Origin: Mobula hypostoma | Taxonomy: Eukaryota | NCBI RefSeq assembly: GCF_963921235.1 | Contig: NC_086097.1 | Coordinates: 32,800,001 to 32,864,000 of the forward strand | Reading direction: 5' to 3' | DNA length: 64,000 bases | In this document: positions 1 to 64,000 of the stretch, in pieces | How the letters are laid out: each line of letters starts with the position of its first letter | Position numbering within the stretch: position 1 is the first letter of the stretch | Notes under the pieces: generated by a model | Told to the model about the DNA's origin: nothing | Databases searched by the model: none | Seen by the model: only the letters and a program-made list of their open reading frames with translations | Program-made: the position numbers and the translations under genes

Positions 1-362
1 AGAACGGCTGCATGCTTCTCCCGAAGGTAACGTGGTCAACCAGCTACAGGGTCTCATCTCGTTTCGGGCCAACAGAATTCCCAGGATCCATGGTAATACC
101 CGCAGAGGAGGTGCATGTATCTCCACTGGTCAGCATAAACCACGGATGTTGCATCCCAGCTTTCAACGTGAAACGCAAGCCAGTGCAGTGCAATATAGAG
201 TGCAAGCTGTTTCCCATGTAGCAAGCGTTTTGCAGGATATGTACAACACTTCTAACTACATCTCTTCCGAAATACTCTCACTGCAACCTGCAGCATGTAA
301 ATCTCCTTTAGGCAATGCACTTTTAAGCTCAATAGCTTTTTGGCACCAAGCAACTGTATGGG

Positions 363-1721
363 TGTTCTCCAGTCTGGATTTTGACAACACCATAGCACTG
401 AGCCTGTTCCGATCAAGGTTTTAAATGACATCCGTTTAAGCCATGATGACGGTAAAATTTCAGTTCTGGTTTTACTGAATCTTAGTGCTGCTTTTGACAC
501 AGTTGACTATGGCATATTACTGCATAGACTGCAAACCTGGGTGGGCCTTTCCAGTATAGTATTAAAGTGGTTTAAATTGTATTCACAGGACAGAGACTAT
601 TTTGTATCAATTGGTAGCTACATATCTGACGGAACAAAAGTGACATACCAGGGCCTTTTCTGTTTAACCTACATGCTCCCTCTAGCTCAAATCATGGTAA
701 GCATCAAAATATCTTACTGTAATTATGCTGATGACACTCAGATTTATGCAACAGCATCATCAAGTGACTGTGGTCTCATACAATCACTGGAAAACCGAAT
801 TGAACAAATCACTGATTGGATGAGGCAAAATTTCCTAAAGTTAAACTAAGAGAAAACTGAAATAATTGTTTTTGGTGCCTGAAAGGAACAGTTACAAGTC
901 AGTGTTTACTTAGAATCTCTGTTGTTACAGACCAAAACCAAGCCAAAAACCTTGGTGTTGTGATGGACTCCGAATTAAATTTTAATTGCCACCGTAAGAC
1001 AATTAGGTACAAAGTCAGCCTACTACCATCTTAGAAATATAGCGAGAGTTAAAGGGCTTATTTCTCAGCAAGATCTAGAAAAGCTTGTCCCTGCATTTAT
1101 TTTTAGTAGGCTTGACTGCTGTAATAGCATTTTCACAGGTCTCTGTAAAAAAAAAAATCCCACAGACAGCTGCAGCTCATACAGAACGCTGCTGCTGGAA
1201 TCCTCACTAAGACCAAGAAAGTAGAGCATATCACCCCAGTTCTCAGATCACTACACTGGCTTGTTGTCCATCAAAGGACTGACTTTAAAATCTTACTACT
1301 GGTTTATAATGATCGAGGGCCAAAATACATCTCCGATACCTTGCTGCATTACGAACCTTCCTGAGCTCTCAGGTCGTCTGGGGCGGATCTGCCTACCGTC
1401 CCCAGGGTCAAAACTAAACATGGTGAAACAGCTTTTAGTTGCCATGCTCCACATATCTGTAATAACCTTCCAGAGGATCTGAAGTCTGCCCCAACTTCAA
1501 ACTTTTTAAAAGTCGAGTCTTAAAACTTTTCTTTTTGCTGTAGCTTATAATTACAATTTCCTGCACTGTAACTTTTATTCCTTTTCTTAATCTATTTATC
1601 ATCTCTTTTTATTCTCTTTTATACTGTCTGAAATTTGATGTTGATTTTTTTTATTTTGTTCTATGTAAAGCACTTTGAACCACCTAGTGTTTGAAAAGTG
1701 CTCTACAAATAAACTTGCCTT
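363..1721 (+). mobile_element. L2-clade LINE, 5'-truncated, decayed RT plus 3' end
   Basis: Translates to LLNLSAAFDTVDYGILLHRL...CNYADDTQIY...WMRQNFLKLN and IQNAAA..LTKTKKVEHITPVLRSLHWL. Ends tgtaaagcactttgaac...aaagtgctctacaaataaacttgcctt, an L2-type tail. Confidence 0.85.
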
Positions 1722-1789
1722 AAAATCAACTTAATTATCTACAGATTTTACAATCTTATGAAGGACTCAGTGGACCAGGCAGGTAGAGC

Positions 1790-3480
1790 ACCTTTAAGTG
1801 GACGAAGGTTCATTGCCATGGCCAGAAGTGGGGAAAGAGGAACTCCAAGCCAGGCTGAAATGAAGAGGGATGAGATCCCCTCTTGTCAGTAAATGTGCAG
1901 TTGTTCTGAGAACAAAATTGAGGACCTGAGGGAATTGCTGTATCAGAGCGAAATGAGAGATTGTTGTGTTCCATGTTTGAATGAGACATGGCTTACTCCT
2001 AGCACGCCAGATACAGTGATCGGACCTGAAGTCACAGAATGGACCGAACTACTGACTCGGAAAAGGCAAAAAGGCATTTCATAATAACTCTTGGTGGTGC
2101 TCCAATGTGGCGATTATGTCAAACTCATGCTGTCTGTTCTATTTACCCAGGGAGTTCTCCTCCTTAATCCCCACCGCAGTTTACATACTGACAGTGGCCA
2201 ACTATAATCAAGCACTTGAGGTACTGCATGATGCCATCTCCAAACAAGGAACAGTTCATCCCAATGCATTTCAAGTCATAGTTCGGGACTTCAACCAGGC
2301 TTGTTTGAAGAAAACCCTGCCCAATTACCATCAGCCTGTAATCTGTAGCACCAGAGGTCCCAACACACTAGACCATTATTATATTAAGATAAGGGAATGC
2401 CTTCCATTCCATGTCCAGGTCATGATGATCCCATAGCATCTTCACTCTTCTCCATCCTGTCCCACCTGAAAAATGCTGCCTCCTAAGCCAAGAAGCTGTT
2501 TATTGACTTCAGCTTGGGATTTAATACGATCATTCCTCAGAAACTGGTGGGCAAACTGTCCTCATTGGGTTTCAACACCTCTCTCTGTAACTGGATCCTG
2601 GACTTCTTGACAGAAAGGCCACAGTCAGTCTGTGTTGGCAGAAACATGTCTAGCTCCATCACGCTGAGCACTGGACCTTCCCAGAGCTGCGTGCTCGGCC
2701 CGCTGCTGACGTGCGACTGGACTGCCAGATCCAGTTCAAACTGGATCATCAAGTCTGCTGCTGACACAACTGTGGCTGGCCCCACCAAGAACGATGTCGA
2801 AACGCATACGGACAGGAGGGAGAGTGGCTGGTAGAATGGTGCAAGCACAACAACTCGAGTCTCAAAATGGACATGATCAAAGAGATGATTGTAGATTTTA
2901 GGAAGGTGCAGGTTGATCACTCCTCGCTGCACATAAATGGCTCCTCCATGGAGAGTTGGGAGTTTCTAGGAATCCACATTACAGTCTCAGCTGGTCTCTC
3001 AACACCACTTCTTTGGTCAAGAAAGCAAAGTGGCATCTCCATTTCCTGAGGAGATTGAAGCAAGTGAGGTGCACCCCCTCTAACTAATTTTACAGGAGCT
3101 GTCCTGACCAGCTGCCTCACCGTCTGGTACGGGAAATGCAAGGCATCCTACCTCACGTCCCCACAAAGGATTCCAAGGACTGCTGAGAAGATCATCGGGG
3201 TCTTTCTTCTACCCAGATGTTAATCAGGAGTGCTGCATACGCAGGATCTTTAGTATTGTCAGGGATCCCTCCCATTCTTCAAACAATCTCTTTGACCCCC
3301 TACCATCAGACAGGAGGTATCGCAGCATTAGGACAAGAACTGTTAGGATAGAAAACAGCTTCTAACTCCAGGCCATAAGACTACTGAACTCCTTGCCACC
3401 ACCAGGGCCTCGTTACACATGAAAAGCCAGTTGCATTATACTGTTTACTTTTAAAGTCATAAATTCACCCTAATTTGTGG
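1790..3480 (+). mobile_element. Rex1/Babar-clade LINE remnant (EN and RT, internally deleted)
   Basis: EN pieces CLNETWL, LPREFS..TAVYI, DFNQACLKKTLPNYHQ..STRGPNTLDHYY. RT pieces [51 protein letters not shown]. Confidence 0.8.
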
Positions 3481-3485
3481 TAATA

Positions 3486-3562
3486 CAGTGCTTTGAAAAG
3501 TATTCAGCCCGCACAACTATTTTCACTTTTTACTGTCTCTAAATTTAAAATGTATTGAAGTA
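3486..3562 (+). mobile_element. Tc1-like terminal inverted repeat, left part (continues at 31379)
   Basis: TA|CAGTGCTTTGAAAAGTATTCAGCCC is a Tc1-type terminus after a TA dinucleotide. It ends in attgaagta, which is duplicated at 31370-31378. Confidence 0.6.
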
Positions 3563-3772
3563 CAAAACATAATAGAGCAACTGGTCCAGACAACATTGCT
3601 GTTGAAATGATAATGACCTCAGAAGATATTGGAATAGAGAAAATAACAGAAATAGCAAATGAAATCTATGATCATGGGGAGACACCTGATGATTTAAGTA
3701 AATCAGTGTTCATCACACTTCCAAAGAAAAGGGAGCAACAGAGCGTGAGTTACGTTGCACAATAAACTTGAT
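3563..3772 (+). mobile_element. RTE-clade LINE, segment 1 of 3
   Basis: ATGPDNIAVEMI..EIANEIYDHGETPDDLSKSVFITLPKK..TINL; the frame continues as MSH.. at 4986. Confidence 0.75.
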
Positions 3773-4985
3773 TAGATTGGATTAGATTAGATTCAACTTT
3801 GTCATTGTGCCGAGTACAGATACAAAGTCAATGAAATGCAATTAGCTTCTAACCAGAAGTGCAAAACAATAGTATTATTTACAAAATAACTGTGAATAAG
3901 AAGTAAGTGCTACAGCACACAAATATAAAAGTACTGAGACCGTACAATATGGATGCAATACTGCTAAGCGCTGTGATGTGAGGTTCAGCAGTGTCATAGC
4001 CCCAGGGAAGAAGCTCTTCCTGAGCCTGCTGGTGCGGGACCGGAGGGTCTTGTAGCGTCTACCGGATGGAAGGAGAGTAAAAAGTCTATGGTTAGGGTGA
4101 GATGCATCCTTGATGCTCCTCAGGAAATAAAGGCGCTGTTGCTTATTGCCGCTGGGGACTTTAATCATTGTAACCTACGTACCGTGCTTCCAAGATTTTA
4201 CCAAAATATATCATGCACCAAAAGGGTATAAAACCTTAGATCATGTCTACACAAATGTGGCTGACGCTTACAAAGCCACTACCCTCCCCCACCTGGGACA
4301 GTCCGACCATCTTTCATTGTTTCTGCTTCCCAAGTATAGCCCGGTCATTAAACGTGTGAAACCCACAATGAAGACTATTAAGTTCTGGCTGGAGGGTGCT
4401 GACTCTGCTCTTCAGCACCAATTCCAGCACACAGACTGGAGTGCGTTTGCTGCCCATGCCACCACAGACTCTCAGATTAACATTGATTTATATACCAACT
4501 CCGTCCTTGAGCACATCAACAAGTGTGTAGATAGAGTGACATCACAAAAACAAATAAAAGTTTTCCCCAATCAGAAACCATGGATGAACAGAGAAGTTCG
4601 CCTCCTGCTCAAAGCCAGAGATTCAGCCTTCAGGTCTGGAGACCGGGAGGCTTACAGCTCAGCCAGGGCCAACCTGAGGAGGGGAATCTCTCAGGCTAAA
4701 CACATATACAACAGAGAATCGAGGAGCATTTCAATTCCTCAGACCCCCAGCGCATGTGGCATGGCACATAGGTCATTACAGACTTCAAACCACCTAGTAC
4801 TGTGCCCCCTTCCAGCTCTGCTTCCCTCCCTGATCAGCTCAATTACTTCTACGCTTGCTTTGACTGAGAGAACAAGGAGGTCACCCTCAAAGCGGATCTC
4901 CCACCTGGTGAACTGCCTCTCTCACTTTCCACCTCCGATGTGCACCACCCTGAGTAGGGTGAATGTACGGAAGGCAGCTGGTCTG
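3773..4985. mobile_element. Rex1/Babar element with inverted 5' block, inserted into RTE
   Basis: 3773-~4150 is the 3' end on the - strand ((aatct)n-type tail; QQRLYFLR..LLPSGRRYKTLRSRTSRLRKSFFP). ~4146-4985 is EN/linker on the + strand (GDFNH..TLDHVYTNV..SDHLSLFLLP..PNQKPWMN..RKAAGLD). Confidence 0.75.
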
Positions 4986-5315
4986 GATGAGCCACGAGGC
5001 AAAAATTATTCTCAGAGTATCATGATGAGAGCAAGACACTATATAAAACCAGAAATCAGTCAAGAACAATGCGGCCTTGTGGAAACACTAAAACCAGAAA
5101 TGCAATTTTCATGCTACAGATGAACTGTGAACGAGCCATCTAGGTACAAAAAGACATCTACCTATGTTTCATCGACTATACGAAAGCTTTTGACACTGTC
5201 AGACACCAAGATCATCTGGAAATGCTTCAAGATCTTGACATAGATGGGAAAAATATACATTTCTTAAGAAACTGATACTGGGACCAGACAGCATCCATCA
5301 GAATAGAAGGATAAA
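4986..5315 (+). mobile_element. RTE-clade LINE, segment 2 of 3
   Basis: IMMRARHYIKPEISQEQCG..TRNAIFML..LCFIDYTKAFDTVRH..YWDQTASIRIEG. Confidence 0.8.
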
Positions 5316-5695
5316 TGTCACAGTCCCGATCATTAATTCCCCATCTTTCTCCTAATTTCTTTTGATCATGCCACGGTTCTGACTGTTAATTTCCCATTTG
5401 CTTCTAATTCTTTTTGATGACAACACACCTGGTTTCCATCAAGACCTGCAGCATAAGAACCCCGGCATTACAACCACTAGTCGCCAGATCGTTGGTTTTG
5501 CCTGTGTGGTAATTAATGTTTCCCGGCAACTTAGGACCGTGTGTTCTAAGTTTTGCTCCAGTTTCAAGGTTTACCTATGAAACTCTGTCTCTCTGTGTCA
5601 AGATCCCTCTTGTTTGCTGTTCAACGTTCACGTCCTAACTCAATCTCCATGCCTATGTTCTGCACTTGGGTTCGCTTCCTTCGCTCATTGCAACA
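5316..5695 (+). repeat. 5' LTR of sushi-type Gypsy element
   Basis: TGTCAC...GCAACA termini. Its 3' half (5534-5695) is repeated at 30501-30683. It is immediately followed by the PBS and gag. Confidence 0.85.
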
Positions 5696-8600
5696 GAATG
5701 ATCTGGCCACAATGGACCCAGCGGACACGAGTACCCTGCAACAAGCCCTCGCCAGCCAGGGCTCCCTAGTGGGTCTGCACGATCAGCTTCTCCGGGATAC
5801 CATGGAGAACCTCCATTCCCCGTCTGCTAATGTAAGGAAGATCGGTGACCAAGTGGACCATATATCCACTCATTTTACCCCATCCACTCCTGGAATTCTG
5901 TCTAACCATCCCAGACAGTCTGCAGTGGCAACCCCCTATGTGTCAGCAACACCCCCGCCAAGACAGCCACACATACCTGAACCAGAACACTACGCTGGGG
6001 ATTTGGGGAAGTGCTGGGCCTTGCTTCTGCGATGCTCCTTGGTGTTTGAACAGCAGTCATCCACGTACACCACGGACAGATCAAAGATAGCTTATATCAT
6101 GGGGTTGTTGCAGGGAAGTGCCTTAGCGTGGGCTACAATTGTCTGGGATAATCAACCGGATATCTGCTCTTCTTTCCCCACCTTTATCGCGGAAGTAAGA
6201 TCTCTGACACCCTGTCCGTGGTAAAGATGCCGCTAAGCATCTACTCACTGTCCGTCAGGGCTCACGCAGTGTTGCCGAATATTCTGTGGAGTTCTGGATG
6301 TTAGCAGCTGACTCGGGGTGGAACGATGAGGCACTCTAACGGGTATTTCAGAATGGTCTCAGCGACATGGTGAAAGACGAGTTGGTGGCAAAAGCTGACA
6401 CCGACAGCCTGGATTCTTTGATCTCCCTAGCCACCAGGTTGGACAATCGTCTTTGAGAATGCCATAGGGAAAGAACTGGTCGTCCACCATCTTTGGCCAC
6501 TCCACAGCACTCTTTACTGTCTCCCACCAGCACAAGCCTCTCTTCTCCCCCTGCTCCTGGAATAGCTCCCAGCACTGCCCTTTCCACCGCCCCGGGAGAG
6601 GAACCCATACAGCTGGGAAGGAGCTGTCTTTCTCCTACAGAGCGACTCCGGAGATTCAGAGCAGGGAATTGTCTCTATTGCGGTCAGTCCGGTCATTTTC
6701 GTGCTACCTGTTCCCTTCGGCCAAAAGGGAGGGCTCACCAGTAGAAAGGGGGACCCTGGTGAGCCAGACAACATTCCCTTCCGTCCCCCGAACCCAGATG
6801 CAGATCCAAGCGGCTTTATGTTTCAACCTACAGTCCCTGCCTCTGTCAGCTCTAGTGGACTCCGGCACTGAGGGAAATCTTTTGGATGGAAACATAGCTT
6901 CCCAGGCCAGAATTCCTCAGGAGCCGTTGAGTACCCCTCTGGAAGCCCGGGCAATGGACAGTAGACTTCTGGCCCGAGTCACACACTGCACACCACCCTG
7001 TCTCTTATTCTCTCTGGGAAACGGTACGATTTAACCTAATTTCCTCTCTTCAAGCTCCTATAGTTCTTGGGTACCCCTGGTTAAACCGCCATAATCCCCA
7101 CATTGACTGGTCCACCGGGAAGATAGTCAGCTGGAGTCTGTTCTGTCACTCCACTTGTCTACAATTGGCCCTTTCCCCTGTGAAAGTCACTGCGACCTCA
7201 TCTGCCGCTGAAACCCCCGACTTATCCAAGGTTCCAGCATAGTATCACGATCTGGGAAAAGTGTTTAGCAAACAACAGGCTCTTTCCCTACCTCCACACC
7301 ACCCTTACGACTGCACAATTGACCTTCGCCCCGGAGCCCCTCTACCCACCAGTCGGCTGTATAACCTGTCCCGGCCATAAAGGGAAGCAATAAAGGGAGG
7401 CTTATCTAAATGACTCTCATGCAGCGGGCATTATTTGATCATCTTCCCCTGTAGGCGCAGGTTTCTTCTTTGTGGGGAAGAGAGACGGCTCACTGCGCCC
7501 CTGCATTGACTACCGTGGCCTGAACAGCATCACCATAAAGAATAAGGATCCACTGCCCCTTATCAACTCTGCTTTCCAACCCCTTCATGGAGCCACCATC
7601 TTCTCTAAGTTGGGCCTACGAAGTACCTACCACCTGGTCAGGATAAGGGAGGGAGATGAGTGGAAAACAGCTTTTAATACCCCTCTTGGTCACTTCGAAT
7701 ACCTGGTCATGCCATTCGGTCTCACCAATGCTCCCGCCGTCTTCCAAGCTCTGATAAACGATGTCCTTAGGGACTTTATTAATCATTTCATTTTTGTTTA
7801 TTTGGACGACATCTTAATCTTCTCCCGCAGTCTTCAGGAACACATCCACCAGGTCCGTCAGGTTCTGCAGAGGCTTTGGGAGAACAAACGATTCGTGAAG
7901 GCAGAGAAGTACGAGTTTCATGTCCCTTCTGTCAGTTTCTTAGGGTAGATCATTGAGAGTGGGCAAATGAGGGTGGATCCTGAAAAGGTCCGGGTGGTGG
8001 TGGAGTGGCCAAAACCCATGACACTCAAGCAACTCCAGCGATTTCTGGGGTTCGCAAACTTTTATCATCGTTTCATCAGGGATTACAGCCGGGTGGCAGC
8101 GCCCCTTACTCGACTCACCTCTCCTACGCCCCCTTTTCACTGGGACCTCAAAGCGGACTTGACCTTCTCACAGCTGAAGAGGACACTCACCTCCGCTCCC
8201 ATCCTGGTCGAATCAGACCCCTCTCGCCAATTCATTGTGGAAGTTGACGCCTCTGACTTTGGGGTGGGAGCGGTCCTCTCCCAATGCTCTGGCCCAGACC
8301 AAAAACTCCATCCCTGCGCCTTCTTTTCTCACTGGCTATCCCCTGCCGAACGGAACTACGACGTAGGGAACCAGGAGTTACTGGCTGTCAAACTTGCTTT
8401 GGAAGAGTGGAGGCACAAGCTGGAGGGAGTGGAATATCCATTCATCGTCTGGACAGATCACAAGAATCTTGCATACATCAAAACCGCCAAATGCCTTAAT
8501 TCCCACCAAGCCTGTTGGGCATTATTTTTTGGTTGTTTTTGATTCACACTCACCTATCGTCCGGGGTCCAAGAACGGGAAGCCCGATGCTCTCTCCCATC

Positions 8601-9608
8601 AATACGTCTTCAAGGAAGGCTTTCCCAACCCCGAGACCATCCTGTGCAGTGGCTGCCCTCACCTGGGAGATCGAATCCATAGTCAAAGAGGCCCATCGGA
8701 CTCAACCCGACCCAGGCAATGGACCCCCCAAATTGCCTCTTCATGCCTGACTCTGTTTGGTCTCAGGTTCTCCAGTGGGGGCAAACTTCTCGTTTTGCCT
8801 GCCAACCTGGAATTGATCGGACTCTGTCCCTTCTGAAGAGACATTTCTGGTGGCCCTCCATACACGCTGACACTCATTCCTTCATCTCTGCCTGTTCTGT
8901 TTGTGCCCGCAGAAAAGCCTCCCATCGACCACCTGCTGGGTTGCTTCGTCCCCTACCTGTCCCGAGTCACCCTTGGTCTCACATTGTGCTGGATTTTGAC
9001 ACTGGACTACCCCCTTCACATGGGAACACTGCCATACTCACCGTGGTGGACCGCAAAGTGTGCATTTCGTAGCTCTTCCCAAACTCCCTACAGCCGACCT
9101 CCTTGTTCATCACGTCTTCCGTCTTTATGGAATTCCCTCTGATATTATTTCTGACCGGGGTCCCCAATTCATCTCTCAAGTCCGGAGATCCTTTTGTCAA
9201 GCCCTTGGAGCCTCAGTAAGCCTGTCTTCCGGCTTCCATCCACAGACAAATGGTCAAATAGAACGAGCAAACCAGGATTTGGAAGCAGCACTGTGCTGCA
9301 TAACCACCAACAACCCGTCATCCTGGAGCACCCATCACGTTTGGGTCGAGTACGCTCACAACTTCCTGGTCAGGACCGCCACCAGAATGTCTCCCTTCGA
9401 ATGCTCCCTCAGTTACCAACCCCCTGTTTACCGCACATGAAGACGACATTGCTGTGCCTTCACTTCAGGCCCATCTCCGCTGGTGCTGCAAGATCTGGAA
9501 GGACGCTCGCACAGCCCTGCTCCACTCAGCCGACCACAACCAAAGGATTGCTGATCGCCATCAAATTCCTGCACCAAATTATTGGCTTGGGCAGAAGGTA
9601 TTGCTTGC
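5696..9608 (+). mobile_element. Ty3/Gypsy retrotransposon of the sushi-ichi/Tf1-sushi group: gag-pro-RT-RNaseH-IN pseudogene
   Basis: gag MDPAD..PEPEHYAGDLGKC..DRSKIAYIMGLL.G.ALAWA and [14 protein letters not shown] (CCHC); protease [27 protein letters not shown]; RNase [41 protein letters not shown]. Multiple stops and frameshifts. Confidence 0.92.
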
Positions 9609-9730
9609 ACCGTTGTAACTATATGTTATAATTATGTGGTTTTGGTCAGTTTTTGTCTGTCTTGTGTTTCAGTGATATCATGTATTACTAAATTACAATA
9701 AAACAGGACTGCATATCCTCAATCTAAATA
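9609..9730 (+). mobile_element. Short non-LTR 3'-end fragment (Rex1-like tail)
   Basis: T-rich UTR ending aataaaacaggactgcatatcctcaatctaaa, a poly(A) signal plus short repeat tail. Family assignment is weak. Confidence 0.35.
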
Positions 9731-11312
9731 ATTAAGAATCTGATTTGGTGATTGATATTTTTTCTTAAAATATTAAGAAGATTGTATTCTGCTTCACTTT
9801 CCAAGATCTTGCCTTTCAAAATGTTTTGCAAACAGCTGTTTTTTTAAAAAAAAAATTGTTGTTTTTTTATGGCATTCTCTTCTCAATGTTTTGAATTCTT
9901 TTCAATTTTGGAGACTTGCCACAAGAGAGATGGGGGTAGGGATGGTAGGGTAGGGGGTATAGATGGGGGTAGATAGCTTTCTGGCTGTCTATTAGCCAGT
10001 TTTCAGGCTTTTACAGAAGGGGCTATTTTTAGTTTAGTTTTTTCCATCTGAGCTGATCTGAAACTACAAATATGTCTGAATTGTTGTGACTTCCGGTTCC
10101 TCTTTAAACTTTTTTCCCTCTTCCTGATTCATGGGTTTCCTATGCAGTAAGGTTAACCCTTTACACAGCATATGGTTTATTCAAGTACAAATGGATAATA
10201 TTATTAACTATGTTTCATGGAATACGAATGGTTTGAATCATCAGATTAAATGGAAGAAGATTTTAAGTTTTTCATAGATTGAAATCATAGATTATCTTTG
10301 CCCAGGAAACTCATGTAAGGAAGGAAGATAATTAGTGGTGTATTTCCAATTCACAGGATACGGTGAAAGGAGTCTCTATTTTTATAGATTCCTCGATTTC
10401 ATTTGTTCAATATGAAACAATTTCGACCCGAATGGTAGATTTCTGTTAATTACTGGTTTACTTTATAACCAAAAAGTTGTTATGGTTAATGTCTATGCAC
10501 CAAATACCAATTATCCTGAATTCTTTAAGCATTTATTTGCATCTCTACCTAATTTAAATGAATACAGGTTGATAATGAGTGGAGATTTTAACTGTTGCCT
10601 GAATCCCTCGATGCATAGATCTGCACCTAGTCAGGTACTTTCAAACAAATTCACTATTTTTATTAATTCCTTTTTAGTTGATTCCGGAATTTTAGAAGTT
10701 TGGAGGTTTTTACATCCTAATGATAAAGAGTTCTCATTCTTTTCTCATGTATATCATAATTACTCTGGAATTGATTACTTTTTTTCATTGACTCTCGATT
10801 AGTTTCATCTGTTACTGCCTGTGAGTTCGATGCAATTGCCGTCTCTGATCATCCGCCCCTGAAACTATCAAATTAACTGATGTAACTTTCAGTGCTAGAC
10901 AATCGCTGTTCAATTCTACTCTGCTTCAGGACTTAAAGTTTGTTAACTTTATTAAAGAACAGATTGCCTTTTTCCTTCTCAACTAATTTTATGGAAGAAA
11001 TTTCCAGTGGGATATTATGGGACACTTTTAAAGTATATATCCGTGGGCAAATTACTTCATTATGCTGGACTGAGAAAAATGAATTAATAATGAAATACGT
11101 ACATTGATTGATAAGATTAAAGAAATTGATAAAAAATATTCTGCTGCTCCTAATTTGGAGCTTTACAAAAAGAGAGTTGAACTTCAGATGCAACACAGTT
11201 TGTTATTAACATCCCCAATTGAAAATCAATTACTTAAAACTAAGAATCAATTTTATGTACATGGTGATAAGTCGGATAAATTACTGGCCAACCAATTGAA
11301 AGCTGCCTTGGC
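9731..11312 (+). mobile_element. L1-A: L1-clade LINE, inter-ORF spacer and ORF2 endonuclease (segment 1 of 3)
   Basis: ORF2 start at ~10191 (MDNIINYVSWNTNGLNH), AQETH, NVYAPN, GDFN, YSGIDYF, SDH, then HGDKSDKLLANQLKA. Confidence 0.85.
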
Positions 11313-14300
11313 GGGACTTCTGGTAAGATGGTGATAGTTTAATTGCTTAAAATTGTCGTTTCGTTTCATTTCTTACCTCCGCACTTCTTATCTTCCTTTT
11401 TCTACCCCAGACTAACATTTTTTGTTCTCCTACCTGCCTGCGAATACATCTGTCCTACAATGGACTTCAAGCCCTCTAAAGCTGGGAAAAAAAAACATCT
11501 CTGCGACTGCCTCCACCTCCTCTGCTGACATTATCGCCATTCTGGACCAGCACCGACAAGAGATTATATCTGAACTTAAGTCCGAATACAAGTTTTCCTT
11601 CAGTTCGTTGGAGTCAAAATTGGATCAAATCAATTCCAAAGTGGAGGATCATGCCGTTTGTCTCTCTCATCTTGACTTAGAAACTGAAGATTTAAAATGT
11701 CACGTTCAGCAGCTGGAAGCCATTTGCTCTAATTTGAGTGAGAACAACACCAAGTTATCATTGAAAATAGCTGATCTCGAAGGTCGGAGCAGAAGGCATA
11801 ATCTACGAATCCTCGGCCTGCCACAGGCTATCAAAAGCAGAGCTCCTGTTGAATTTTTTTCCTCTTTACTTTGTGAGATTTTTGGGAAAGATACTCTTCC
11901 GATTTACCCGAGTTAGACAGAGCCCACTGTATATTTTGGTTTAAGCCTGAATTGGGCTTCTGGCCGTGCCCAGTTATACTCTGTTTTCATTGCAATCAGG
12001 TGAAAAACCTTTTGATTATGGAAGCACGTTGGAGAGGAAAATTGCATTACAAGGGCCATCCCATTCGTATTGTTGAAGATTATGCTCAAGTTTTGAGGCT
12101 GTGTGCCGAATACAAAGGTGTTATGAAAGAGTTTTACAATCGTGGATTCAGGCCCTCACTACATTACCCTGCCCATCTCCGAATAACTCTTAGTACTGGG
12201 GACAAAAAATGGTTCAACTTTGTTACAGAAGCTCAGGAATTCATCGAAAGTCTCCCTGCCACTGCGACTTCTTCAGACTTGATTTGATTATTTAAAATGG
12301 CTGATTACTATTTTTTTCCCTCTTCGGTTTTTCTTATTTTTTGTTTTCCTTTTAAATTAAATTTTTTAATTACTGAAAATGGTTTATCTCTGCTGGAAGT
12401 TCAGAAATTTATTGGAAGTTTCCTTGCTATGGCGACTCCTTCTAAATTAATTTTTTTAATTACTGAAAATGGTTTAACTCTGCTGTAAGAAGTTCAGAAA
12501 TTTATCGAAAGTCTCCTTGCTATGGAGTCTCCTTCAGACTCAATTTGATTACTTAAAATGGCCATTTGGTACTTTTTTCTTTGTTTTTTTCCCTGTTTTC
12601 TTTTTAAATTTAATTTTTAATCACTGAATTCTTTTTAATTTCTTTTCCTGTGGGTATGGTACTCTGGATTATTATTTCAAGTTAAGTCTAATACTTTTTG
12701 ATAGTAGTTTTCTTTTTTTTCTTTATGTACAATTTTAATTTGAAGTGCATAAGCTGTCTGTTTTTTTATGAACTGTTAATTAAATGGAGCTCATGCAGAC
12801 ATTCAGAAACTGGAAGTTGGGTTTAGGGGTAGTTTTTTTCTGAAGAGCTTGCTGCTGTTTTTGGTAGCTTTCTTGCTGTGGGATCTGGGGGCGGGGGGAG
12901 GGTTTCCTGGTGCCAACACTACATAAACAACCCTTAGTTACTCAGGACTTTTTTTTGTCCTGATTTTCTTGTTTTATATTTTTGCCCCAGAGCTGTTATT
13001 AGAATGTTTGTTCATATTTATGGTTACTACCCTATATGCTTTTTTATATGACAATGGTTAGCCCATTGAATCTTATAAGTTGGAATGTTAAGGGATTGAA
13101 CCATCCTGTTTAAAGAAGGAAGGTGTTTTCACATCTCAAGCAGCTCAAAGCTGACATTGCTTTTTTGCAAGAAACACATATTCGTAGTTTTGATAACTCT
13201 TGCCTTATGTCTTGGTGGGAGGGACAGCACTTTCATTCTGCTTTTCTGGCTAAAGCCGGGGGTTTCAATCCTTATTAATCAGAATGCTCCCTTTGAGCTT
13301 CACAACAAAGTTTTGGATACAAATGGTTGTTTTATTATTGTCTCTGGGAAATTGTATAATAATAGGATAGTCTTGGCTAACCTCTATGCTCCCAATTCAG
13401 ATGATTTGGGCTTTTTTGATCTTTTTTTTCTTTATTGCCTGACTTGAGTTTATATTCCCTCATATTGGATGGTGATTTTAATTGTTGGTTAGATCCAGTA
13501 TTGGATCGAACCTCCTCTGTTCCTGGACTCCCGAGTAAATCTGCTTTATTTATTCACTCTTTCCTTTCTAATTGTGGTAGTTCTGATGTGTGGCATTTTT
13601 TCCATCCTACTGAGAGAGACTATTCCTTTTTTTCACATGTTCATCATACTTTTACTAGAATTGATTATTTCTTAATGGATAATCAGCTGATTCCATCTGT
13701 TCATTCTTGCGATTATCAGAGTATAGTGATTTTGGATCATGCCCCAGTTACCCTGTCCATAAATTTCCCTTGTTTTCCTCAAATGAACAAACATTGGCGT
13801 TTTAATCCGCCCTTGCTGTCAGATAATGATTTTGTAAAATTTATGAAGGACCAGATAACTTTTTTTTTTAAACAGTACTAATATGTCATTTGAAATCTCA
13901 TCCCAGGTTGTCTGGGATGCAATGAAAGCATATTTGAGGGGTCAAGTAATTTCATATACTGTGAATCCGAAAAGAAAGACCTATTTAGAGCATTTAGCCT
14001 TGATTAGTCAAATTAAAGCAACAGACCAATTATATGCCCAGACCAAAAATCCTGACTTGTACAAGAAGAGAGTAGAACTTCAAACTAAGTTTGACCTCAT
14101 CTCCACTCAGCCGGTTGAACGCCAACTTCTTGAAAGTAAGAACCGATTTTACATTCATGGGGATAAGTCCGATAAGTTTTTAGTTAACCAACTAAGACGC
14201 TCTAAAGCTAAACAAATTACAAAATTTTGAATGGGAAATGGGAACATTACTTCGAATCATTTTGATATTAACGACATATCTAAGAACTATTATTCTTGAC

Positions 14301-16322
14301 TTTATACCTCTGAATCTTTAAATGAGAATATCTCGGTTGAGCATTTTTAAGATAGTTTAAATATTCCTTTGCGCTCCCCTGACTTTAAAGTAAAACTCAA
14401 TGAACCATTATCATTAGAGGAAATATCATCTGCCATGTATTATAGTCAGGTAAACCTCCTGGATCTGATGGTTTTTCTGCAGAATTTTATAAATCATTTT
14501 TTTCGACTGCTTTCGTCTCAATTATTTTTAGTTCTATCTGATTCGTTTAAGCATGGTAATTTGCCTGCATTATTTAATGAGGCATGTATCATTCTTTTAG
14601 CCAAAAAAGGTAAGGGTCCAACAGAGTGTTCTTTGTATAAGCTGATTTCTTTATTAAATGTCGATGTTAAAATTTTGGCTGAAGTTTTGGCTCATAGATT
14701 AAAGAACATTATACCCTCTATTTCTGAAGATCAAACTGGTTTTATCAAAAAATTGTCTTCCTTTTTTTTTTAAAATATACCACGCTTATTTAATATTTTA
14801 TATTCACCTTCAACTGGGACTCCTGAATGTGTTATTTCTCTTGATGTGGAGAAAGCGTTCGATTGTGTCGAGTGGAATTACCTTTTCGCAGTTTTAGAAA
14901 AATTTGATTTTGGACAAAGTTTCACTACATAGATTAAATTGCTATATACATGTCCCACTGCTTCTATTTTGACCAACTCTTGGCAATCCCAGCCTTTCAG
15001 CCTTAAACGGGGCACTCGTCAAGGTTGCCCTTTTAAGTCCTTTACTCTTCGATTTGGCTATAGAACCACTTGCCATTGGGTTTCGTCGCTGTGCTGAATT
15101 GATGGGGATTTGGAGGGGAAGTGTTGAGCATTAAGTTTCCCTTTATGCTGATGATCTTTTACTTTTTATATCAAACCCAACTACCTCCTTACCCTTAATG
15201 TTTTCACTTCTTAATAAATTTAGTCAGCTTTCTGGTTATAAACTTAATTTACGTAAGAGTGAACTCCTTCCAATTAATAGAGAAACACAAGCTTTAGTAT
15301 TCTATGACCTCCCTTTTAAAGTAAGTAACAATCAATTCACTTATCTTGGCATTACAGTAACAAGGAACTTTAAGAATCTTTTTTGAGAAAATTTTACCAA
15401 TCTTCTAAACTCTACAAAACAGAGTTTGACACCGTGGACACCCTTGTCTATGTCTCTTGTAGGTCATATTAATGTTATTAAAATGTATATCCTTCCTAAA
15501 TTTTTGTATCTATTTCAGTCTTTACCAGTTTTTATTTCTAAAGCTTTTTTTGGTGGGTAAGATTCTATTATTTCGTCTTATCTATGGAAGGGTAAACGCC
15601 CTAGACTTAATAAAGCTCACCTTCAAAAATCTAAAAAGGAAGGTGGTATGGCCTTGCCTAATTTTCGTTTATATTATTGGGCAGTCAATATTCATTGTCT
15701 TTTTTTTTTGTCTTCCTCCCACAAGTCTGACTGCCCAAAATGGGTGGCAATGGAGTTGAACTCTATTAAGGATCTTTCTATTTCTGCACTTCTCGGTTCC
15801 ACACTTCCTTGTCATTTGCCTAGATTAATTGTTAATCCTGTTATCAGACATACTTTAAAAATATGGGCTCAGTTCAGAAAATTTAATGGTCTTCATGGTT
15901 TTTCTCTCTCTAGCCCTATTTTACACAATCATCTTTTCCTACCTTCTATGCGGGATTCGACATTTCACCATTGGTATAGAAAGGGTATTAGGCGCTTTGA
16001 AGATCTTTTCATAGGTAATCGTTTTGCAACTTTTCAACAACTGTCTGTAAAGTTTAATCTACCTAATGCTCATTTCTTTAGATATCTTCAAATTAGACAT
16101 TTCAGTAACCCTTTGATACCAAACTTTCCTGAGATGCCTGAGAAAAATATTCTGGACTTGTTTCTTTGCATCAATCCATTGGGTAAAGGTTTCATATCTG
16201 CTATTCGGGATAAGTTAGTGACTTTGAGGCGTGCCCCCTTCGATAAAATTAGAACTGCCTGGGAACATGATTTAAGTATCTCCTTACCTGATGCCATTTG
16301 GGATTCAATTCTTAAGTCAGTC
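11313..16322 (+). mobile_element. L1-B: near full-length L1-clade LINE (5' end, ORF1, ORF2), segment 1 of 2
   Basis: 5' gggacttctggtaagatgg. ORF1 LEGRSRRHNLRILGLP..PVILCFH..IVEDY..YPAHLRITL. ORF2 from ~13054 with SWNVKG, NLYAPN, GDFN, TRIDY, RT GTRQGCP and YADD. ~15-bp TSD at 11298-11312 / 25502-25516. Confidence 0.9.
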
Positions 16323-19300
16323 GCTGATTCTGCAGGGAGAGGTCATGGAGTGAGGTCATCTCTGGGTTTGTTCCATTCCCGTAATCTTTTTTAACCTATG
16401 ATCTCCTTGATCTAATTAATTTTATCCACACCAGAAGATTTATTCTATCATACTGATTCATTGATTTTACTGATTTCTTTGTAAATTGCAACTCTGGAGT
16501 TTAAAGAAATGAGTCCGAGATCCAAAGCCAAAGATGGGAAAGACTCTGACTGGAACGGAAGAAAAAAGAAAGGTGATTCCAAACAAACGGAATCAACTTA
16601 TGAGGTTATAATGAAGTGTCTGGAGGAAAAGCTCGAGGAACATCGGCAAAAATTATCCTAAAGTTTATCTGCTCAACTTGAACAACATCGCCAAAGCCTT
16701 AATGAAGATTTAAAATCAATCACGGAATCTTTGAAATCTCTGGAATGCGAAGTTCAAAAACATGGAGGTAAAATTTCTGAACTGGATATTAAGTCTCAGA
16801 AGACGGGTTCAAAAGTTGGGAACTTAGAGAAGAATTTAGCTTCGACTACTAAACAACTGCAACACCTTAAATCCAAAGTTATCGATCTTGAAAATCGATC
16901 GAGAAGAAAAAACTTATGCTTAATTGGCTTACCCGAGGATGTTGAGGCTGGAGACCCTGCAATATTCTTTGCTCAACTTTTAAAGGATATGTTCAGTTCA
17001 GTCTTTCCCAACGACCCTCCATTACTCGATCGTGCCCATCGTATACCGTGGATAAAGTCGGCAGCGGCTGTATCCAAACCCAGACCAGTTATTCTTCGTT
17101 TCCATTATGTTAATGTTAAAGAACAGCTTCTCCAGGCTGCTCGTCGACAAGGGATGATCAAGTATCGCCAGCATTCCTTCAGGATAGTTCAAGATTATAG
17201 TCCTGAAGTGATGGAGCGACTGACTTTTAAACCTCTGATGTCAGAATGTTATCAAAAAAATCTCAAACTGGCACTCTTGTATCCTGCACGTCTCAGAATC
17301 TCTCTTTCTGATGGATCTCATCGTGTCTTCCATCCCATAACCACCACTCGAAGTTTTTTGGATGATAACTACCCATCTGACACAGATACCCTTCTTTAAT
17401 GCCCGGTGCTATCTGCACCAGCTTTTTTCTCTGGTGTTTTTCTTAAAAACAAACCTTCTACCACCGTACGATGAAGGTTTTTTATAAGCTCAAGATTTGT
17501 GTTTTGTGCTTACTACTATAGTTATTATTCTATAACCTATATAGAATACTTATTTCTTGTGAATAACATCATTTTCTTTTAGTTAATTTTTTCTTTAACT
17601 TTCTGTTTTTCATTATTATTACTAATGATTTGATCTGACGATCATTTTTAGTTATATGTTTTTTATTTTTGGTTTCCGTATAATTAAAATGGCGATTTGT
17701 CTTTCTTTTTACATAATCTCCTTTGTTCTTTTTGGGACGCCATGTTCCTGTTTCTTCTTCCCATAATCCCTTTTCTTTTCTGGAAGCGACATTTTACTTA
17801 CTCATTTATAATTAACTAATCATACATATTGATACTAATTTTTTAAATTTATATATTTTAGTAATTATACTATGTAGATTATTTTACTATAGTGTTTATT
17901 TTTTATATACATCAGTTTCCGGGGGGTCATCTATATAACATATATCTTTGGAGTTGAGTTGCTCCTGCAGAAAAGGGGTTAGAGTTAGTATTAGTTAGTG
18001 CTTTCTTCAGCCTTCCTTGGCTTAGTTCGGGGTTCTTGGGGTTGGTGGGTGGGGTAGTCATTTTCTTTTTTAATTTTTTCTATTGGGCTGATTTAGAACT
18101 ACAAAGAAGTCCGCAGTGTCGAGATTTCCAGTTCCTCTCTGATCATGTATTCCTCTTCCGATTTCATGAGTTTACATTATGGTTAACCCTTTACTTACCA
18201 AAGGGTTAATCTTAAATTATGGCTCACAATATTAATTTTGTCTCTTGGAATACAAATGGTTTAAACCACCCAATAAAACGGAAAAAGATTTTCAAAGTAT
18301 TCCAAAGACTGAATGCTCATATTATTTTTGCACAAGAAACTCATGTAAGGAACAAGGATAATCAATGCTTCTTTAAGTTTTGGAAAGAACAACAATACCA
18401 CTCAAACGCTCAAGCCAAAATTAAAGGCGTTTCAATTTTTATAGATCCCTCAATTACATTTATTCATCAAGACATTATCTCAGATCCTAATGGCAGATTT
18501 TTGTTAATCACTGGGGTACTTTTTAATAAAAAGGTTGCTATGGTTAATGTTTACGCTCCGAATGTGGATTATCCTGAATTTTTTTAAACATCTATTCACT
18601 TCCTTTCCTAACTTAAACGAGATATGTTGATAATGGGCGGTGACTTTAACTTATGTTTGAATCCCATGTTGGACAGATCCATAGGTAGTCCGGCTTTACA
18701 GAATAAGTCGGCTACTCTTATTAACTCTTTTATGTTTGATTCTGGGATTTCAGAAATTTGGAGATTTCTACATCCAAACGACAAAGAATTCTCTTTTTTT
18801 TCACGTTCATCGTTCTTATTCCCGAATTGACTATTTTTTTTATTGACTCTCGATTAATCCCATCTGTAGTTGATTGTAATTACGACATTATCACCATTTC
18901 AGATCTTGCTCCCATGAAACTTTCTATCAAGTTAATGGATACTTCTTCTACTAATAGACAAGGGCGATTTAACCCTATTTTGCTTCAAGACTCGGACTTT
19001 GTCAAGTTTATAAAGGATCAGATTGATTTCTTCTTTTCAACTAATATTACCGAAGAAGTTTCCAATGGAACTGTTTGGAACGCTTTTAAAGCTTATATCC
19101 GTGGTCAGATTATTTCCTATTCGGCTGGTTTGAAAAGACATGCTAAGAATGAAATACTCTTGTTGGTTGATAAAATTAAAGAAACCAATAAAAAATATGC
19201 TATTTCTCCCAGTAAGGAGCTATACAAACATAGAGTTGAACTTCAATTGGAACATAGCTTATTATTAACATCCTCAATTGAAAATCAATTAATGAGAACT

Positions 19301-21658
19301 AGAAGTGATTTTTATATTCATAGTGATAAATCGGGTAAATTATTGGCTAATCAATTGAAATTCGATTTGGTTAAACGTCAAATTACTAAGATTCGTAAAC
19401 ACGATGATACTTTGACAGTTGATCATGTTGGGATAAACAAAACCTTTCAAGAATTTTATACCTCTCTATATCACTCTGATTTTCCTCATGATTCCAATTT
19501 CATGCATGATTTTTTATATAAGCTGAATTTTCTGAAATTATCTCCCGAAGATTGCTTATCATTAGAAACTCCCATTACAGAGGAAGAAATAATAACTGCA
19601 ATCTCATCATTGAATTCTGGTAAAGCACCCGGTCCGGGCGGGTTTACGGTGGAATTTAAAAAAATTTCCCCCCCCCATTCTCTCTCCGAGGTTGTCTAGA
19701 ATATTCAAAAAAGCAATCAGTTTAGGTAAATTACCACAATCGTTTTATGAAGCCTCTATCTCTTTAATTCTTAAAAAGAATAAAGATCCTACTGATTGTG
19801 CATCATACAGACCGATATCTCTTTTGAATGTTGATTCAAAAATTTTTTCAAAAATTCTAGCAACGAGGTTAGAGAAGGTATTACCTCAAATTATATCTAT
19901 GGATCAAACCGGATTTATTAAAAATCATTATTCATCTTTTAATATTAGGAGGTTAATGAATATTGTTTATACCCCCTCACTTACTACCCCGGAATGTATT
20001 ATCTCATTAGATGCTGAGAAAGCCTTTGACAAGAGTCGAATGGCCTTATTTATTTAATGTCCTTGAGAAATTTAATTTTAGTCTGACAAGTGTCTTGGAT
20101 TAAATTGTTATATTACTCCCCGGTAGCCTCGGTTTGTACTAATAATCACAGATCTCCTTTTTTTCGTCTTTTTCATGGTACTAGGCAAGAATGTCCTCTT
20201 AGTCCTTTACTTTTCAATATTGCCCTTGAACCTTTAGCAATTGCTATCCGTGACTCGCCCAATATTTTTGGTATTACCCGCGGAAATGAAACAGATGATT
20301 TGTTGTTATACATCTCCAATCCGGAGAAGTCAATTCCTGTTACTCTAGGTTTGTTGGCTCAATTTAGTAATTTTTCTGGTTACAAATTGAACCTTAATAA
20401 GAGTGAATTATTCCCCCTAAATAAGCAGGTACCTATTTATGGACGTTTACCATTTAAATTGGTTACTGATTCATTTATATATTTAGGGATAACAATTACG
20501 AAAAAGTATAAAGATTTATTTAAAGCTAATTTTTTACCTTTAATTGATCAGATTAAACTTTTGTTTACTAAATGGTCACCAATCTCTTTGTCTTTGATTG
20601 GTCGGATTAATGCTATTAAGATGATCATTTGGCCCAAATTTTTATATGTATTTCAATCGGTTCCAATTTTTATCCCAAAATCTTTTTTCGATAACGTAGA
20701 CTCAAAAATTTCCTCATATATATATGGTAGAACAAAACTCCTAGGTTAGGTAAAAGGTATTTACAGAAACCTAAAAAAGGGGGGGGCTTGCCCTCCCAAA
20801 TCTTAGATTCTATTATTGGGCAATTAATATTTGATATTTAAAATTTTGGTTACGAGATTTGGATGTATCTTTAAATCCACATTGGGTAAATCTTGAATGT
20901 AATTCATTACAAGGGTTTTCCTTAGGTTCGGTTTTAGGAACTTCGCTTCCTTTTACTTCTTCCAAATTATATAAACAAATGAATAATCCAATAGTTAAGC
21001 ATACTTTATGTATATGGTTTCAATTTTGAAGTTTTTTGGATTTAATCAATTTATTTTAGCAAGTCCTATTATATTTAATTTCCTTTTTCAACCTTCCACT
21101 ATGGATCAAGCTTACTTTGATTGGTAAACCAAAGGTATAATACGTTTTCGTGATTTATTTCTGGATAATTGTTTCATGTCTTTTGATCAACTCTCTAATA
21201 AATATAACCTACCCAGATCTCACTTCTTTAGATATCTACAGATTAGAAACTTTTTAATTACTGTTTCTCCTAATTTTCCACACCCATATCCAATGGACAC
21301 TTTAGAAAAAATTTTAGATTTAAATCTCTCTCAGAAAAGTGTTGTAGCAATTATATATAATATAATTATGAATTTATGCCCTGATGTTTCCAATAAAATT
21401 AAAGCTGAATGGGAAAGAGAATTTAAGATTATTATACCGATTGAAAAATGAGAAAAAATTCTTCAATTGGTTAATTTATCCTCTATATGTGCTAAACATG
21501 TGTTGATACAGTTTAAAGTACTACACAGGGCTCATATGTCCAAAGATAAACTATCTCGTTATTATTCTTATACTAATCCAATAAGTGACAGATGTCATTG
21601 CGAGATAGCTTCTTTAACTCACATGTTTTGGTCATGTCCTTTGTTGGAACAATATTGG
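16323..21658 (+). mobile_element. L1-C: near full-length L1-clade LINE (ORF1 ~16510-17399; ORF2 from 18219), segment 1 of 2
   Basis: ORF1 LENRSRRKNLCLIGLPE..LDRAHR..PRPVILRFH..LLYPARLRI. ORF2 MAHNINFVSWNTNGLNHP..YRPISLLNVD..SLDAEKAFD..CHCEIASLTHMFWSC. Exact 17-bp TSD caattcttaagtcagtc at 16306-16322 / 24594-24610. Confidence 0.92.
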
Positions 21659-23875
21659 GCCTCGGTCCGTACTAACTCTTTAAACTCACCTTTTTTTCCT
21701 CTCTTTCGAGGTACTCGACAAGGCTGTCCTCTTAGTCCCCTATTATTTGATATTGCATTAGAACCTCTTGCAATTGCTATTCGAGAATCTTCAAATATTA
21801 CTGGGATAACTCGGGGATTAAAGTCCCATAAATTATCACTCTATGCTGATGATTTACTGTTATATATTTCTAATCCTGAGAAATCCATTCCTGCTGTTTT
21901 AGAGTTATTAGCACAATTTGGTTTTTTTCAGGTTATAAATTAAATCTTAGTAAGAGTGAACTCTTTCCGATTAATAAACATCTTCCCTTATATTATAAAT
22001 TTCCATTTAAATTAATTGATAATTATTTTTCTTATCTTGGGATTAAAATTACTTGTAAATATAAAGATTTATTTAAGATTAACTTTTTACCATTAATAGA
22101 CCATATTACTCAACTTTCATCTAAATGGTTTCCCTTATATTTAACTTTGATTGGTCGTATTAATGCAGTTAAGATGTTTTTTTTGCCAAAATTTTTATAT
22201 GTGTTTCAGGCATTACCAATTTTTGTTCCAAAATCTTTCTTTGATAAAGTTGACTCTAAAATTTCTTCATTTATTTGGCAGAATAAGAATCTGAGACTGG
22301 GTAAAATACATTTACAGAAAGCTAAGAGAGATGGAGGTTTAGCATTACCTAACTTTAGATTCTATTATTGGGCTATTAATATTCGACATATGAAATTTTG
22401 GTTACTTGATCAGGATATACTATCTATTCCTAAATGGGTAGCATTGGAACTACAATCTGTTCAGGGTTATACACTTGGCTCTATTTTAGGCTCCTCTCTC
22501 CCTTTTGATTCGAAACGCCTTAAGCAGGTCTCTAACCCGATAGTTAAATATGCTTTGCGCATTTGGTTTCAATTCAGAAAATTTTTTGATCTTAATCAAT
22601 TCGGGTTAGCGATTCCTATTTTAGGTAACATATTTTTTCCTCCCTCTTTTACGGATCGCGCTTTTCAAACCTGGAAGACTAAGGGTATTTTACGGTTTTT
22701 GGATTTATTTTTAGATGGTTCCCTTATGTCTTTTGAACAATTATCTAATAAATATAATTTATCAAGAATACATTTTTTTAGATATTTACAAGTTAGAAAT
22801 TTCCTAAGTACTATACTTTCTTCCTTTCCAATGCTTCCTCCTACATATATTTTAGATTCGATAATTAACCTCAATCCATGTCAGAAAGGTGCATCGGCTA
22901 TGATTTATAATATTATTATGAAACTTAGGAAAGCTCCATTTGATAAGATTAGGGTAGATTGGGAACAGGAATTGGGGCTCACCATTTCTGTGGATGATTG
23001 GGGGCAGATTTTACAATTAGTTAATACTTCCTCTATTTGTGCTAAACATTCCCTAATTCAATTTAAAGTGGTTCATAGAGCACATATGTCCAAAGATAAG
23101 TTAGCGCGTTTTTACTCGCATATTAATCCTTTTTGTGATAGATGTTCGGGGCAGATAGCCTCTTTAACTCATATGTTTTGGTCTTGTCCTACTTTGGAAA
23201 CTTTTTGGAGAGATATTTTTAATATTATTTCTAAGGTATTAAATATAGATATCTCTCCTCACCCTATTACTGCTATCTTTGGACTTCCTAAAATTTCTAG
23301 TAATCTTTCCCCTTCAGCCCGTAGAATGATCGCATTTCTTACTTTAATGGCGAAAAGGTGTATTTTACAACATTGGAAAGAGCTTAATGCTCCAACTACC
23401 TTTTTTTTGGTTCTCTCAGACGATTTTATGTTTGAATCTGGAGAAAATTAGAAGCAACCTTTATGATTCTTCATTTAAATTTGAACAGATTTGGGGACCT
23501 TTTATTCGATACTTTCATTTAATGTAATACATACCCTTCTTGTTTTTTTTCACTGTTTTTAAAGGAGGTCGGGATTGAGGACGTGATTTTAAGTTTAACT
23601 CTGTTTGGTTTCAAGTTAGCCCATTGCTTTGCTTTGCTTTTAGTTAGTTGCACAGTGGGTTTTTTTTTGGGGTTTTTTTTTCCATTGATATATATATAAA
23701 ATTTAGTATACTATTATGTTATCTTGGTTTTTTATGTTTAAATTACATTGTTTGTAGTATTTTTTTTGGTATTGATACCTTCTGGAATTCTATTATATTT
23801 TAACATTGTATTAATGTTTATATGGTTTACCTTTTTGTATACTTATTCAATAAAAAGATTTAAAAAGAAAAGAAA
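21659..23875 (+). mobile_element. L1-D: 5'-truncated L1-clade LINE inserted in L1-C
   Basis: Starts in RT (GTRQGCPLSPLLF..LYADD); 434-aa open stretch with CDRC..HMFWSC; 3' UTR with aataaa and a (gaaa)-rich tail. 13-bp TSD gga(ac/aa)aatattgg at 21646-21658 / 23876-23888. Confidence 0.92.
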
Positions 23876-23888
23876 GGAAAAATATTGG

Positions 23889-24593
23889 AAAGATATTTTT
23901 GACATTATTTCACCAGTTTTGAATATAGACTTACAACTTCATCCAATTACTGCTATCTTTGGGTTACCAATGATAGATTCAAATTATTTAACCTCTTCAG
24001 CACGTAGGATGATTGCATTTCTTACTCTAATGGCTAGAAGATCCATTTTGCTGAATTGGAAAGAGATTAACCCTCCTACTGTATTTCATTGGTTTTCACA
24101 AACTATGGTATGTTTGAATTTGGAAAAAATTAGAAGTGCGGTTTATGACCCTTCCATTACATTTGAAAAAAACTTGGAGGCCATTCATTCAGCATTTTCA
24201 TTTGATGTAATTTGACCATTTCCAAACTTGTTTTATTTCTCTGTTCTGTTGGTTGAGAGGAATGGAGTCGTCGACACTAAGGTTTTCTTCTTTCCCATTT
24301 TCAAGTTGTTAGTATTGCCCAAGTCTTTTAGTTTAGTTGACTAATTCCGTTTAGTTTAGTTTTTTTTTGGGATGGGGTTTGTTTTTTCTTCTTTTTTTTT
24401 TCTTTTTCATGATTTTTCCTGTTTTTTTTTGCTTTGTATTATTCATTGTTACTCCACACGATTGGGAGCTTCGTCAACTTATACTATTTGGTTTTACAAT
24501 TACTCATTTTAAGTGTAACAATGTATCCCCTACTACTTGTATTTTTGCTTTATGTTTTCATTCTATGAAATCAATAAAAAGATTGAAAAGGAA
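23889..24593 (+). mobile_element. L1-C segment 2 (ORF2 C-terminus and 3' UTR/tail)
   Basis: KDIFDIISPVLNIDLQLHPITAIFGLP..ARRSILLNWKE resumes the interrupted frame; ends aataaaaagattgaaaaggaa. Confidence 0.88.
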
Positions 24594-24610
24594 CAATTCT
24601 TAAGTCAGTC

Positions 24611-25501
24611 AACTCAACCTCTCTATGTGCTCGCCACTGCCTTTCGCAGTTTAAGGTTGTACACAGGACTCATATATCTAAAACTAAGTTATCACGGTTT
24701 TACCCTGACATTAGTCCTGTCTGTGATAAGCGTAAAGGGGCCGAGGCTTCCCTTATTCGTACGTACTGGACCTATCCTAGTCTAGAGAAATTCTGGAGAG
24801 AAGTTTTTTCAACCCTATCTCATATTCTTAATTGCCATTTAGAACCTAACCCTCTGGTTGCTCTTTTTGGCACCTCGGGTGAAGTAGATATGCACTTGAC
24901 TCCGACTAAATGTTGAACATTATCTTTTGCCTCTCGCTTGGCTAGATGGTTGGTTCTTCTTAGGTGGAAAGATGCTGCCCCACCCACTCATGCTCAATGG
25001 TTTAGTGATATGTCCTGTTTAGACCTTGAAAAGATTATTCACTTCTTAATTCGGACAAAGTTTCATAAGGTGTGGGGACCTTTTCTTGAATATTTTCATA
25101 ACTCTTCTTTAGGTTAAGTTTATCCTTTTTTTGTATGCTACAATCCCTTACTTTCAGCTTTCTTTTTGTAAGTTGTACGGTTTTTTTGTTGCGAATTACA
25201 TTATACTTCTGGTAGTTGGCATTATACCTTCTTTTTTCCTATATATATTTACAGTTCTCTGGGGTTGTATGCTCCGATTAATTTTTTTTTCTTTTACACG
25301 CAGAAATGGTTGGCCTGGGTTTTTTTTCCAGTGGGAGGTTGGGGTGGATATTAATTTTACATAATTCTATCTTGGGTGCTTTTTTTATAGTTATGAATTA
25401 TATACTAGATTTGTTTGTTTCACACTGTATAAATCTCCATTTTGTTGTTGGGTTTTTTCTGTAGTTTTCTGTAGAAACACATAAAAAAATTAGTAAAAAA
25501 A
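24611..25501 (+). mobile_element. L1-B segment 2 (ORF2 C-terminus and 3' UTR/A tail)
   Basis: NSTSLCARH..QFKVVHRTHISKTKL resumes after the 17-bp TSD; A-rich tail precedes the TSD at 25502. Confidence 0.88.
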
Positions 25502-25516
25502 GAAAGCTGCTTCGGC

Positions 25517-25812
25517 TAAACATCAGATTATTAAAGTTCGTAAATGGGATGGTACTTTGGCGGTTGACCACGATGAAATTAATAAATCTTTTCAAGAATT
25601 CTATACCTCTTTATACCAATCAGAATTTCCTGACGATTCTACCATAATGCATGAATTTTTAAGAAAATTGAATATTCTGAAATTACCACTTAATGAATGT
25701 TTAACATTAGATGCACCCATTACAGAAGGAGAAATAAAGAAAGCAATTTCCTCGAATTCTGGTAAAGCACCCAGCCAGGATGGGTAAACAGAAGAATTTT
25801 AAAAAATCTTTT
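25517..25812 (+). mobile_element. L1-A segment 2
   Basis: KHQIIKVRKWDGTLAVDHDEINKSFQEFYTSLYQSE..PITEGEIKKAISSNSGKAP continues from LLANQLKA at 11300. Confidence 0.82.
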
Positions 25813-27836
25813 ACTTTTTTTTTGGCCCAGGAAGAATATAGAATTAATTTATTTGCTGATGACATTTTAGTATATTTGGCTGACCCGGCCAGCTCTTCGG
25901 TAAGACCTAGGGCCTTGCTGGACAATTATGGTATAGTCTCAGGATATAAAATAAATTGGAATAAAAGTGAAATTTTACCTTTAGGTAGAGGAGACTATGC
26001 CCAATATCAATATGGCACTCAGTTTAGATTGGTTAAATTCAACATGAAATATCTGGGGATTAAGTTTAATTGTAAGTTGGATGACCTTTATAAACTTAAT
26101 TATCTCCCCTTGCTGCGGAATGTCGAGGAGGACCTATGTAGGTGGATAAACCTTCCCATCACACTGATGGGCAGGGTAAACTGTATAAAAATGAAGATAA
26201 TGCCAAGACTTCAGTATTTTTTTTTTCAGTCTTTACCTACCCCATTATCCAATAAATTTTAAAAGATTCTCAATGGATATATTCATCTATTTTTATGGTT
26301 GGGTAAAATTTCTAGAATCTCAATTGAAAAATTGACCTGGGACTATAAATTGGGAGGGTTAAAATGGCCAGATTTTAAAAAATATTATTTAGCTGCACAA
26401 ACACATTTTATTGCTTTTTTTTTGATGAGACATATTCCTTCTTGGGCAACAATTGGCTTACATATGGTAGGAGAAGAGATGGCAGAAGAATTTATATATA
26501 AATGGTACTCCAAATTAATTAAAAAGAAAACAAACAATCCTTTATTGAGACATGCAATTTATATCTGGGGAAAAAATTAAACAATTTATGGGTCTAAAAA
26601 AGGAATGTCCTCAAAGACGCCTCTATCTCAGAACAGATTAATACCCATGACTTCGAGTAATAAATTTCTAGTCACCTAGTATCAGGCGCATTGAAGATTG
26701 TTATAATCAGCAGAAGCAATTTATGTCTTTTGAGGGACTTAAAAATAAATATAATTTATTTAATAACATGTTCTTCTGCTATCTTACGATCTTTTTTGAG
26801 GCCCTACCGAGGTGCTCAGACATGGAGATTCTAATTCGAAAGGGAAGTACAACTAAATTTATTTCTAATATGTATTCTTTATTCCAGGACCAATGCCCAA
26901 AGCTTGGTATGTACAAATCGAGGGAGAGATGGGAGTCAGATTTGGGCATTGTAATTGATCATCAATGTTGGTCACATCTATATTTGGATAGTGTTACCAC
27001 TGTTATCAACTCTAGATAGAGAATGAAACATTTTAATTTTTTTTTTTACATCAGTTGTATCTCACACCTGAAAAAATACATAAAAATAAACCAGAAATTT
27101 CTGACAAGTGTTTCAGGTGTGGCATAGATGTTGGTACCTTTCTGCATTCCACCTGGCTATGCACGAAAATGAGATCTTTTTGGATAGACCTGGGGGAGGT
27201 ACTGGGAAAGATTCTGGGGATGGATTTCCCTCTAGACCTAGAATCATTTCTTCTGGGGAACTTGGCAGTTTTGAAAGTTAACCTCCCCAGGAATAAGTGC
27301 AAATTTATTAAAATTGCGTTGTCAGTGGCCAGGAAATGCATAGCGGTAACATGGAAATCCGATTCCCTTGTACATATTGAACGTTGGAATAAAGAAATGC
27401 AAAGTTGTATACCCCTTGAGAAGATTACTTACACCCTTAGGAATGGATACACTATGTTCATTGAGATTTGGCAACCATATTCAGATTACTTAAGTGCCCA
27501 GATTGTTTCATTTATTTACTTTAATCTTTAAAAAATTAATAAATTCCTTATTATAAGCTAGTTTCTTTAATTTGTATTTTAAACTGACTCAGAGCTGGAT
27601 GCCTACTCTTTTTTCTTTTCTTTTTTCTTCTCTCCTTTCTTTCCTCTGTCTTTTATGTTTTTCTTCCCTCCCTCCTTTTTTCTAAATGCGGGGAGATGGT
27701 GTTGGGATAGGTGTTCTTTTTTCTCTTGGACTTATTAATGTATTTGAAATTAATTTTTTTTCAATATGTATTAATTGTATTAATTGAGTCCTTATATTTC
27801 TTCTTCAAAAAATTTAAATAAAATATAATAAAAAAA
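25813..27836 (+). mobile_element. L1-E: 5'-truncated L1-clade LINE of a different subfamily
   Basis: INLFADDILVYL..SGYKINWNKSE..CFRCGIDVGTFLHSTWLC; 3' aataaaatataataaaaaaa tail. Degenerate TSD containing aaatctttt at ~25804 / ~27844. Confidence 0.85.
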
Positions 27837-30500
27837 ATTGTTTAAATCTTTTTCAAGTCTACTTTCTCCTTGGTTATGTACAATTTTTAAGGATGCCTTA
27901 TTTGTAGGTAAATTACCACAATCTTTCTATGAAGCATCTATTTCTTTTAATTCCTAAAAAAGGTAAAGACCCCATTGAATGTGCATCATATAGACTTTGT
28001 TAAATGTGGACTCCAAAATTTTTTCAAAAATATTAGCAATTAGATTGGAAAATTGCCACAAATTGGCTCTGATGACCCGACAGGATTTATTAAAAATTGT
28101 TATTCGTATTTTAATGTTAGGAGGTTGATGAACATTGTATATACTCCTTCATCTAAAACTCCAGAATGTGTTATTTCGCTTGATGCCAAGAAGGCGTTTG
28201 ATCGAGTTGAATGGAAATATTTATTTAACATCCTTGAGAAATTCAATTTTAGCCCAAAATTCATATCCTGGATTAAATTGATATATCATACACCTTTGGC
28301 TTCTGTACTTACTAATAATCAGAGATCCCCCTTTTTTAGGTTTTTTCGAGGTACTAGACAGGGCTGTCCTTTAAGCCCTTTACTATTTTGATATTGCCTC
28401 GGAGCCCTTGGCAATCGCTCTTCATGATTCACCCGATATATTTGGCATTATTTGTGGGAATGAGACACATAAGGTATCATTATATGCAGATGACCTGTTA
28501 CTATACTTCTCTAATCCAGAGAAATCCATCCCTGCAGTAATATTACTACTTGCTCAGTTTAGTAGTTTTTCTGGTTATAAATTGAATCTTAAGAGCGAGC
28601 TTTTTCCATTAAATATGCAAGTTCCAATCGATAGACAATCACCATTTAGACTGGTTACTGATTATTTTACTTATTTGGGTGTTAACTTTAAATAGATCCT
28701 TATGCTTCTTAGTAATTTTAACTTTTTACCCTTCACTGATCATGTTAAACAACTGCTTACTAAATGGTCCCCATTGTTCCTATCATTGATTGGTCGAGTC
28801 AATGCTATTAAGATGATTATTTTACCTAAATTTCTGTATCTATTTCAAGCGACACCAATCTTCATCTCTAAATCCTTTTTTGATATTATTGATTCTAAAA
28901 TTTCTTCATCTATATGGCAGAATAAAAATCCTAGATTAAGTAAGAAATATTTACAGAAATCAAAAAAGGATGGCGGTTTGGCATTGCCGAACTTTAGATT
29001 CTATTATTGGGCAATTAATATTCGATACCCTAACGTTCTGGACACAAGATTTGGATGAAATTCAATGTCCACGATGGGTGAACCTCGAGAGCGAGCCTGT
29101 ACAGGGGTTCTCATTGGCTTCTATTTTAGGGGCTCTGCTTCCCTTTGCACTTACTAAACTGAATAAACAAACGGTTAATCCAATAACTAAACATACAATA
29201 CAAATATGGTTTCAATTTCGTTTAATTTTTTGGACTGAATAAATTTATCCTATCAAGTCCTATTATATCCAAATTTTGCTTCCAACCATCCAGAACTGAT
29301 CAAGCTTTTCTTTTTATGGAAAACGAAGGGAATAATAGGTTTTCGTGATTTATTCATGGATAACTGTCTCGTGTCCTTTGAACAGTTGTCTAATAAATAT
29401 AATTTGCCTGGATCACATTTTTTCAGAAATTTACAGATTAGAAACTTTTTGAAGGTTATTTTACCTACTTTTCTGATATCACATCAAACTGAAATTACAG
29501 AAAATATTTTAGGTTTAAACCCCTATCAGAAGAGTTTAATAGCAATTGTTTATGATTTAATTACAAAAATACGTTTAGGTATGTCTGATAAAATTAATGA
29601 ATGGGAAAGAGCACAGGTATCTTTACCCATAGAGAAATGGGAGAAAATTCTCCAACTAGCTAACACTTCTTCAATGTGTGCTAGACGACACGCTTTGATA
29701 CAGTTTAAGGTGGTTCATCGGGCCCATATGTCTAAGGATAAGTTAGCTCGTTTTTATGGTCATACAAATCCTGTCTGTAACAGATGTAATTCTGAGGTAG
29801 CTTCCTTGACACGTATGTTCTGGTCTTACCCTCTTTTGGAAAAATATTGGAAGGACATTTTTGATATTATTTCAGTAGATTTGCATATTGATTTACAACC
29901 TCATCCTATTACTGCAATTTTTAGGACTACCAATGATAGACTTTAGTCATTTATCCCTTTCAGCTGGTCGTTTGATTGCATTTGTAACATTAATAGCCAG
30001 AAGATCCATTTTACTTAAATGGAAAGATTCTAATCCCCTTGCTACATTTCAATGGTTTTCCCAAACTTTAACATGTTTAGACTTGGAAAAAAAATTAGGA
30101 GTGGTACCACTGACCCTTCGGTTAAATTTGAAGAAACGTGGAGGACATTTATTCAACATTTTCATATGATGTAAGCTGACCTTTTCCCAATCCTTTTTAA
30201 TTACTTTTTGTTTGTGTATAGAGGAGCGGTGGTAATGACAAATAATGATCTTAACCGATGAAATATGGCAGCCCAGTCTCTGTTTTGTCTTTTTTTTAGT
30301 GCAGGGGGTAAAAACTGTTTTTTGAATATTTTTCCATGCTCAGTTATTAAGAGATTGGGAGGTTTAAATTAAATATGTTACTTGGAGTCTGTGTCTGTAA
30401 ACAATAACCGTTATTAATGTAATCCCGGTCTCTTTGTATTATTATCATTGTTTTGTTTATCAATTTGAAACTCAATAAAAGAGACTGGAAAAGAAAGAAA
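27837..30500 (+). mobile_element. L1-A segment 3 (RT, C-terminal cysteine-rich domain, 3' UTR)
   Basis: GKLPQSFYEASI..SLDAKKAFDRVEW..GTRQGCPLSPLLF..LYADD..CNRCNSEVASLTRMFWS; ends aataaaagagactggaaaagaaagaaa abutting the Gypsy LTR remnant. Confidence 0.88.
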
Positions 30501-30683
30501 GGACCGTGTGTTCTAAGTTTTGCTCCAGTTTCAAGGTTTACCTATGAAACTCCGTCTGTGTCAAGGCTCCATGTCAAGATCCCTCCTGTTTGCTGTTCAA
30601 CGTTCACGTCCGCAAAAGCTTCCTAACACAATCTCCGTGCCTGTGTCCTGCACTTGGGTTTGCCTCATTCGCTCATTGCAACA
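30501..30683 (+). repeat. 3' LTR remnant of the sushi-type Gypsy element
   Basis: Close match to 5534-5695, ending ...cgctcattgcaaca; RTE sequence resumes directly after it. Confidence 0.88.
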
Positions 30684-31369
30684 AGTGAATGAGTATGTGA
30701 ATATCATGAGAGGAGTCAGGCAAGGTTGTGTCTTTTCGCCAGACTTACTCAACCTGTATAGTGAAAATATTTTAAGTATCTAAGACATCAAAGGATTCAC
30801 AATTGGAGACCATAATATAAGTAACATCAGATATGCTGATGACATCGTACTAATAGCTGACTCAGAAACAAAACTTCAAGAACTACTCACTATAGTGGCA
30901 GCAGAAAGTAATTGCAGAGGCCTCTCAATCAACACCCAGACGACAGAAGGCATGGTCATCTCCAAAAAGACAAACATCCCACAATGTGTGATCAAGATCG
31001 GAAATGCAAACATCAAATGAGTCAGCAAATTCAAATATCTTGGCAGCCTAGTAACAAGTGATGGCAGGTGCGACACAGATGTCAAATACAGAATAGCAAT
31101 GGTGAAAGAAACTTTCCAAAAAAATGAAGACCATAACAGACAAAAAGATGAGCACGTACGCTAAAAACAGAATACTGCAGTGCTACATTTGTTCTATCCT
31201 GACTTATGGAAGTGAATGCTGGACCATTTCCCCAGCAATGGAAAAGAGACTAGAAGCAGCTGAATTATGGTTCTACAGGAGAATGTCAAAAATATCATGG
31301 ACCACACACACATCAAATGAAGAAGTTCTCAGAAGAGCCCAAACAGTTCGATCACTCATACAGACAGAC
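30684..31369 (+). mobile_element. RTE-clade LINE, segment 3 of 3
   Basis: EYVNIMRGVRQGCVFSPDLLNLYSE..NIRYADDIVLIADSE..FKYLGS..LTYGSECWT..WFYRRM; ends cagacagac followed by the TSD attgaagta. Confidence 0.88.
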
Positions 31370-31378
31370 ATTGAAGTA

Positions 31379-31625
31379 GAATTTTGAGCTATCTACAAAA
31401 CATTGTGCATCATGTCAAAAGAAAAATTCCAAAATCTGAATAATTTGCTACAAATTAAAAACTAAAACAGAGAGGCTGAAAGAGTATTCATCCCCTTTGT
31501 AATTACTATGCTAATTTTCCATAGGTGCAATATATTACCTTACCAACTCATCCAATTTGTAGATGCAGAAAATTGTTTTCAAAAACTTCATAAGAATAAA
31601 TACCCTCTCCCTCTGAAAGGTCAAA
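31379..31625 (+). mobile_element. Tc1-like TIR continuation with inner direct repeat
   Basis: aaagagtattcatcccc (~31479-31496) resembles the outer aaaagtattcagccc at ~3496, as in IR/DR Tc1 elements. Confidence 0.5.
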
Positions 31626-31789
31626 CAGCACAGTGGGCAAATAGGTGGGGACTTAAGCTTTCAGCAGCTAAAATACAAGTATGTGTCTTACAAAGAGGAT
31701 TAAAAGTCTTACTCTTGATTTGAAATTATATAGTCAAACTCCTAAAGAGAGGTTGGTGATAAGATTCGCAGGCATATAGATGGACAACT

Positions 31790-32503
31790 CATCTACCTCT
31801 TCCACTTGCTGATTATTGATGATTACTGGTTGGAGGTTGAACACTTCCAACCTCCAACCAGTAATCATCAATAATCAGCAAGTGGAAGAGGTAGATGAGT
31901 TCACATACCTTGGGAGTAAAGTCAGCACTGATAAAGATAGTGGTAAGGATGTATTAGCAAGACTATCTAAAGCAAATCAAGCTTTTGGCAGCCTCAATGC
32001 AGTTTGGAAATCCACACAACTCAAACTTAACACCAAAATCAGAATTTTTAAAAGCAATGTCCGAAGCGTGCTACTTTATGGAAGAGAATGTTGGAAGATG
32101 ACAAAAGACATCTGCAAGAAACTCGACACGTTCCAGACAAAATGTCTATGACTTGTCAAGATAATCTTCTGGCCTAAGAAAATCAGAAACCAAGATTTGC
32201 TTACATCTTGCAATATGGAATCAATCTCAGCTTGTGTGAAAAGATGATGGAGACGGCTGGGCCATGTAATGAGAATGCTAAACGATCAACTAGCAAAAGT
32301 AGCACTAAGGTGGACCCCACAGAGAAAGCGAAGTAGGGGCAGGCCCAAAATAATGTGGAGAAGATCTGTGGAAGCAGAACTGAAAGAAGTAGGCACTAAC
32401 TGGATAACGGCGAGCAGCAGAGCAAACGACTGGCAGAAATGGAAGACCCTTGTGGAGGCCCCAAGTGCCACCTAGGCACGAAGGGTTCAGACGAGACGAG
32501 ATG
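31790..32503 (+). mobile_element. 5'-truncated RTE-X/RTE-like LINE with fold-back 5' end
   Basis: VEEVDEFTYLGS..TKIRIFKSNVRSVLLYG..LRWTPQRKRSRGRPK; 11-bp TSD gatggacaact at 31779-31789 / 32504-32514. Confidence 0.85.
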
Positions 32504-33092
32504 GATGGACAACTAGCTGACATGGAAGCACAATATCAGTAAAACAATTGATAAATATAAAGGACCATTAAATATTCTCAGGTGTCTACGTGGGTATTCT
32601 GGGGTGCTACAAAAAAAATCTTTGTCCACCATTTACGTTTGTTTAATTAGATCTGTTCTTGATTATGGCTGTGTGGCTTATTGGTCAGCTTCATCAACTT
32701 TGTAGTGTTTGCAAGTGATACAAGCACAGTCCTTAAAATTGTGTTGTGGTGCAATAAGGTTGCCCTCTGTTTTGGCTTTACCGGTTGAAATGGGACAATT
32801 ACCCTTACAATTGCGGAGACTGAAGATGATGTCAACATATTGGATTAAGTTGAGGGGCCAACGAAATAAGCATCCTATTAGGGGTGCGTTGGAGGACTGT
32901 TGGGAAGATTACAAGAAAAGTGTTTATAATTTTGGGTGGCTGGGTTCTTACCTTGCTAGGAATATGGGTTTGTTGGCTTATGCAATATGTCTTACTGTAG
33001 TCGTCTCGGTAACACCACTTTGGTTTTTTCCCCCCCAATGACTTTAGTTGATCTTAGGTTACACAATTTAATAAAGTCTAAGGATTCTGTTA

Positions 33093-33212
33093 TGCCTGTG
33101 TGTGTGTGTGTGTGTGTGCGTGTGTGTGCGTGTGTGCCTGTGTGTGTGTGCGTGTGTGTGCATGTGTGCCTGTGTGTGTGTGCCTGTGTGTGTGTGCCTG
33201 TGTGTGTGTGTG
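33093..33212. repeat. Imperfect (TG)n microsatellite
   Basis: Directly visible TG run with CG/CC interruptions. Confidence 0.97.
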
Positions 33213-33504
33213 TTGGTTCATCAATATATAAAGGAAAATTATAATGGCATGTTAACTATTCTTACAGATGGATCAAAAGATCATTTAACTGGAAATGTTA
33301 GTGTGGCTGTTTTTGTGTCTGAATTACAGGTACCGATAAAGAAATGACTTACTAGCCATTTATCCAATTATATACAGCAAGATTGGTCGCCATCATTTTA
33401 GGCTTACGGTAGGTAGAGGAAATCCATCTACATAAAATTATAATTTGTTCAGATTTCTTTTTAGTTTTGATGAGTCTTAAAACAGGCTACTCTAGCAGTA
33501 GGTT

Positions 33505-34285
33505 AGTGTTGGAAGCATTCAAGAAAAATGGCTACATTATGCACATAATTGAGAAAGGAATAGAGTAAAACACAACAAAGGCAACCTCCAGATAGAACCA
33601 TTATTGTGCCAAGCAGTAGCAGCCGAACTGAAAAGCTAAGATGAATTTTCCAAAAATATGGTGTCCAGTTAATAACAAAAAGTACAGACACAATTAGAAA
33701 AAAAGCAAGGCAAAGTGGCACCTAGAAGACCTAAAGAACTGTGCAAGGAAGGTGTGTACGCCATACCTCTATCACCGTGCCAAAAAGTATATATTGGTGA
33801 GCCTGAAAGGCCAGTAAAGACCAGGATAGCAGAACATAAGAGTGCCTTAATAACCTCGAGAGCAGACCGAAGAGGAGTCACTGCCTATCATGCTCATGTA
33901 GACCAAGGTTTGATGAGGCCAACATCCTTGGCAAGGAAGAGAATGCCTACAAGAGTAAGATTAGGGAATCACTAGAGATGGAGCATGTGGGGGACCTAAA
34001 TGTAGGTTCTAAGAGTGTCGCGATACCTCCAGTCTGGGACCACATATTCCTAAAGAGGGTTTTGGCCTAAAAAGCAAAAACAAAAAAGACAAATCAGAAC
34101 AAGGCCAATTCGGAGTAACCAATAGGTGAGTCAGATCCAGCCAGTCAGGATCAAGCATTAAGCCCCACTCATTTTTCTGCTCACTCATGAGGATATATAA
34201 GGAGGCCTCTCTAGGGGGACTTGTCATTTGACTAACTTGTGCCTAAGGAAGACGGTGAGTCTTCTGTTGAAATGTTGCAACCAGT
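33505..34285 (+). mobile_element. Penelope-like element fragment (GIY-YIG endonuclease and degenerate pLTR)
   Basis: EGVYAIPLSPCQKVYIGEPERPVKTRIAEH is a GIY-YIG signature. The 3' end cctaaggaagacgg...tgttgaaatgttgc resembles a decayed hammerhead core. Confidence 0.75.
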
Positions 34286-34899
34286 ATCTTTAAGTATGTG
34301 ACTGTTAAAGGATAGTATGGGTAGATCTTACTGTTGGAAGCTCAAACATTATTTTGTACTCAAAGTACTGGTTTATATGTTTGCTTTTTATGAGTCCCAG
34401 CACATAGAGGTGCCAATAGGAATAGGGAGGTTGACTGTTTAGCTAAGAAAACTTAAAGGTTCAACAGTGGATATAGACCTTTCACTTAGCCAATCAGAAG
34501 CTATGGGGTTGGTAGGGTTAAGAATTGGGGGCTAATGGCAAAACTTGTGGGAGAGTAAGAGATACCTATAGAGAATACATAAAACTGTTTCGTTTATGAG
34601 AGAAGGGGTTAAACAAGGGAAGGAACTATTTTGACACAACTTGGAATTGGGCATACTATGCTTAATTATTTAAAATATGTTAAATAAGATTAATACTGGA
34701 CTATGGGAGCATGGTATATGGATCAGCATCAGAGTATACTCAAGAAACATGCTCAATGCATTATTAAAAATGATAAATAACAGGATACTAATAATCAATG
34801 GCATAGAGTTAAATGAACTAAATTGATTAACTGAAGCAGAAATGGGTGTAGAAGGAATCAAATCTGGGAAAGATGGAAAGACTTCCTCCATCAAGGATT

Positions 34900-35985
34900 C
34901 TGAGTTGGACCCATGGTGCAAAGTTAAAGGGTCTGTGAGTACAAGGCAAATCCACGAGGGCAACAAGGAGGGGTGGAAGTTTTGGTGGTTTGCACCACCT
35001 ATAATGTGACCGTTTTAAGTGCAAACGAGTGGGACATGTTACTGCTTCTTATTGGGGGGGGGGTGGGACTACAGTGTGCAAAATGCGGAAGTGAACACGA
35101 GTATGGGATTTGTGAAGTTGGTGCAGAGGCAAGATGCCGCAACTGTGGGTGCTCAGTGCAACTTTAGGTAGGCTTGTATTACAAAAGGCTTAGGAAATTC
35201 AGAAGGTGATGATAGCACCTATTTCGTATGCTGAAGCTGCAAGATTTGATTCCTCGACATCTGATGGGTATCAGCTTAAAACAGACACAGGACTAGAGAT
35301 GGAGGAAGGCTGCACACGTAGAGTGTGGGAGGTGAGCATCTAGTGAGACATTGACTCTTAAAAATTAGATATTGCATTTCTACGTGCAATGGTTAATGGA
35401 ACAATACAGGTGGGAAAGAAATATGATGGATTCAGAACAGTGGTGGATGCAGCATCAAGGTATTTGGGTTCAGTGGGAATTACTGCAGAACAGGTACATG
35501 ACGTACTTCAGAGACATTTGGGGAATGATGGTTGAAGGAATGGGCTGGTGGTGGAGGGCGATTGTACACAGGGTGCTACACATTGACCTTCTTCGATCAA
35601 CTATCTGTTCTTCATTGGAATGTGAGAAGGCTTTGCCAAAGGACAAGAATTTAAAGTACATGCTTTAGGTTTTTGGTGTTCCCTTGAATGTTATTTGTGT
35701 ACAAGAAACTTAGTTGTGATCATATTTATTGTTTAAGATTCCAGGTTATGAGGCTGTGAGCTATGATAGACATATAGCTGTGGGGGGAGACTGTGCCACC
35801 TTTGTGAAGGAGGGCTTATTGTACAGAATTCTGCCTTCTCCAGGGAACACAGAATGCGTAGTTATTAAATTACTACATCCACAGGTTGGAATCATAATTA
35901 TGAACTTTTATAATCCAGGCCAGGAAGTGACTGTAGAAGGATTAGGGACAATAGTGGGCACTTATTCTGGTAAAATTATTCTGCA
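34900..35985 (+). mobile_element. Nimb/I-clade LINE remnant (ORF1 zinc knuckles and EN start)
   Basis: CAKCGSEHEYGIC..CRNCG, ISYAEAA; VICVQET..FKIPGY..GGDCATFVKEG..NFYNP. Confidence 0.6.
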
Positions 35986-35988
35986 CAT

Positions 35989-37142
35989 TGTAGTCGCACT
36001 GATACGCTATGAGTGAAAGATACAGGCCTTCGATGAGCTGCTTGAGCACGCCGCCAGTTGCCATGTTGGAGGCATCCACAGTGAGGACATTGGTGACCCC
36101 GACGGTTCAACGGCATTTGGAGCCAACATAAACAATTCGGTTCTGCAGAATGCAGTTTCCCTTAAACATGTCAACCTTCTGGACCACTCAACCCCTGGTC
36201 TGGTTTGAGCAAGTGGAGGCCCAGTTCCAGGTCAGGCAAATTGTCTCAGACGCCACCAAGTATTACTACATGGTGGGCGCCCTTGACCAGGAGACAGCGA
36301 GTCGCGTTATCGACTTTCTGTATCAGCCCCCGGCAGCAGACAGGTACAAGGCACTCAAGACCCTGTTAATCCGCACATTTCGCCTCTCCTGTTGTGAACG
36401 GGCCGTGTGGTTACTGCATATGGACGGCCTGGGTGACTGCGCACCATCAGTCCTGATGAGCGACATGCTAGCACTGGTAGACGGCCATAAGCCTTGCCTG
36501 CTGTTTGAACAGATCTTCTTGGAGCAAATGCCAGAAGATATCCGCCTCCTGCTAGCAGATGAAGACTTCAGAGACCCGTGTGGGGAAGCTGCTTGCGCGG
36601 ACGTGCTTTGGCATGCCAAACAAATGGGCGGAACCACCATCGGAATTAGTGCTGCGGCATGGCCGAAAGTCCAGCCCTCCCACACCCCAGCAGCGGAGCA
36701 CGTAACACCCACACCAAGGGACGGCACCACCTCTGAGCCTTGGTGTTTTTATCATCAAAGGTGGGGTTCCAGGGCCCGCCGCTGCCGACCGCCATGCTCG
36801 TTTCCAGGGAAACGCCAGGACCAGCCGTCACCGATGGCTACGGCGGCTGGTCACCGTGATAGCCTCCTCTATGTTTGGGACAAGCTCTCCGGGCGAAGAT
36901 TTCTGGTGGACATGGGGGCGGAAATCAGTGTCCTACCCCCCTCGAGCCACGATACCTGAACTAGAAGAGCAGGACCGGAACTTACGGCAGCCAACAGCAG
37001 CACCACCCGCACCTACGGCACAAGACCCATCCCCTTGCAGTTCAGTTCCAGCCGCTTTACATGGACATTTACGCTGACCGCTGTGTCACAGCCATTGCTG
37101 GGTGCGGACTTCCTCCACACGCACTGCCTGCTCATGGATTTG
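35989..37142 (+). mobile_element. Gypsy element, CsRn1-type gag-protease
   Basis: PBS TGGTGACCCCGACG (36091-36104); gag FW..QP..WFEQVEAQF..; C-X2-H-X9-C-X3-C (CFYHQRWGSRARRCRPPC); protease FLVDMGAEISVLP, LLGADFL. Confidence 0.82.
36091..36104 (+). promoter_or_regulatory. tRNA-Trp primer binding site
   Basis: TGGTGACCCCGACG is complementary to the 3' end of eukaryotic tRNA-Trp and follows ...ACA-T at the end of a short LTR remnant. Confidence 0.8.
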
Positions 37143-37613
37143 ATCCGGTGTCCCAAGAAGTCGATGGAGGATAGGCCGAACTGGCACTTGGCGGGGTTGA
37201 TAGCCAGGCCGTATTCACTTAGACGGCGGCAGAGCAGGTGTAGATGTGCTAGATGTTCCTGGCGGGAGTGGCTGGCGATAAGTATGTCATCCAGGTAGAT
37301 GAGCAGAAAGACCAGACCTTGCCCTATTGCATTCATCAAGTGCTGGAAAGTCTGCGCCGCGTTTTTGAGCCCGAACGGCATCCTGAGGAACTCAAACAGG
37401 CCAAAGGGGGTAATGAGGGCCGTCATCCGGGTGGACTGGGATCTGATGATACCCTCGGACCAGGTCCTGGATGTGCGGTACCGGATAGCGATTGGACGTG
37501 GTGGCGTTGTTCAGCCTCCGATAGTCACCGTACGGTCTCCACCCTCCCGCGGACTTGGGCACCATATGGAGTGGGGAGGCCCACGGGCTGTTGGAATGCC
37601 GCACAATCCCCAT
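37143..37613 (-). mobile_element. Gypsy RT domain, inverted relative to the adjacent gag-pro
   Basis: [62 protein letters not shown]...IDFLGH. Confidence 0.88.
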
Positions 37614-37651
37614 TGTGAGGGTGTGATTGGCTGAGACTACTACAATTTGAT

Positions 37652-38390
37652 GTCTTTTTTTTCCTTTTCAAGGTTCTTTTGAAGACCCTGACCTGGAGTT
37701 ATACTGACTTTTTCTTTTGCGGGAATGGGATCTGTTCTCAGGGCCTCACGACTGGCCGTTGTTTGATATCCCAAGGACACGGCCTGGATGATGATCATGC
37801 CTTCAGGGTTCCAGAATTTAATGGCTCTGGAGACGTGCTGATTCTCGGCCGGTGCCCCTGACTGAAGCATCACAGGAGAACACAGAACATCAGGAGCAGT
37901 GGGTTAGCTGCTGGGGTTGTGTTCCTGGACAGCTTGAGTCTTTCTGATGCCGACTCTCTAGGCACAGAGCTCAGAAAAAGCAACGCAACAGACTTTTAGC
38001 ATCGTAAATCGGCCAGTTGTCTGTTATGTCTCTCCTCTCACTGTGAAACAGAGACAGCTCTTTCTCCCTTATTAGGGAGGGAGAGAGCCTGTGGTATGTC
38101 AAATTACCGGGTGAATTAGTAGTTTATGGGGTACTGCAAGTCTGTGTCTTTACTGATGCTTTGCTGCACGCTTGAGTGGTTGGTGGAGGGTGCTGATGCT
38201 TTTTTTGCTGGTGGGGTTGGGTCGTTGCCTTGCTGCTGCTTTTGCATGGGGGGACTTTGGGGTTCTAGCATTTTAACTGTCATTTATTCTTTGGGGCACT
38301 CCTCTATTTTCGTGGATGGTTGTGAAGAAAAAGAATTTCAGGGTGTATATTGTATACATTTCTCTGACATTAAATATACCTATTACTTTG
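37652..38390 (+). mobile_element. Non-coding, probably non-autonomous retroelement, copy 1
   Basis: Shares blocks with 49281-50099 (accctgacctggagtta, ggcctcacgact, cccaaggac, gttgt..gttatgtctc, ggtggagggtgct, ctctgacattaaat). No coding signature. Confidence 0.55.
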
Positions 38391-38394
38391 TAAA

Positions 38395-40025
38395 ACCTAT
38401 TGAAACAAGCTTTGTTGATGATGTGAAAGTACTGCAGGAACATTCAGAACATAAACCATTGTTGACTGCAGAATGCTTTAGGTTTCACAAGCAGGATCAA
38501 AAATAAAGTTAGTCCATTTCAGTACATGTGACTGAATTGAAGTTGCCTGAGCATTGTCAGTTCAACAATAGTCTTACCGATGCAATAAGAGATCATATAC
38601 TTTGTGGAATCTGACAAAGCATTCAAAAATGACTCCTGATTGAAGCACAACTTACATTGAAAAGAACAGTTGAAATTGCTGTTTCAATGGAAGTCACAGA
38701 CAGATACAATTGAATTGCAGACAGGAATGAAAGTGTGAACAAAGTTGTAGCGTCTAAACAGCAATCAGCCCGGATGAACAAACTGTGTCACTGTTGTGGC
38801 CGGACTCACATAGACCAAACAAGTAAAGACTTGAAGGCAAAACTTGCAGAAAATGTAACAAAGAAGGAAACATACAGAGAGTATGTTGGGCAGGCAAAGT
38901 AAACCGACTGCAAAGGGAAGACAAAAAGTCAAGCTGCAGTTTCAAAAAGAGCACTAATCTACATGCTGTTGATGAAAACTATGATGAGAGTGACACAGGA
39001 CTGTGTAGCCTTGAGATTTGAAAAAGTGAAAACTAACACTAGACAAGCAACACAGCTTACACCAGAAGTGAACAGCAAATTGATTAAAATTGAATTGGAC
39101 ACTGGTTCAGCTATTTCAGTCGTTCCACAAAATGAGTTTGAATGGCATTTCAAAGATACCAAACTGAAGCCTGCAGATATTCAGCTAAGAACCTGTATTG
39201 GAGAAAAGATAACTCCTGTGGGGATGACATTCATAACAGTGAAATACAACAACCAACAAGGCACATTGAGCTTGCGTGTGGTAAAAACAGAAGGACCAGC
39301 ATGTGAGGGCATGATTGGCTGAGACTACTACAATTTGATTGGAGATCCATCCACAATTTGCATGCCACATCCCCTGCAATGAAGCCATATGCAGCGAATT
39401 AAGATACAGGATGACACCACAGCAAGGCTCAAGGATGGCATCGGGAAAACAAAAATATCGAGAGAAAAAGTGTTAAATGAAAATGCCACATCCAGATTCC
39501 CTATACCATCTGTGATATCATCAGCCTAGCTACAAATGATTTGGCGGAAAAGTTTGTCCAGAGTCTAAAGAACACACTGTAAGCAACATCAGCAGAATAC
39601 ACGACACTGAATCAGAAGCTTGCCAATTTCCTCCTTGCATATCATAATACAACACACTCGACAACCAACAACTCACCAGCCACGCTGTTCCTGGGTCGTC
39701 CCTTGTGTTCACGCTTGGATCTTCTCAGGAGGATGCAGGACAAACAGCTGAGACAAATTAAAGGCTCCTCAAACAAGAAGGTTTGATGTTTCATTCCTGG
39801 ACAAGCAGTCCTGGTGAGGGGCTATGGAGGTGATCAAAAGTGGGCACTGGGCAAGATTAAGGACAGAACTAAACCATTCTCCTACACACCGGAGATCGCA
39901 TCTGATATCTGATAAAGGAGACAACACATCGATCAGTTGAGGAGAGAAGAGTCAACTGTTAAAGAAAGTTGGCTACTGCTACCTGAACCCCTTCCTGTAA
40001 ACCAACACAGAGGAGGCCTCAGAAA
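38395..40025 (+). mobile_element. Gypsy (Mag-like) remnant: gag, protease and IN C-terminus; RT largely deleted
   Basis: AECFRFHKQDQ, AIRDHILCGI, paired decayed Zn knuckles (CHCCGRTH / CRKCNKEGNIQRVC), ELDTGSAISVV, FLLAYHNTTHSTTNNSPATLFLGRPLCSRLDLL. Confidence 0.75.
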
Positions 40026-40029
40026 CAGT

Positions 40030-41575
40030 GTGAATTATATTCACCTTACTCTGTATGGGTGTTCACTCTCTGGGATTAAATATTTGGGGATGTGAGACTT
40101 ACTTGGAGAACAAAACACTGTTTTTGGAGGATGAATGTGAGCCGGTCATTAATTATGTGCTGTGTGGCTGGGTATGACCAAGGTGCTTCTATTGACAATT
40201 TATCATGCTTTGGTACACCCTGTCTGGATTATGGTTGTATGATTTATGGGGAGGCTGTTCGTTCAGTTTTACACTGGTTGGACGCTCTACACGGCGGAAC
40301 AGAATCTGAAATGCAGTATTCCTAACTACACCGAGGGATGCATTGGGGTTGAACGAGGTGAGATGCTTTGATCGGTGGCAAGAAAAACTGAACTTCCTTA
40401 GTGAAGGGGCAGGGGTGTATCCCATTTGAAGTATTCTGTTTTAACAGATTGTTGGGAATATACATTGGTAAATGTTTTGGGCAGAAAATTAGGGAATATG
40501 TGCGGGAGTATGGTCTTGGGAATTTGTGGATTGGCCCAAAGGTGGCCTAGCCAGGAGTTTCACCGTCGATATTTCCAGATGTAGGAATAGATTTGACATT
40601 ACTGGAGGATAGACAGAGCCTTGTGGGTGGTGAGAGGGTGTCTGGTCATCTACAGCAGAGTACTTTTCCTTTTTGCCTATCTTTATGAATGGTTTTAAAG
40701 ACCCCGTTAGTAATCGGGTGGATTCTGGGAGATTTATCTTCTGGTTATTGTTGAGGTGGGGAAAAGGCTGAGAGATGGACTGTCTGTCCATACAGCAGAA
40801 TTTACGGCCATCATCATTAGTCTGCAATGGGTCTATCAAGGTAAGTCACACAGGGTAGCCATCTGCCCAGACTCTGCATTGGTACAGCAGAGTTTGGAAT
40901 CGAAGCATTCAGGGAGACCTGATCTGTTGATGGAAGTATTATAATCTATATGTTCTGGAGAGTGTGGGAATAGTTGTGCAGTTTTGTTGGGTACCAGCAC
41001 ATTTGGGTGCATCTGTTAATGAAAGGGCAGATGTTTATAGTAAATTAGGCACTTACCAAGTCCAAGGTGGATATTATAGTTTATATGGGAAAGTATGAAG
41101 CCAAATCTTGTATTAGGTTGGCTGAGATCAGGACATGGCAGAAATTCTGGGATAGGAGTGGTACAGGGAGGTGGTATTACAATATGTTTGCATTATTCCT
41201 TTAGGGAAGGGATAGGCAGGAAGATGTGTGGTTGGCAAGACTGAGGTTTGGACATCAGGGGATTTATACTCCACTTTGGCACTGGTTGGTAAACATGGCA
41301 ATGAGTGGTGCGACCAAAGACAGTGGAACGTGTGATTATGGTGTGCCACAGATATTCATTAGAACATTGGAAGCTGTTCAGGCCATTATTGGGTAGATCT
41401 GGGGTGCCCAGGTTGCAGGATATTCTGGCACTTGAAGCAAGGATAGCTGTCACGTAGGGTTCTGGTGAACTTTTTAAAATTAAAACAAGTTCAGGTGGCA
41501 GGATCTGATCCCTGTCATACTCCATAACAGTAGGTGGTGATAATGCACTTCCCTGATAGCTGCAAGCCACAATTA
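40030..41575 (+). mobile_element. Nimb/I-clade LINE 3' part with RNase H
   Basis: CLDYGCMIYG; LSVHTAEFTAIIISLQWV..ICPDSAL; WVPAHLGASVNERAD; 3' end catactccataacagtaggtggtgataatgcac. Confidence 0.7.
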
Positions 41576-41579
41576 GCAC

Positions 41580-42665
41580 AAAAGTAGAAGCAATCAAACT
41601 GGGTGAAGGACAACCAAACTAAAAGATGAGGGTGTAGCAAATGTGACAATTTAACCTTTAAATAATCAATTCTAACACCATGGCAAGCGTGAACATAGCA
41701 AGACACAAGGTGGTCATCCTGCATCAGCAGAGTCTCTCCCAAGCAGAAATTTCACAGTAGACAGGAATTTCAAGAAGTACTGTCCAAGAGATTCTGAAGC
41801 AGCACAGAGAAACAGGCAAGGGTGAGGACCAGAAATGCAGTGGTTGACCCATGGAAACTGAGTGCAGCAGGTGAGAGATACATCAAACAGACATCCCTTC
41901 TAAATCAGAAGTCCAGCACTGCATCAGCTCTGAACTCTCAGAAACCACTGGAATGCAAGTGCACGCCTCTACAGTTGGAGTAGTCTTGGCAGACGTGGTC
42001 TTCATGGGAGAATTGGTGCCAAAAAGCCATTCCTCCAAAGTGGAAACAAAGCCAGGTGACTCACATATGCATAAAAAACACAAGGACGAGGGTGCTGAAC
42101 AATGGCAGCAAGTACTCTGGATGGACAAGTCAAAATTTGAAATTTTTGGCTCAAACAGAACGCAGTTTTATCTGTAGAAGAGTTGCAAAACATGACATGG
42201 ATGAGTGTCTGCAGCCAACAGTGAAACACGTTGGAGGTTCCCTGCAGGGTTGGGGCTGCATTTCTGCAAATGGAGTTGGTCTGGTCAGAATTAATGGAAT
42301 CCTCAGTGTGAGAAGTACAAGCAGATTCTCATCCATAATGCAAACTGTCAGGGAGGTGTCTGATCTGTCCCAACTTCATTCTGCCCCATACACGTGGCCA
42401 AGGTCTTAAAAGAACTATCTTCAGCGAAACAAAGAACAAGGAGTTCCGCACCAGATGGTATGGCCTCCCAGAGCCCTGATGTCAACATCGAGGCCATCTG
42501 GGATTACCTGGAGAGAAAGAAGCAAGAGAGACAGCAAAAGTCTGCAAAAAAAAAATTGTGGCGAGTTCTCTAAGGTTCTTGGAACAACCTACCAGCCGAT
42601 TTTCTTAAAACTGCACAACAGTTTTAAAGGCAAATGATGGCCACACCAAATATTGATTTGATTTA
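41580..42665 (+). mobile_element. Tc1 transposase pseudogene
   Basis: HTH (ARHKVVILHQQSLSQAEIS..STVQEILKQHRETG); WQQVLWMDKSKFEIFGS; CLQPTVKHVGGSLQGWGCIS; MVWPP.SPD.NIEAIWDYL. Confidence 0.85.
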
Positions 42666-44010
42666 GTGCAAAATCTAAAACAACTCATCCATGCATTTAT
42701 TTTTTGTAGGCTTGACTACTATAACGGTGTTTTCACAGAAAAGAAAATCCTCAGACAGCTGCAGCTCATTCAGAACGCTGCTGCTAGAGTCCTCACTAAG
42801 ACCAAGAAAGTAGAGCATATTACTCCAGTTCTCAGATTGCTACATTGGTTTGCTGTCCATCAGAGGATTGACTTTGAAATATTACTACTGGTTTATAAAG
42901 CACTGAACGCTCTAGGGCCAAAATACAACTCTGATCTCTTGCTGCATCATGAACCTTCTCGAGCTCTCAGTTGTCTGTCTGCTGTCCCCAGGGTCAAAAC
43001 TAAACATGGTGAAGCAGCTTTTACATACCATGCTTCACACATCTGGAATAACCTTCCAGAGGACCTGAAGTCTGCCCCAACTTTAAGTGTAACACTCAGC
43101 TATATTGGCTTGTATACGTCTAGGGGAAATCCCACCCGGCACCGGCCTGAATGCTTCCCGCTGGGTCGGTGGCTGTACCACTACCATCCGAATTAATCCC
43201 AAACATCAATCATCAGCCAGCACACACAGTATGTTTTACCAAGTACACTTTATAGATATTGTATTACTAAGTCTATGACATTAATATAAATTCAATACAG
43301 AAAAGGAAGTAATGGGAAAAAAAGCGCCAGACTTATCAAAGTCTAAGTTCTTCGTGCACAACCGTTGGAGCTCAATTGATTCCTGATGACCACCCGGATC
43401 CTGTCGACTCACGGCTCGGGACCACCCGAAGTGATTGACCGGAGCCTTCCCGCACGTCCACCGTCCTCCCTGTCTCTCCTCCAACTCCCCGCCAAAAACC
43501 CCGGCACGTCCGCCGTCCTCCCCGTCTCTCCTCCAACTCCCCCCAAAAACCCCGTCCACCGTCCTCCCCGTCTCTCCTCTGACTCCCCGTCAAAAACCCT
43601 GTCCGCTGTCCTCCCCGTCTCTCCTCCAACTCCCCGTCCGCAGTCATATGAGACAGCATTATCACCCGAAGAACGATACATGAACACCCATTGGCTAATA
43701 GCACCTGCTGTCTGTATTAACCCAAGCAAATGTCTAGCTAAAGACTTTCTCAGCATTTAACATAACAAAGAAGCCATTTTAAATTGAACATACAAAAAAA
43801 AGAGGCCCCGTACATAAGCTTTTCAATTGAGGATTAATCTGTTTCTTTGCTGTAGCTTTGAATTAGAATCTCCTGCACTGTAACTTCTATTTATCACGTC
43901 CATCTGTTGTGTGATTTTTCTCTTGTATATTGTCTGAAATTTGATATTTATCTTTTTCTATGTAAAGCACTTTGAACTGCCTTATTTGAAAACAAATAAA
44001 CTTGCTTGCT
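42666..44010 (+). mobile_element. L2-clade LINE 3' fragment (same family as 363-1721), split by a solo LTR
   Basis: LIHAFIFCRLDYYN..LQLIQNAAARVLTKTKKVEHITPVL; 3' end tgtaaagcactttgaact..aataaacttgcttgctt. Confidence 0.85.
43088..43814 (-). mobile_element. Solo LTR (727 bp) with internal ~44-bp tandem repeats
   Basis: TGTAAC...GTACA termini; 4-bp TSD TAAG at 43084-43087 / 43815-43818; L2 is contiguous across it. Strand is inferred only. Confidence 0.75.
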
Positions 44011-44078
44011 TAGTTGCTTTTTTTTTTAAAACTGTTGACTGCTCTTTATAGTAATTTTTTGATATTTAGTAACTTTAC

Positions 44079-46213
44079 GGTGACGGCAACATCCATCCCT
44101 GGGTGCAGATGCCTCCTTTAAGGGCTGGAACAGCTCATCTCATGAGCAAGGATGAGCTTTAAACCAGCCAAGTCCAGGTCTCTGGTCCTGAAGAAGGGGA
44201 GAGTGGCCGACCGGTTCTGCTTTACCCTGGAAGGGATCCAGATTCCAACGGTGACAGAAAAACCAGTCAAGTGTCTAGGCTGGATCTTGACAGTTCCCTG
44301 AAGGACACAGCCACACTTCAACAAACCAGGAGTGACTTGATAACCTGGCTCACCGTGGTTGACAAATTGGGGCTTCCAGGAAAATTCAAATCCTGGATGT
44401 ACTAACAAGGATACTCTGGCCCCTTCTGGTCGACGAGGTGCCAATGTCAACAGTGGAGGCTCCAGAGAAGACAATCAGTCAGTTTCTCCGGAGGTGGCTG
44501 GGGTTCCCCCGGACCTTAAGCAGCATTGCCCTGTATGGGCATTCCACCAAGCTGCAGCTCCCCATCAGCGGCCCGTCAGAGGAATTCAAAGTCACTCGAA
44601 CCAGGGAGGTGATGATGTACCGAGACTCCTCTGATGTTAAAGTCGCTGCCGCAGGAATCCGTGTAAAGACCGGAAGTGGCAGGCACAGGAAGCTGTCGAC
44701 AGAGCGGAGGCACGGCTGTGGCACAACATTTTGGTGGGCACTGTGGTGGGCAGGACTGGGCTGTTTTCCCAAACCATGCTACGACAAAACCCATGGGAAG
44801 GAGAAGCGTCAACTGATTCAGGACAAGATACGAGCAGAAATAGAGGAAGAACGATACAGCAAGATGGCTGACATGTACAAACAAGGTGCATGAACTAGAT
44901 GGGAGCATGCGGAACCTCGCAAGTTCACCTGGACAGAGCGCTGGAGAGCTGAACCATTGCACATCAAGTTTCTCATCCAATCAGTCTATGACGTTCTCCT
45001 AAGCCTGGCCAACCTACACAGGTGGGGCATGGCAAACACTCCAGCATGCCTACTGTGCCAGAAGAGAGGCACCTTGGAGCATATCCTAAGTTGCTGCCAG
45101 AAGGCATTGGGGGAAGGGTGATACCGCTGGCGCCATGACCAAGTCCTAAGGTCTAATCACTTTTATTAGAGCGGGGCAGAAGGCTCAACATAGTCCTAGC
45201 TCCTCAGGAGGGCTTCTTGCCACTGCACGAGACTGGCAGCTCCGAGTCGACCTAGGTGAGATGATAAAGAGTTAATTTTGTCCTGCTGACCTGTAAGAAA
45301 TTAGCCATTAAGCTACTGGTTTCCTTGTCTCACTTGCAGGACATAGTAATTTAATTACACTTTGTTCTCAACTATCTAATCGCGCACATTGTTCCAGGTG
45401 TCTGAACTTTATACTTCTGTTTGAGGTGATCCAGAGGCCTTTGTCTCGGACTATCACTGGTGCTGGGCATGTGACTGTGAGCGGTAGCTAAAGAATTGTT
45501 TTCTGCATACATGACAAAGATGGTAATAAAAACTCTCTCTGTGCTTCAGCAGAGAGAACTCTGTGGCTGACCCTGTGAGAGTGCAGAAGGTGGGTTCTCT
45601 CTCGTAGCTTGCTACGAATAAAGGTGGAAAAAAATCAGCTGTGGTACTTGTTTCATTACATCGGGTTGATCACCGTTGACATAGGGAGGCAGCGCAAGTT
45701 CCCAGAGAACATCGCAGCCACTCCGCTCTGCCCGGACATGGTGTTAATATCAGAGTCTACAAAGCAAGTGGTCCTGCTGGAACTTAACTGTCCCCTGGGA
45801 AGACCGGACTGAAGAGGCCAACAAGCACAAGAGGGCTAGATACACAGATCTTGTTACAGAATGCTGGAACAATGGCTGGAGAGCTCGCTGTGAGCCACTC
45901 GAAGTTGGGTGCTGGGGTGTTGCTGGCCATTCATTACAGCGGACTCTAAAACTCCTTGGAGTTAAAGGATTGCAGTGCAGAAGAGCCACTAGGAACATTC
46001 TGGAGGCTGCTGAAAAGGCCTCGCGGTGGCTGTGGATCCGGAGGGGGGATCCATGGATTAGTGTGCCGCTTGGACACAAGTCGGGGGCTGATCACCCCCA
46101 GATGGGTCGAACAGGTGAGGGTGTCTGCTGATTAAAGACCCAAAACACCTTAAGACCCCGGGTTCATCACTGAAGACATGTCCAAGTAGCACCAGAAGGT
46201 GCATTCTACAACT
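44079..46213 (+). mobile_element. Hero-clade (R2 group, restriction-like endonuclease) non-LTR element, 5'-truncated
   Basis: ARMSFKPAKSRSLVLKKG; FLRRWLGFPRTLSSIALYG; CLLCQKRGTLEHILSCC..YRWRHDQVL (CCHC); PDMVLISESTKQVVLLEL..PWED (RLE); EVGC.G. Confidence 0.85.
45257..45681 (+). mobile_element. Solo LTR (425 bp) inserted in Hero
   Basis: TGAGAT...TTGACA termini; 4-bp TSD TAGG at 45253-45256 / 45682-45685; internal AATAAA; the Hero frame (VDLG|RQRKFP) is contiguous across it. Confidence 0.8.
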
Positions 46214-47299
46214 ACTGCTCTTTATAGTAATTTTTTGAGATTTAGAAACTTTACATTTCATTTTGGAAAACATCTTTGCTTTACAGAATTTTTTTTATGT
46301 GTATGACATTTGCACAGTACTTTATTCTCATCTCTGACAGTGTGAAACAGAGTCTGAAACTGGCCTCCAAGTACGCCAAGGCTGTTGAGATCTTTATGCC
46401 ATCCTCAGATGGAAGTAGAAGGAGAAGGTTGTGTCTGGGAATGATAGGCGACAGCTTAAAGCTTTTGTGGATGACTTGGTGAGTACATCAGGGGACAGTG
46501 GGACACAAGGTGGCTCTGGTGCCACTTGAACCAAGAGGGAAAAGAGCATTCTCACTTTTTTTTGGGGGGGACTGTAGGGGTAAGAGCAGCTCTGCTCTCA
46601 CTGGGAAGGTACTGGTTCAGAGGCAGAGTGCGCTCCTGACATGAAGTTTACCACTGCAAGCCTTAATATGAATTTCAACTGGACAACAGCCAGCTTCTCA
46701 ACTCAAGCAAGAACAAGAACTTCTCAAAGCATGGTTTTTTACAGAAGGATCCATCAACGAGAGAAACAGCAACGTCAATAATCAACGTATCACAAGCAAT
46801 TTCAGGATCTGGACAGCAAAGCAAACACTTGAAAACTAGCCAATCTTCTACTGCTAAAATGTTCACTGTTTTGTACCAGTCAACCAGATCATGAATCAAT
46901 ATCCATTCGGACCCTGGAGAAGTATGTAAGCCAGCATTCTGAGGAGACAACACCCTCAACTGCGCAATGATGATGGCTTCTCATTTGGAACATCTGCAAG
47001 CATTTTGCCCAATCCGGCCATCAACCAAACTTCCTTCCAGCCTTAACATGCATGCCAGCAGGGGTTCTCTCCGCAGCTTTAATGATTTATCAGTCCTTAG
47101 GAATGGGAGATATGTGGCAAGTTTTTAGCAGGAAACCCCTATCATCCTGGGAGAGGAGTCCACTTGGCTCCTGCAGCGGCAGGGAGAGACCTACATGAGC
47201 CATCTTATTTCCATTTAGAATGGGGTGCACTTGCACTCAAAAGGGGGTGCTGTTGTAGTGTGGTGGACTGACCCCCTACCTCGGTAAGGCTGGGCGGCA

Positions 47300-48115
47300 A
47301 TTCTCAGACACTGCCTCTTACTTACCCCTTGTAAAGGACCCCACTCAGGACCATTGTCTCCCGCACCATCACCAACCTCATCAGCTCTGGAGAGCTCCTT
47401 GCCTCCTAAGTTCTCTTACCCTGCACTGCTCATTTCTACCTCCTACCTAAGATCCACAAACCTGGCTGTTTGGGTGCATTCACTGTTTCTGCCAGCACCT
47501 GCCCCACATTGTGTCTGCATACAACGACTCAATTTTATCCCCCTTCATCAGTCCCTTCCCACCTACATCTGTGACACTACACATGCTCTCAATTTCCTCA
47601 ACAACTTGCAATTTCCTGGCTCTGATCAGCCTACTTTCACCATGAATGTCCAATCCCCCATCAAAGGTGGCCTTAAAAGTTCTGTTTTTTTTTGGAAAAT
47701 AAACTCTACCACTTTTCCCCACCCCCACTACTCTCCTCAGTCTGAAGAATTAGTCCCCTCACCCTTAGTTTCTCTTTCGACTCCTCCCACTTTCTCCAAA
47801 CTCAAGTTGTAGTCATGGGTATCTGCATAGGCTTTGGTTATGCCTGCCTTTTCACTGGCTATGTGGAACAGTCCATGTTCAAAGCATTCCCAGGTAACGC
47901 TCCCCAATCCTTTCCGCGCTACATTGATTACTGCATTAGTGCTGCTTCATATACCTATGCTGAGCTGGTCAATTTCATCATCTTTGCCTGCAACTCCACC
48001 CTACCTTTAAATTCATTCGGTCCATTTCTGACACCTCTCTCTCCTTTCTCAATTTCTCCGTCCATCTCTGCAGGGAGACTGTCCACTGATATCTTTCATC
48101 AGTCTACTGACTCTT
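47300..48115 (+). mobile_element. Penelope-like RT fragment
   Basis: FYLLPKIHKP; LPTYICDTTHAL; FTMNVQS; MGICIGFGYACLFTGYVEQ..RYIDY; LSTDIF. Confidence 0.8.
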
Positions 48116-50315
48116 ACAGAATGAGTGAAGGCAGCAAGAGGTCCAGCACTATGCTGACACCAATTGTTCTTTAGTGTATTAAGGCAATCTGCAGACCACA
48201 TACACCAAGAGTCATGCCTCTCCTGTCATCAGACTGCACAACCTTGCTCATGGAGAAGAGGAGCATCAACACCAGGAAGAGGGAACACTTCATCAGCTTG
48301 CTCAACAAGCCATCTACTGTAGGCTAGATACTGCAGAAAATACCCTTGAACTTCTCTGTTGGAAGAAGTCAAGAAAGCCATTGCTCAAAAATCCCCTGGG
48401 CAGGGCAGAATCCCCACTGAGATCTTCAAGTCAGCAAGTCCAGTTGCAAATTAAACTTTCCACAGCTCTTGCATGCATCTGGGAAGTAGCAGTCATGCCT
48501 AAAGACTTCCAGGATGCCACAATCATCCTGCTCTTCAAAAATGAAGGAAGCAAAAGCTGACTCCGGTAACTACCAAGGAAACTCCTTCTTGACCATTGCC
48601 AGAGGTTCAGGTCCATATTTCTCATCTGTCTAATCACTAACATATCAGAAGAGAACCTCCTGAGACACTGTGGTTTTCACTTGGGACACTGTTCGCCAGG
48701 TTTAGGGAAAGTGCACAAAACAAAATTTGAACCTGTATGTTATTTTCATAGATCTAACCAAAGCATTCGATACAGTCAACAGAGAAATTCTGTGGTCTAT
48801 ATTATCAGAGCTGGGACGGCCCCAGATTTATCAATCTCATTCATCACTTTCATAACGTGACTGGCCTCGTCCTTTCAAACAGAAGCATCAGAGCCAGTCA
48901 ACATTTTCAAACAATGTGAAACAGGGGTGTCTGATAACCGCTGTACGTTTTAACCTATGCGTGTGCTGAACCGTGCCGTCAGAAACACTAACCAGGGAGT
49001 GTATCTGAAGTATGGATCACTCTGACCTGCATCGTCTGAATGCCAAGTCAAAGACAATCGAGCTTGTCCTCAGAGCTTTATACTGATGACTGTGCCCTAA
49101 TGGCACTCTCCCCCCCCCCACCCACAGAGTCTGATCTCCAATTTATTGTTAATAACTTTGCAGAAGCCCCTCATCTCTTTGGCCTTAGCATCATCCTAGT
49201 AATGACAGAAGTCCTATTTCACTCTGCTCCTTGATCTGCTGTTGCCTGTCCTTCCACCACCACTGAGTGAACAAAATTGATGTGGGTGGTCAGAGCTACA
49301 ACGGCGTTTAACAGCGACTTCTTCGAGCTCATCTGTGGAAACAGTTTAATCTTTACCTTTGATGTCTCTTTTTCCTTTTCAGGGTAGGTACGGCTCTGTT
49401 GAAAACCCTGACATGGAGTTACACTCGGACTTCGGTTCTTTGTGTTGGTGGAACCCCCTCACGGGGACTCACCCCAGCTGCTTTTCAAAATCCCAAGGAC
49501 GTGGCCTCAAAGATGAATGTGCCTTCGGGTACCAAGGCCTCACGACTCTAGACAAGCTGATTCCATGCCGGTACTGCCAACTGAAACGTTGAGGGAGAAA
49601 CTGGAACCGCAGGTGCAGCAGATCAGCTGTCGGAGGCTCTACTTGGCGAATCGCTTGTGCTCTTCTCTCTCTGTGTGGAGGAACTTATTGCCGATTCGAG
49701 TTGGAGAACTTGGGGGAGAAAAGCGATGCAACAGAATTTATCACCACACACCAGCTAGTTGTTTTGTTATGTCTCCCCTCTCACTCTGAACCCATTTCCC
49801 TTTATCAGGAAGAGCAAGCCTGCGGCATGTTGAATTGTCGGATGAATGATTAGTTTTTGTTGTACCACAGATTATGGTCATTCTTGGGGGCTTTGCTATT
49901 GCTTGGTGGGTGGAGGGTGCTAATGGTTTATTTGTGGGTGGGGGTGGGAGAGGGTCGTTGCTTTGCTGCTTGTGCATGGGAGGGGGAGTAGGGAGGTTTG
50001 GGACTAATATTTTTACTGTCGCTCATTCTTTGGGACAGCCTTCTGTTTCGTGGCTGTGAAGAACAAGAATTCAGGATATCTCTGATATTAAATGGAACTA
50101 TTGAATATGGTAAACGAGTTCAAGGACCCCAGCAGCAATGTCTCTGGTGATAGCTCCCTGGACAGGGAAATCAATGCCAGGATTTGGAAAGCCAGTCACG
50201 CATGTTGAACCAGCATAAAACACTCCACTATCCACAAAAGTGAAAATGTACACCATTGTCATTGTTAGCTGTCTCCTTTATGGCTGTGAAATATGGACTG
50301 TTCACAGAAGAAAAC
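48116..50315 (+). mobile_element. RTE (BovB-like) LINE remnant, interrupted at 49281-50099
   Basis: [56 protein letters not shown]. Confidence 0.75.
49281..50099 (+). mobile_element. Non-coding, probably non-autonomous retroelement, copy 2
   Basis: Homologous to 37652-38390; flanked by attga (49276-49280 / 50100-50104); the RTE frame continues across it. Confidence 0.55.
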
Positions 50316-50644
50316 TCATGTTTTGGAATGGCCAAGTCAGAGTCCAAACCTTAATCCAATTGAGAGGCTGTGGCATGACCTGAAGAGGTCTGTTCATGCA
50401 AAGCATCCCAGAAATATTGATGCACTGTAATAGCCTTGTATGGAGGAATGGTCTGAAATTTCCCTTTGCTGTTCTGCAAGTCTGATCAGCAGATATAGGA
50501 AACGTTTGGGGGAGGTTACTGCTGCTAAAGGAAGTTCAATCAGTTATTAAATACAAGGTTTCACCTATGTTTTCCAGCCTGGACTGAATGATTAAACAAT
50601 GTGTTCAATAAAGACATGAGAAGTACAATTGTTTGCGTTTGTTT

Positions 50645-51228
50645 GCAAGTCACCAACAGTGAGGTCCTGGCCCACACTCAGATACCCAGCTTCTTCACCC
50701 TGCTGCAACAATGCTGTCTCCGCTGGCCGGGCCACGCACACCGCATGTCAGACAGGAGGATCCCGAAAGACCTTCTGTACAGGGAACTGGCCTCCAGCAA
50801 GAGAGACATGAAGTCACTTAATATGAACGTTGAGAGGTGGGAGGACATCCCAAGCAATCGCTCTCGCTGGAGGCTAGAACTACACAGAGGTCTAAAAAGA
50901 GAAGAGAAGCTGAAGCTTCATACATCAAAGTTGCTGGTGAACGCAGCAGGCCAAGCAGCATCTATAGGAAGAGGCGCAGTCGACGTTTCAGGCCGAGACC
51001 CTTTGTCAGGACTGGGCTGAAGCTTGCTGCTGAAGAAAAGCACACTCGCTGAGAAAACAGCACCAAGACAACACTGGAGGACAGCGCCTTCAAGTGCAGT
51101 CGCTGCAGCCGAGACTGTCACTCCCATGTGGGCCTCTACAGCCACAACAGATGCTGCTCTAGCACAGACTGAAGCAAGACTTTCCAGGCGCAGATTCATG
51201 GTCTTGTGAGACTAACGGATGCCACCAG
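50645..51228 (+). mobile_element. 5'-truncated RTE (BovB-like) 3' end
   Basis: VTNSEVLAHTQIPS..LRWPGHAHRMSDRRIPKDLLY; C-terminal FKCSRCSRDCHSHVGLYSH. Confidence 0.8.
50919..51015 (-). mobile_element. 97-bp Penelope pLTR mini-insertion consisting of a hammerhead motif plus tail
   Basis: - strand reads ccagtc-ctgacaa-agggtctcggcct-gaaacgtc-gactg...gatgctgcttggcctgctgcgttcaccagcaactttgatgtatg; 10-bp TSD gctgaagctt at 50909-50918 / 51016-51025. Confidence 0.8.
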
Positions 51229-51399
51229 TAGTTTAGGCAGATTGTGTTTGTCTATCATTGTGACTTAGATGAAGATCAGACCACATTTTATGAGTAATTA
51301 ATGCAGAAAACGAGGTAACTGCGAAGGGTTCACAAACTGTTTGCATCTGAGATGGAAAACTTTCACTGCTGCCCTAAATGCTAGTGACTAACGGGCAGT

Positions 51400-53033
51400 A
51401 AGTTATACCAGAGACACGAGGTGCATGTGGCAGGGAACCATGACATCTCATTCCCCGACAGGCTGAATGGCTTTTACGCCCATTTTGATGCTGGTGAGGA
51501 TGGCATCCCTCCCCACAGGGGAGCAGACACTTTGTCTGGCTGAAGCTGATGTCAAGACGATCCTGGCCAGGGTCAACCCACACAAAGCTGTGGGGCCTGA
51601 TAATTTCCAGGTCGGGTTCTGACAAACCGTGTAGCCCAGCTGAGGAGCTGACAGATATATTCAACATCTCTCTAGAACAATCCATTGTCCTCTTGGTTTT
51701 CAAGGCAGCAACCATCATCCTAGTGCCAAAGGTGGCACCTCCTGCCTAAATGACCATTGGTCCTGCGCCATTAACATCAACCATTATGAAATGCTTTGAG
51801 TCATGGAGCACATTAAAGCCTTTCTCCCTGCTACATTGGACCTTTTCCAGTTTGCTTGTCACTTAAATTGATCCACTGACAATACCATAAACTCTGCCTT
51901 CCACTCTGTTTTGACCCACCTGGAAAATGGGTCTCACGTGCCAGGTTGCTGTTTATAGACTTCATCATACCCCAGAAACTGGTGGGGAAACAGTCTTTGC
52001 TGAGTCTCAACTCCTCCCCCTGTAATTGGATCCTGTGTTTCTTAACAGAAAGTCCACAGTCAGTCTGTGTGGGCAGCAACGTCTCTCGTCCCATTACGTC
52101 GAGGCACCGGTGCTCTCCAGGGCTGTGTGCTCAGTCCGCTGCTGCTTACACATGGCTGCGTCACATGATTCAGCTGAAACTGTGCCATCAAGTTTGCGAA
52201 TGACGCAAGTGATCGGTCTCATCAACAATGGTGAGGCGGAGTACAGAGAGGAAGTGGAGTAGCTGGTGTGAGAACGACAACCCAAGGCTGTACGTGGAGA
52301 CGACCAAGAAAATGACTGTGGACTTTCGGAAGGTGCAGATGAACCATCCCCCATGTATACATGGTGTCTCCATAGAGAGAGTTAAGTACACCAAGTTCCT
52401 GGGAGGTCACACCATGGTTAATTTCACCTTCCTGAATAAGGCGGTGCAGGAGACTGAGGCAAGCAAGACTTCCCCCACACTCACCCCATCTTAGCTGAAC
52501 TGAGAGCACCACTGAGAGCATCCAGACGAGCTGCATCTCCATCTGGTGGGACAGTAGTCGAGCATCAGACCAGAAGTCCCTACAAAGGACTATGAGAATG
52601 TCTGAGAGGATCACAGGAGTCTCCCTACCATACATCAGGGACATCTATGAGCGCTGCATACACAGGGCCTTGAAGGATCCCACCCATCCATCCAGCATCC
52701 TCCGAAATTCTACCACCAGGCAGGAGACTCCAATGCATAAAGACAGGAACGGTCAGGATGGGAAACAACTTCTTCCCTCAAGCCATTAGGCTTCTAAACT
52801 TCTTGCCACATCGCATTCAAAGTGCCACTAGATAATTTGTACTGTACCCTACAACATTTAATTTATTCACTGTTTATCTATGCATAATTAATTTGTAAAT
52901 TTAGTTTTCCTTTCCTAAGTTATGGTGTGTTATGTCTACTACTGTGCTTTACACCTTGGTCCAGAGAAACATCGTCTCCTTTGGCGGTATACATCTGTAT
53001 AGTTAAATGACAATAAGCTTGACTTGATTTGAC
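51400..53033 (+). mobile_element. Rex1/Babar LINE (RT to 3' tail), same family as 1790-3480
   Basis: [63 protein letters not shown]; tail aataagcttgacttgatttgact. Confidence 0.82.
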
Positions 53034-53034
53034 T

Positions 53035-54600
53035 GTACACTTCTGTCCCCCATCAAGGCCTCAAACCTTGTCACTCTCCCACCCCCAAATAAAAAAAAAC
53101 AACCAGTTCCCCTCCACCACCACCCTCCGCCATCTGGCAGACCTGGTCTTCACCATCAATAATTTTTCCCTCAGCACCTTCTACTTTCTCCAGTCTTGAG
53201 GGGTTGCCTTGGGCACCAGAATGGTCCCCAGTTATGTCTGCCTCTTTGATGGCTACGTAGAACAGTCCATGTTCCAAGTCTTCCCCAGTAATGCTCCCCA
53301 GTTCTTCCTCCGCTGCACTGCTTCGTGCACCCATGCTGAGCTTGTCAATTTCATCAATTTTGCTTCTAACTTGCACCCTGCCCTTAAATTTACTTTGGCC
53401 ATTTCTGGCACCTCCCTCCTCGTTTTCATCTCTGGAGACAAACTATCAGCTGACATCTTTATAAACCTACTGATTCCCATGGCTATCTTGACTATACTTC
53501 ATACCACCCAATCTCCTGTAAAAATCCCCTTTTCTCAGACCCTTCGGCTCTGCTGCATCTGTTCCTTGGATACAGCTTTCCTTTCCAGGACATCAAAGAT
53601 GTCCTCTTTCTTTGAGGAATAGGGTTTCTCTTCCTCCAATATCGATGCTGCTTTCACCTGCATCTTCTCCATTTCCTGTATGCCCGCGCACACCTCATCT
53701 TCTTGCTGCCGTAACAGTGACAGAGTTTCTCTTCTCCTTACCTACCCATCCTGCCTGGTGGTCCTTAACCATCAGCTTCCACATCCAACATATCATCCAC
53801 TGCAACTGTTGCCACCTCCAAAGGGATCCAACCACTAAACAACTTTATCTCCTTAGTTATGATTTCTGCAGGCTCCCTCCTTGATTCCCTTGTCCATTTG
53901 CCCCTCCTGGTACTTATCCCTGCAAGTGGCCTAAATGTCACACCTGCTCACTTACCTCCATTCAGGGCCCCGAACATTCCTTCCAAGTGAGGCCACACTT
54001 CATCTGTGAATATGCTGAGGTCATTGATGAGACCTGTTCTAAATTGAGAGACCGCTCCATTGAACGCCTCTGCTCCATCTGCCAAAAGTGGAACTTCCCA
54101 GCAGACAAACCGTTTAATAGAATTCCCATTCCGACAGGTCGGTTGATGGCCTCCTCTTGTGCCAAGATGAGGCCACCCCCAGGGTGGAGTAGCAACATCT
54201 TATACTCTCTCTGGGTAGCTCGAATCTGATAATACAAATATCGATTTCTCCTTCCAGTAAAAAAAAACACATCTCCCTCTCTCATTCTCCACTCTGACCT
54301 CTAACCCCTCTTCCTCACCTGCCTATCATCTTCCCTGCATCCCCTCCTCCTTCCCTCTCTCCTTTGGTCCACTCTCCTCTCCCATCAGATTCCTTCTCCA
54401 GCCCTTTATCTTTCCATCCAACCTGGCTTCACCCATCGCATTCTGTCTATCCTCCTACCCCTCTCCCCACCTTTTTATTCGGTGTTTTCCTCCTTTCTTT
54501 TTGGTCCTGAAGAATGGTCTCGGCACGAAACGTCGACTGTTTATTCATTTCCACGGATGCTGCCTCAGCCGTTGAGTTCCTCCAGCATCTCGTGTGTGTT
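53035..54600 (+). mobile_element. Penelope-like element (RT to pLTR)
   Basis: GVALGTRMVPSYVCLFDGYVEQ..FASNLHPALKFT; CT-rich spacer; pLTR with hammerhead motif and gatgctgcct..gagttcctccagcat tail. Confidence 0.82.
54503..54538 (+). ncRNA. Minimal type I hammerhead ribozyme motif in Penelope pLTR
   Basis: ggtc-CTGAAGA-atggtctcggcac-GAAAC-GTC-gact: conserved core boxes, stem I ggtc/gact, palindromic ACGT in place of stem III. Stem II is imperfect. Confidence 0.65.
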
Positions 54601-54835
54601 ACCTCACCATTTTTCTCTTTTTGAACTACTGATTTAATTTCATTCTTTTATACTCACATTTTTTATTGTAATTTAGTATTTTTTAAATTAAGTATTGCAC
54701 TGTATTACTGCGGCAAAACAAACAAATTTCATGACCCATGCCCAAGCTCATAACCGTGATTCTGATGAAGTGGCTTATTATTCCTCTCTATAGATGCTGC
54801 TTGACCTGAAGAGATCTTCCAGCATTTTGTGTGTT
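54600..54835 (+). mobile_element. Short LINE 3' tail and a further Penelope pLTR scrap
   Basis: ctgcggcaaaacaaacaaatttcatgac..gattctga (also at 57850-57908); tagatgctgcttgacctg..ccagcattttgtgtgtt. Confidence 0.5.
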
Positions 54836-54839
54836 ACCC

Positions 54840-56370
54840 TGAGAGGTAACTTCTGTACACAGTGGGTAGAGAGTACCGAGAATGAGCTGTCACAGGAAGT
54901 GGCCCAGGTGGATACAAGCACTGCATTTAAGAGGTGGATAGGTACATGCAGGGAAGGGGCTTGCAGTTGCCAAATGCAAGCAGCTGGGACTGGCAGGGAG
55001 GATATTGTGGTCAGCATGAACCAGATGGGCCAAAGGGCCTGTGTACACGTTGTACAACTCTACGATTCCCCCCCCCGCCCCAAAGAGGAAAGGTAATGGG
55101 ACAAAAGGAACGGTGAGCATTACCAGCAAATCTCTTGCACGTCAGTAAGCTGACCAACCTTTAGCCACACTTGGGAAGGGAGCTGCAGTAGGGGAACACG
55201 AGGAGGAACATCTTCACTTTAATGGGCAGTAACAGTGTGGAACAAGCTGCCAACAGAAGTCGTGGATGCAGGTTTGATGTCAACGTTTAAGGGAAGTTTG
55301 GATGTTTCGGGTATGAAGGGCTATGGTCTGCATGCAGGTCGATGGGACCAAACAGATTAATAGTTGAACATGGACAAGATGGGCCGAAGGGCCTGTTTCT
55401 GTGCTGCAGAGCTCTATGACTAATTACAGAATATCGAATGAAAGGGGGCTCTATTTCCCTTTAAACTGTACTCATCCCTGGAGACAAGGACAAATCTTTA
55501 CACAGATCCTCTGACATATTGGGAAACTTAATCCTTCCAGATTCCCTGGTTGCCTTACTTAGTGCATGACAACAAGAAACAAACTAATTTAGACCATAAG
55601 ACACAAGAGCAGAATTACGCCCAGAGTCTGCTCCACCATTTCATCAAGGATGATTTATTTTCCCTCCCAACCCCATTCTCCCTGTAACCTTTGATGCTCT
55701 CACTAAATCAGCGAACTATCAACATCTGCTTTAAATATACCCAAATTAAATATAAATTTCTCAAAAGAAATGCAGCGCAGTTTCTCAAGTTAAATTGGGA
55801 TTGGGAATAAAGATGTCTTCTGAAATATTGCCTGTAATATGGACAGTCATGGGAGTAAGATTGCAGGCAGTGAGGTCACCTCATTGTGCAAGTACTGGTA
55901 CCTGTCCACCCATGACAGGCTCGGCGGGGCAATGCGAATTTCAGGCATCCGTCTTGTTTCAATGCTGATTTAAACACAGGAATAATGTGTTGTACACAAA
56001 CATAGTTTGTGTGGGCACCCACCAGTGGCTATAGTTCAAACGTCCCCCTGCAAACCAGGGGACATAACTTTGAAGTGATTGGAGCATGTATAGGTGGAAA
56101 ATGTCAGAGGTAGGTGTTTCTTTTTAAAAAAAGAGGGAGTGATGGGTGCATGGAACCCACTCCCGTGGGTTGTGGTAGAGGCAGATACATTAGGGACATT
56201 TAAGAAACTCTTAGATAGGCACATGGATCATAGATAAATGGAGGGCCGTGTGGTAGTAGAGGGCAAGGTCAACCTTAAAGGGTAAGGTCATTAAAGGGTC
56301 TTTACATTAAAAGGTCAGCACAACACTGTGGGCCAAAGGCCCTGTACTGTGCTGCAGTGTTTTATGTAAG
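54840..56370. mobile_element. Cluster of CR1 3'-end fragments (+ at 54840-55045, 55190-55420, 56060-56370; - at 55590-55745)
   Basis: Recurrent gtggtagaggcagatac..catttaag..gataggcacatggat..gggccgaagggcctgt..tgtgctg motif. Confidence 0.7.
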
Positions 56371-56925
56371 CTTCCTGCATTGATTCTCTAATGGATTTTC
56401 CACTGAACATTACAGCTGGATATTGACTTCAACCAAACCTTCACTGGACAGTGATCACTGAAATCAAACCTTAATTGTAATCATAGCATACCGACAATGC
56501 CCCAATTCCAATCAGCTAAAGCAGTGTACGAGTTCGGGACCTTCCTAGCCTGTGTAAGACTCAGCATTCCCTGGACCTGCTGGAGAGGCTACAATATCAG
56601 CACTGGCCAAGTGAGGATCTCAAATGCTCTCACAGAAATGGGATGACTTCCAACAAAAATTGTCATCCCATGACTCACACCCTTACTGAAGAGTTTCCAT
56701 CACACTGACTGTCCTTTGACTGTACAGCATTTCTCTGAAAGTTAGAAAATAAAATAAAAATCTAAAAAAGTTACAATTGATGCAATACTGTTAAATGCTA
56801 ATATGAAATACTGTACGGCATCCTTTGCTCATGTCCACTGAAGTTCCGTGCACACAAGGTGCCTTCCACGAGATGGTGGAAATCACTGCAGAGTCCGGCC
56901 ACACCGGTTTCCCACAGCAGGGCGC

Positions 56926-56995
56926 TCACACACGAATCTGATAACCCACATCATTGAGGTTCTTCTGTTCTGTGGACTTTTTCTCTCCTGAAGAC
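56926..56995 (-). CDS. Putative terminal coding exon of an unidentified host gene: (R)SSGEKKSTEQKNLNDVGYQIRV*
   Basis: Strong acceptor tttttttttctctctgtttatAG|G; non-repetitive sequence; phase 2 matches the upstream exon; TGA at 56928-56926, followed by unique AT-rich UTR-like sequence. Confidence 0.7.
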
Positions 56996-57051
56996 CTATA
57001 AACAGAGAGAAAAAAAAAACTTGTCCATAATTCACAAAACGTTTTCCCAAA

Positions 57052-57440
57052 GCAGACCTGGGAGAACAGCTGCAGTTTCCTCCCCACATCACAGACACTA
57101 CATTGCAGCCTGACATTGTGTTGTGGTCTGACTCACTGAAGCACGCTCTTACGTTTGAGCTTACCGTGCTGTGGGAAGAACGCATGGAGGAGGCCTACGA
57201 GCGGAAAAAAGCCAAGTACGAAGACCTGAAGAACAACTGCCAAAGAGGGTGGAGAGCAAAGTGTTGGCCCGTGGAGGTCGGGTGTCGAGGCTTTGCAGGC
57301 CAGTCGCTCTGCAAAGTATACACTGCACTTGGAATCATGGGAGAGAGGAGGAGGAGAGCCATTTCTACCACCACAGATGCTGCCCGACGACTCCAGGTAA
57401 CATCACTGATGATGTGCCCCAGCTTAGCATCATGCAGATG
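57052..57440 (+). mobile_element. Hero-clade RLE domain fragment
   Basis: DLGEQLQFPPHITDTTLQPDIVLWSDSLKHALTFELTVLWEERMEEAYERKKAKY..PVEVGCRGF. Confidence 0.85.
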
Positions 57441-57474
57441 TTTCTGTAAGAACCAAACAGACTAAATACAACAG

Positions 57475-60350
57475 ATAGAACAAGGACGTTACAGCACAGT
57501 ACAGGCCTTTCAGCCCACGATGTGCCCACTTTTTAACCTACCCTAGAATCAATCTAACCCTTCCCTCCTACATAGCCATCTATTTTTCTGTGATCCACGA
57601 GTTCATCTAAGTTACTTAAATGACCCGAGTGCATCTGCCTCTACCACCACCCCTGGCAGGGTGTTCCATGAATCCGCAACTCTAAGCAACTTACCTCTGA
57701 CATCGCCCTCCCCACTTATTCCTCTGATCATCTTCAATCACGCCCCTTTTTATAGCCACTTCTATTCACTGTTCTCTTTTTGCACTACTAATTTAGGATT
57801 TTACATTTCTTCTTGTAATTCATTGTAATTTCTGATCTATCGCACTGTGCTGCTGCCGCAGAACAACAAATTTCACGACACACGTCAGTGATAATAAACC
57901 CGATTCTGTCACAGCAAGGGAACAGGCACTTCAACCAAGCTGCCTAAACTGAGCTAACACCGCATTCTCGCACTGAGCCCGTATCTAAACCTTTCCTATA
58001 CGTGTACCTGTCCAAGCAAATGCCTTTTAAAAGTTGTAATTGTACCCCACCTCTGGCAGCTTGTTCCATATATCCACCACCCTCTGTAGACGAAAGTTGC
58101 CCCTCAAGGCCCCTTTAAATCTTTCCCTTCGCACTTTAAACTTATACCCTCTAGTTTTAGACTCCCCTCCCTGGGGTGGGGGGGGGGGGGTTGTGGGGAA
58201 GAGAATATGACCGTCCACTTTATCCATGTACCTCATTTTACAAACCCTTCAGCTTCTTCGCTCCCCAGAAAATTGTCCAGTCTCTCCTTGTAATTCAAGC
58301 CATCTGCTCCTGGCAACATCCTCAATCTTTTCTGCGCCCTCTCCAGCTTAATGACATCCTTCCTATAGCTGGATGACTAGAACTGTAGACAGTACTCCAA
58401 GTACCGTCTTACCAATGACTTCTACAGCTGGAACATGACGCCCCAACTTTTGAACTCAGTGTCCCGCCTGATAAGGGCCAGTGCTCTAAACTGTTGTCTC
58501 CACTCCCCTAACTACGTCACTTTCAGGGAACTAATGATTAAGTGGGGTGTAACAAATTTTGCAGATGATACACAAGTCAGAGTTATGTAAAGAGTAATAG
58601 GTTGTCGTCGGTTACAACAGGACATTAACAGATCGTAGAGCTGGGCTGAGAAGTGACAGATGGGAGTTCATTCCAGAAAAGTACACAGTGATTCATTTTG
58701 GAAGGTCAAATTTGAAGGCAGAATATAAGGTTAATGGCAGAATTTTTGGCAGTTCGGAGGAACAGAGATCTTGGGGTTCACATCTATACTCCCTCAAAGT
58801 TGCTGCACAAGCTCCTAGGGTTGGGTTGTTGAGGCATTTGGTGTGTTGGCCTTCAGAGCCAGGAGATTGAATTCAAGAGGCCCAAAACAGGCCCAAAACT
58901 ATAAAACCCTAGCTCTATAAAACCTTAGAATTCTGGTTGCCTCCTTATAGTAAGGATGTAGAAGAGTGAAGAGGAGATTTACCAGGATACAGTACTGCCT
59001 GGATTAGACAGCCAAAGTTGAACGAATGACAGCTTCTCTCTTTGAAGTAGAGGAGAAAGAGAGGTAATTTGATAGAAGAATTCAAGATGAGGAAAGGCCT
59101 ATAGCCAGAGACATCCCCTTCCCCGGCCCCGAGTGGAAATAACTAATATGAGGGGGCATAATTTTAAGGTGATTGGAGGAAAGTATAGTTTTTTTTTATA
59201 TAAACGCAGTGGTAGGTGCGTGGAATGTCCTGCCAGGCTGGTGTTCGAGGTAGATATATTAGGGACATAAACTCTTAGATGGGCACATGGATGAAACAAA
59301 AATGGAGGGCTTTATGGGAGGAAAGGTTAGATTGATATTGTAGAAAGTTAAAGGGCTGGCACAACATTGTGGGCTGAAGAGCCTGCACTGTGCTGTAATA
59401 TTCTATGTTTAAACAACTGACTCGTTTGAGCATTAAGCAACAAATTAGTTTGAAAGAATGCGAGACAGTGTCTGATTGACCTTCAGGATTGGATATCTCT
59501 GAGTAACGAATTCTCCACACTAAGAGCCACCGTTTTGAAAGCAGTCAGCACATTTGCAGCGATCAATAGAACGCCTGTCAGGGAAACAAAATACTCTTCA
59601 CAAAGTACTGTAGCTGGAGACCAGGGCACAGCCTGTGTCTGATGGCGGGTCTGGGGACGTGGCTTTTAATAGAACACTGAACAGCACAGCACAGGAACTG
59701 TCCCTTTGGCCTACCATGTCTGTGCTGTCTATGATGCTCAATTAAACTAAATCCCTTCTGCATATATCCCTCCATTTTGTGCTGTTCATGTATCCGTCTT
59801 AACGCTTCTTAAAAATTACTGTTGTTTCTGAATCCAACACTTTCCCTGGTAGTGCGCTCCAGGCTGCTCCTACTGCGTGCGAAAAAAAAACAAAAGTTGC
59901 CCCATATGTCTCCTTTAAATTCCACCCCCCCTCACCTGAAACCTATGCCCCCTAGTATCTGACATTACCACCCAGGGAAATGGGTGGTGAGAGTATGGAA
60001 TGGGCAGCCAGTTGAAGTGGCAGACAGGAGTTTGGATAAGTACATGGAGAAGAGGGGTATGGTACAGGTGCAGATTGGTGGGACAAGGGAGAAGGGACGA
60101 GATGGGCTGAAGGGCTTGTTTCTGTGTTGTAGTGCTCTAGGACTAAAATGATTCTATTTACACCTCTCAAATTTGTAAACTTCTATCATGTCTCCTCTCA
60201 CCTTCCGACACCGCAGAGGAAGCAACCCAAGTTTGTCCTTGCTTTATAGCTGAAACTTTGATCCAGCCAGCTCCCTGGCACCTGTCCACAGGCCCCCCTC
60301 CCCCCATACTCTGCGACGACCAGAACTGCACATAAAACTCCAAGTTTTTA
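57475..60350. mobile_element. Intronic CR1 fragments in both orientations (- 57475-57760, - 57960-58530, + 58545-59410, - 59670-59980, + 59980-60140, - 60160-60350)
   Basis: KFADDT, IHFGRSNLKAEYKVNG, SKTRGYKFKVRRERFKG..QRVVDIWNKLP, and CR1-type 3' ends. Confidence 0.75.
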
Positions 60351-60465
60351 CACAGTTGATGACACTGCTTGGTGGAGTATTTAAGAGCGTAGTTAATCCA
60401 GGAATGGGAAGGGGGGGGGTGGGGCTAAGACATCCCAGGTAGTTTCCCGTGTCGCAGTAACCTAC

Positions 60466-60581
60466 CGTCTCTCGCTGCGGCCATTCCTGCGATGAGGGCT
60501 TGACTGGCTGCGCTGGGGCGATGAGGTGTCCTTCTTCCTCTCACGGGTTGGAGACGAGGGCACAGTTGCCCCCTTCACAAC
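60466..60581 (-). CDS. Putative penultimate coding exon of the host gene: VVKGATVPSSPTRERKKDTSSPQRSQSSPHRRNGRSER(R)
   Basis: Acceptor ctctccttcccctgacccactgcAG|G and donor CG|GTAGGT; 116 nt; open only in phase 0; GC/CpG-rich compared with flanks. Confidence 0.72.
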
Positions 60582-61324
60582 CTGCAGTGGGTCAGGGGAA
60601 GGAGAGTGGGTCATATTTGCATGGAGAAAACTAGTTCATTTCCCGCATATATAGTATTGGGAACTAACCTGGTATCCATCCCGAACCCACCCTGCCAGCA
60701 GCTTCGTCGTCACTTGCCTAGAACGAAACACGGAGTCCAGATTGGAGCCCAAGGGCCTCCCGCAGGCCTGGACTGGAATCCAGAAAGGAGGGAGGGAAGA
60801 ACAGGGCTTGGTTTGTTGTTGCTGCTTGGTATGTTCTGTTTTGTTGAGTTCTGTGTTGTTCTGTAGAGCATGTTATGTTGGTTCCACAATTTGGTGGCAT
60901 TTGTGGGCTGCACCCTCCCTCCCCCAGCATAAATGAGCCATTTCACTGTTTCAGTGCACACGATAAATCAATCTGAATCTGATTGCACTGATGGCTCCCC
61001 AGGGAACGTGCCAAGGGAAAGGGACAACCTCACCTCTTGTGCCTCCTTCCCTCAGCACTGAACACACCACGCAGAAGGAAGTGCTTTAAACATAGGGGAA
61101 AGTTACAAAAAGCCTGGGACCATGCACTACCAGGTTCAAGGTCAGCTTCTATCCCACTGTTATCAGACTCTCTCCTACAATAAATAGGAACTCTTGATCA
61201 TCACATTCTACCTCACCATGGCCCCCATGCCCCCTACACCTTGTCTGCCTGTAGTTTCTCTATTACTGTAACACTTCATTCAGCAATTGTTTTGTGTAGA
61301 GCCACAGAGCAGAAAAGCTCAAGA

Positions 61325-61965
61325 ACACTACTTTGTCGACTCAGGCCTAGGGGGCCGGTGTCGGGCACGATGACGGACTCTCCACTTCTCCCTCTCCCTC
61401 ATCAGTGTGTTCAGATCATCTACATTAGCCACGCCGCTGTCTTCTAGGAGCGTGTTGACCATAGTCTTGGGAGGGCGCCCAGGGTTCATCCTCCCGTGCT
61501 TGGGCTCCCATATGATGACTAGGTTGGCAGGTAGCTCGGGGTGGCGTAGGCAGTGCCCCACTAGTTGCAGTCTTCTCGCCTCAATTTTAGTGGTGAGCAT
61601 CAGAAGGTTGTTATAGAGCTCGACGTTCGTCACGTGCTGTTGCCAATTCACGTCAAGAACCATCCAGAGCATTTGTGTATAGCAACCATCTAGAGACTTT
61701 GGCATCGTCTTGGTGAGTATCCACGTCTCGCATCCGTACTTGAGAATGGACTCTATGACTGCTATGAAAGTCCTCTTTTCAAGCCCTCTGGTCAGGTTCG
61801 ACTTCCAGATTTCCTTCATGTCATTCATAGCCCTCCACGCCAGCGCCTTCCGTATCTTTATGTCCTTCTCTGAACTCATCATTTTTGACCCAAGGTACTT
61901 GTGGTCAAAGACTTTCTTAACGGTATCATTCTCTATGGTCTTGAGAGTACCTTCGTCGCAGGCCC
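61325..61965 (-). mobile_element. RTE/RTE-X-like LINE 3' fragment
   Basis: KYLGS..SEKDIKIRKALAW..ESILKYGCETW..RRLQLVGHCLRHPE..WEPKHG...GRP. Confidence 0.8.
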
Positions 61966-62109
61966 TTTAATAAATCCTAACCTTTCCTATAATAGTCAAA
62001 TTCCAACAACATTGTAAATTCATCTTTCCTGTAGGTAGGATATCGATATCTTGATATGGAACGATCCATGTGGAAGGCAGGCAAACAAAAGCCCTGCACT
62101 GTGCTCAAG

Positions 62110-62650
62110 AACACAAGAACAGGAGTTGGCCATCTGATCCCTTGAGACTGCTCTATCATTCAATCATATCATGGCTGATCTAGTTGTGGACTCAGCTCCA
62201 CTTACCCGCTTTTTCCTCATAACTCTGAATTCCTCTGCTGTGCAAAAATCTACGTATTAAATATATTTCACGAGGTTGTCTCTACTGCTTCCCTGGGCAG
62301 AGAATTCCACAGATTCCTTACTCTGAGGAAAGCAATTTCTCATCTCTATCCCAAGTCTATTCCTCTTGAATCTTGAGGCTATGTCCCCTTGTTCTCATCT
62401 TACTCACCAGTGGAAACAACTTTCCTGTCTCTATGTTATCTATTCCTTTCATAATTCTGTACGTTTTTGTAAAATCCCCTCACATTCTTCTGATCTCCAG
62501 CGAGTATAGTCCCAGGTGACTCAATCTCTTCTCTTAGGCTAGCTCCCTCATCTCCGGAATCTATCTGGTGATCCTCCTCTGCCCCGACTCCGAAGCCTGT
62601 ATATCCTTCAAGTGAGGAGATCAGAACTGCACACGGTACTCCAGGTGGGG
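62110..62650 (-). mobile_element. CR1 3' fragment
   Basis: Reverse complement of a CR1 RT C-terminus and tail (aagaacacaagaacaggagttggccat..). Confidence 0.75.
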
Positions 62651-63000
62651 CCTGTATCTGCAGATGTGTGACAACCACAAACCAATTACCAATAATTAGC
62701 TGTTAAACAGCATGTGGCTCCTTAGCCCTTGACCCTGGAACCAGAGTAACTTTGCTTCTCTGGGTAACAAGGGTTGGCCGATAAACTGTGGCCGCAGCAC
62801 CAGCGAACTGGAATGGGTTTATTATTGTCACACGCAGTGAAAAGCTGGCCTTACATGCTGTACACACAGATCACTTAATTGAGGCAGAACAAGGGACAAG
62901 GAACAGAACACAGAATACAGTGCAGCAGCTGCAGAGAAGATGCAGCGCAGGGAAACAAAGTCCAAGATCATGGAGGCAGTTGGAAAGTCAAGCTCAGAGT

Positions 63001-63210
63001 GGCACAGTGGCACAGCAGTCAATATAACGCTTTATAACGCCAGCAACCTGGGTTTGGTTCAATTCCCGCTGCTGCCTGCAAGGAGTTTGCACATTCTCCC
63101 CGTGACCGTGTGGGTTCTGCTCCAGGTCCCTACCATGCTCTGAAGATTTACAGGTTAGGATTAGCAAGTGGTGGGTATGAAACATGGTAACCTTGCAGGC
63201 TGCCCCCAGC
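63001..63210 (+). mobile_element. tRNA-derived V-SINE (HE1-like)
   Basis: A-box-like gtggcacagcag, B-box-like ggttcaattccc, and V-domain gagtttgcacattctccccgtgaccgtgtgggtt. Confidence 0.7.
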
Positions 63211-63212
63211 AC

Positions 63213-63600
63213 ATAGAAAACCTACAGCACAATACAGGCCCTTCGGCCCACAAAGCTGTGCCGAACATGTCCTTAACTTAGAACTACCTAGGGCTTTACC
63301 CATAGCCCTCTATTTTGCTAAGCTCCATGCATCCATCCAGGAGTCTCTTAAAAGACCCCATTGTTTCCGCCTCCACCACTGCCGCCGGCAGCCCATTCCA
63401 CACACTCACCACCCTCTGCACAAAAAAATTACCCCTGACATCTCTGTACCTACTTCCAAGCACCTTAAAACTATGCCCTCTTGTGCTAGCCATTTCAGCC
63501 CTGGGGAAAAGCCTCTGACTATCCACACCATCAATGCCTCTCATTATCTTGTACACCTCCATCAGGTCACCTCTCATTATCTTGTACACCTCTCATCCTC
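63213..63600 (-). mobile_element. CR1 3' fragment
   Basis: EVYKIMRGIDGVDSQRLFP..TRGHSFKV..FFVQRVVSVWNGLP. Confidence 0.85.
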
Positions 63601-63624
63601 CGTCACTCATATCCTCGGACTATG

Positions 63625-64000
63625 GTCAATGTTGACACATTTTACGGTATGTTTCAATGTACATGTGACAAGTAAGGCTCATCTTTAATATCATTGTATT
63701 GCGGAACCATCCAATAGACATAACAGTGGGACAGAAGCAGTCCTTGAGCCTGCTGGTACGTGCTTTCAGGGTTTTGGTCAATGGGAGCGGGGAAACATCC
63801 TGGGAGGGTGGGGTCTTTGACTGTGCTGGTTGCTCTACTGAGCCAGTGAAAAGTTTAGACAGAGTCCACGGTGGTGAGACTGTTTTTGGTGATAGGCTGA
63901 GATGTGACCACAGCTCACTGTGGTCTCTGGTGCAGAGTGGTGGAGGGAGCATAGAGGCTTGTTCTGGCCTTGCTGGTGCAACACACGGTGGGTGTGATGC
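63625..64000 (-). mobile_element. Rex1/Babar 3' fragment
   Basis: LKARTSRLKDCFCPTV followed by 3' UTR. Confidence 0.65.

Follow-up and report, generated by a model that had tools for sequence, protein, structure and literature searches.

The left part of a 64,000-nucleotide window from Mobula hypostoma (NC_086097.1, positions 32,800,001 to 32,864,000) lies directly downstream of a vasohibin-1-like gene on the − strand and carries transposon remnants nearly all antisense to that gene. We tentatively read this block as a candidate piRNA cluster downstream of a gene (piC-DoG), a reading we consider quite possible yet short of probable, and regard the locus as a good but unproven candidate for producing transposon-silencing small RNAs. 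Debris of numerous unrelated transposon lineages has accumulated in the block, an intergenic space. Termination at the VASH1 polyA site (near 54.5 kb) would fail in certain cell types, and RNA polymerase II may then carry on leftward across the block, producing a long transcript antisense to these elements. Such RNA would lie on the − strand, be continuous with VASH1, extend over the whole block and be processed into piRNAs, and the bias may be maintained as antisense insertions are retained or sense ones lost.

The host gene and its neighbors

The Vasohibin domain was found on four − strand ORFs (Pfam positions 1-48, 45-77, 94-130 and 120-245; E = 1.9e-40), and comparison with PDB favored VASH1 (3.8e-47) over VASH2 (5.3e-33). 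Judged by its translated exons, the host gene is vasohibin-1-like, nearer VASH1 than VASH2. The frame of the penultimate exon (60466..60581, −) connects exon N-2, which carries the Vasohibin domain, to the last exon. The last intron between them (56996..60465, −; GT..AG) skips 3470 nt, with ends CT..AC at a cut of +2, and contigs in 4 of 4 runs carry the splice from 60464 to 56993, upholding the putative last exon of a − strand gene in the original prediction. This exon (54527..56995, −), defined by the splice joint and by contigs covering 54527-56993, holds 23 codons (the first split across the intron), a stop codon at about 56926-56928 and about 2.4 kb of 3′ UTR. The block had been drawn up to 56995; it does adjoin the gene, but its right 2.4 kb are the gene's own 3′ UTR. 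Three AATAAA signals lie on the − strand at 54662-54667, 54540-54545 and 54474-54479, and contigs end at 54527 (X1) and 54535 (X2), so that the main VASH1 polyA site is likely near 54.5 kb, at the AATAAA cluster 54474..54667.

Leftward, the nearest signs of other genes are exons of GSKIP (+, about −67 kb) and of an ATG2-like gene (−, about −86 kb), so the block is not inside a recognizable gene; no gene-like ORF was found in −20 to 0 kb. The block is intergenic space between convergent genes, GSKIP-like (+) on the left and VASH1 (−) on the right, and lies downstream of the host gene as predicted. Introns typically show antisense bias, which counts for the alternative that a longer VASH1 isoform, or another − strand gene with exons farther left, contains the block as an intron. 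We consider this very improbable: the exon at 56995 holds the stop codon and a contig-covered 3′ UTR with polyA signals, and no gene-type Pfam match was found on the − strand in −60 to 0 kb. What room it has lies in the splice joints, of which 15 of 38 are listed; none of those 15 leaves the exon at 56995 leftwards.

Transposon remnants of the block

The block begins with a LINE 3′ part (1..1500, +; RVT_1 at 385-846, E = 1.2e-6), which we take to be L2-like and which is 81% identical in DNA, in the same orientation, to 42668-43086. A LINE EN/RT remnant follows (2056..3362, +), presumably Rex1/CR1-like, with a weak RVT_1 match (2487-2831, E = 0.0086) and 31-40% identity in blastp to flank ORFs carrying RVT_1 and ALKBH8_N. 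The first exception to the common orientation is a LINE C-terminal remnant (3878..4174, −; ALKBH8_N, E = 2.3e-4). A 330-aa ORF (4131..5120, +) gave no Pfam match and is assigned to the N-terminal part of a LINE by 35% identity in blastp to the upstream portion of a LINE in L022 that lies on the − strand. The interior of a Gypsy-type LTR retroelement (5550..9630, +) retains gag, RT, RNase H and integrase (Pfam DUF4939; RVT_1, 6.9e-31; RT_RNaseH, 1.1e-31; Integrase_H2C2, 9.2e-13; rve), and self-blastn found no LTR pair for it.

The largest component is an AT-rich array (10033..30205, +; GC 0.30-0.36) in which about 7 L1-type pieces follow one another head-to-tail, identified by Transposase_22, Exo_endo_phos and many RVT_1 matches. 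Pieces B (11.4-16.4 kb) and C (16.6-21.65 kb) are full length; the others are A (10.0-11.4 kb), D (21.66-23.55 kb), E (23.7-24.25 kb), F (25.1-27.5 kb) and G (27.86-30.2 kb), all on the + strand. Residues 719-1216 of human L1 ORF2p are matched by 21880-23448 (E = 7e-40). As the copies are 67-72% alike in DNA, they represent separate old insertions and not duplications; clear polyA tails are mostly not visible at their junctions. Immediately to the right (30517..32148, +) lie a gag-like fragment (30517-30780, 71% identical in amino acids to the gag ORF 5550-6221 by blastp), an RT fragment (RVT_1, 30784-31017) and an RTE-like RT C-terminus (DUF6451, 31813-32148, E = 1.3e-13).

Three short + strand ORFs in 32706..36013, recognized by motifs, gave neither a Pfam match nor a local paralogue in blastp; we take them to be a non-LTR RT C-terminus (32706-33038), a GIY-YIG nuclease (33676-33972) and a LINE endonuclease (35720-36013). 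An LTR-element gag-like ORF (36132..36956, +; DUF7041, E = 6.8e-21) is followed by the second exception, an LTR-type RT (37016..37510, −; RVT_1, E = 4.4e-20) that is 43% identical in amino acids to the Gypsy RT at 7439-7945. An ORF at 38903..39319 (+), presumably a retroelement protease-like sequence, matches ORFs of L018 and L010 at 55% and 32% in blastp and has no Pfam match. Next come an RNase H remnant (40714..40941, +; RVT_3, E = 3e-4), a Tc1/mariner transposase remnant (41875..42406, +; Sleeping Beauty transposase 5cr4, E = 1.7e-5; blastp to DDE_3 ORFs of L017 and L013) and a second L2-like C-terminal piece (42657..43193, +), 76% identical in amino acids and 81% in DNA to 1068-1500 in the same orientation.

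A LINE 3′ part with a restriction-like-endonuclease tail (44077..46220, +; zf-RVT at 44894-45118, E = 1.4e-6), which we take to be Hero-like, has genomic copies at 80-91% identity, and its segment 45748-46128 is 47% identical in amino acids to 57031-57462 by blastp. An RT remnant at 47288..48171 (+), presumably Penelope-like, is 56% identical in amino acids to 53200-53619 in the same orientation; its Atlas neighbors (0.92-0.94) are a lead only: in 3 of the 5 clusters listed, 11-27% of members carry RVT_1 and/or HTH_animal, and the other 2 have no common family. A LINE that we assume to be CR1-like (48183..51017, +) extends from RT N-terminus to C-terminus and matches 37646-38342 in DNA in the same orientation; its segment 50592-51017 has 10 local protein paralogues in blastp. 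The original prediction recognized no CR1 in the block, a statement at odds with the presumed CR1-like pieces at 48.2-51.0, 54.8 and 56.1 kb. A second Rex1/CR1-like RT remnant (51880..52786, +) is 70% identical in DNA and 66% in amino acids to 2487-2955, in the same orientation, and 39-41% in amino acids to ALKBH8_N ORFs of L014. The last element, a second Penelope-like remnant (53200..54226, +), matches ORFs of L027, L010 and L020 and the segment 47746-48171 in blastp and has no PDB match.

Strand bias of the transposons

Every stop-to-stop ORF of at least 70 aa in the window, 250 in total, was searched against Pfam, and RVT_1, RT_RNaseH, Integrase_H2C2, rve, Transposase_22, Exo_endo_phos, zf-RVT, RVT_3, ALKBH8_N, DUF4939, DUF6451 and DUF7041 were counted as transposon-type domains; seven weak matches with non-transposon names, all on the + strand, were left out. 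Twenty-three of the 25 ORFs with such domains are on the + strand (385-45118), and the two on the − strand (ALKBH8_N, 3878-4174; RVT_1, 37016-37510) are exceptions already named in the original prediction, whose claim of near-uniform + orientation holds. Library-free self-blastn agrees: of the 19 non-tandem repeat pairs whose two copies both fall within 1-57 kb, every one is co-oriented, and they include five non-L1 families, each with two copies in the same direction (p = 0.03). The orientation is shared across lineages beyond target-primed LINEs, by Gypsy-type, L1, other LINE RT and Tc1 DNA transposon remnants.

Counted as elements identified by tools alone, 13 are on the + and 2 on the − strand (two-sided binomial p = 0.007), a bias that weakens to 9:2 (p = 0.065) once the L1 array is taken as one. 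Including the pieces identified by local blastp or presumed from motifs gives about 26:2 (p = 3e-6), or 20:2 (p = 1.2e-4) with L1 counted once. The window was singled out as an extreme case, and the background for its bias is 200 kb of local flanks; a single random 60 kb stretch turned out to be satellite. Among ORFs of at least 100 aa, positions 1-57000 hold 70 on the + and 21 on the − strand (z = 5.1). This maximum of the sliding 57-kb windows falls exactly on 1-57 kb; windows entirely outside the block reach |z| of at most about 1.5, and overlapping ones climb gradually to 4.2. Pfam transposon matches on ORFs of this length number 19+:1− in the block, and are mixed in the flanks (12+:7− in −60 to 0 kb; 1+:6− in 64-124 kb). 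Those in −18 to 0 kb are all on the + strand, so the biased zone may start left of the window, and the strand-biased, transposon-rich stretch adjoining VASH1 measures 55-75 kb.

Chance combined with insertion mechanics is an unlikely, though not negligible, source of this pattern: target-primed LINEs that insert into the tails of older LINEs would take on their orientation, perhaps helped by a local bias in replication direction, and the RNA-run contigs described below would be unrelated, coming from transposon-driven + transcripts, GSKIP-like read-through or DNA carry-over. The signal is indeed strongest in the L1 array with its head-to-tail pieces (10-30 kb), and the long-ORF excess is limited to 4-36 kb (42:4). 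The tools-only split with L1 collapsed, the selection of the window as extreme, the extension of the bias over −18 to 0 kb and the lack of strand information in the contigs point the same way. Such mechanics fit poorly with the non-LINE elements (Gypsy-type, gag-like ORF and Tc1), which point likewise, and with the paired copies of the five non-L1 families. The divergence of the L1 pieces and the scarcity of clear polyA tails at their junctions also argue against them, and the bias stops where the gene starts.

Presumed RNA beyond the likely polyA site and known piRNA clusters

The 7 runs are contig sets, presumably of RNA; coverage also extends to introns, which leaves room for carry-over of DNA or nascent RNA. 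The contigs carry no strand, and the coverage comparison begins at 44.0 kb. Contigs of X1 and X2, two runs that also contain spliced VASH1 RNA, are error-free against the window and run at least 10.5 kb past the AATAAA signals, from 54.5 to 44.0 kb (contig-covered part 44040..54527). X1 pieces with 0 other letters cover 44040-45046, 46172-50345 (4174 nt) and 52717-53351; both X1 and X2 have depth in all 30 bins, and their word shares for 47001-57000 are 0.92 and 0.78. The 4174-nt contig crosses junctions between different transposon pieces and therefore derives from this locus rather than from copies elsewhere. Among the contigs listed, none bridges the repeat at 54.26-54.53 kb between the 3′ UTR and the downstream part. 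AATAAA occurs 37 times on the − and 28 times on the + strand in 10-30 kb, and 9 and 10 times in 30-54.4 kb; with so many on the − strand, nothing here suggests that the block is adapted to long read-through. The predicted piRNA-cluster interpretation gains partial support, from the gene, its last exon, the position, the antisense transposons and the contigs past the likely polyA site.

The same data could also come, without any piRNA role, from ordinary read-through, from a VASH1 isoform with a long alternative 3′ extension or from a − strand ncRNA that is unannotated; this account is possible though not likely. The bias would then stem from loss of sense insertions, whose own polyA and splicing signals interfere with the transcript, as happens in introns, or be functionless. 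LINE and LTR elements are in antisense excess in transcribed regions, the X1 and X2 contigs go on past polyA signals, and the 20:2 split exceeds only moderately what a 70% antisense share would predict (one-sided p = 0.02), all of which this account accommodates. It is harder to reconcile with the absence of anything recognizable downstream to protect, given that −20 to 0 kb lacks a gene-like ORF, and with VASH1's own introns (57-94 kb), where no antisense excess is evident: a single Pfam transposon match occurs there, on the + strand, along with what we take to be several − strand CR1-type tails plus an RTE-type piece. Ordinary downstream-of-gene regions in mouse have similar sense and antisense transposon content, without strand bias (PMC11615739).

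The piC-DoG reading draws on clusters described in mouse, human and hamster, with mammalian pre-pachytene examples at mouse Zim2 (piC-1/3) and human TMEM181 and KANTR; the top ones are tens of kb of dense, antisense-biased transposon fragments downstream of a gene (PMC11615739). Our block is alike in adjoining and overlapping the last exon of a protein-coding gene on its downstream side and in its tens of kb of dense transposon fragments mostly antisense to the host gene (PMC11615739). It would also be alike in RNA past the polyA signal, with host splicing and coding sequence kept, if the strandless contigs stem from VASH1 read-through. It differs in that piC-DoGs are documented in mammals only and this locus is non-mammalian, and in that this one is known from sequence and contigs. 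Clusters of the unistrand and piC-DoG kinds are marked by abundant 24-32 nt small RNAs with a 1U bias that map mainly to one strand, many of them uniquely, by a long single-stranded precursor and by PIWI-dependent expression in gonads or germ cells. In the literature as judged by titles, VASH1 was not found as a piRNA-cluster host, and it is not a published piC-DoG host.

The Drosophila flamenco cluster is driven by a promoter of its own, consists mainly of endogenous retroviruses of the Gypsy family and is active in ovarian somatic cells, whereas here the proposed driver is the upstream gene and LINEs dominate. Shared with flamenco and flam-like unistrand clusters (PMC10643416) are many nested transposon fragments on one strand over tens of kb, antisense to a single transcription direction. 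Mosquito core piRNA clusters (bioRxiv 10.1101/2022.08.22.504762) resemble the block in a precursor proposed to arise from read-through and in antisense captured elements, but are enriched in endogenous viral elements and expressed in soma and germline. Stress-type DoG transcripts and long 3′ UTR isoforms extend 5 to more than 50 kb past the annotated polyA site, as the proposed read-through would; mouse DoGs lack transposon strand bias (PMC11615739), whereas it is about 90% here.

The VASH1-like gene and its neighbours

The original prediction set the transposon-rich block, which runs from window position 1 to about 54.5-57 kb, directly behind the putative last exon of a minus-strand gene, and this exon proved to be real. 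Among the contigs of four sequencing runs of one study (X1-X4; RNA as library type is a guess) placed on 44001-64000, a contig skipping 56994-60463 is present in 4/4 runs. With the cut shifted by two letters, the skipped segment is a GT..AG intron on the minus strand that splices into 56995, and the runs therefore contain spliced RNA. The other end of the spliced contig falls in L019, the flank piece whose first base is window 64001. By sequence reading, the minus-strand exon N-2 terminates in a GC donor at window 64180, exon N-1 occupies 60581-60466, and the last exon continues from 56995 for 23 codons, the first of them split by the intron, to a stop codon near 56926-56928. Exon N-2 encodes a Vasohibin domain (E=1.9e-40) and is nearer VASH1 (3.8e-47) than VASH2 (5.3e-33) among solved structures. 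Three further minus-strand Vasohibin exons identified by Pfam reach about 94.8 kb. The end of exon N-2 and the start of its intron (L019:1-180, window 64001-64180, minus strand) recur together as about 3 tandem units of ~69 bp, located directly downstream of the used donor, which is GC, not GT.

Matches were obtained for 3/94 unique long ORFs of the left flank: an ATG2/VPS13 N-terminus, GSKIP and an SB-type HTH. The GSKIP-domain exon is encoded on the plus strand at about -67 kb (L012:3006-3338; negative positions lie left of the window), and the ATG2/VPS13-type N-terminal exon on the minus strand at about -86 kb (L010:3833-4114). As the GSKIP exon lies to the left on the plus strand and the VASH1-like gene to the right on the minus strand, the block is the space between two convergent genes. 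A search of 97 unique plus-strand ORFs of 45-99 aa in the flank pieces L012-L015 matched no second GSKIP exon (0/97), so the 3' end of the GSKIP-like gene is not placed. The ATG2-like first coding exon and the GSKIP exon stand head to head with ~19 kb between them, at 67-86 kb to the left of the window; the ATG2/GSKIP pairing is presumably also present in human, but there we take VASH1 not to be adjacent to that pair.

Three minus-strand AATAAA signals at 54474-54667, together with contig ends at 54527 (X1) and 54535 (X2), fit a main polyA site near 54.5 kb and a 3' UTR about 2.4 kb long. The reading of the block as an intron of a longer isoform ranks last and is very improbable.

Orientation of transposon remnants

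A Pfam scan of 250 translated stop-to-stop ORFs (>=70 aa) from the whole window revealed transposon-type domains in 25 ORFs, 23 on the plus strand (385-45118) and two on the minus strand; seven weak matches with non-transposon names, all plus, were left out of the count. The two minus-strand ORFs, with ALKBH8_N (3878-4174) and RVT_1 (37016-37510) domains, correspond to two of the exceptions named beforehand, a Rex1 3' part and an inverted Gypsy RT. In self-blastn of the window, 19/19 non-tandem pairs with both copies in 1-57 kb are co-oriented, including five non-L1 families; inverted pairs are confined to those touching 57-59 kb and one 116-bp palindrome. Together, the domain ORFs and repeat pairs bear out the predicted near-total plus orientation of the block's transposons. 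The palindrome (31786-31901, 95% perfect) adjoins an RTE-like RT C-terminus.

PDB searches identified an L1 ORF2p at 21880-23448 (plus, E=7e-40) and a Tc1-type transposase (Sleeping Beauty) at 41984-42406 (plus, E=1.7e-5). Plus-strand ORFs without a Pfam name were recognised by motif or, in local blastp, by 27-56% identity to Pfam-named transposon ORFs of the flanks. These we take to be an L2-like C-terminus, two Rex1/CR1-like RTs, two Penelope-like pieces and a CR1-like LINE, and, presumably, a restriction-like-endonuclease LINE tail, a protease, a GIY-YIG piece and an endonuclease. PDB searches with the restriction-like-endonuclease ORF and a Penelope-like ORF each returned 0 matches, an Atlas search with the former gave a best score of 0.84 and no family, and neither Rfam nor tRNA scanning of the window gave a match. 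Unexplained minus-strand ORFs of at least 90 aa in the block have no paralogues by local blastp in the 264 kb examined, and thus give no sign of overlooked minus-strand elements.

Counted as elements from tool calls only, the block holds 13 plus versus 2 minus (p=0.007), or 9 versus 2 (p=0.065) with the L1 array as a single event. Adding the pieces recognised by motif or blastp gives about 26:2 (p=3e-6), or 20:2 (p=1.2e-4) with L1 collapsed. The L1 pieces share 67-72% mutual likeness in self-blastn, which indicates separate old insertions, not duplications; most of the junctions between them show no clear polyA tail. The weakness of the tool-only count once L1 is collapsed, and the choice of this window for being extreme, both speak against the block as a source of piRNA precursors. 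An origin of the bias in chance and insertion mechanics, with the block RNA unrelated, ranks third among the readings and is unlikely.

As controls we used 100 kb on each side of the window (genome of 3.48 Gb, 200 contigs). ORFs of >=100 aa number 70 plus to 21 minus in 1-57000 (z=5.1); sliding 57-kb windows fall to about 1.5 or below only wholly outside the block, and overlapping ones climb gradually to 4.2. Pfam transposon ORFs of >=100 aa are 19 plus to 1 minus in the block, 12 to 7 in -60..0 kb (103 ORFs scanned) and 1 to 6 in 64-124 kb (97 ORFs scanned), the last region also containing four Vasohibin exons. Every transposon match in -18..0 kb is plus, and the closest minus match lies at -30..-27 kb, so the biased zone may start left of the window and span about 75 kb. 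A random 60-kb stretch (G000:C21:18264001-18324000, L029-L034) was useless as a transposon control, being one unbroken G-rich satellite (14/28-bp unit, 489-bp higher-order period). Its ORFs of >=100 aa number 106 plus to 0 minus, showing that ORF counts alone can mislead.

Contigs over the block and comparison with piRNA clusters

The contigs, which are strandless, extend into the block. Those of X1 match the window with 0 differences at 52717-53351, 46172-50345 and 44040-45046, and X2 pieces lie at 53576-54096 (0 other letters), 49340-50346 (3), 46929-47463 (0) and 46130-46919 (4). Depth was found in 30/30 bins in both runs, and the share of sampled words of 47001-57000 present is 0.92 in X1 and 0.78 in X2, with 0.05-0.09 in runs X5-X7 of organism B. 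Cover downstream of 54.5 kb is sparse in X3 and X4 (word shares 0.35 and 0.20), the uncovered part being no finding. Because the 4174-nt X1 contig (46172-50345) crosses borders between different transposon pieces, it comes from the block locus. No contig bridging the repeat at 54.26-54.53 kb is among the contigs listed. The block contigs may be carry-over of DNA or nascent RNA, introns being likewise covered. Contigs over one quarter of the block agree with the original prediction of a read-through-fed unistrand piRNA cluster, pointing the same way without proving it.

Two further lines were set aside. X1 depth is about 131-167 in the 3' UTR, and about 44-52 over 44-53 kb, intron bins stand at about 11.5, and X2 has a similar ratio, but contig depth cannot rank gene parts and neither was counted. 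Single-letter differences (e.g. A>G at 45869, X1) cannot tell strand.

In mammals, piRNA clusters downstream of genes (piC-DoGs) are described as arising from transcripts that run through the polyA site; the top ones are crowded with transposon fragments over tens of kb, with strong antisense bias, and in mouse ordinary downstream-of-gene regions have sense and antisense transposon content alike (PMC11615739). In transposon content and position, the block is alike in anatomy. On this match we rank first, tentatively and short of probable, a candidate unistrand piRNA cluster of 55-75 kb fed by VASH1 read-through. Read-through past the polyA site would yield piRNA precursor RNA from the block, and the locus would document past transposon invasions by several lineages (L1, other LINEs, Penelope-like, Gypsy, Tc1). 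Against this reading, many minus-strand AATAAA lie within the block, and no depletion of them was seen there. Ordinary VASH1 read-through with no piRNA role ranks second and is somewhat unlikely; were no piRNAs made, the locus would still offer a clean orientation bias of 90% across intergenic read-through sequence, needing another explanation.

Literature searches on VASH1 with piRNA clusters found, by title, nothing on such a locus, nor did those on piRNA clusters in sharks and elasmobranchs among the matches listed. If the piRNA-cluster reading is true, the block is a piC-DoG outside mammals, the group where the kind was described, and the downstream-of-gene route would be an old vertebrate mechanism. 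[quoted passage not shown] A clear non-mammalian case, behind a conserved housekeeping-type gene and with many unrelated transposon lineages that differ in age, would establish the mechanism as ancient and would supply a defined test locus whose promoter, polyA site and block are mapped.

Base composition and other repeats

GC content is 0.30-0.36 over 10-31 kb and 0.41-0.55 in the rest of the window. We read the set of mobile elements as suggesting a vertebrate outside the mammals. The L1-type elements at 13100-23448 (plus) have a T-rich coding strand (T 0.35-0.40, A 0.25-0.32), whereas in mammalian L1 it is, conversely, A-rich; a minus-strand RNA across them would be A-rich and filled with AATAAA. 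The segment at 43281-43760, GC-rich and internally repetitive with long ORFs on both strands, is probably a minisatellite. At 57049-57384 (plus), a 335-bp repeat encodes a restriction-like-endonuclease-type ORF; with >10,000 first-look genome candidates, and the 40 scored copies 90-92% identical, it appears to be a short LINE-tail derivative of very high copy number. Summed contig depth reaches ~10,000 at 50671-51337 and 1,300-6,200 at 62677-64000 in each of X1-X4, greatly exceeding that of neighbouring sequence. Neither region has an Rfam or tRNA match, and both probably represent repeat families that are young, abundant and expressed (LINE 3' end or SINE).

Follow-up and report, generated by a model that had tools for sequence, protein, structure and literature searches.

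The block between positions 3,486 and 31,625 of the window (the whole 64,000-nucleotide stretch of Mobula hypostoma contig NC_086097.1 that was analysed) raises the question of whether some 28 kb of interleaved element fragments represents a true succession of insertions, one inside another, and, if so, whether anything beyond ordinary transposition has to be invoked for its depth and for the common direction of its elements. The first-pass annotation proposed a seven-level order, Tc1 end > RTE > Gypsy > L1-A > L1-B > L1-C > L1-D, with Rex1 in the RTE and L1-E in L1-A as side branches, and both the order and the two side branches have held (Table 1). The RTE copy divides a Tc1-type end and is itself divided by a Gypsy element and by a Rex1 copy; L1-A inserted into the Gypsy 3' LTR; L1-B and L1-E split L1-A, L1-C split L1-B and L1-D split L1-C. 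In each case the host fragments lie on the same strand, are collinear in element coordinates and are separated by another element. Judged from its sequence, the block is very probably a genuine stack of sequential, ordinary transposon insertions.

Table 1. Components of the nested block, in window coordinates; aa, residues of the reference protein.
Level	Feature	Coordinates	Strand	Basis or remarks
1	TA and outer end of Tc1-type terminal repeat (left)	3484..3562	+	Includes left 9-bp duplication (3554-3562)
1	Right duplication copy and rest of terminal repeat	31370..31625	+	Truncated by another LINE at ~31626
2	RTE-type LINE, piece 1, 5'-truncated	3563..3772	+	P0102 aa 537-605
2	RTE, piece 2	4986..5315	+	P0102 aa 606-714
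2	RTE, piece 3	30684..31369	+	aa 716-943 of 1027; usual C-terminus absent
Side branch in RTE	Rex1-type LINE, 3' end and tail	3773..4120	-	87% to P0222 aa 818-863; PF09004 (Pfam)
Side branch in RTE	Inverted upstream part, same Rex1 family	4121..4985	+	P0222 aa 143-430
3	Gypsy 5' LTR, TG...CA, 380 bp	5316..5695	+	Ends read; match to 3' remnant
3	Gypsy gag-pol, decayed	5696..9609	+	PF03732, PF00078, PF17917, PF17921, PF00665
3	Gypsy 3' LTR remnant	30500..30683	+	Aligns to 5533 onward; first 217 bp gone
	Stray fragment like a LINE 3' tail, between Gypsy break and L1-A	~9605-9735	+	130 bp; labelled by eye
4	L1-A, piece 1, inter-ORF spacer and ORF2 start	9736..11312	+	aa 5-383
4	L1-A, piece 2	25502..25812	+	aa 381-484
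4	L1-A, piece 3, AATAAA and A-rich tail	27844..30499	+	aa 482-1256
5	L1-B, piece 1, 5' UTR, ORF1, ORF2	11313..16322	+	aa 3-1091
5	L1-B, piece 2 and tail	24594..25501	+	aa 1087-1258
6	L1-C, piece 1, 5' UTR, ORF1, ORF2	16323..21658	+	aa 4-1153
6	L1-C, piece 2 and tail	23876..24593	+	aa 1152-1256; begins with right duplication copy
7	L1-D, 5'-truncated, AATAAA and A-rich tail	21659..23875	+	aa 637-1256
Side branch in L1-A	L1-E, 5'-truncated	25813..27843	+	aa 692-1257; weak 9-bp duplication

The outermost level has a TA target and a terminal repeat in which one motif occurs in an outer and an inner direct copy, as do IR/DR Tc1 elements such as Passport (PMC2651795). The terminal motif has a match of 28 of 31 positions in L001 and another at the end of a short inverted-repeat element, flanked by TA, in L002; the inner copy of the motif (~31476-31494) agrees with the outer one at 16 of 18 positions, a level reached in 21 of 2000 shuffles, and the spacing between the two is 170 bp once the RTE is discounted. 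Unlike the Passport element described in PMC2651795, the present one has a single end, no transposase and no family assignment: neither a second, inverted end nor a transposase of its own was found in the window, a link to the transposase at 41.6-42.7 kb was looked for and not found, and a metagenome scan with the Tc1 end returned two loci, neither reaching the inner part or a transposase. An eighth, outer level, in which the Tc1 would lie within the 3' UTR of the Rex1 copy at 1.8-3.5 kb, is suggested by the early end of that UTR; its other half was looked for and not found. A search for duplications at seven further nested pairs to the right of the nest found none, and a search for a tRNA gene was likewise negative.

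The RTE had been described as bracketed by ATTGAAGTA and as having a frame divided by the Gypsy element. Exact copies of the duplication (9/9) do lie at 3554-3562 and 31370-31378, and the three RTE pieces follow one another in register. The last 84 reference codons and the tail are absent, and extension of the search to 31800 gave no further homology. The copy is ~60% identical to EN-RT proteins of 1000 aa, which no source calls RTE; we take it, provisionally and from its architecture, to belong to that clade. The side branch within it, which we likewise take to be Rex1/Babar, has an EN-RT ORF that ends in the PF09004 domain, and consists of two pieces in opposite orientations with only GAT common to both flanks; the upstream piece extends from the end of the endonuclease to the start of the RT and has 84% identity to P0222 over aa 169-328. 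The 3' piece, with its tail, adjoins a piece from further upstream in the same family that has been inverted, an arrangement that resembles the 5' inversions produced by twin priming, which are described in PMC4245944 almost only for human L1 (with one Nimb case) and are accompanied there by duplications of 10-20 bp. In the Rex1 copy, unlike those cases, the intervening ~390 codons are gone and the flanks have only 3 bp in common, which leaves room for a later rearrangement.

The level-3 element has LTRs of the TG...CA form and the order gag, RT, RNase H and integrase that is typical of Ty3/Gypsy. Its homology stops within the C-terminal part of the integrase, at 9609 (aa 1221 of 1450 of P0364), and its LTRs are equal at 158 of 169 aligned bases (11 differences, ~3% each). 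Ty3/Gypsy elements make short target duplications, of about 4-6 bp; the earlier statement that none is recognisable here was confirmed, as the flanks do not match, and this weakens the case for a clean insertion but leaves the family call unaffected. L1-A, as had been noted, ends on the 3' LTR remnant, at a TT|AGGA site whose context is known from the 5' LTR. At its left side L1-A has no duplication and no ORF1, and the junction is a deletion that carries the stray LINE tail. A deletion at or after the arrival of L1-A probably took its 5' part, and in the same event the Gypsy element would have lost the end of its integrase together with the first 217 bp of its 3' LTR.

For L1-A to L1-D, the assignment to the L1 clade is based on relatives that carry PF03372 and PF00078, two of them named LINE-1/LIN1, as well as on PF13966 in L1-D and PF02994 in the ORF1 of L1-C; Pfam detected only coiled-coil matches in the ORF1 of L1-B, and L1-D, like L1-A, has no ORF1. 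L1-B (~5.9 kb) and L1-C (~6.0 kb) are full-length elements. The interrupted host frames resume as had been reported (Table 1), and the halves of the RTE, L1-A, L1-B and L1-C join within three reference codons or overlap by the duplication. Where the comparison could be made, there was also no sign that rejoined halves come from different subfamilies; they match the same relatives: both pieces of L1-B have P0001 and P0002 as best relatives, and these two are the top two of 100 references for all four L1-B pieces compared. L1-A and L1-C share 63-71% of their residues in all five ranges that they have in common. L1-A piece 1, which has the left L1-B duplication copy at its end, matches L1-C at 72% over 10033-11301, and L1-C piece 2 matches L1-A at 29838-30205 at 77%. 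L1-E is a distant L1-like family, with 31-32% amino acid identity to A-D and with best references only 28-37% identical; it may belong to L1 proper or to Tx1. The L1 families could not be told apart by rank correlation of their reference-score profiles. The L1 steps bear the signature of target-primed reverse transcription, with A-rich tails, duplications of 13-17 bp and TT 5' of the cut at four of the five sites. A tail together with a duplication in the range of ~10-20 bp is found for L1-B, L1-C and L1-D, and L1-A has the tail without the duplication; the duplication in human L1 is typically about 15 bp (PMC4245944).

The order had been presented as reconstructed from target-site duplications, and for four of the six junctions this is correct; Gypsy-in-RTE and L1-A-in-Gypsy, where no duplication was found, are placed by frame continuity and position. 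The lengths given for L1-B, L1-C and L1-D (15, 17 and 13 bp) are exact only for L1-C, which has 17/17 at 16306/24594; there are mismatches in L1-B (13/15 at 11298/25502) and L1-D (12/13 at 21646/23876). Among 546 random zone pairs, scores of at least 9, 10, 11 and 17 arose in 29, 10, 4 and 0 pairs, respectively, so that the L1-E repeat (only 9 exact, at 25804/27844) is by itself no better than chance; the other duplications also sit exactly at homology breakpoints. Related-copy contigs in four of four public runs (6, 2, 2 and 2 contigs) join 11297 to 25502 across the L1-B site. The 15 joints listed of 322 include none that skips L1-C, and those skipping L1-D have flanking sides of just 22-24 letters. 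Five near-exact contigs in runs X3 and X10, which say nothing on transcription, indicate that the sequence is present in other samples, and one from a second sample (X3 record 15) spans the left junction between L1-A and L1-B with 0 differences in 643 bases; no contig spans the whole nest. That the stack is partly an artefact of assembly, or a product of recombination between similar neighbouring copies, might be imagined from the two junctions that lack duplications and from a region made up entirely of repeats. We consider it highly improbable, in view of L1s that are only 50-70% alike in protein and too distant for mis-joining, of duplications that pair correctly across 2, 8, 14 and 28 kb, of the junction recovered letter for letter in another sample, and of an RTE that loses no codon at the Gypsy site (aa 714, then 716), where two extra bases stand relative to its frame.

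Divergence had been expected to fall inward, and this is so for the innermost level only. Disruptions per kb for levels 2 to 7 are 6.6 (RTE), 3.8 (Gypsy), 5.4 (L1-A), 4.5 (L1-B), 4.0 (L1-C) and 1.1 (L1-D), with a Spearman coefficient of -0.66 (p=0.16); decay is homogeneous across levels 2-6 (p=0.72) and L1-D alone is younger (p=0.02), having 0 stops and 2 frameshifts in 1857 nt. No inner element is significantly older than its host; the Gypsy element appears less decayed than L1-A, not significantly (p=0.11), and the divergence of its LTR pair lies in the same range as that of the inner L1s. Levels 2-6, each roughly 2-5% decayed, would have arrived so close together that their timing is not resolved, and L1-D would have come clearly later; by a rough depth ratio, the L1-D family is more expanded here than in a related species. 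The proposal that the nest gives a relative chronology of transposable element activity holds less well: what a single locus yields is the order of individual copies, and not that of the periods in which families were active. The chronology of human elements draws on many thousands of clusters (PMC1914374), which a single locus cannot match.

The depth of the nest does not appear to need targeting. In 60,000 simulated runs, in which insertions fell at random within a growing block with a 330-bp anchor, the share with at least seven levels ranged from 5.6% when the order was random to 12.8% when it resembled the observed one, so that under this model the depth is unsurprising; the estimate depends on an anchor that was picked after the fact, and a larger one lowers the chance to 2-4% at 2 kb and to 0.2% at 10 kb. 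Each newcomer of 5-6 kb became most of the available target, and because of this snowball effect a region that tolerates long insertions might suffice. A preference of L1 for L1 copies, or a local hotspot active in one burst, would also produce a four-deep L1 chain: four of the five L1 insertions sit in another L1, L1-A, L1-B and L1-C are similar in age, and non-random nesting and hotspots are described for human DNA (PMC2836564). Against this, the four sites are at unrelated ORF2 positions (aa about 383, 484, 1090 and 1153) with just a TT|purine-type context in common, the block was mostly L1 DNA at each step, and random insertion reaches such depth often enough in the simulation; targeting seems to us very unlikely.

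The common direction of the elements is less ordinary. Of 27 readable elements in 1-57 kb, 25 share one orientation, as against three of eight beyond 57 kb, a boundary that was set after inspection. The nest by itself is not significant (7/8, p=0.07); outside it 18 of 19 are co-oriented, counting a minus-strand Penelope end. The census of 34 rows includes seven strand calls made by eye and five by relative strand. Pfam matched only five of 150 open segments searched (of 202) beyond 31.4 kb, so that several strand calls rest on translations read by eye. Left out, having no assigned direction, were the Tc1 end, 9605-9735, 37640-38380, 43087-43845, 46400-47200, 49330-50080 and 54613-54770, and further small CR1-like tails (e.g. 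near 54.8-55.0 and 59.7-60.3 kb) were omitted. In human L1-in-L1 insertions, a sense bias of 2.18:1 has been put down to features of the L1 sequence (PMC2836564). The orientation is the same here (4/4), and 25 of 27 is unlikely even under a 2.2:1 bias (p=0.003). Unlike the human case, the sense strand of the L1 hosts is rich in T, with target motifs divided evenly or biased towards the other strand (plus-strand fraction 0.31-0.53), so that motifs do not explain the polarity.

In human L1, insertion-time strand preference is tied to the direction of replication or transcription. A preference of this kind, or chance, without any selection, would agree with the non-significant count in the nest and with the fact that the window is one of many read, whereby extremes are selected; it is unlikely, as the bias is common to elements with different integration enzymes (LINEs from several clades, two Tc1 copies and LTR elements), and as it is so strong outside the nest. 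As read from the sequence, the polarity fits an antisense transcript, be it an intron or a lncRNA, or else a one-strand piRNA cluster. With less certainty, a putative minus-strand transcript, such as a long intron or non-coding RNA, might purge elements in its own sense, though no host exon or promoter for it came to light in analyses directed at the elements themselves; LINE and LTR elements in zebrafish are described as avoiding same-strand gene neighbourhoods (PMC9341512). A more specific proposal, that the nest lies within a one-strand, flamenco-like piRNA trap in which a long minus-strand precursor would be processed into piRNAs antisense to the families present and selection would retain long, antisense insertions, would be in keeping with the orientation contrast at 57 kb, a succession of two full-length L1s, a sample of at least nine element types and a plus strand that is not richer in L1 target motifs, unlike the human case (PMC2836564). 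The long tract of remnants nearly all on one strand is also like the flamenco and flamenco-like clusters of Drosophila (PMC10643416). The bias of those clusters, as described there, is Gypsy-specific and backed by small RNAs, whereas the tract here is LINE-dominated (Gypsy-type elements are three of the 27 counted), vertebrate and known from sequence; the 57-kb limit was chosen after looking, the layers are mostly old with one recent addition, and a long intron predicts the same polarity. We regard such a trap as quite unlikely, and as decidedly unlikely the fuller version in which the nest would be the core of a LINE-dominated trap that caught three L1 families quickly and a lineage-expanded fourth later.

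The nest is, then, a deep but ordinary pile-up and a good example of a known phenomenon. The human genome has 307,412 nested clusters according to the Transposon Cluster Finder, the largest of 91 kb and with up to 86 interruptions in one (PMC1914374); there, too, younger elements split older ones and the order is read from the interruptions. Compared with the five-deep, 11-kb example of its Figure 1 (L2 > L1MB3 > Tigger1 > L1PA8 > AluY), the present nest is two levels deeper, belongs to a cartilaginous fish and includes four successive L1 families; the portion of PMC1914374 available to us gives no maximum depth, and no depth record is therefore claimed. The nest contains at least five distinct L1-like families, L1-D being much the youngest. 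Among the papers listed by our literature searches, none was on point for nesting in sharks or Mobula or for Rex1 inversions, and none dealt with unistrand clusters in sharks or rays; for the latter reason the locus would matter more if its one-way orientation marks a piRNA source. As it stands, the nest is a clear case for teaching and gives a single data point on the order of L1 families in a lineage that has received little study, and its mapped unique junctions are ready markers for uniquely mapping small RNAs. If the reading as a trap were true, the nesting order would record the order in which the families came under piRNA control.

Judged by its proteins, which match fish LINE and LTR proteins, the window is repeat DNA of a vertebrate; apart from L1 and Gypsy, the labels used here (RTE, Rex1, Nimb, L2, CR1, Penelope, restriction-endonuclease LINE) are our presumptive assignments from domain architecture. 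The first-pass annotation had read positions 3486 to 31625 as a nest of seven levels, Tc1 > RTE > Gypsy > L1-A > L1-B > L1-C > L1-D. The tests, which are based on the window, fetched relatives and one comparison with public contigs, support this topology, with two junctions (Gypsy in RTE and L1-A in Gypsy) lacking target-site duplications. The duplications quoted for the other L1 elements and for RTE, including the 9-bp repeat that brackets RTE in a Tc1-type end, are all present (see table). Among 546 random zone pairs, scores of at least 9, 10 and 11 arose 29, 10 and 4 times and scores of at least 17 never; position is a stronger argument than these scores, every pair lying where host homology stops and restarts. 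When pieces were aligned one by one, frameshift-aware, to profiles of intact relatives, the frames of RTE, L1-A, L1-B and L1-C resumed past their inserts as claimed, the pieces being near-contiguous in reference amino acids.

Duplications (window positions), protein pieces (frameshift-aware alignment; tblastn agrees for the L1 elements) and disruptions (stops plus frameshifts) of the nested elements
Element	Host	Duplication	Match	Pieces (aa)	Disruptions per kb
RTE	Tc1	3554/31370	9/9	537-605, 606-714, 716-943	6.6 (8 in 1213 nt)
Gypsy	RTE				3.8 (pol; 9 in 2352)
L1-A	Gypsy			5-383, 381-484, 482-1256	5.4 (20 in 3733)
L1-B	L1-A	11298/25502	13/15	3-1091, 1087-1258	4.5 (17 in 3770)
L1-C	L1-B	16306/24594	17/17	4-1153, 1152-1256	4.0 (15 in 3747)
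L1-D	L1-C	21646/23876	12/13	637-1256	1.1 (2 in 1857)
L1-E (side branch)	L1-A	25804/27844	9 exact	692-1257	3.0
Rex1 (side branch)	RTE				5.1

Where relatives could be compared, the rejoined halves showed no sign of coming from different subfamilies: the same two relatives (P0001 and P0002) are the top two among 100 references for all four pieces of L1-B, at 59-72%, and the amino acid identity of L1-A to L1-C is even along the protein (63, 66, 70, 71 and 64%), with no step at a junction. In four runs of public contigs, compared at an 85% threshold over 11001-31000, a joint from 11297 to 25502 that skips L1-B and its contents occurs in every run (6, 2, 2 and 2 contigs). Since 6-13% of bases differ in the two contigs listed with it, these contigs represent other copies of the L1-A family and not an empty allele. 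Joints of ~21645 to 23877, skipping L1-D, occur in two of the four runs with sides of just 22-24 letters; a joint skipping L1-C is absent among the 15 joints listed of 322. One contig from a second sample (X3, record 15) spans the L1-A/L1-B junction from 11218 to 11860 with 0 differences in 643 bases, and none of the contigs compared covers the entire nest.

The outermost host is a single Tc1-type end beginning with TA, whose terminal motif matches one metagenome locus (L001) at 28/31 and is also found in another (L002), at a short inverted-repeat element with TA on its flanks. With RTE discounted, the motif is repeated 170 bp inward (21 of 2000 shuffles reach this match), and the window holds neither a second end nor a linked transposase. 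Within 31345-31378, RTE breaks off inside its ORF, the last matched residue (aa 943 of 1027) directly meeting the duplication; it has no normal 3' end, which could reflect internal priming or later deletion, and a short CAGA-type repeat stands just before the break. Left of the nest, the 3' UTR of another Rex1 (3390-3485) ends at the TA of Tc1 with its tail absent, and because it stops there Tc1 itself may be nested in this Rex1 as an eighth level; a search for the other half of this Rex1 found none.

Gypsy comprises a TG...CA LTR of 380 bp, gag, RT, RNase H and integrase. As the annotation had conceded, no duplication is recognizable around it in RTE, and this level is accepted because the RTE frame runs on with 0 codons lost. 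Around L1-A in Gypsy there is likewise no duplication. On the left, the integrase ends at 9609 and is followed by ~130 bp of stray LINE-like tail and by L1-A from inside its spacer; a deletion would account for the missing left side. On the right, 217 bp are missing from the start of the 3' LTR and the L1-A tail abuts the remnant, as had been described, at a site that reads TT/AGGA in the intact 5' LTR. This is the expected trace of an L1 insertion into an LTR, and the order Gypsy > L1-A therefore holds.

The Rex1 inside RTE (3773-4985) is in two abutting pieces, a 3' end on the minus strand (87% to aa 818-863 of the reference relative P0222) and a piece on the plus strand (aa 143-430), with ~390 codons absent between them. 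The arrangement looks like 5' inversion by twin priming, which the text cited here describes as seen almost solely in human L1 (PMC4245944); a later rearrangement is possible, since the flanks have just 3 bp in common. Among other structures, a local tandem duplication with three partial copies (12206-12628) lies at the end of L1-B ORF1, and a second RTE-type copy (31786-32514), hosted by a Nimb/I-type LINE, carries at the 5' end a perfect fold-back of 54 bp and is flanked by a 13/14-base repeat (31776/32501). A second Tc1 (41590-46320), with a transposase and no left end found, is split by an L2-type LINE carrying a 760-bp insert (43087-43845) and, in its right end, by a LINE (44038-46254) whose C-terminal zinc-binding part is by eye of restriction-endonuclease type and which is bracketed by an unusually long duplication of 41 bp (39/41 identical).

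Divergence had been expected to fall inward. L1-D does have a lower disruption rate than pooled levels 2-6 (p=0.02), but those levels are homogeneous (p=0.72) and no significant rank trend runs through the six levels (p=0.16); changes at conserved residues give the same picture (RTE 12/106, Gypsy 17/176, L1-A 38/249, L1-B 29/268, L1-C 30/249, L1-D 5/122; L1-C vs L1-D, p=0.014). Five layers thus arrived in one span too short to order, and L1-D much later. The LTR pair differs at 11/169 sites (3.3-11.3%), or ~3% per copy. Summed contig depth, which does not equal copy number, has a ratio of organism B to organism A (the sources of the public runs) of just 0.24 for L1-D (21659-23875), against 2.4-3.4 for each of the four other L1 elements (L1-A, L1-B, L1-C, L1-E); the depth of L1-D relative to the other layers, far higher in A, weakly hints at a species-specific expansion of the L1-D family. 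Of the proposed chronology of transposable element activity, the order of copies stands; the nest alone cannot give the order of family activity, and its dating value is modest.

The depth of the nest is unremarkable. With nine inserts dropped at random per base in a growing block, at least seven levels were reached, with a 330-bp anchor, in 5.6% of simulated runs if the order was random and in 12.8% if it was observed-like. The share was 2-4% with a 2-kb anchor and 0.2% with a 10-kb anchor; each new insert of 5-6 kb would turn into the bulk of the target. Elasmobranch genome size is described in part of one report as driven by repeat accumulation (10.1101/2025.06.08.657570), and similar stacks should recur in a repeat-rich genome. 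For the human genome, clusters with five levels, a length of 91 kb or as many as 86 interruptions have been published (PMC1914374), and the nest is one more case of an already known phenomenon.

Seven of the eight nest members lie on the plus strand, the exception being the Rex1 tail. Over 1-57 kb, a limit set after inspection of the data, 25/26 elements of readable orientation are plus (19/20 among those with a search hit); this census omits the Tc1 end, 9605-9735, 37640-38380, 43087-43845, 46400-47200, 49330-50080, 54613-54770 and small CR1-like tails, their direction being unreadable or untested. A minus-strand Penelope-type end of ~100 bp (50908-51023) lies within an RTE-type copy with a 10-bp repeat on either side, and a Gypsy-type element (36100-37664) has an internal inversion, its gag plus and its RT piece minus. 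Adding the former (~50.9-51.0 kb) gives 25/27 plus, and counting the latter as minus 24/27 (against 1:1, p=6e-6 and 5e-5; against 2.2:1, p=0.003 and 0.014); past 57 kb orientation is mixed (3/8 plus). For human L1-in-L1 insertions a bias of 2.18:1 is given and put down to sequence features of L1 in the source as far as cited (PMC2836564), whereas L1 target motifs in the T-rich hosts of the nest do not favour plus (0.31-0.53), so that this explanation does not transfer to the tract. A flamenco-like cluster may yield an equal one-strand picture, but the bias of such clusters is Gypsy-specific in the portion of the source cited (PMC10643416). The simplest cause of the polarity would be selection by a putative minus-strand transcript; zebrafish LINEs and LTR elements, in the part of the study cited, avoid same-strand gene neighbourhoods (PMC9341512). 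The lead that the tract leaves is this strand polarity along its whole length.
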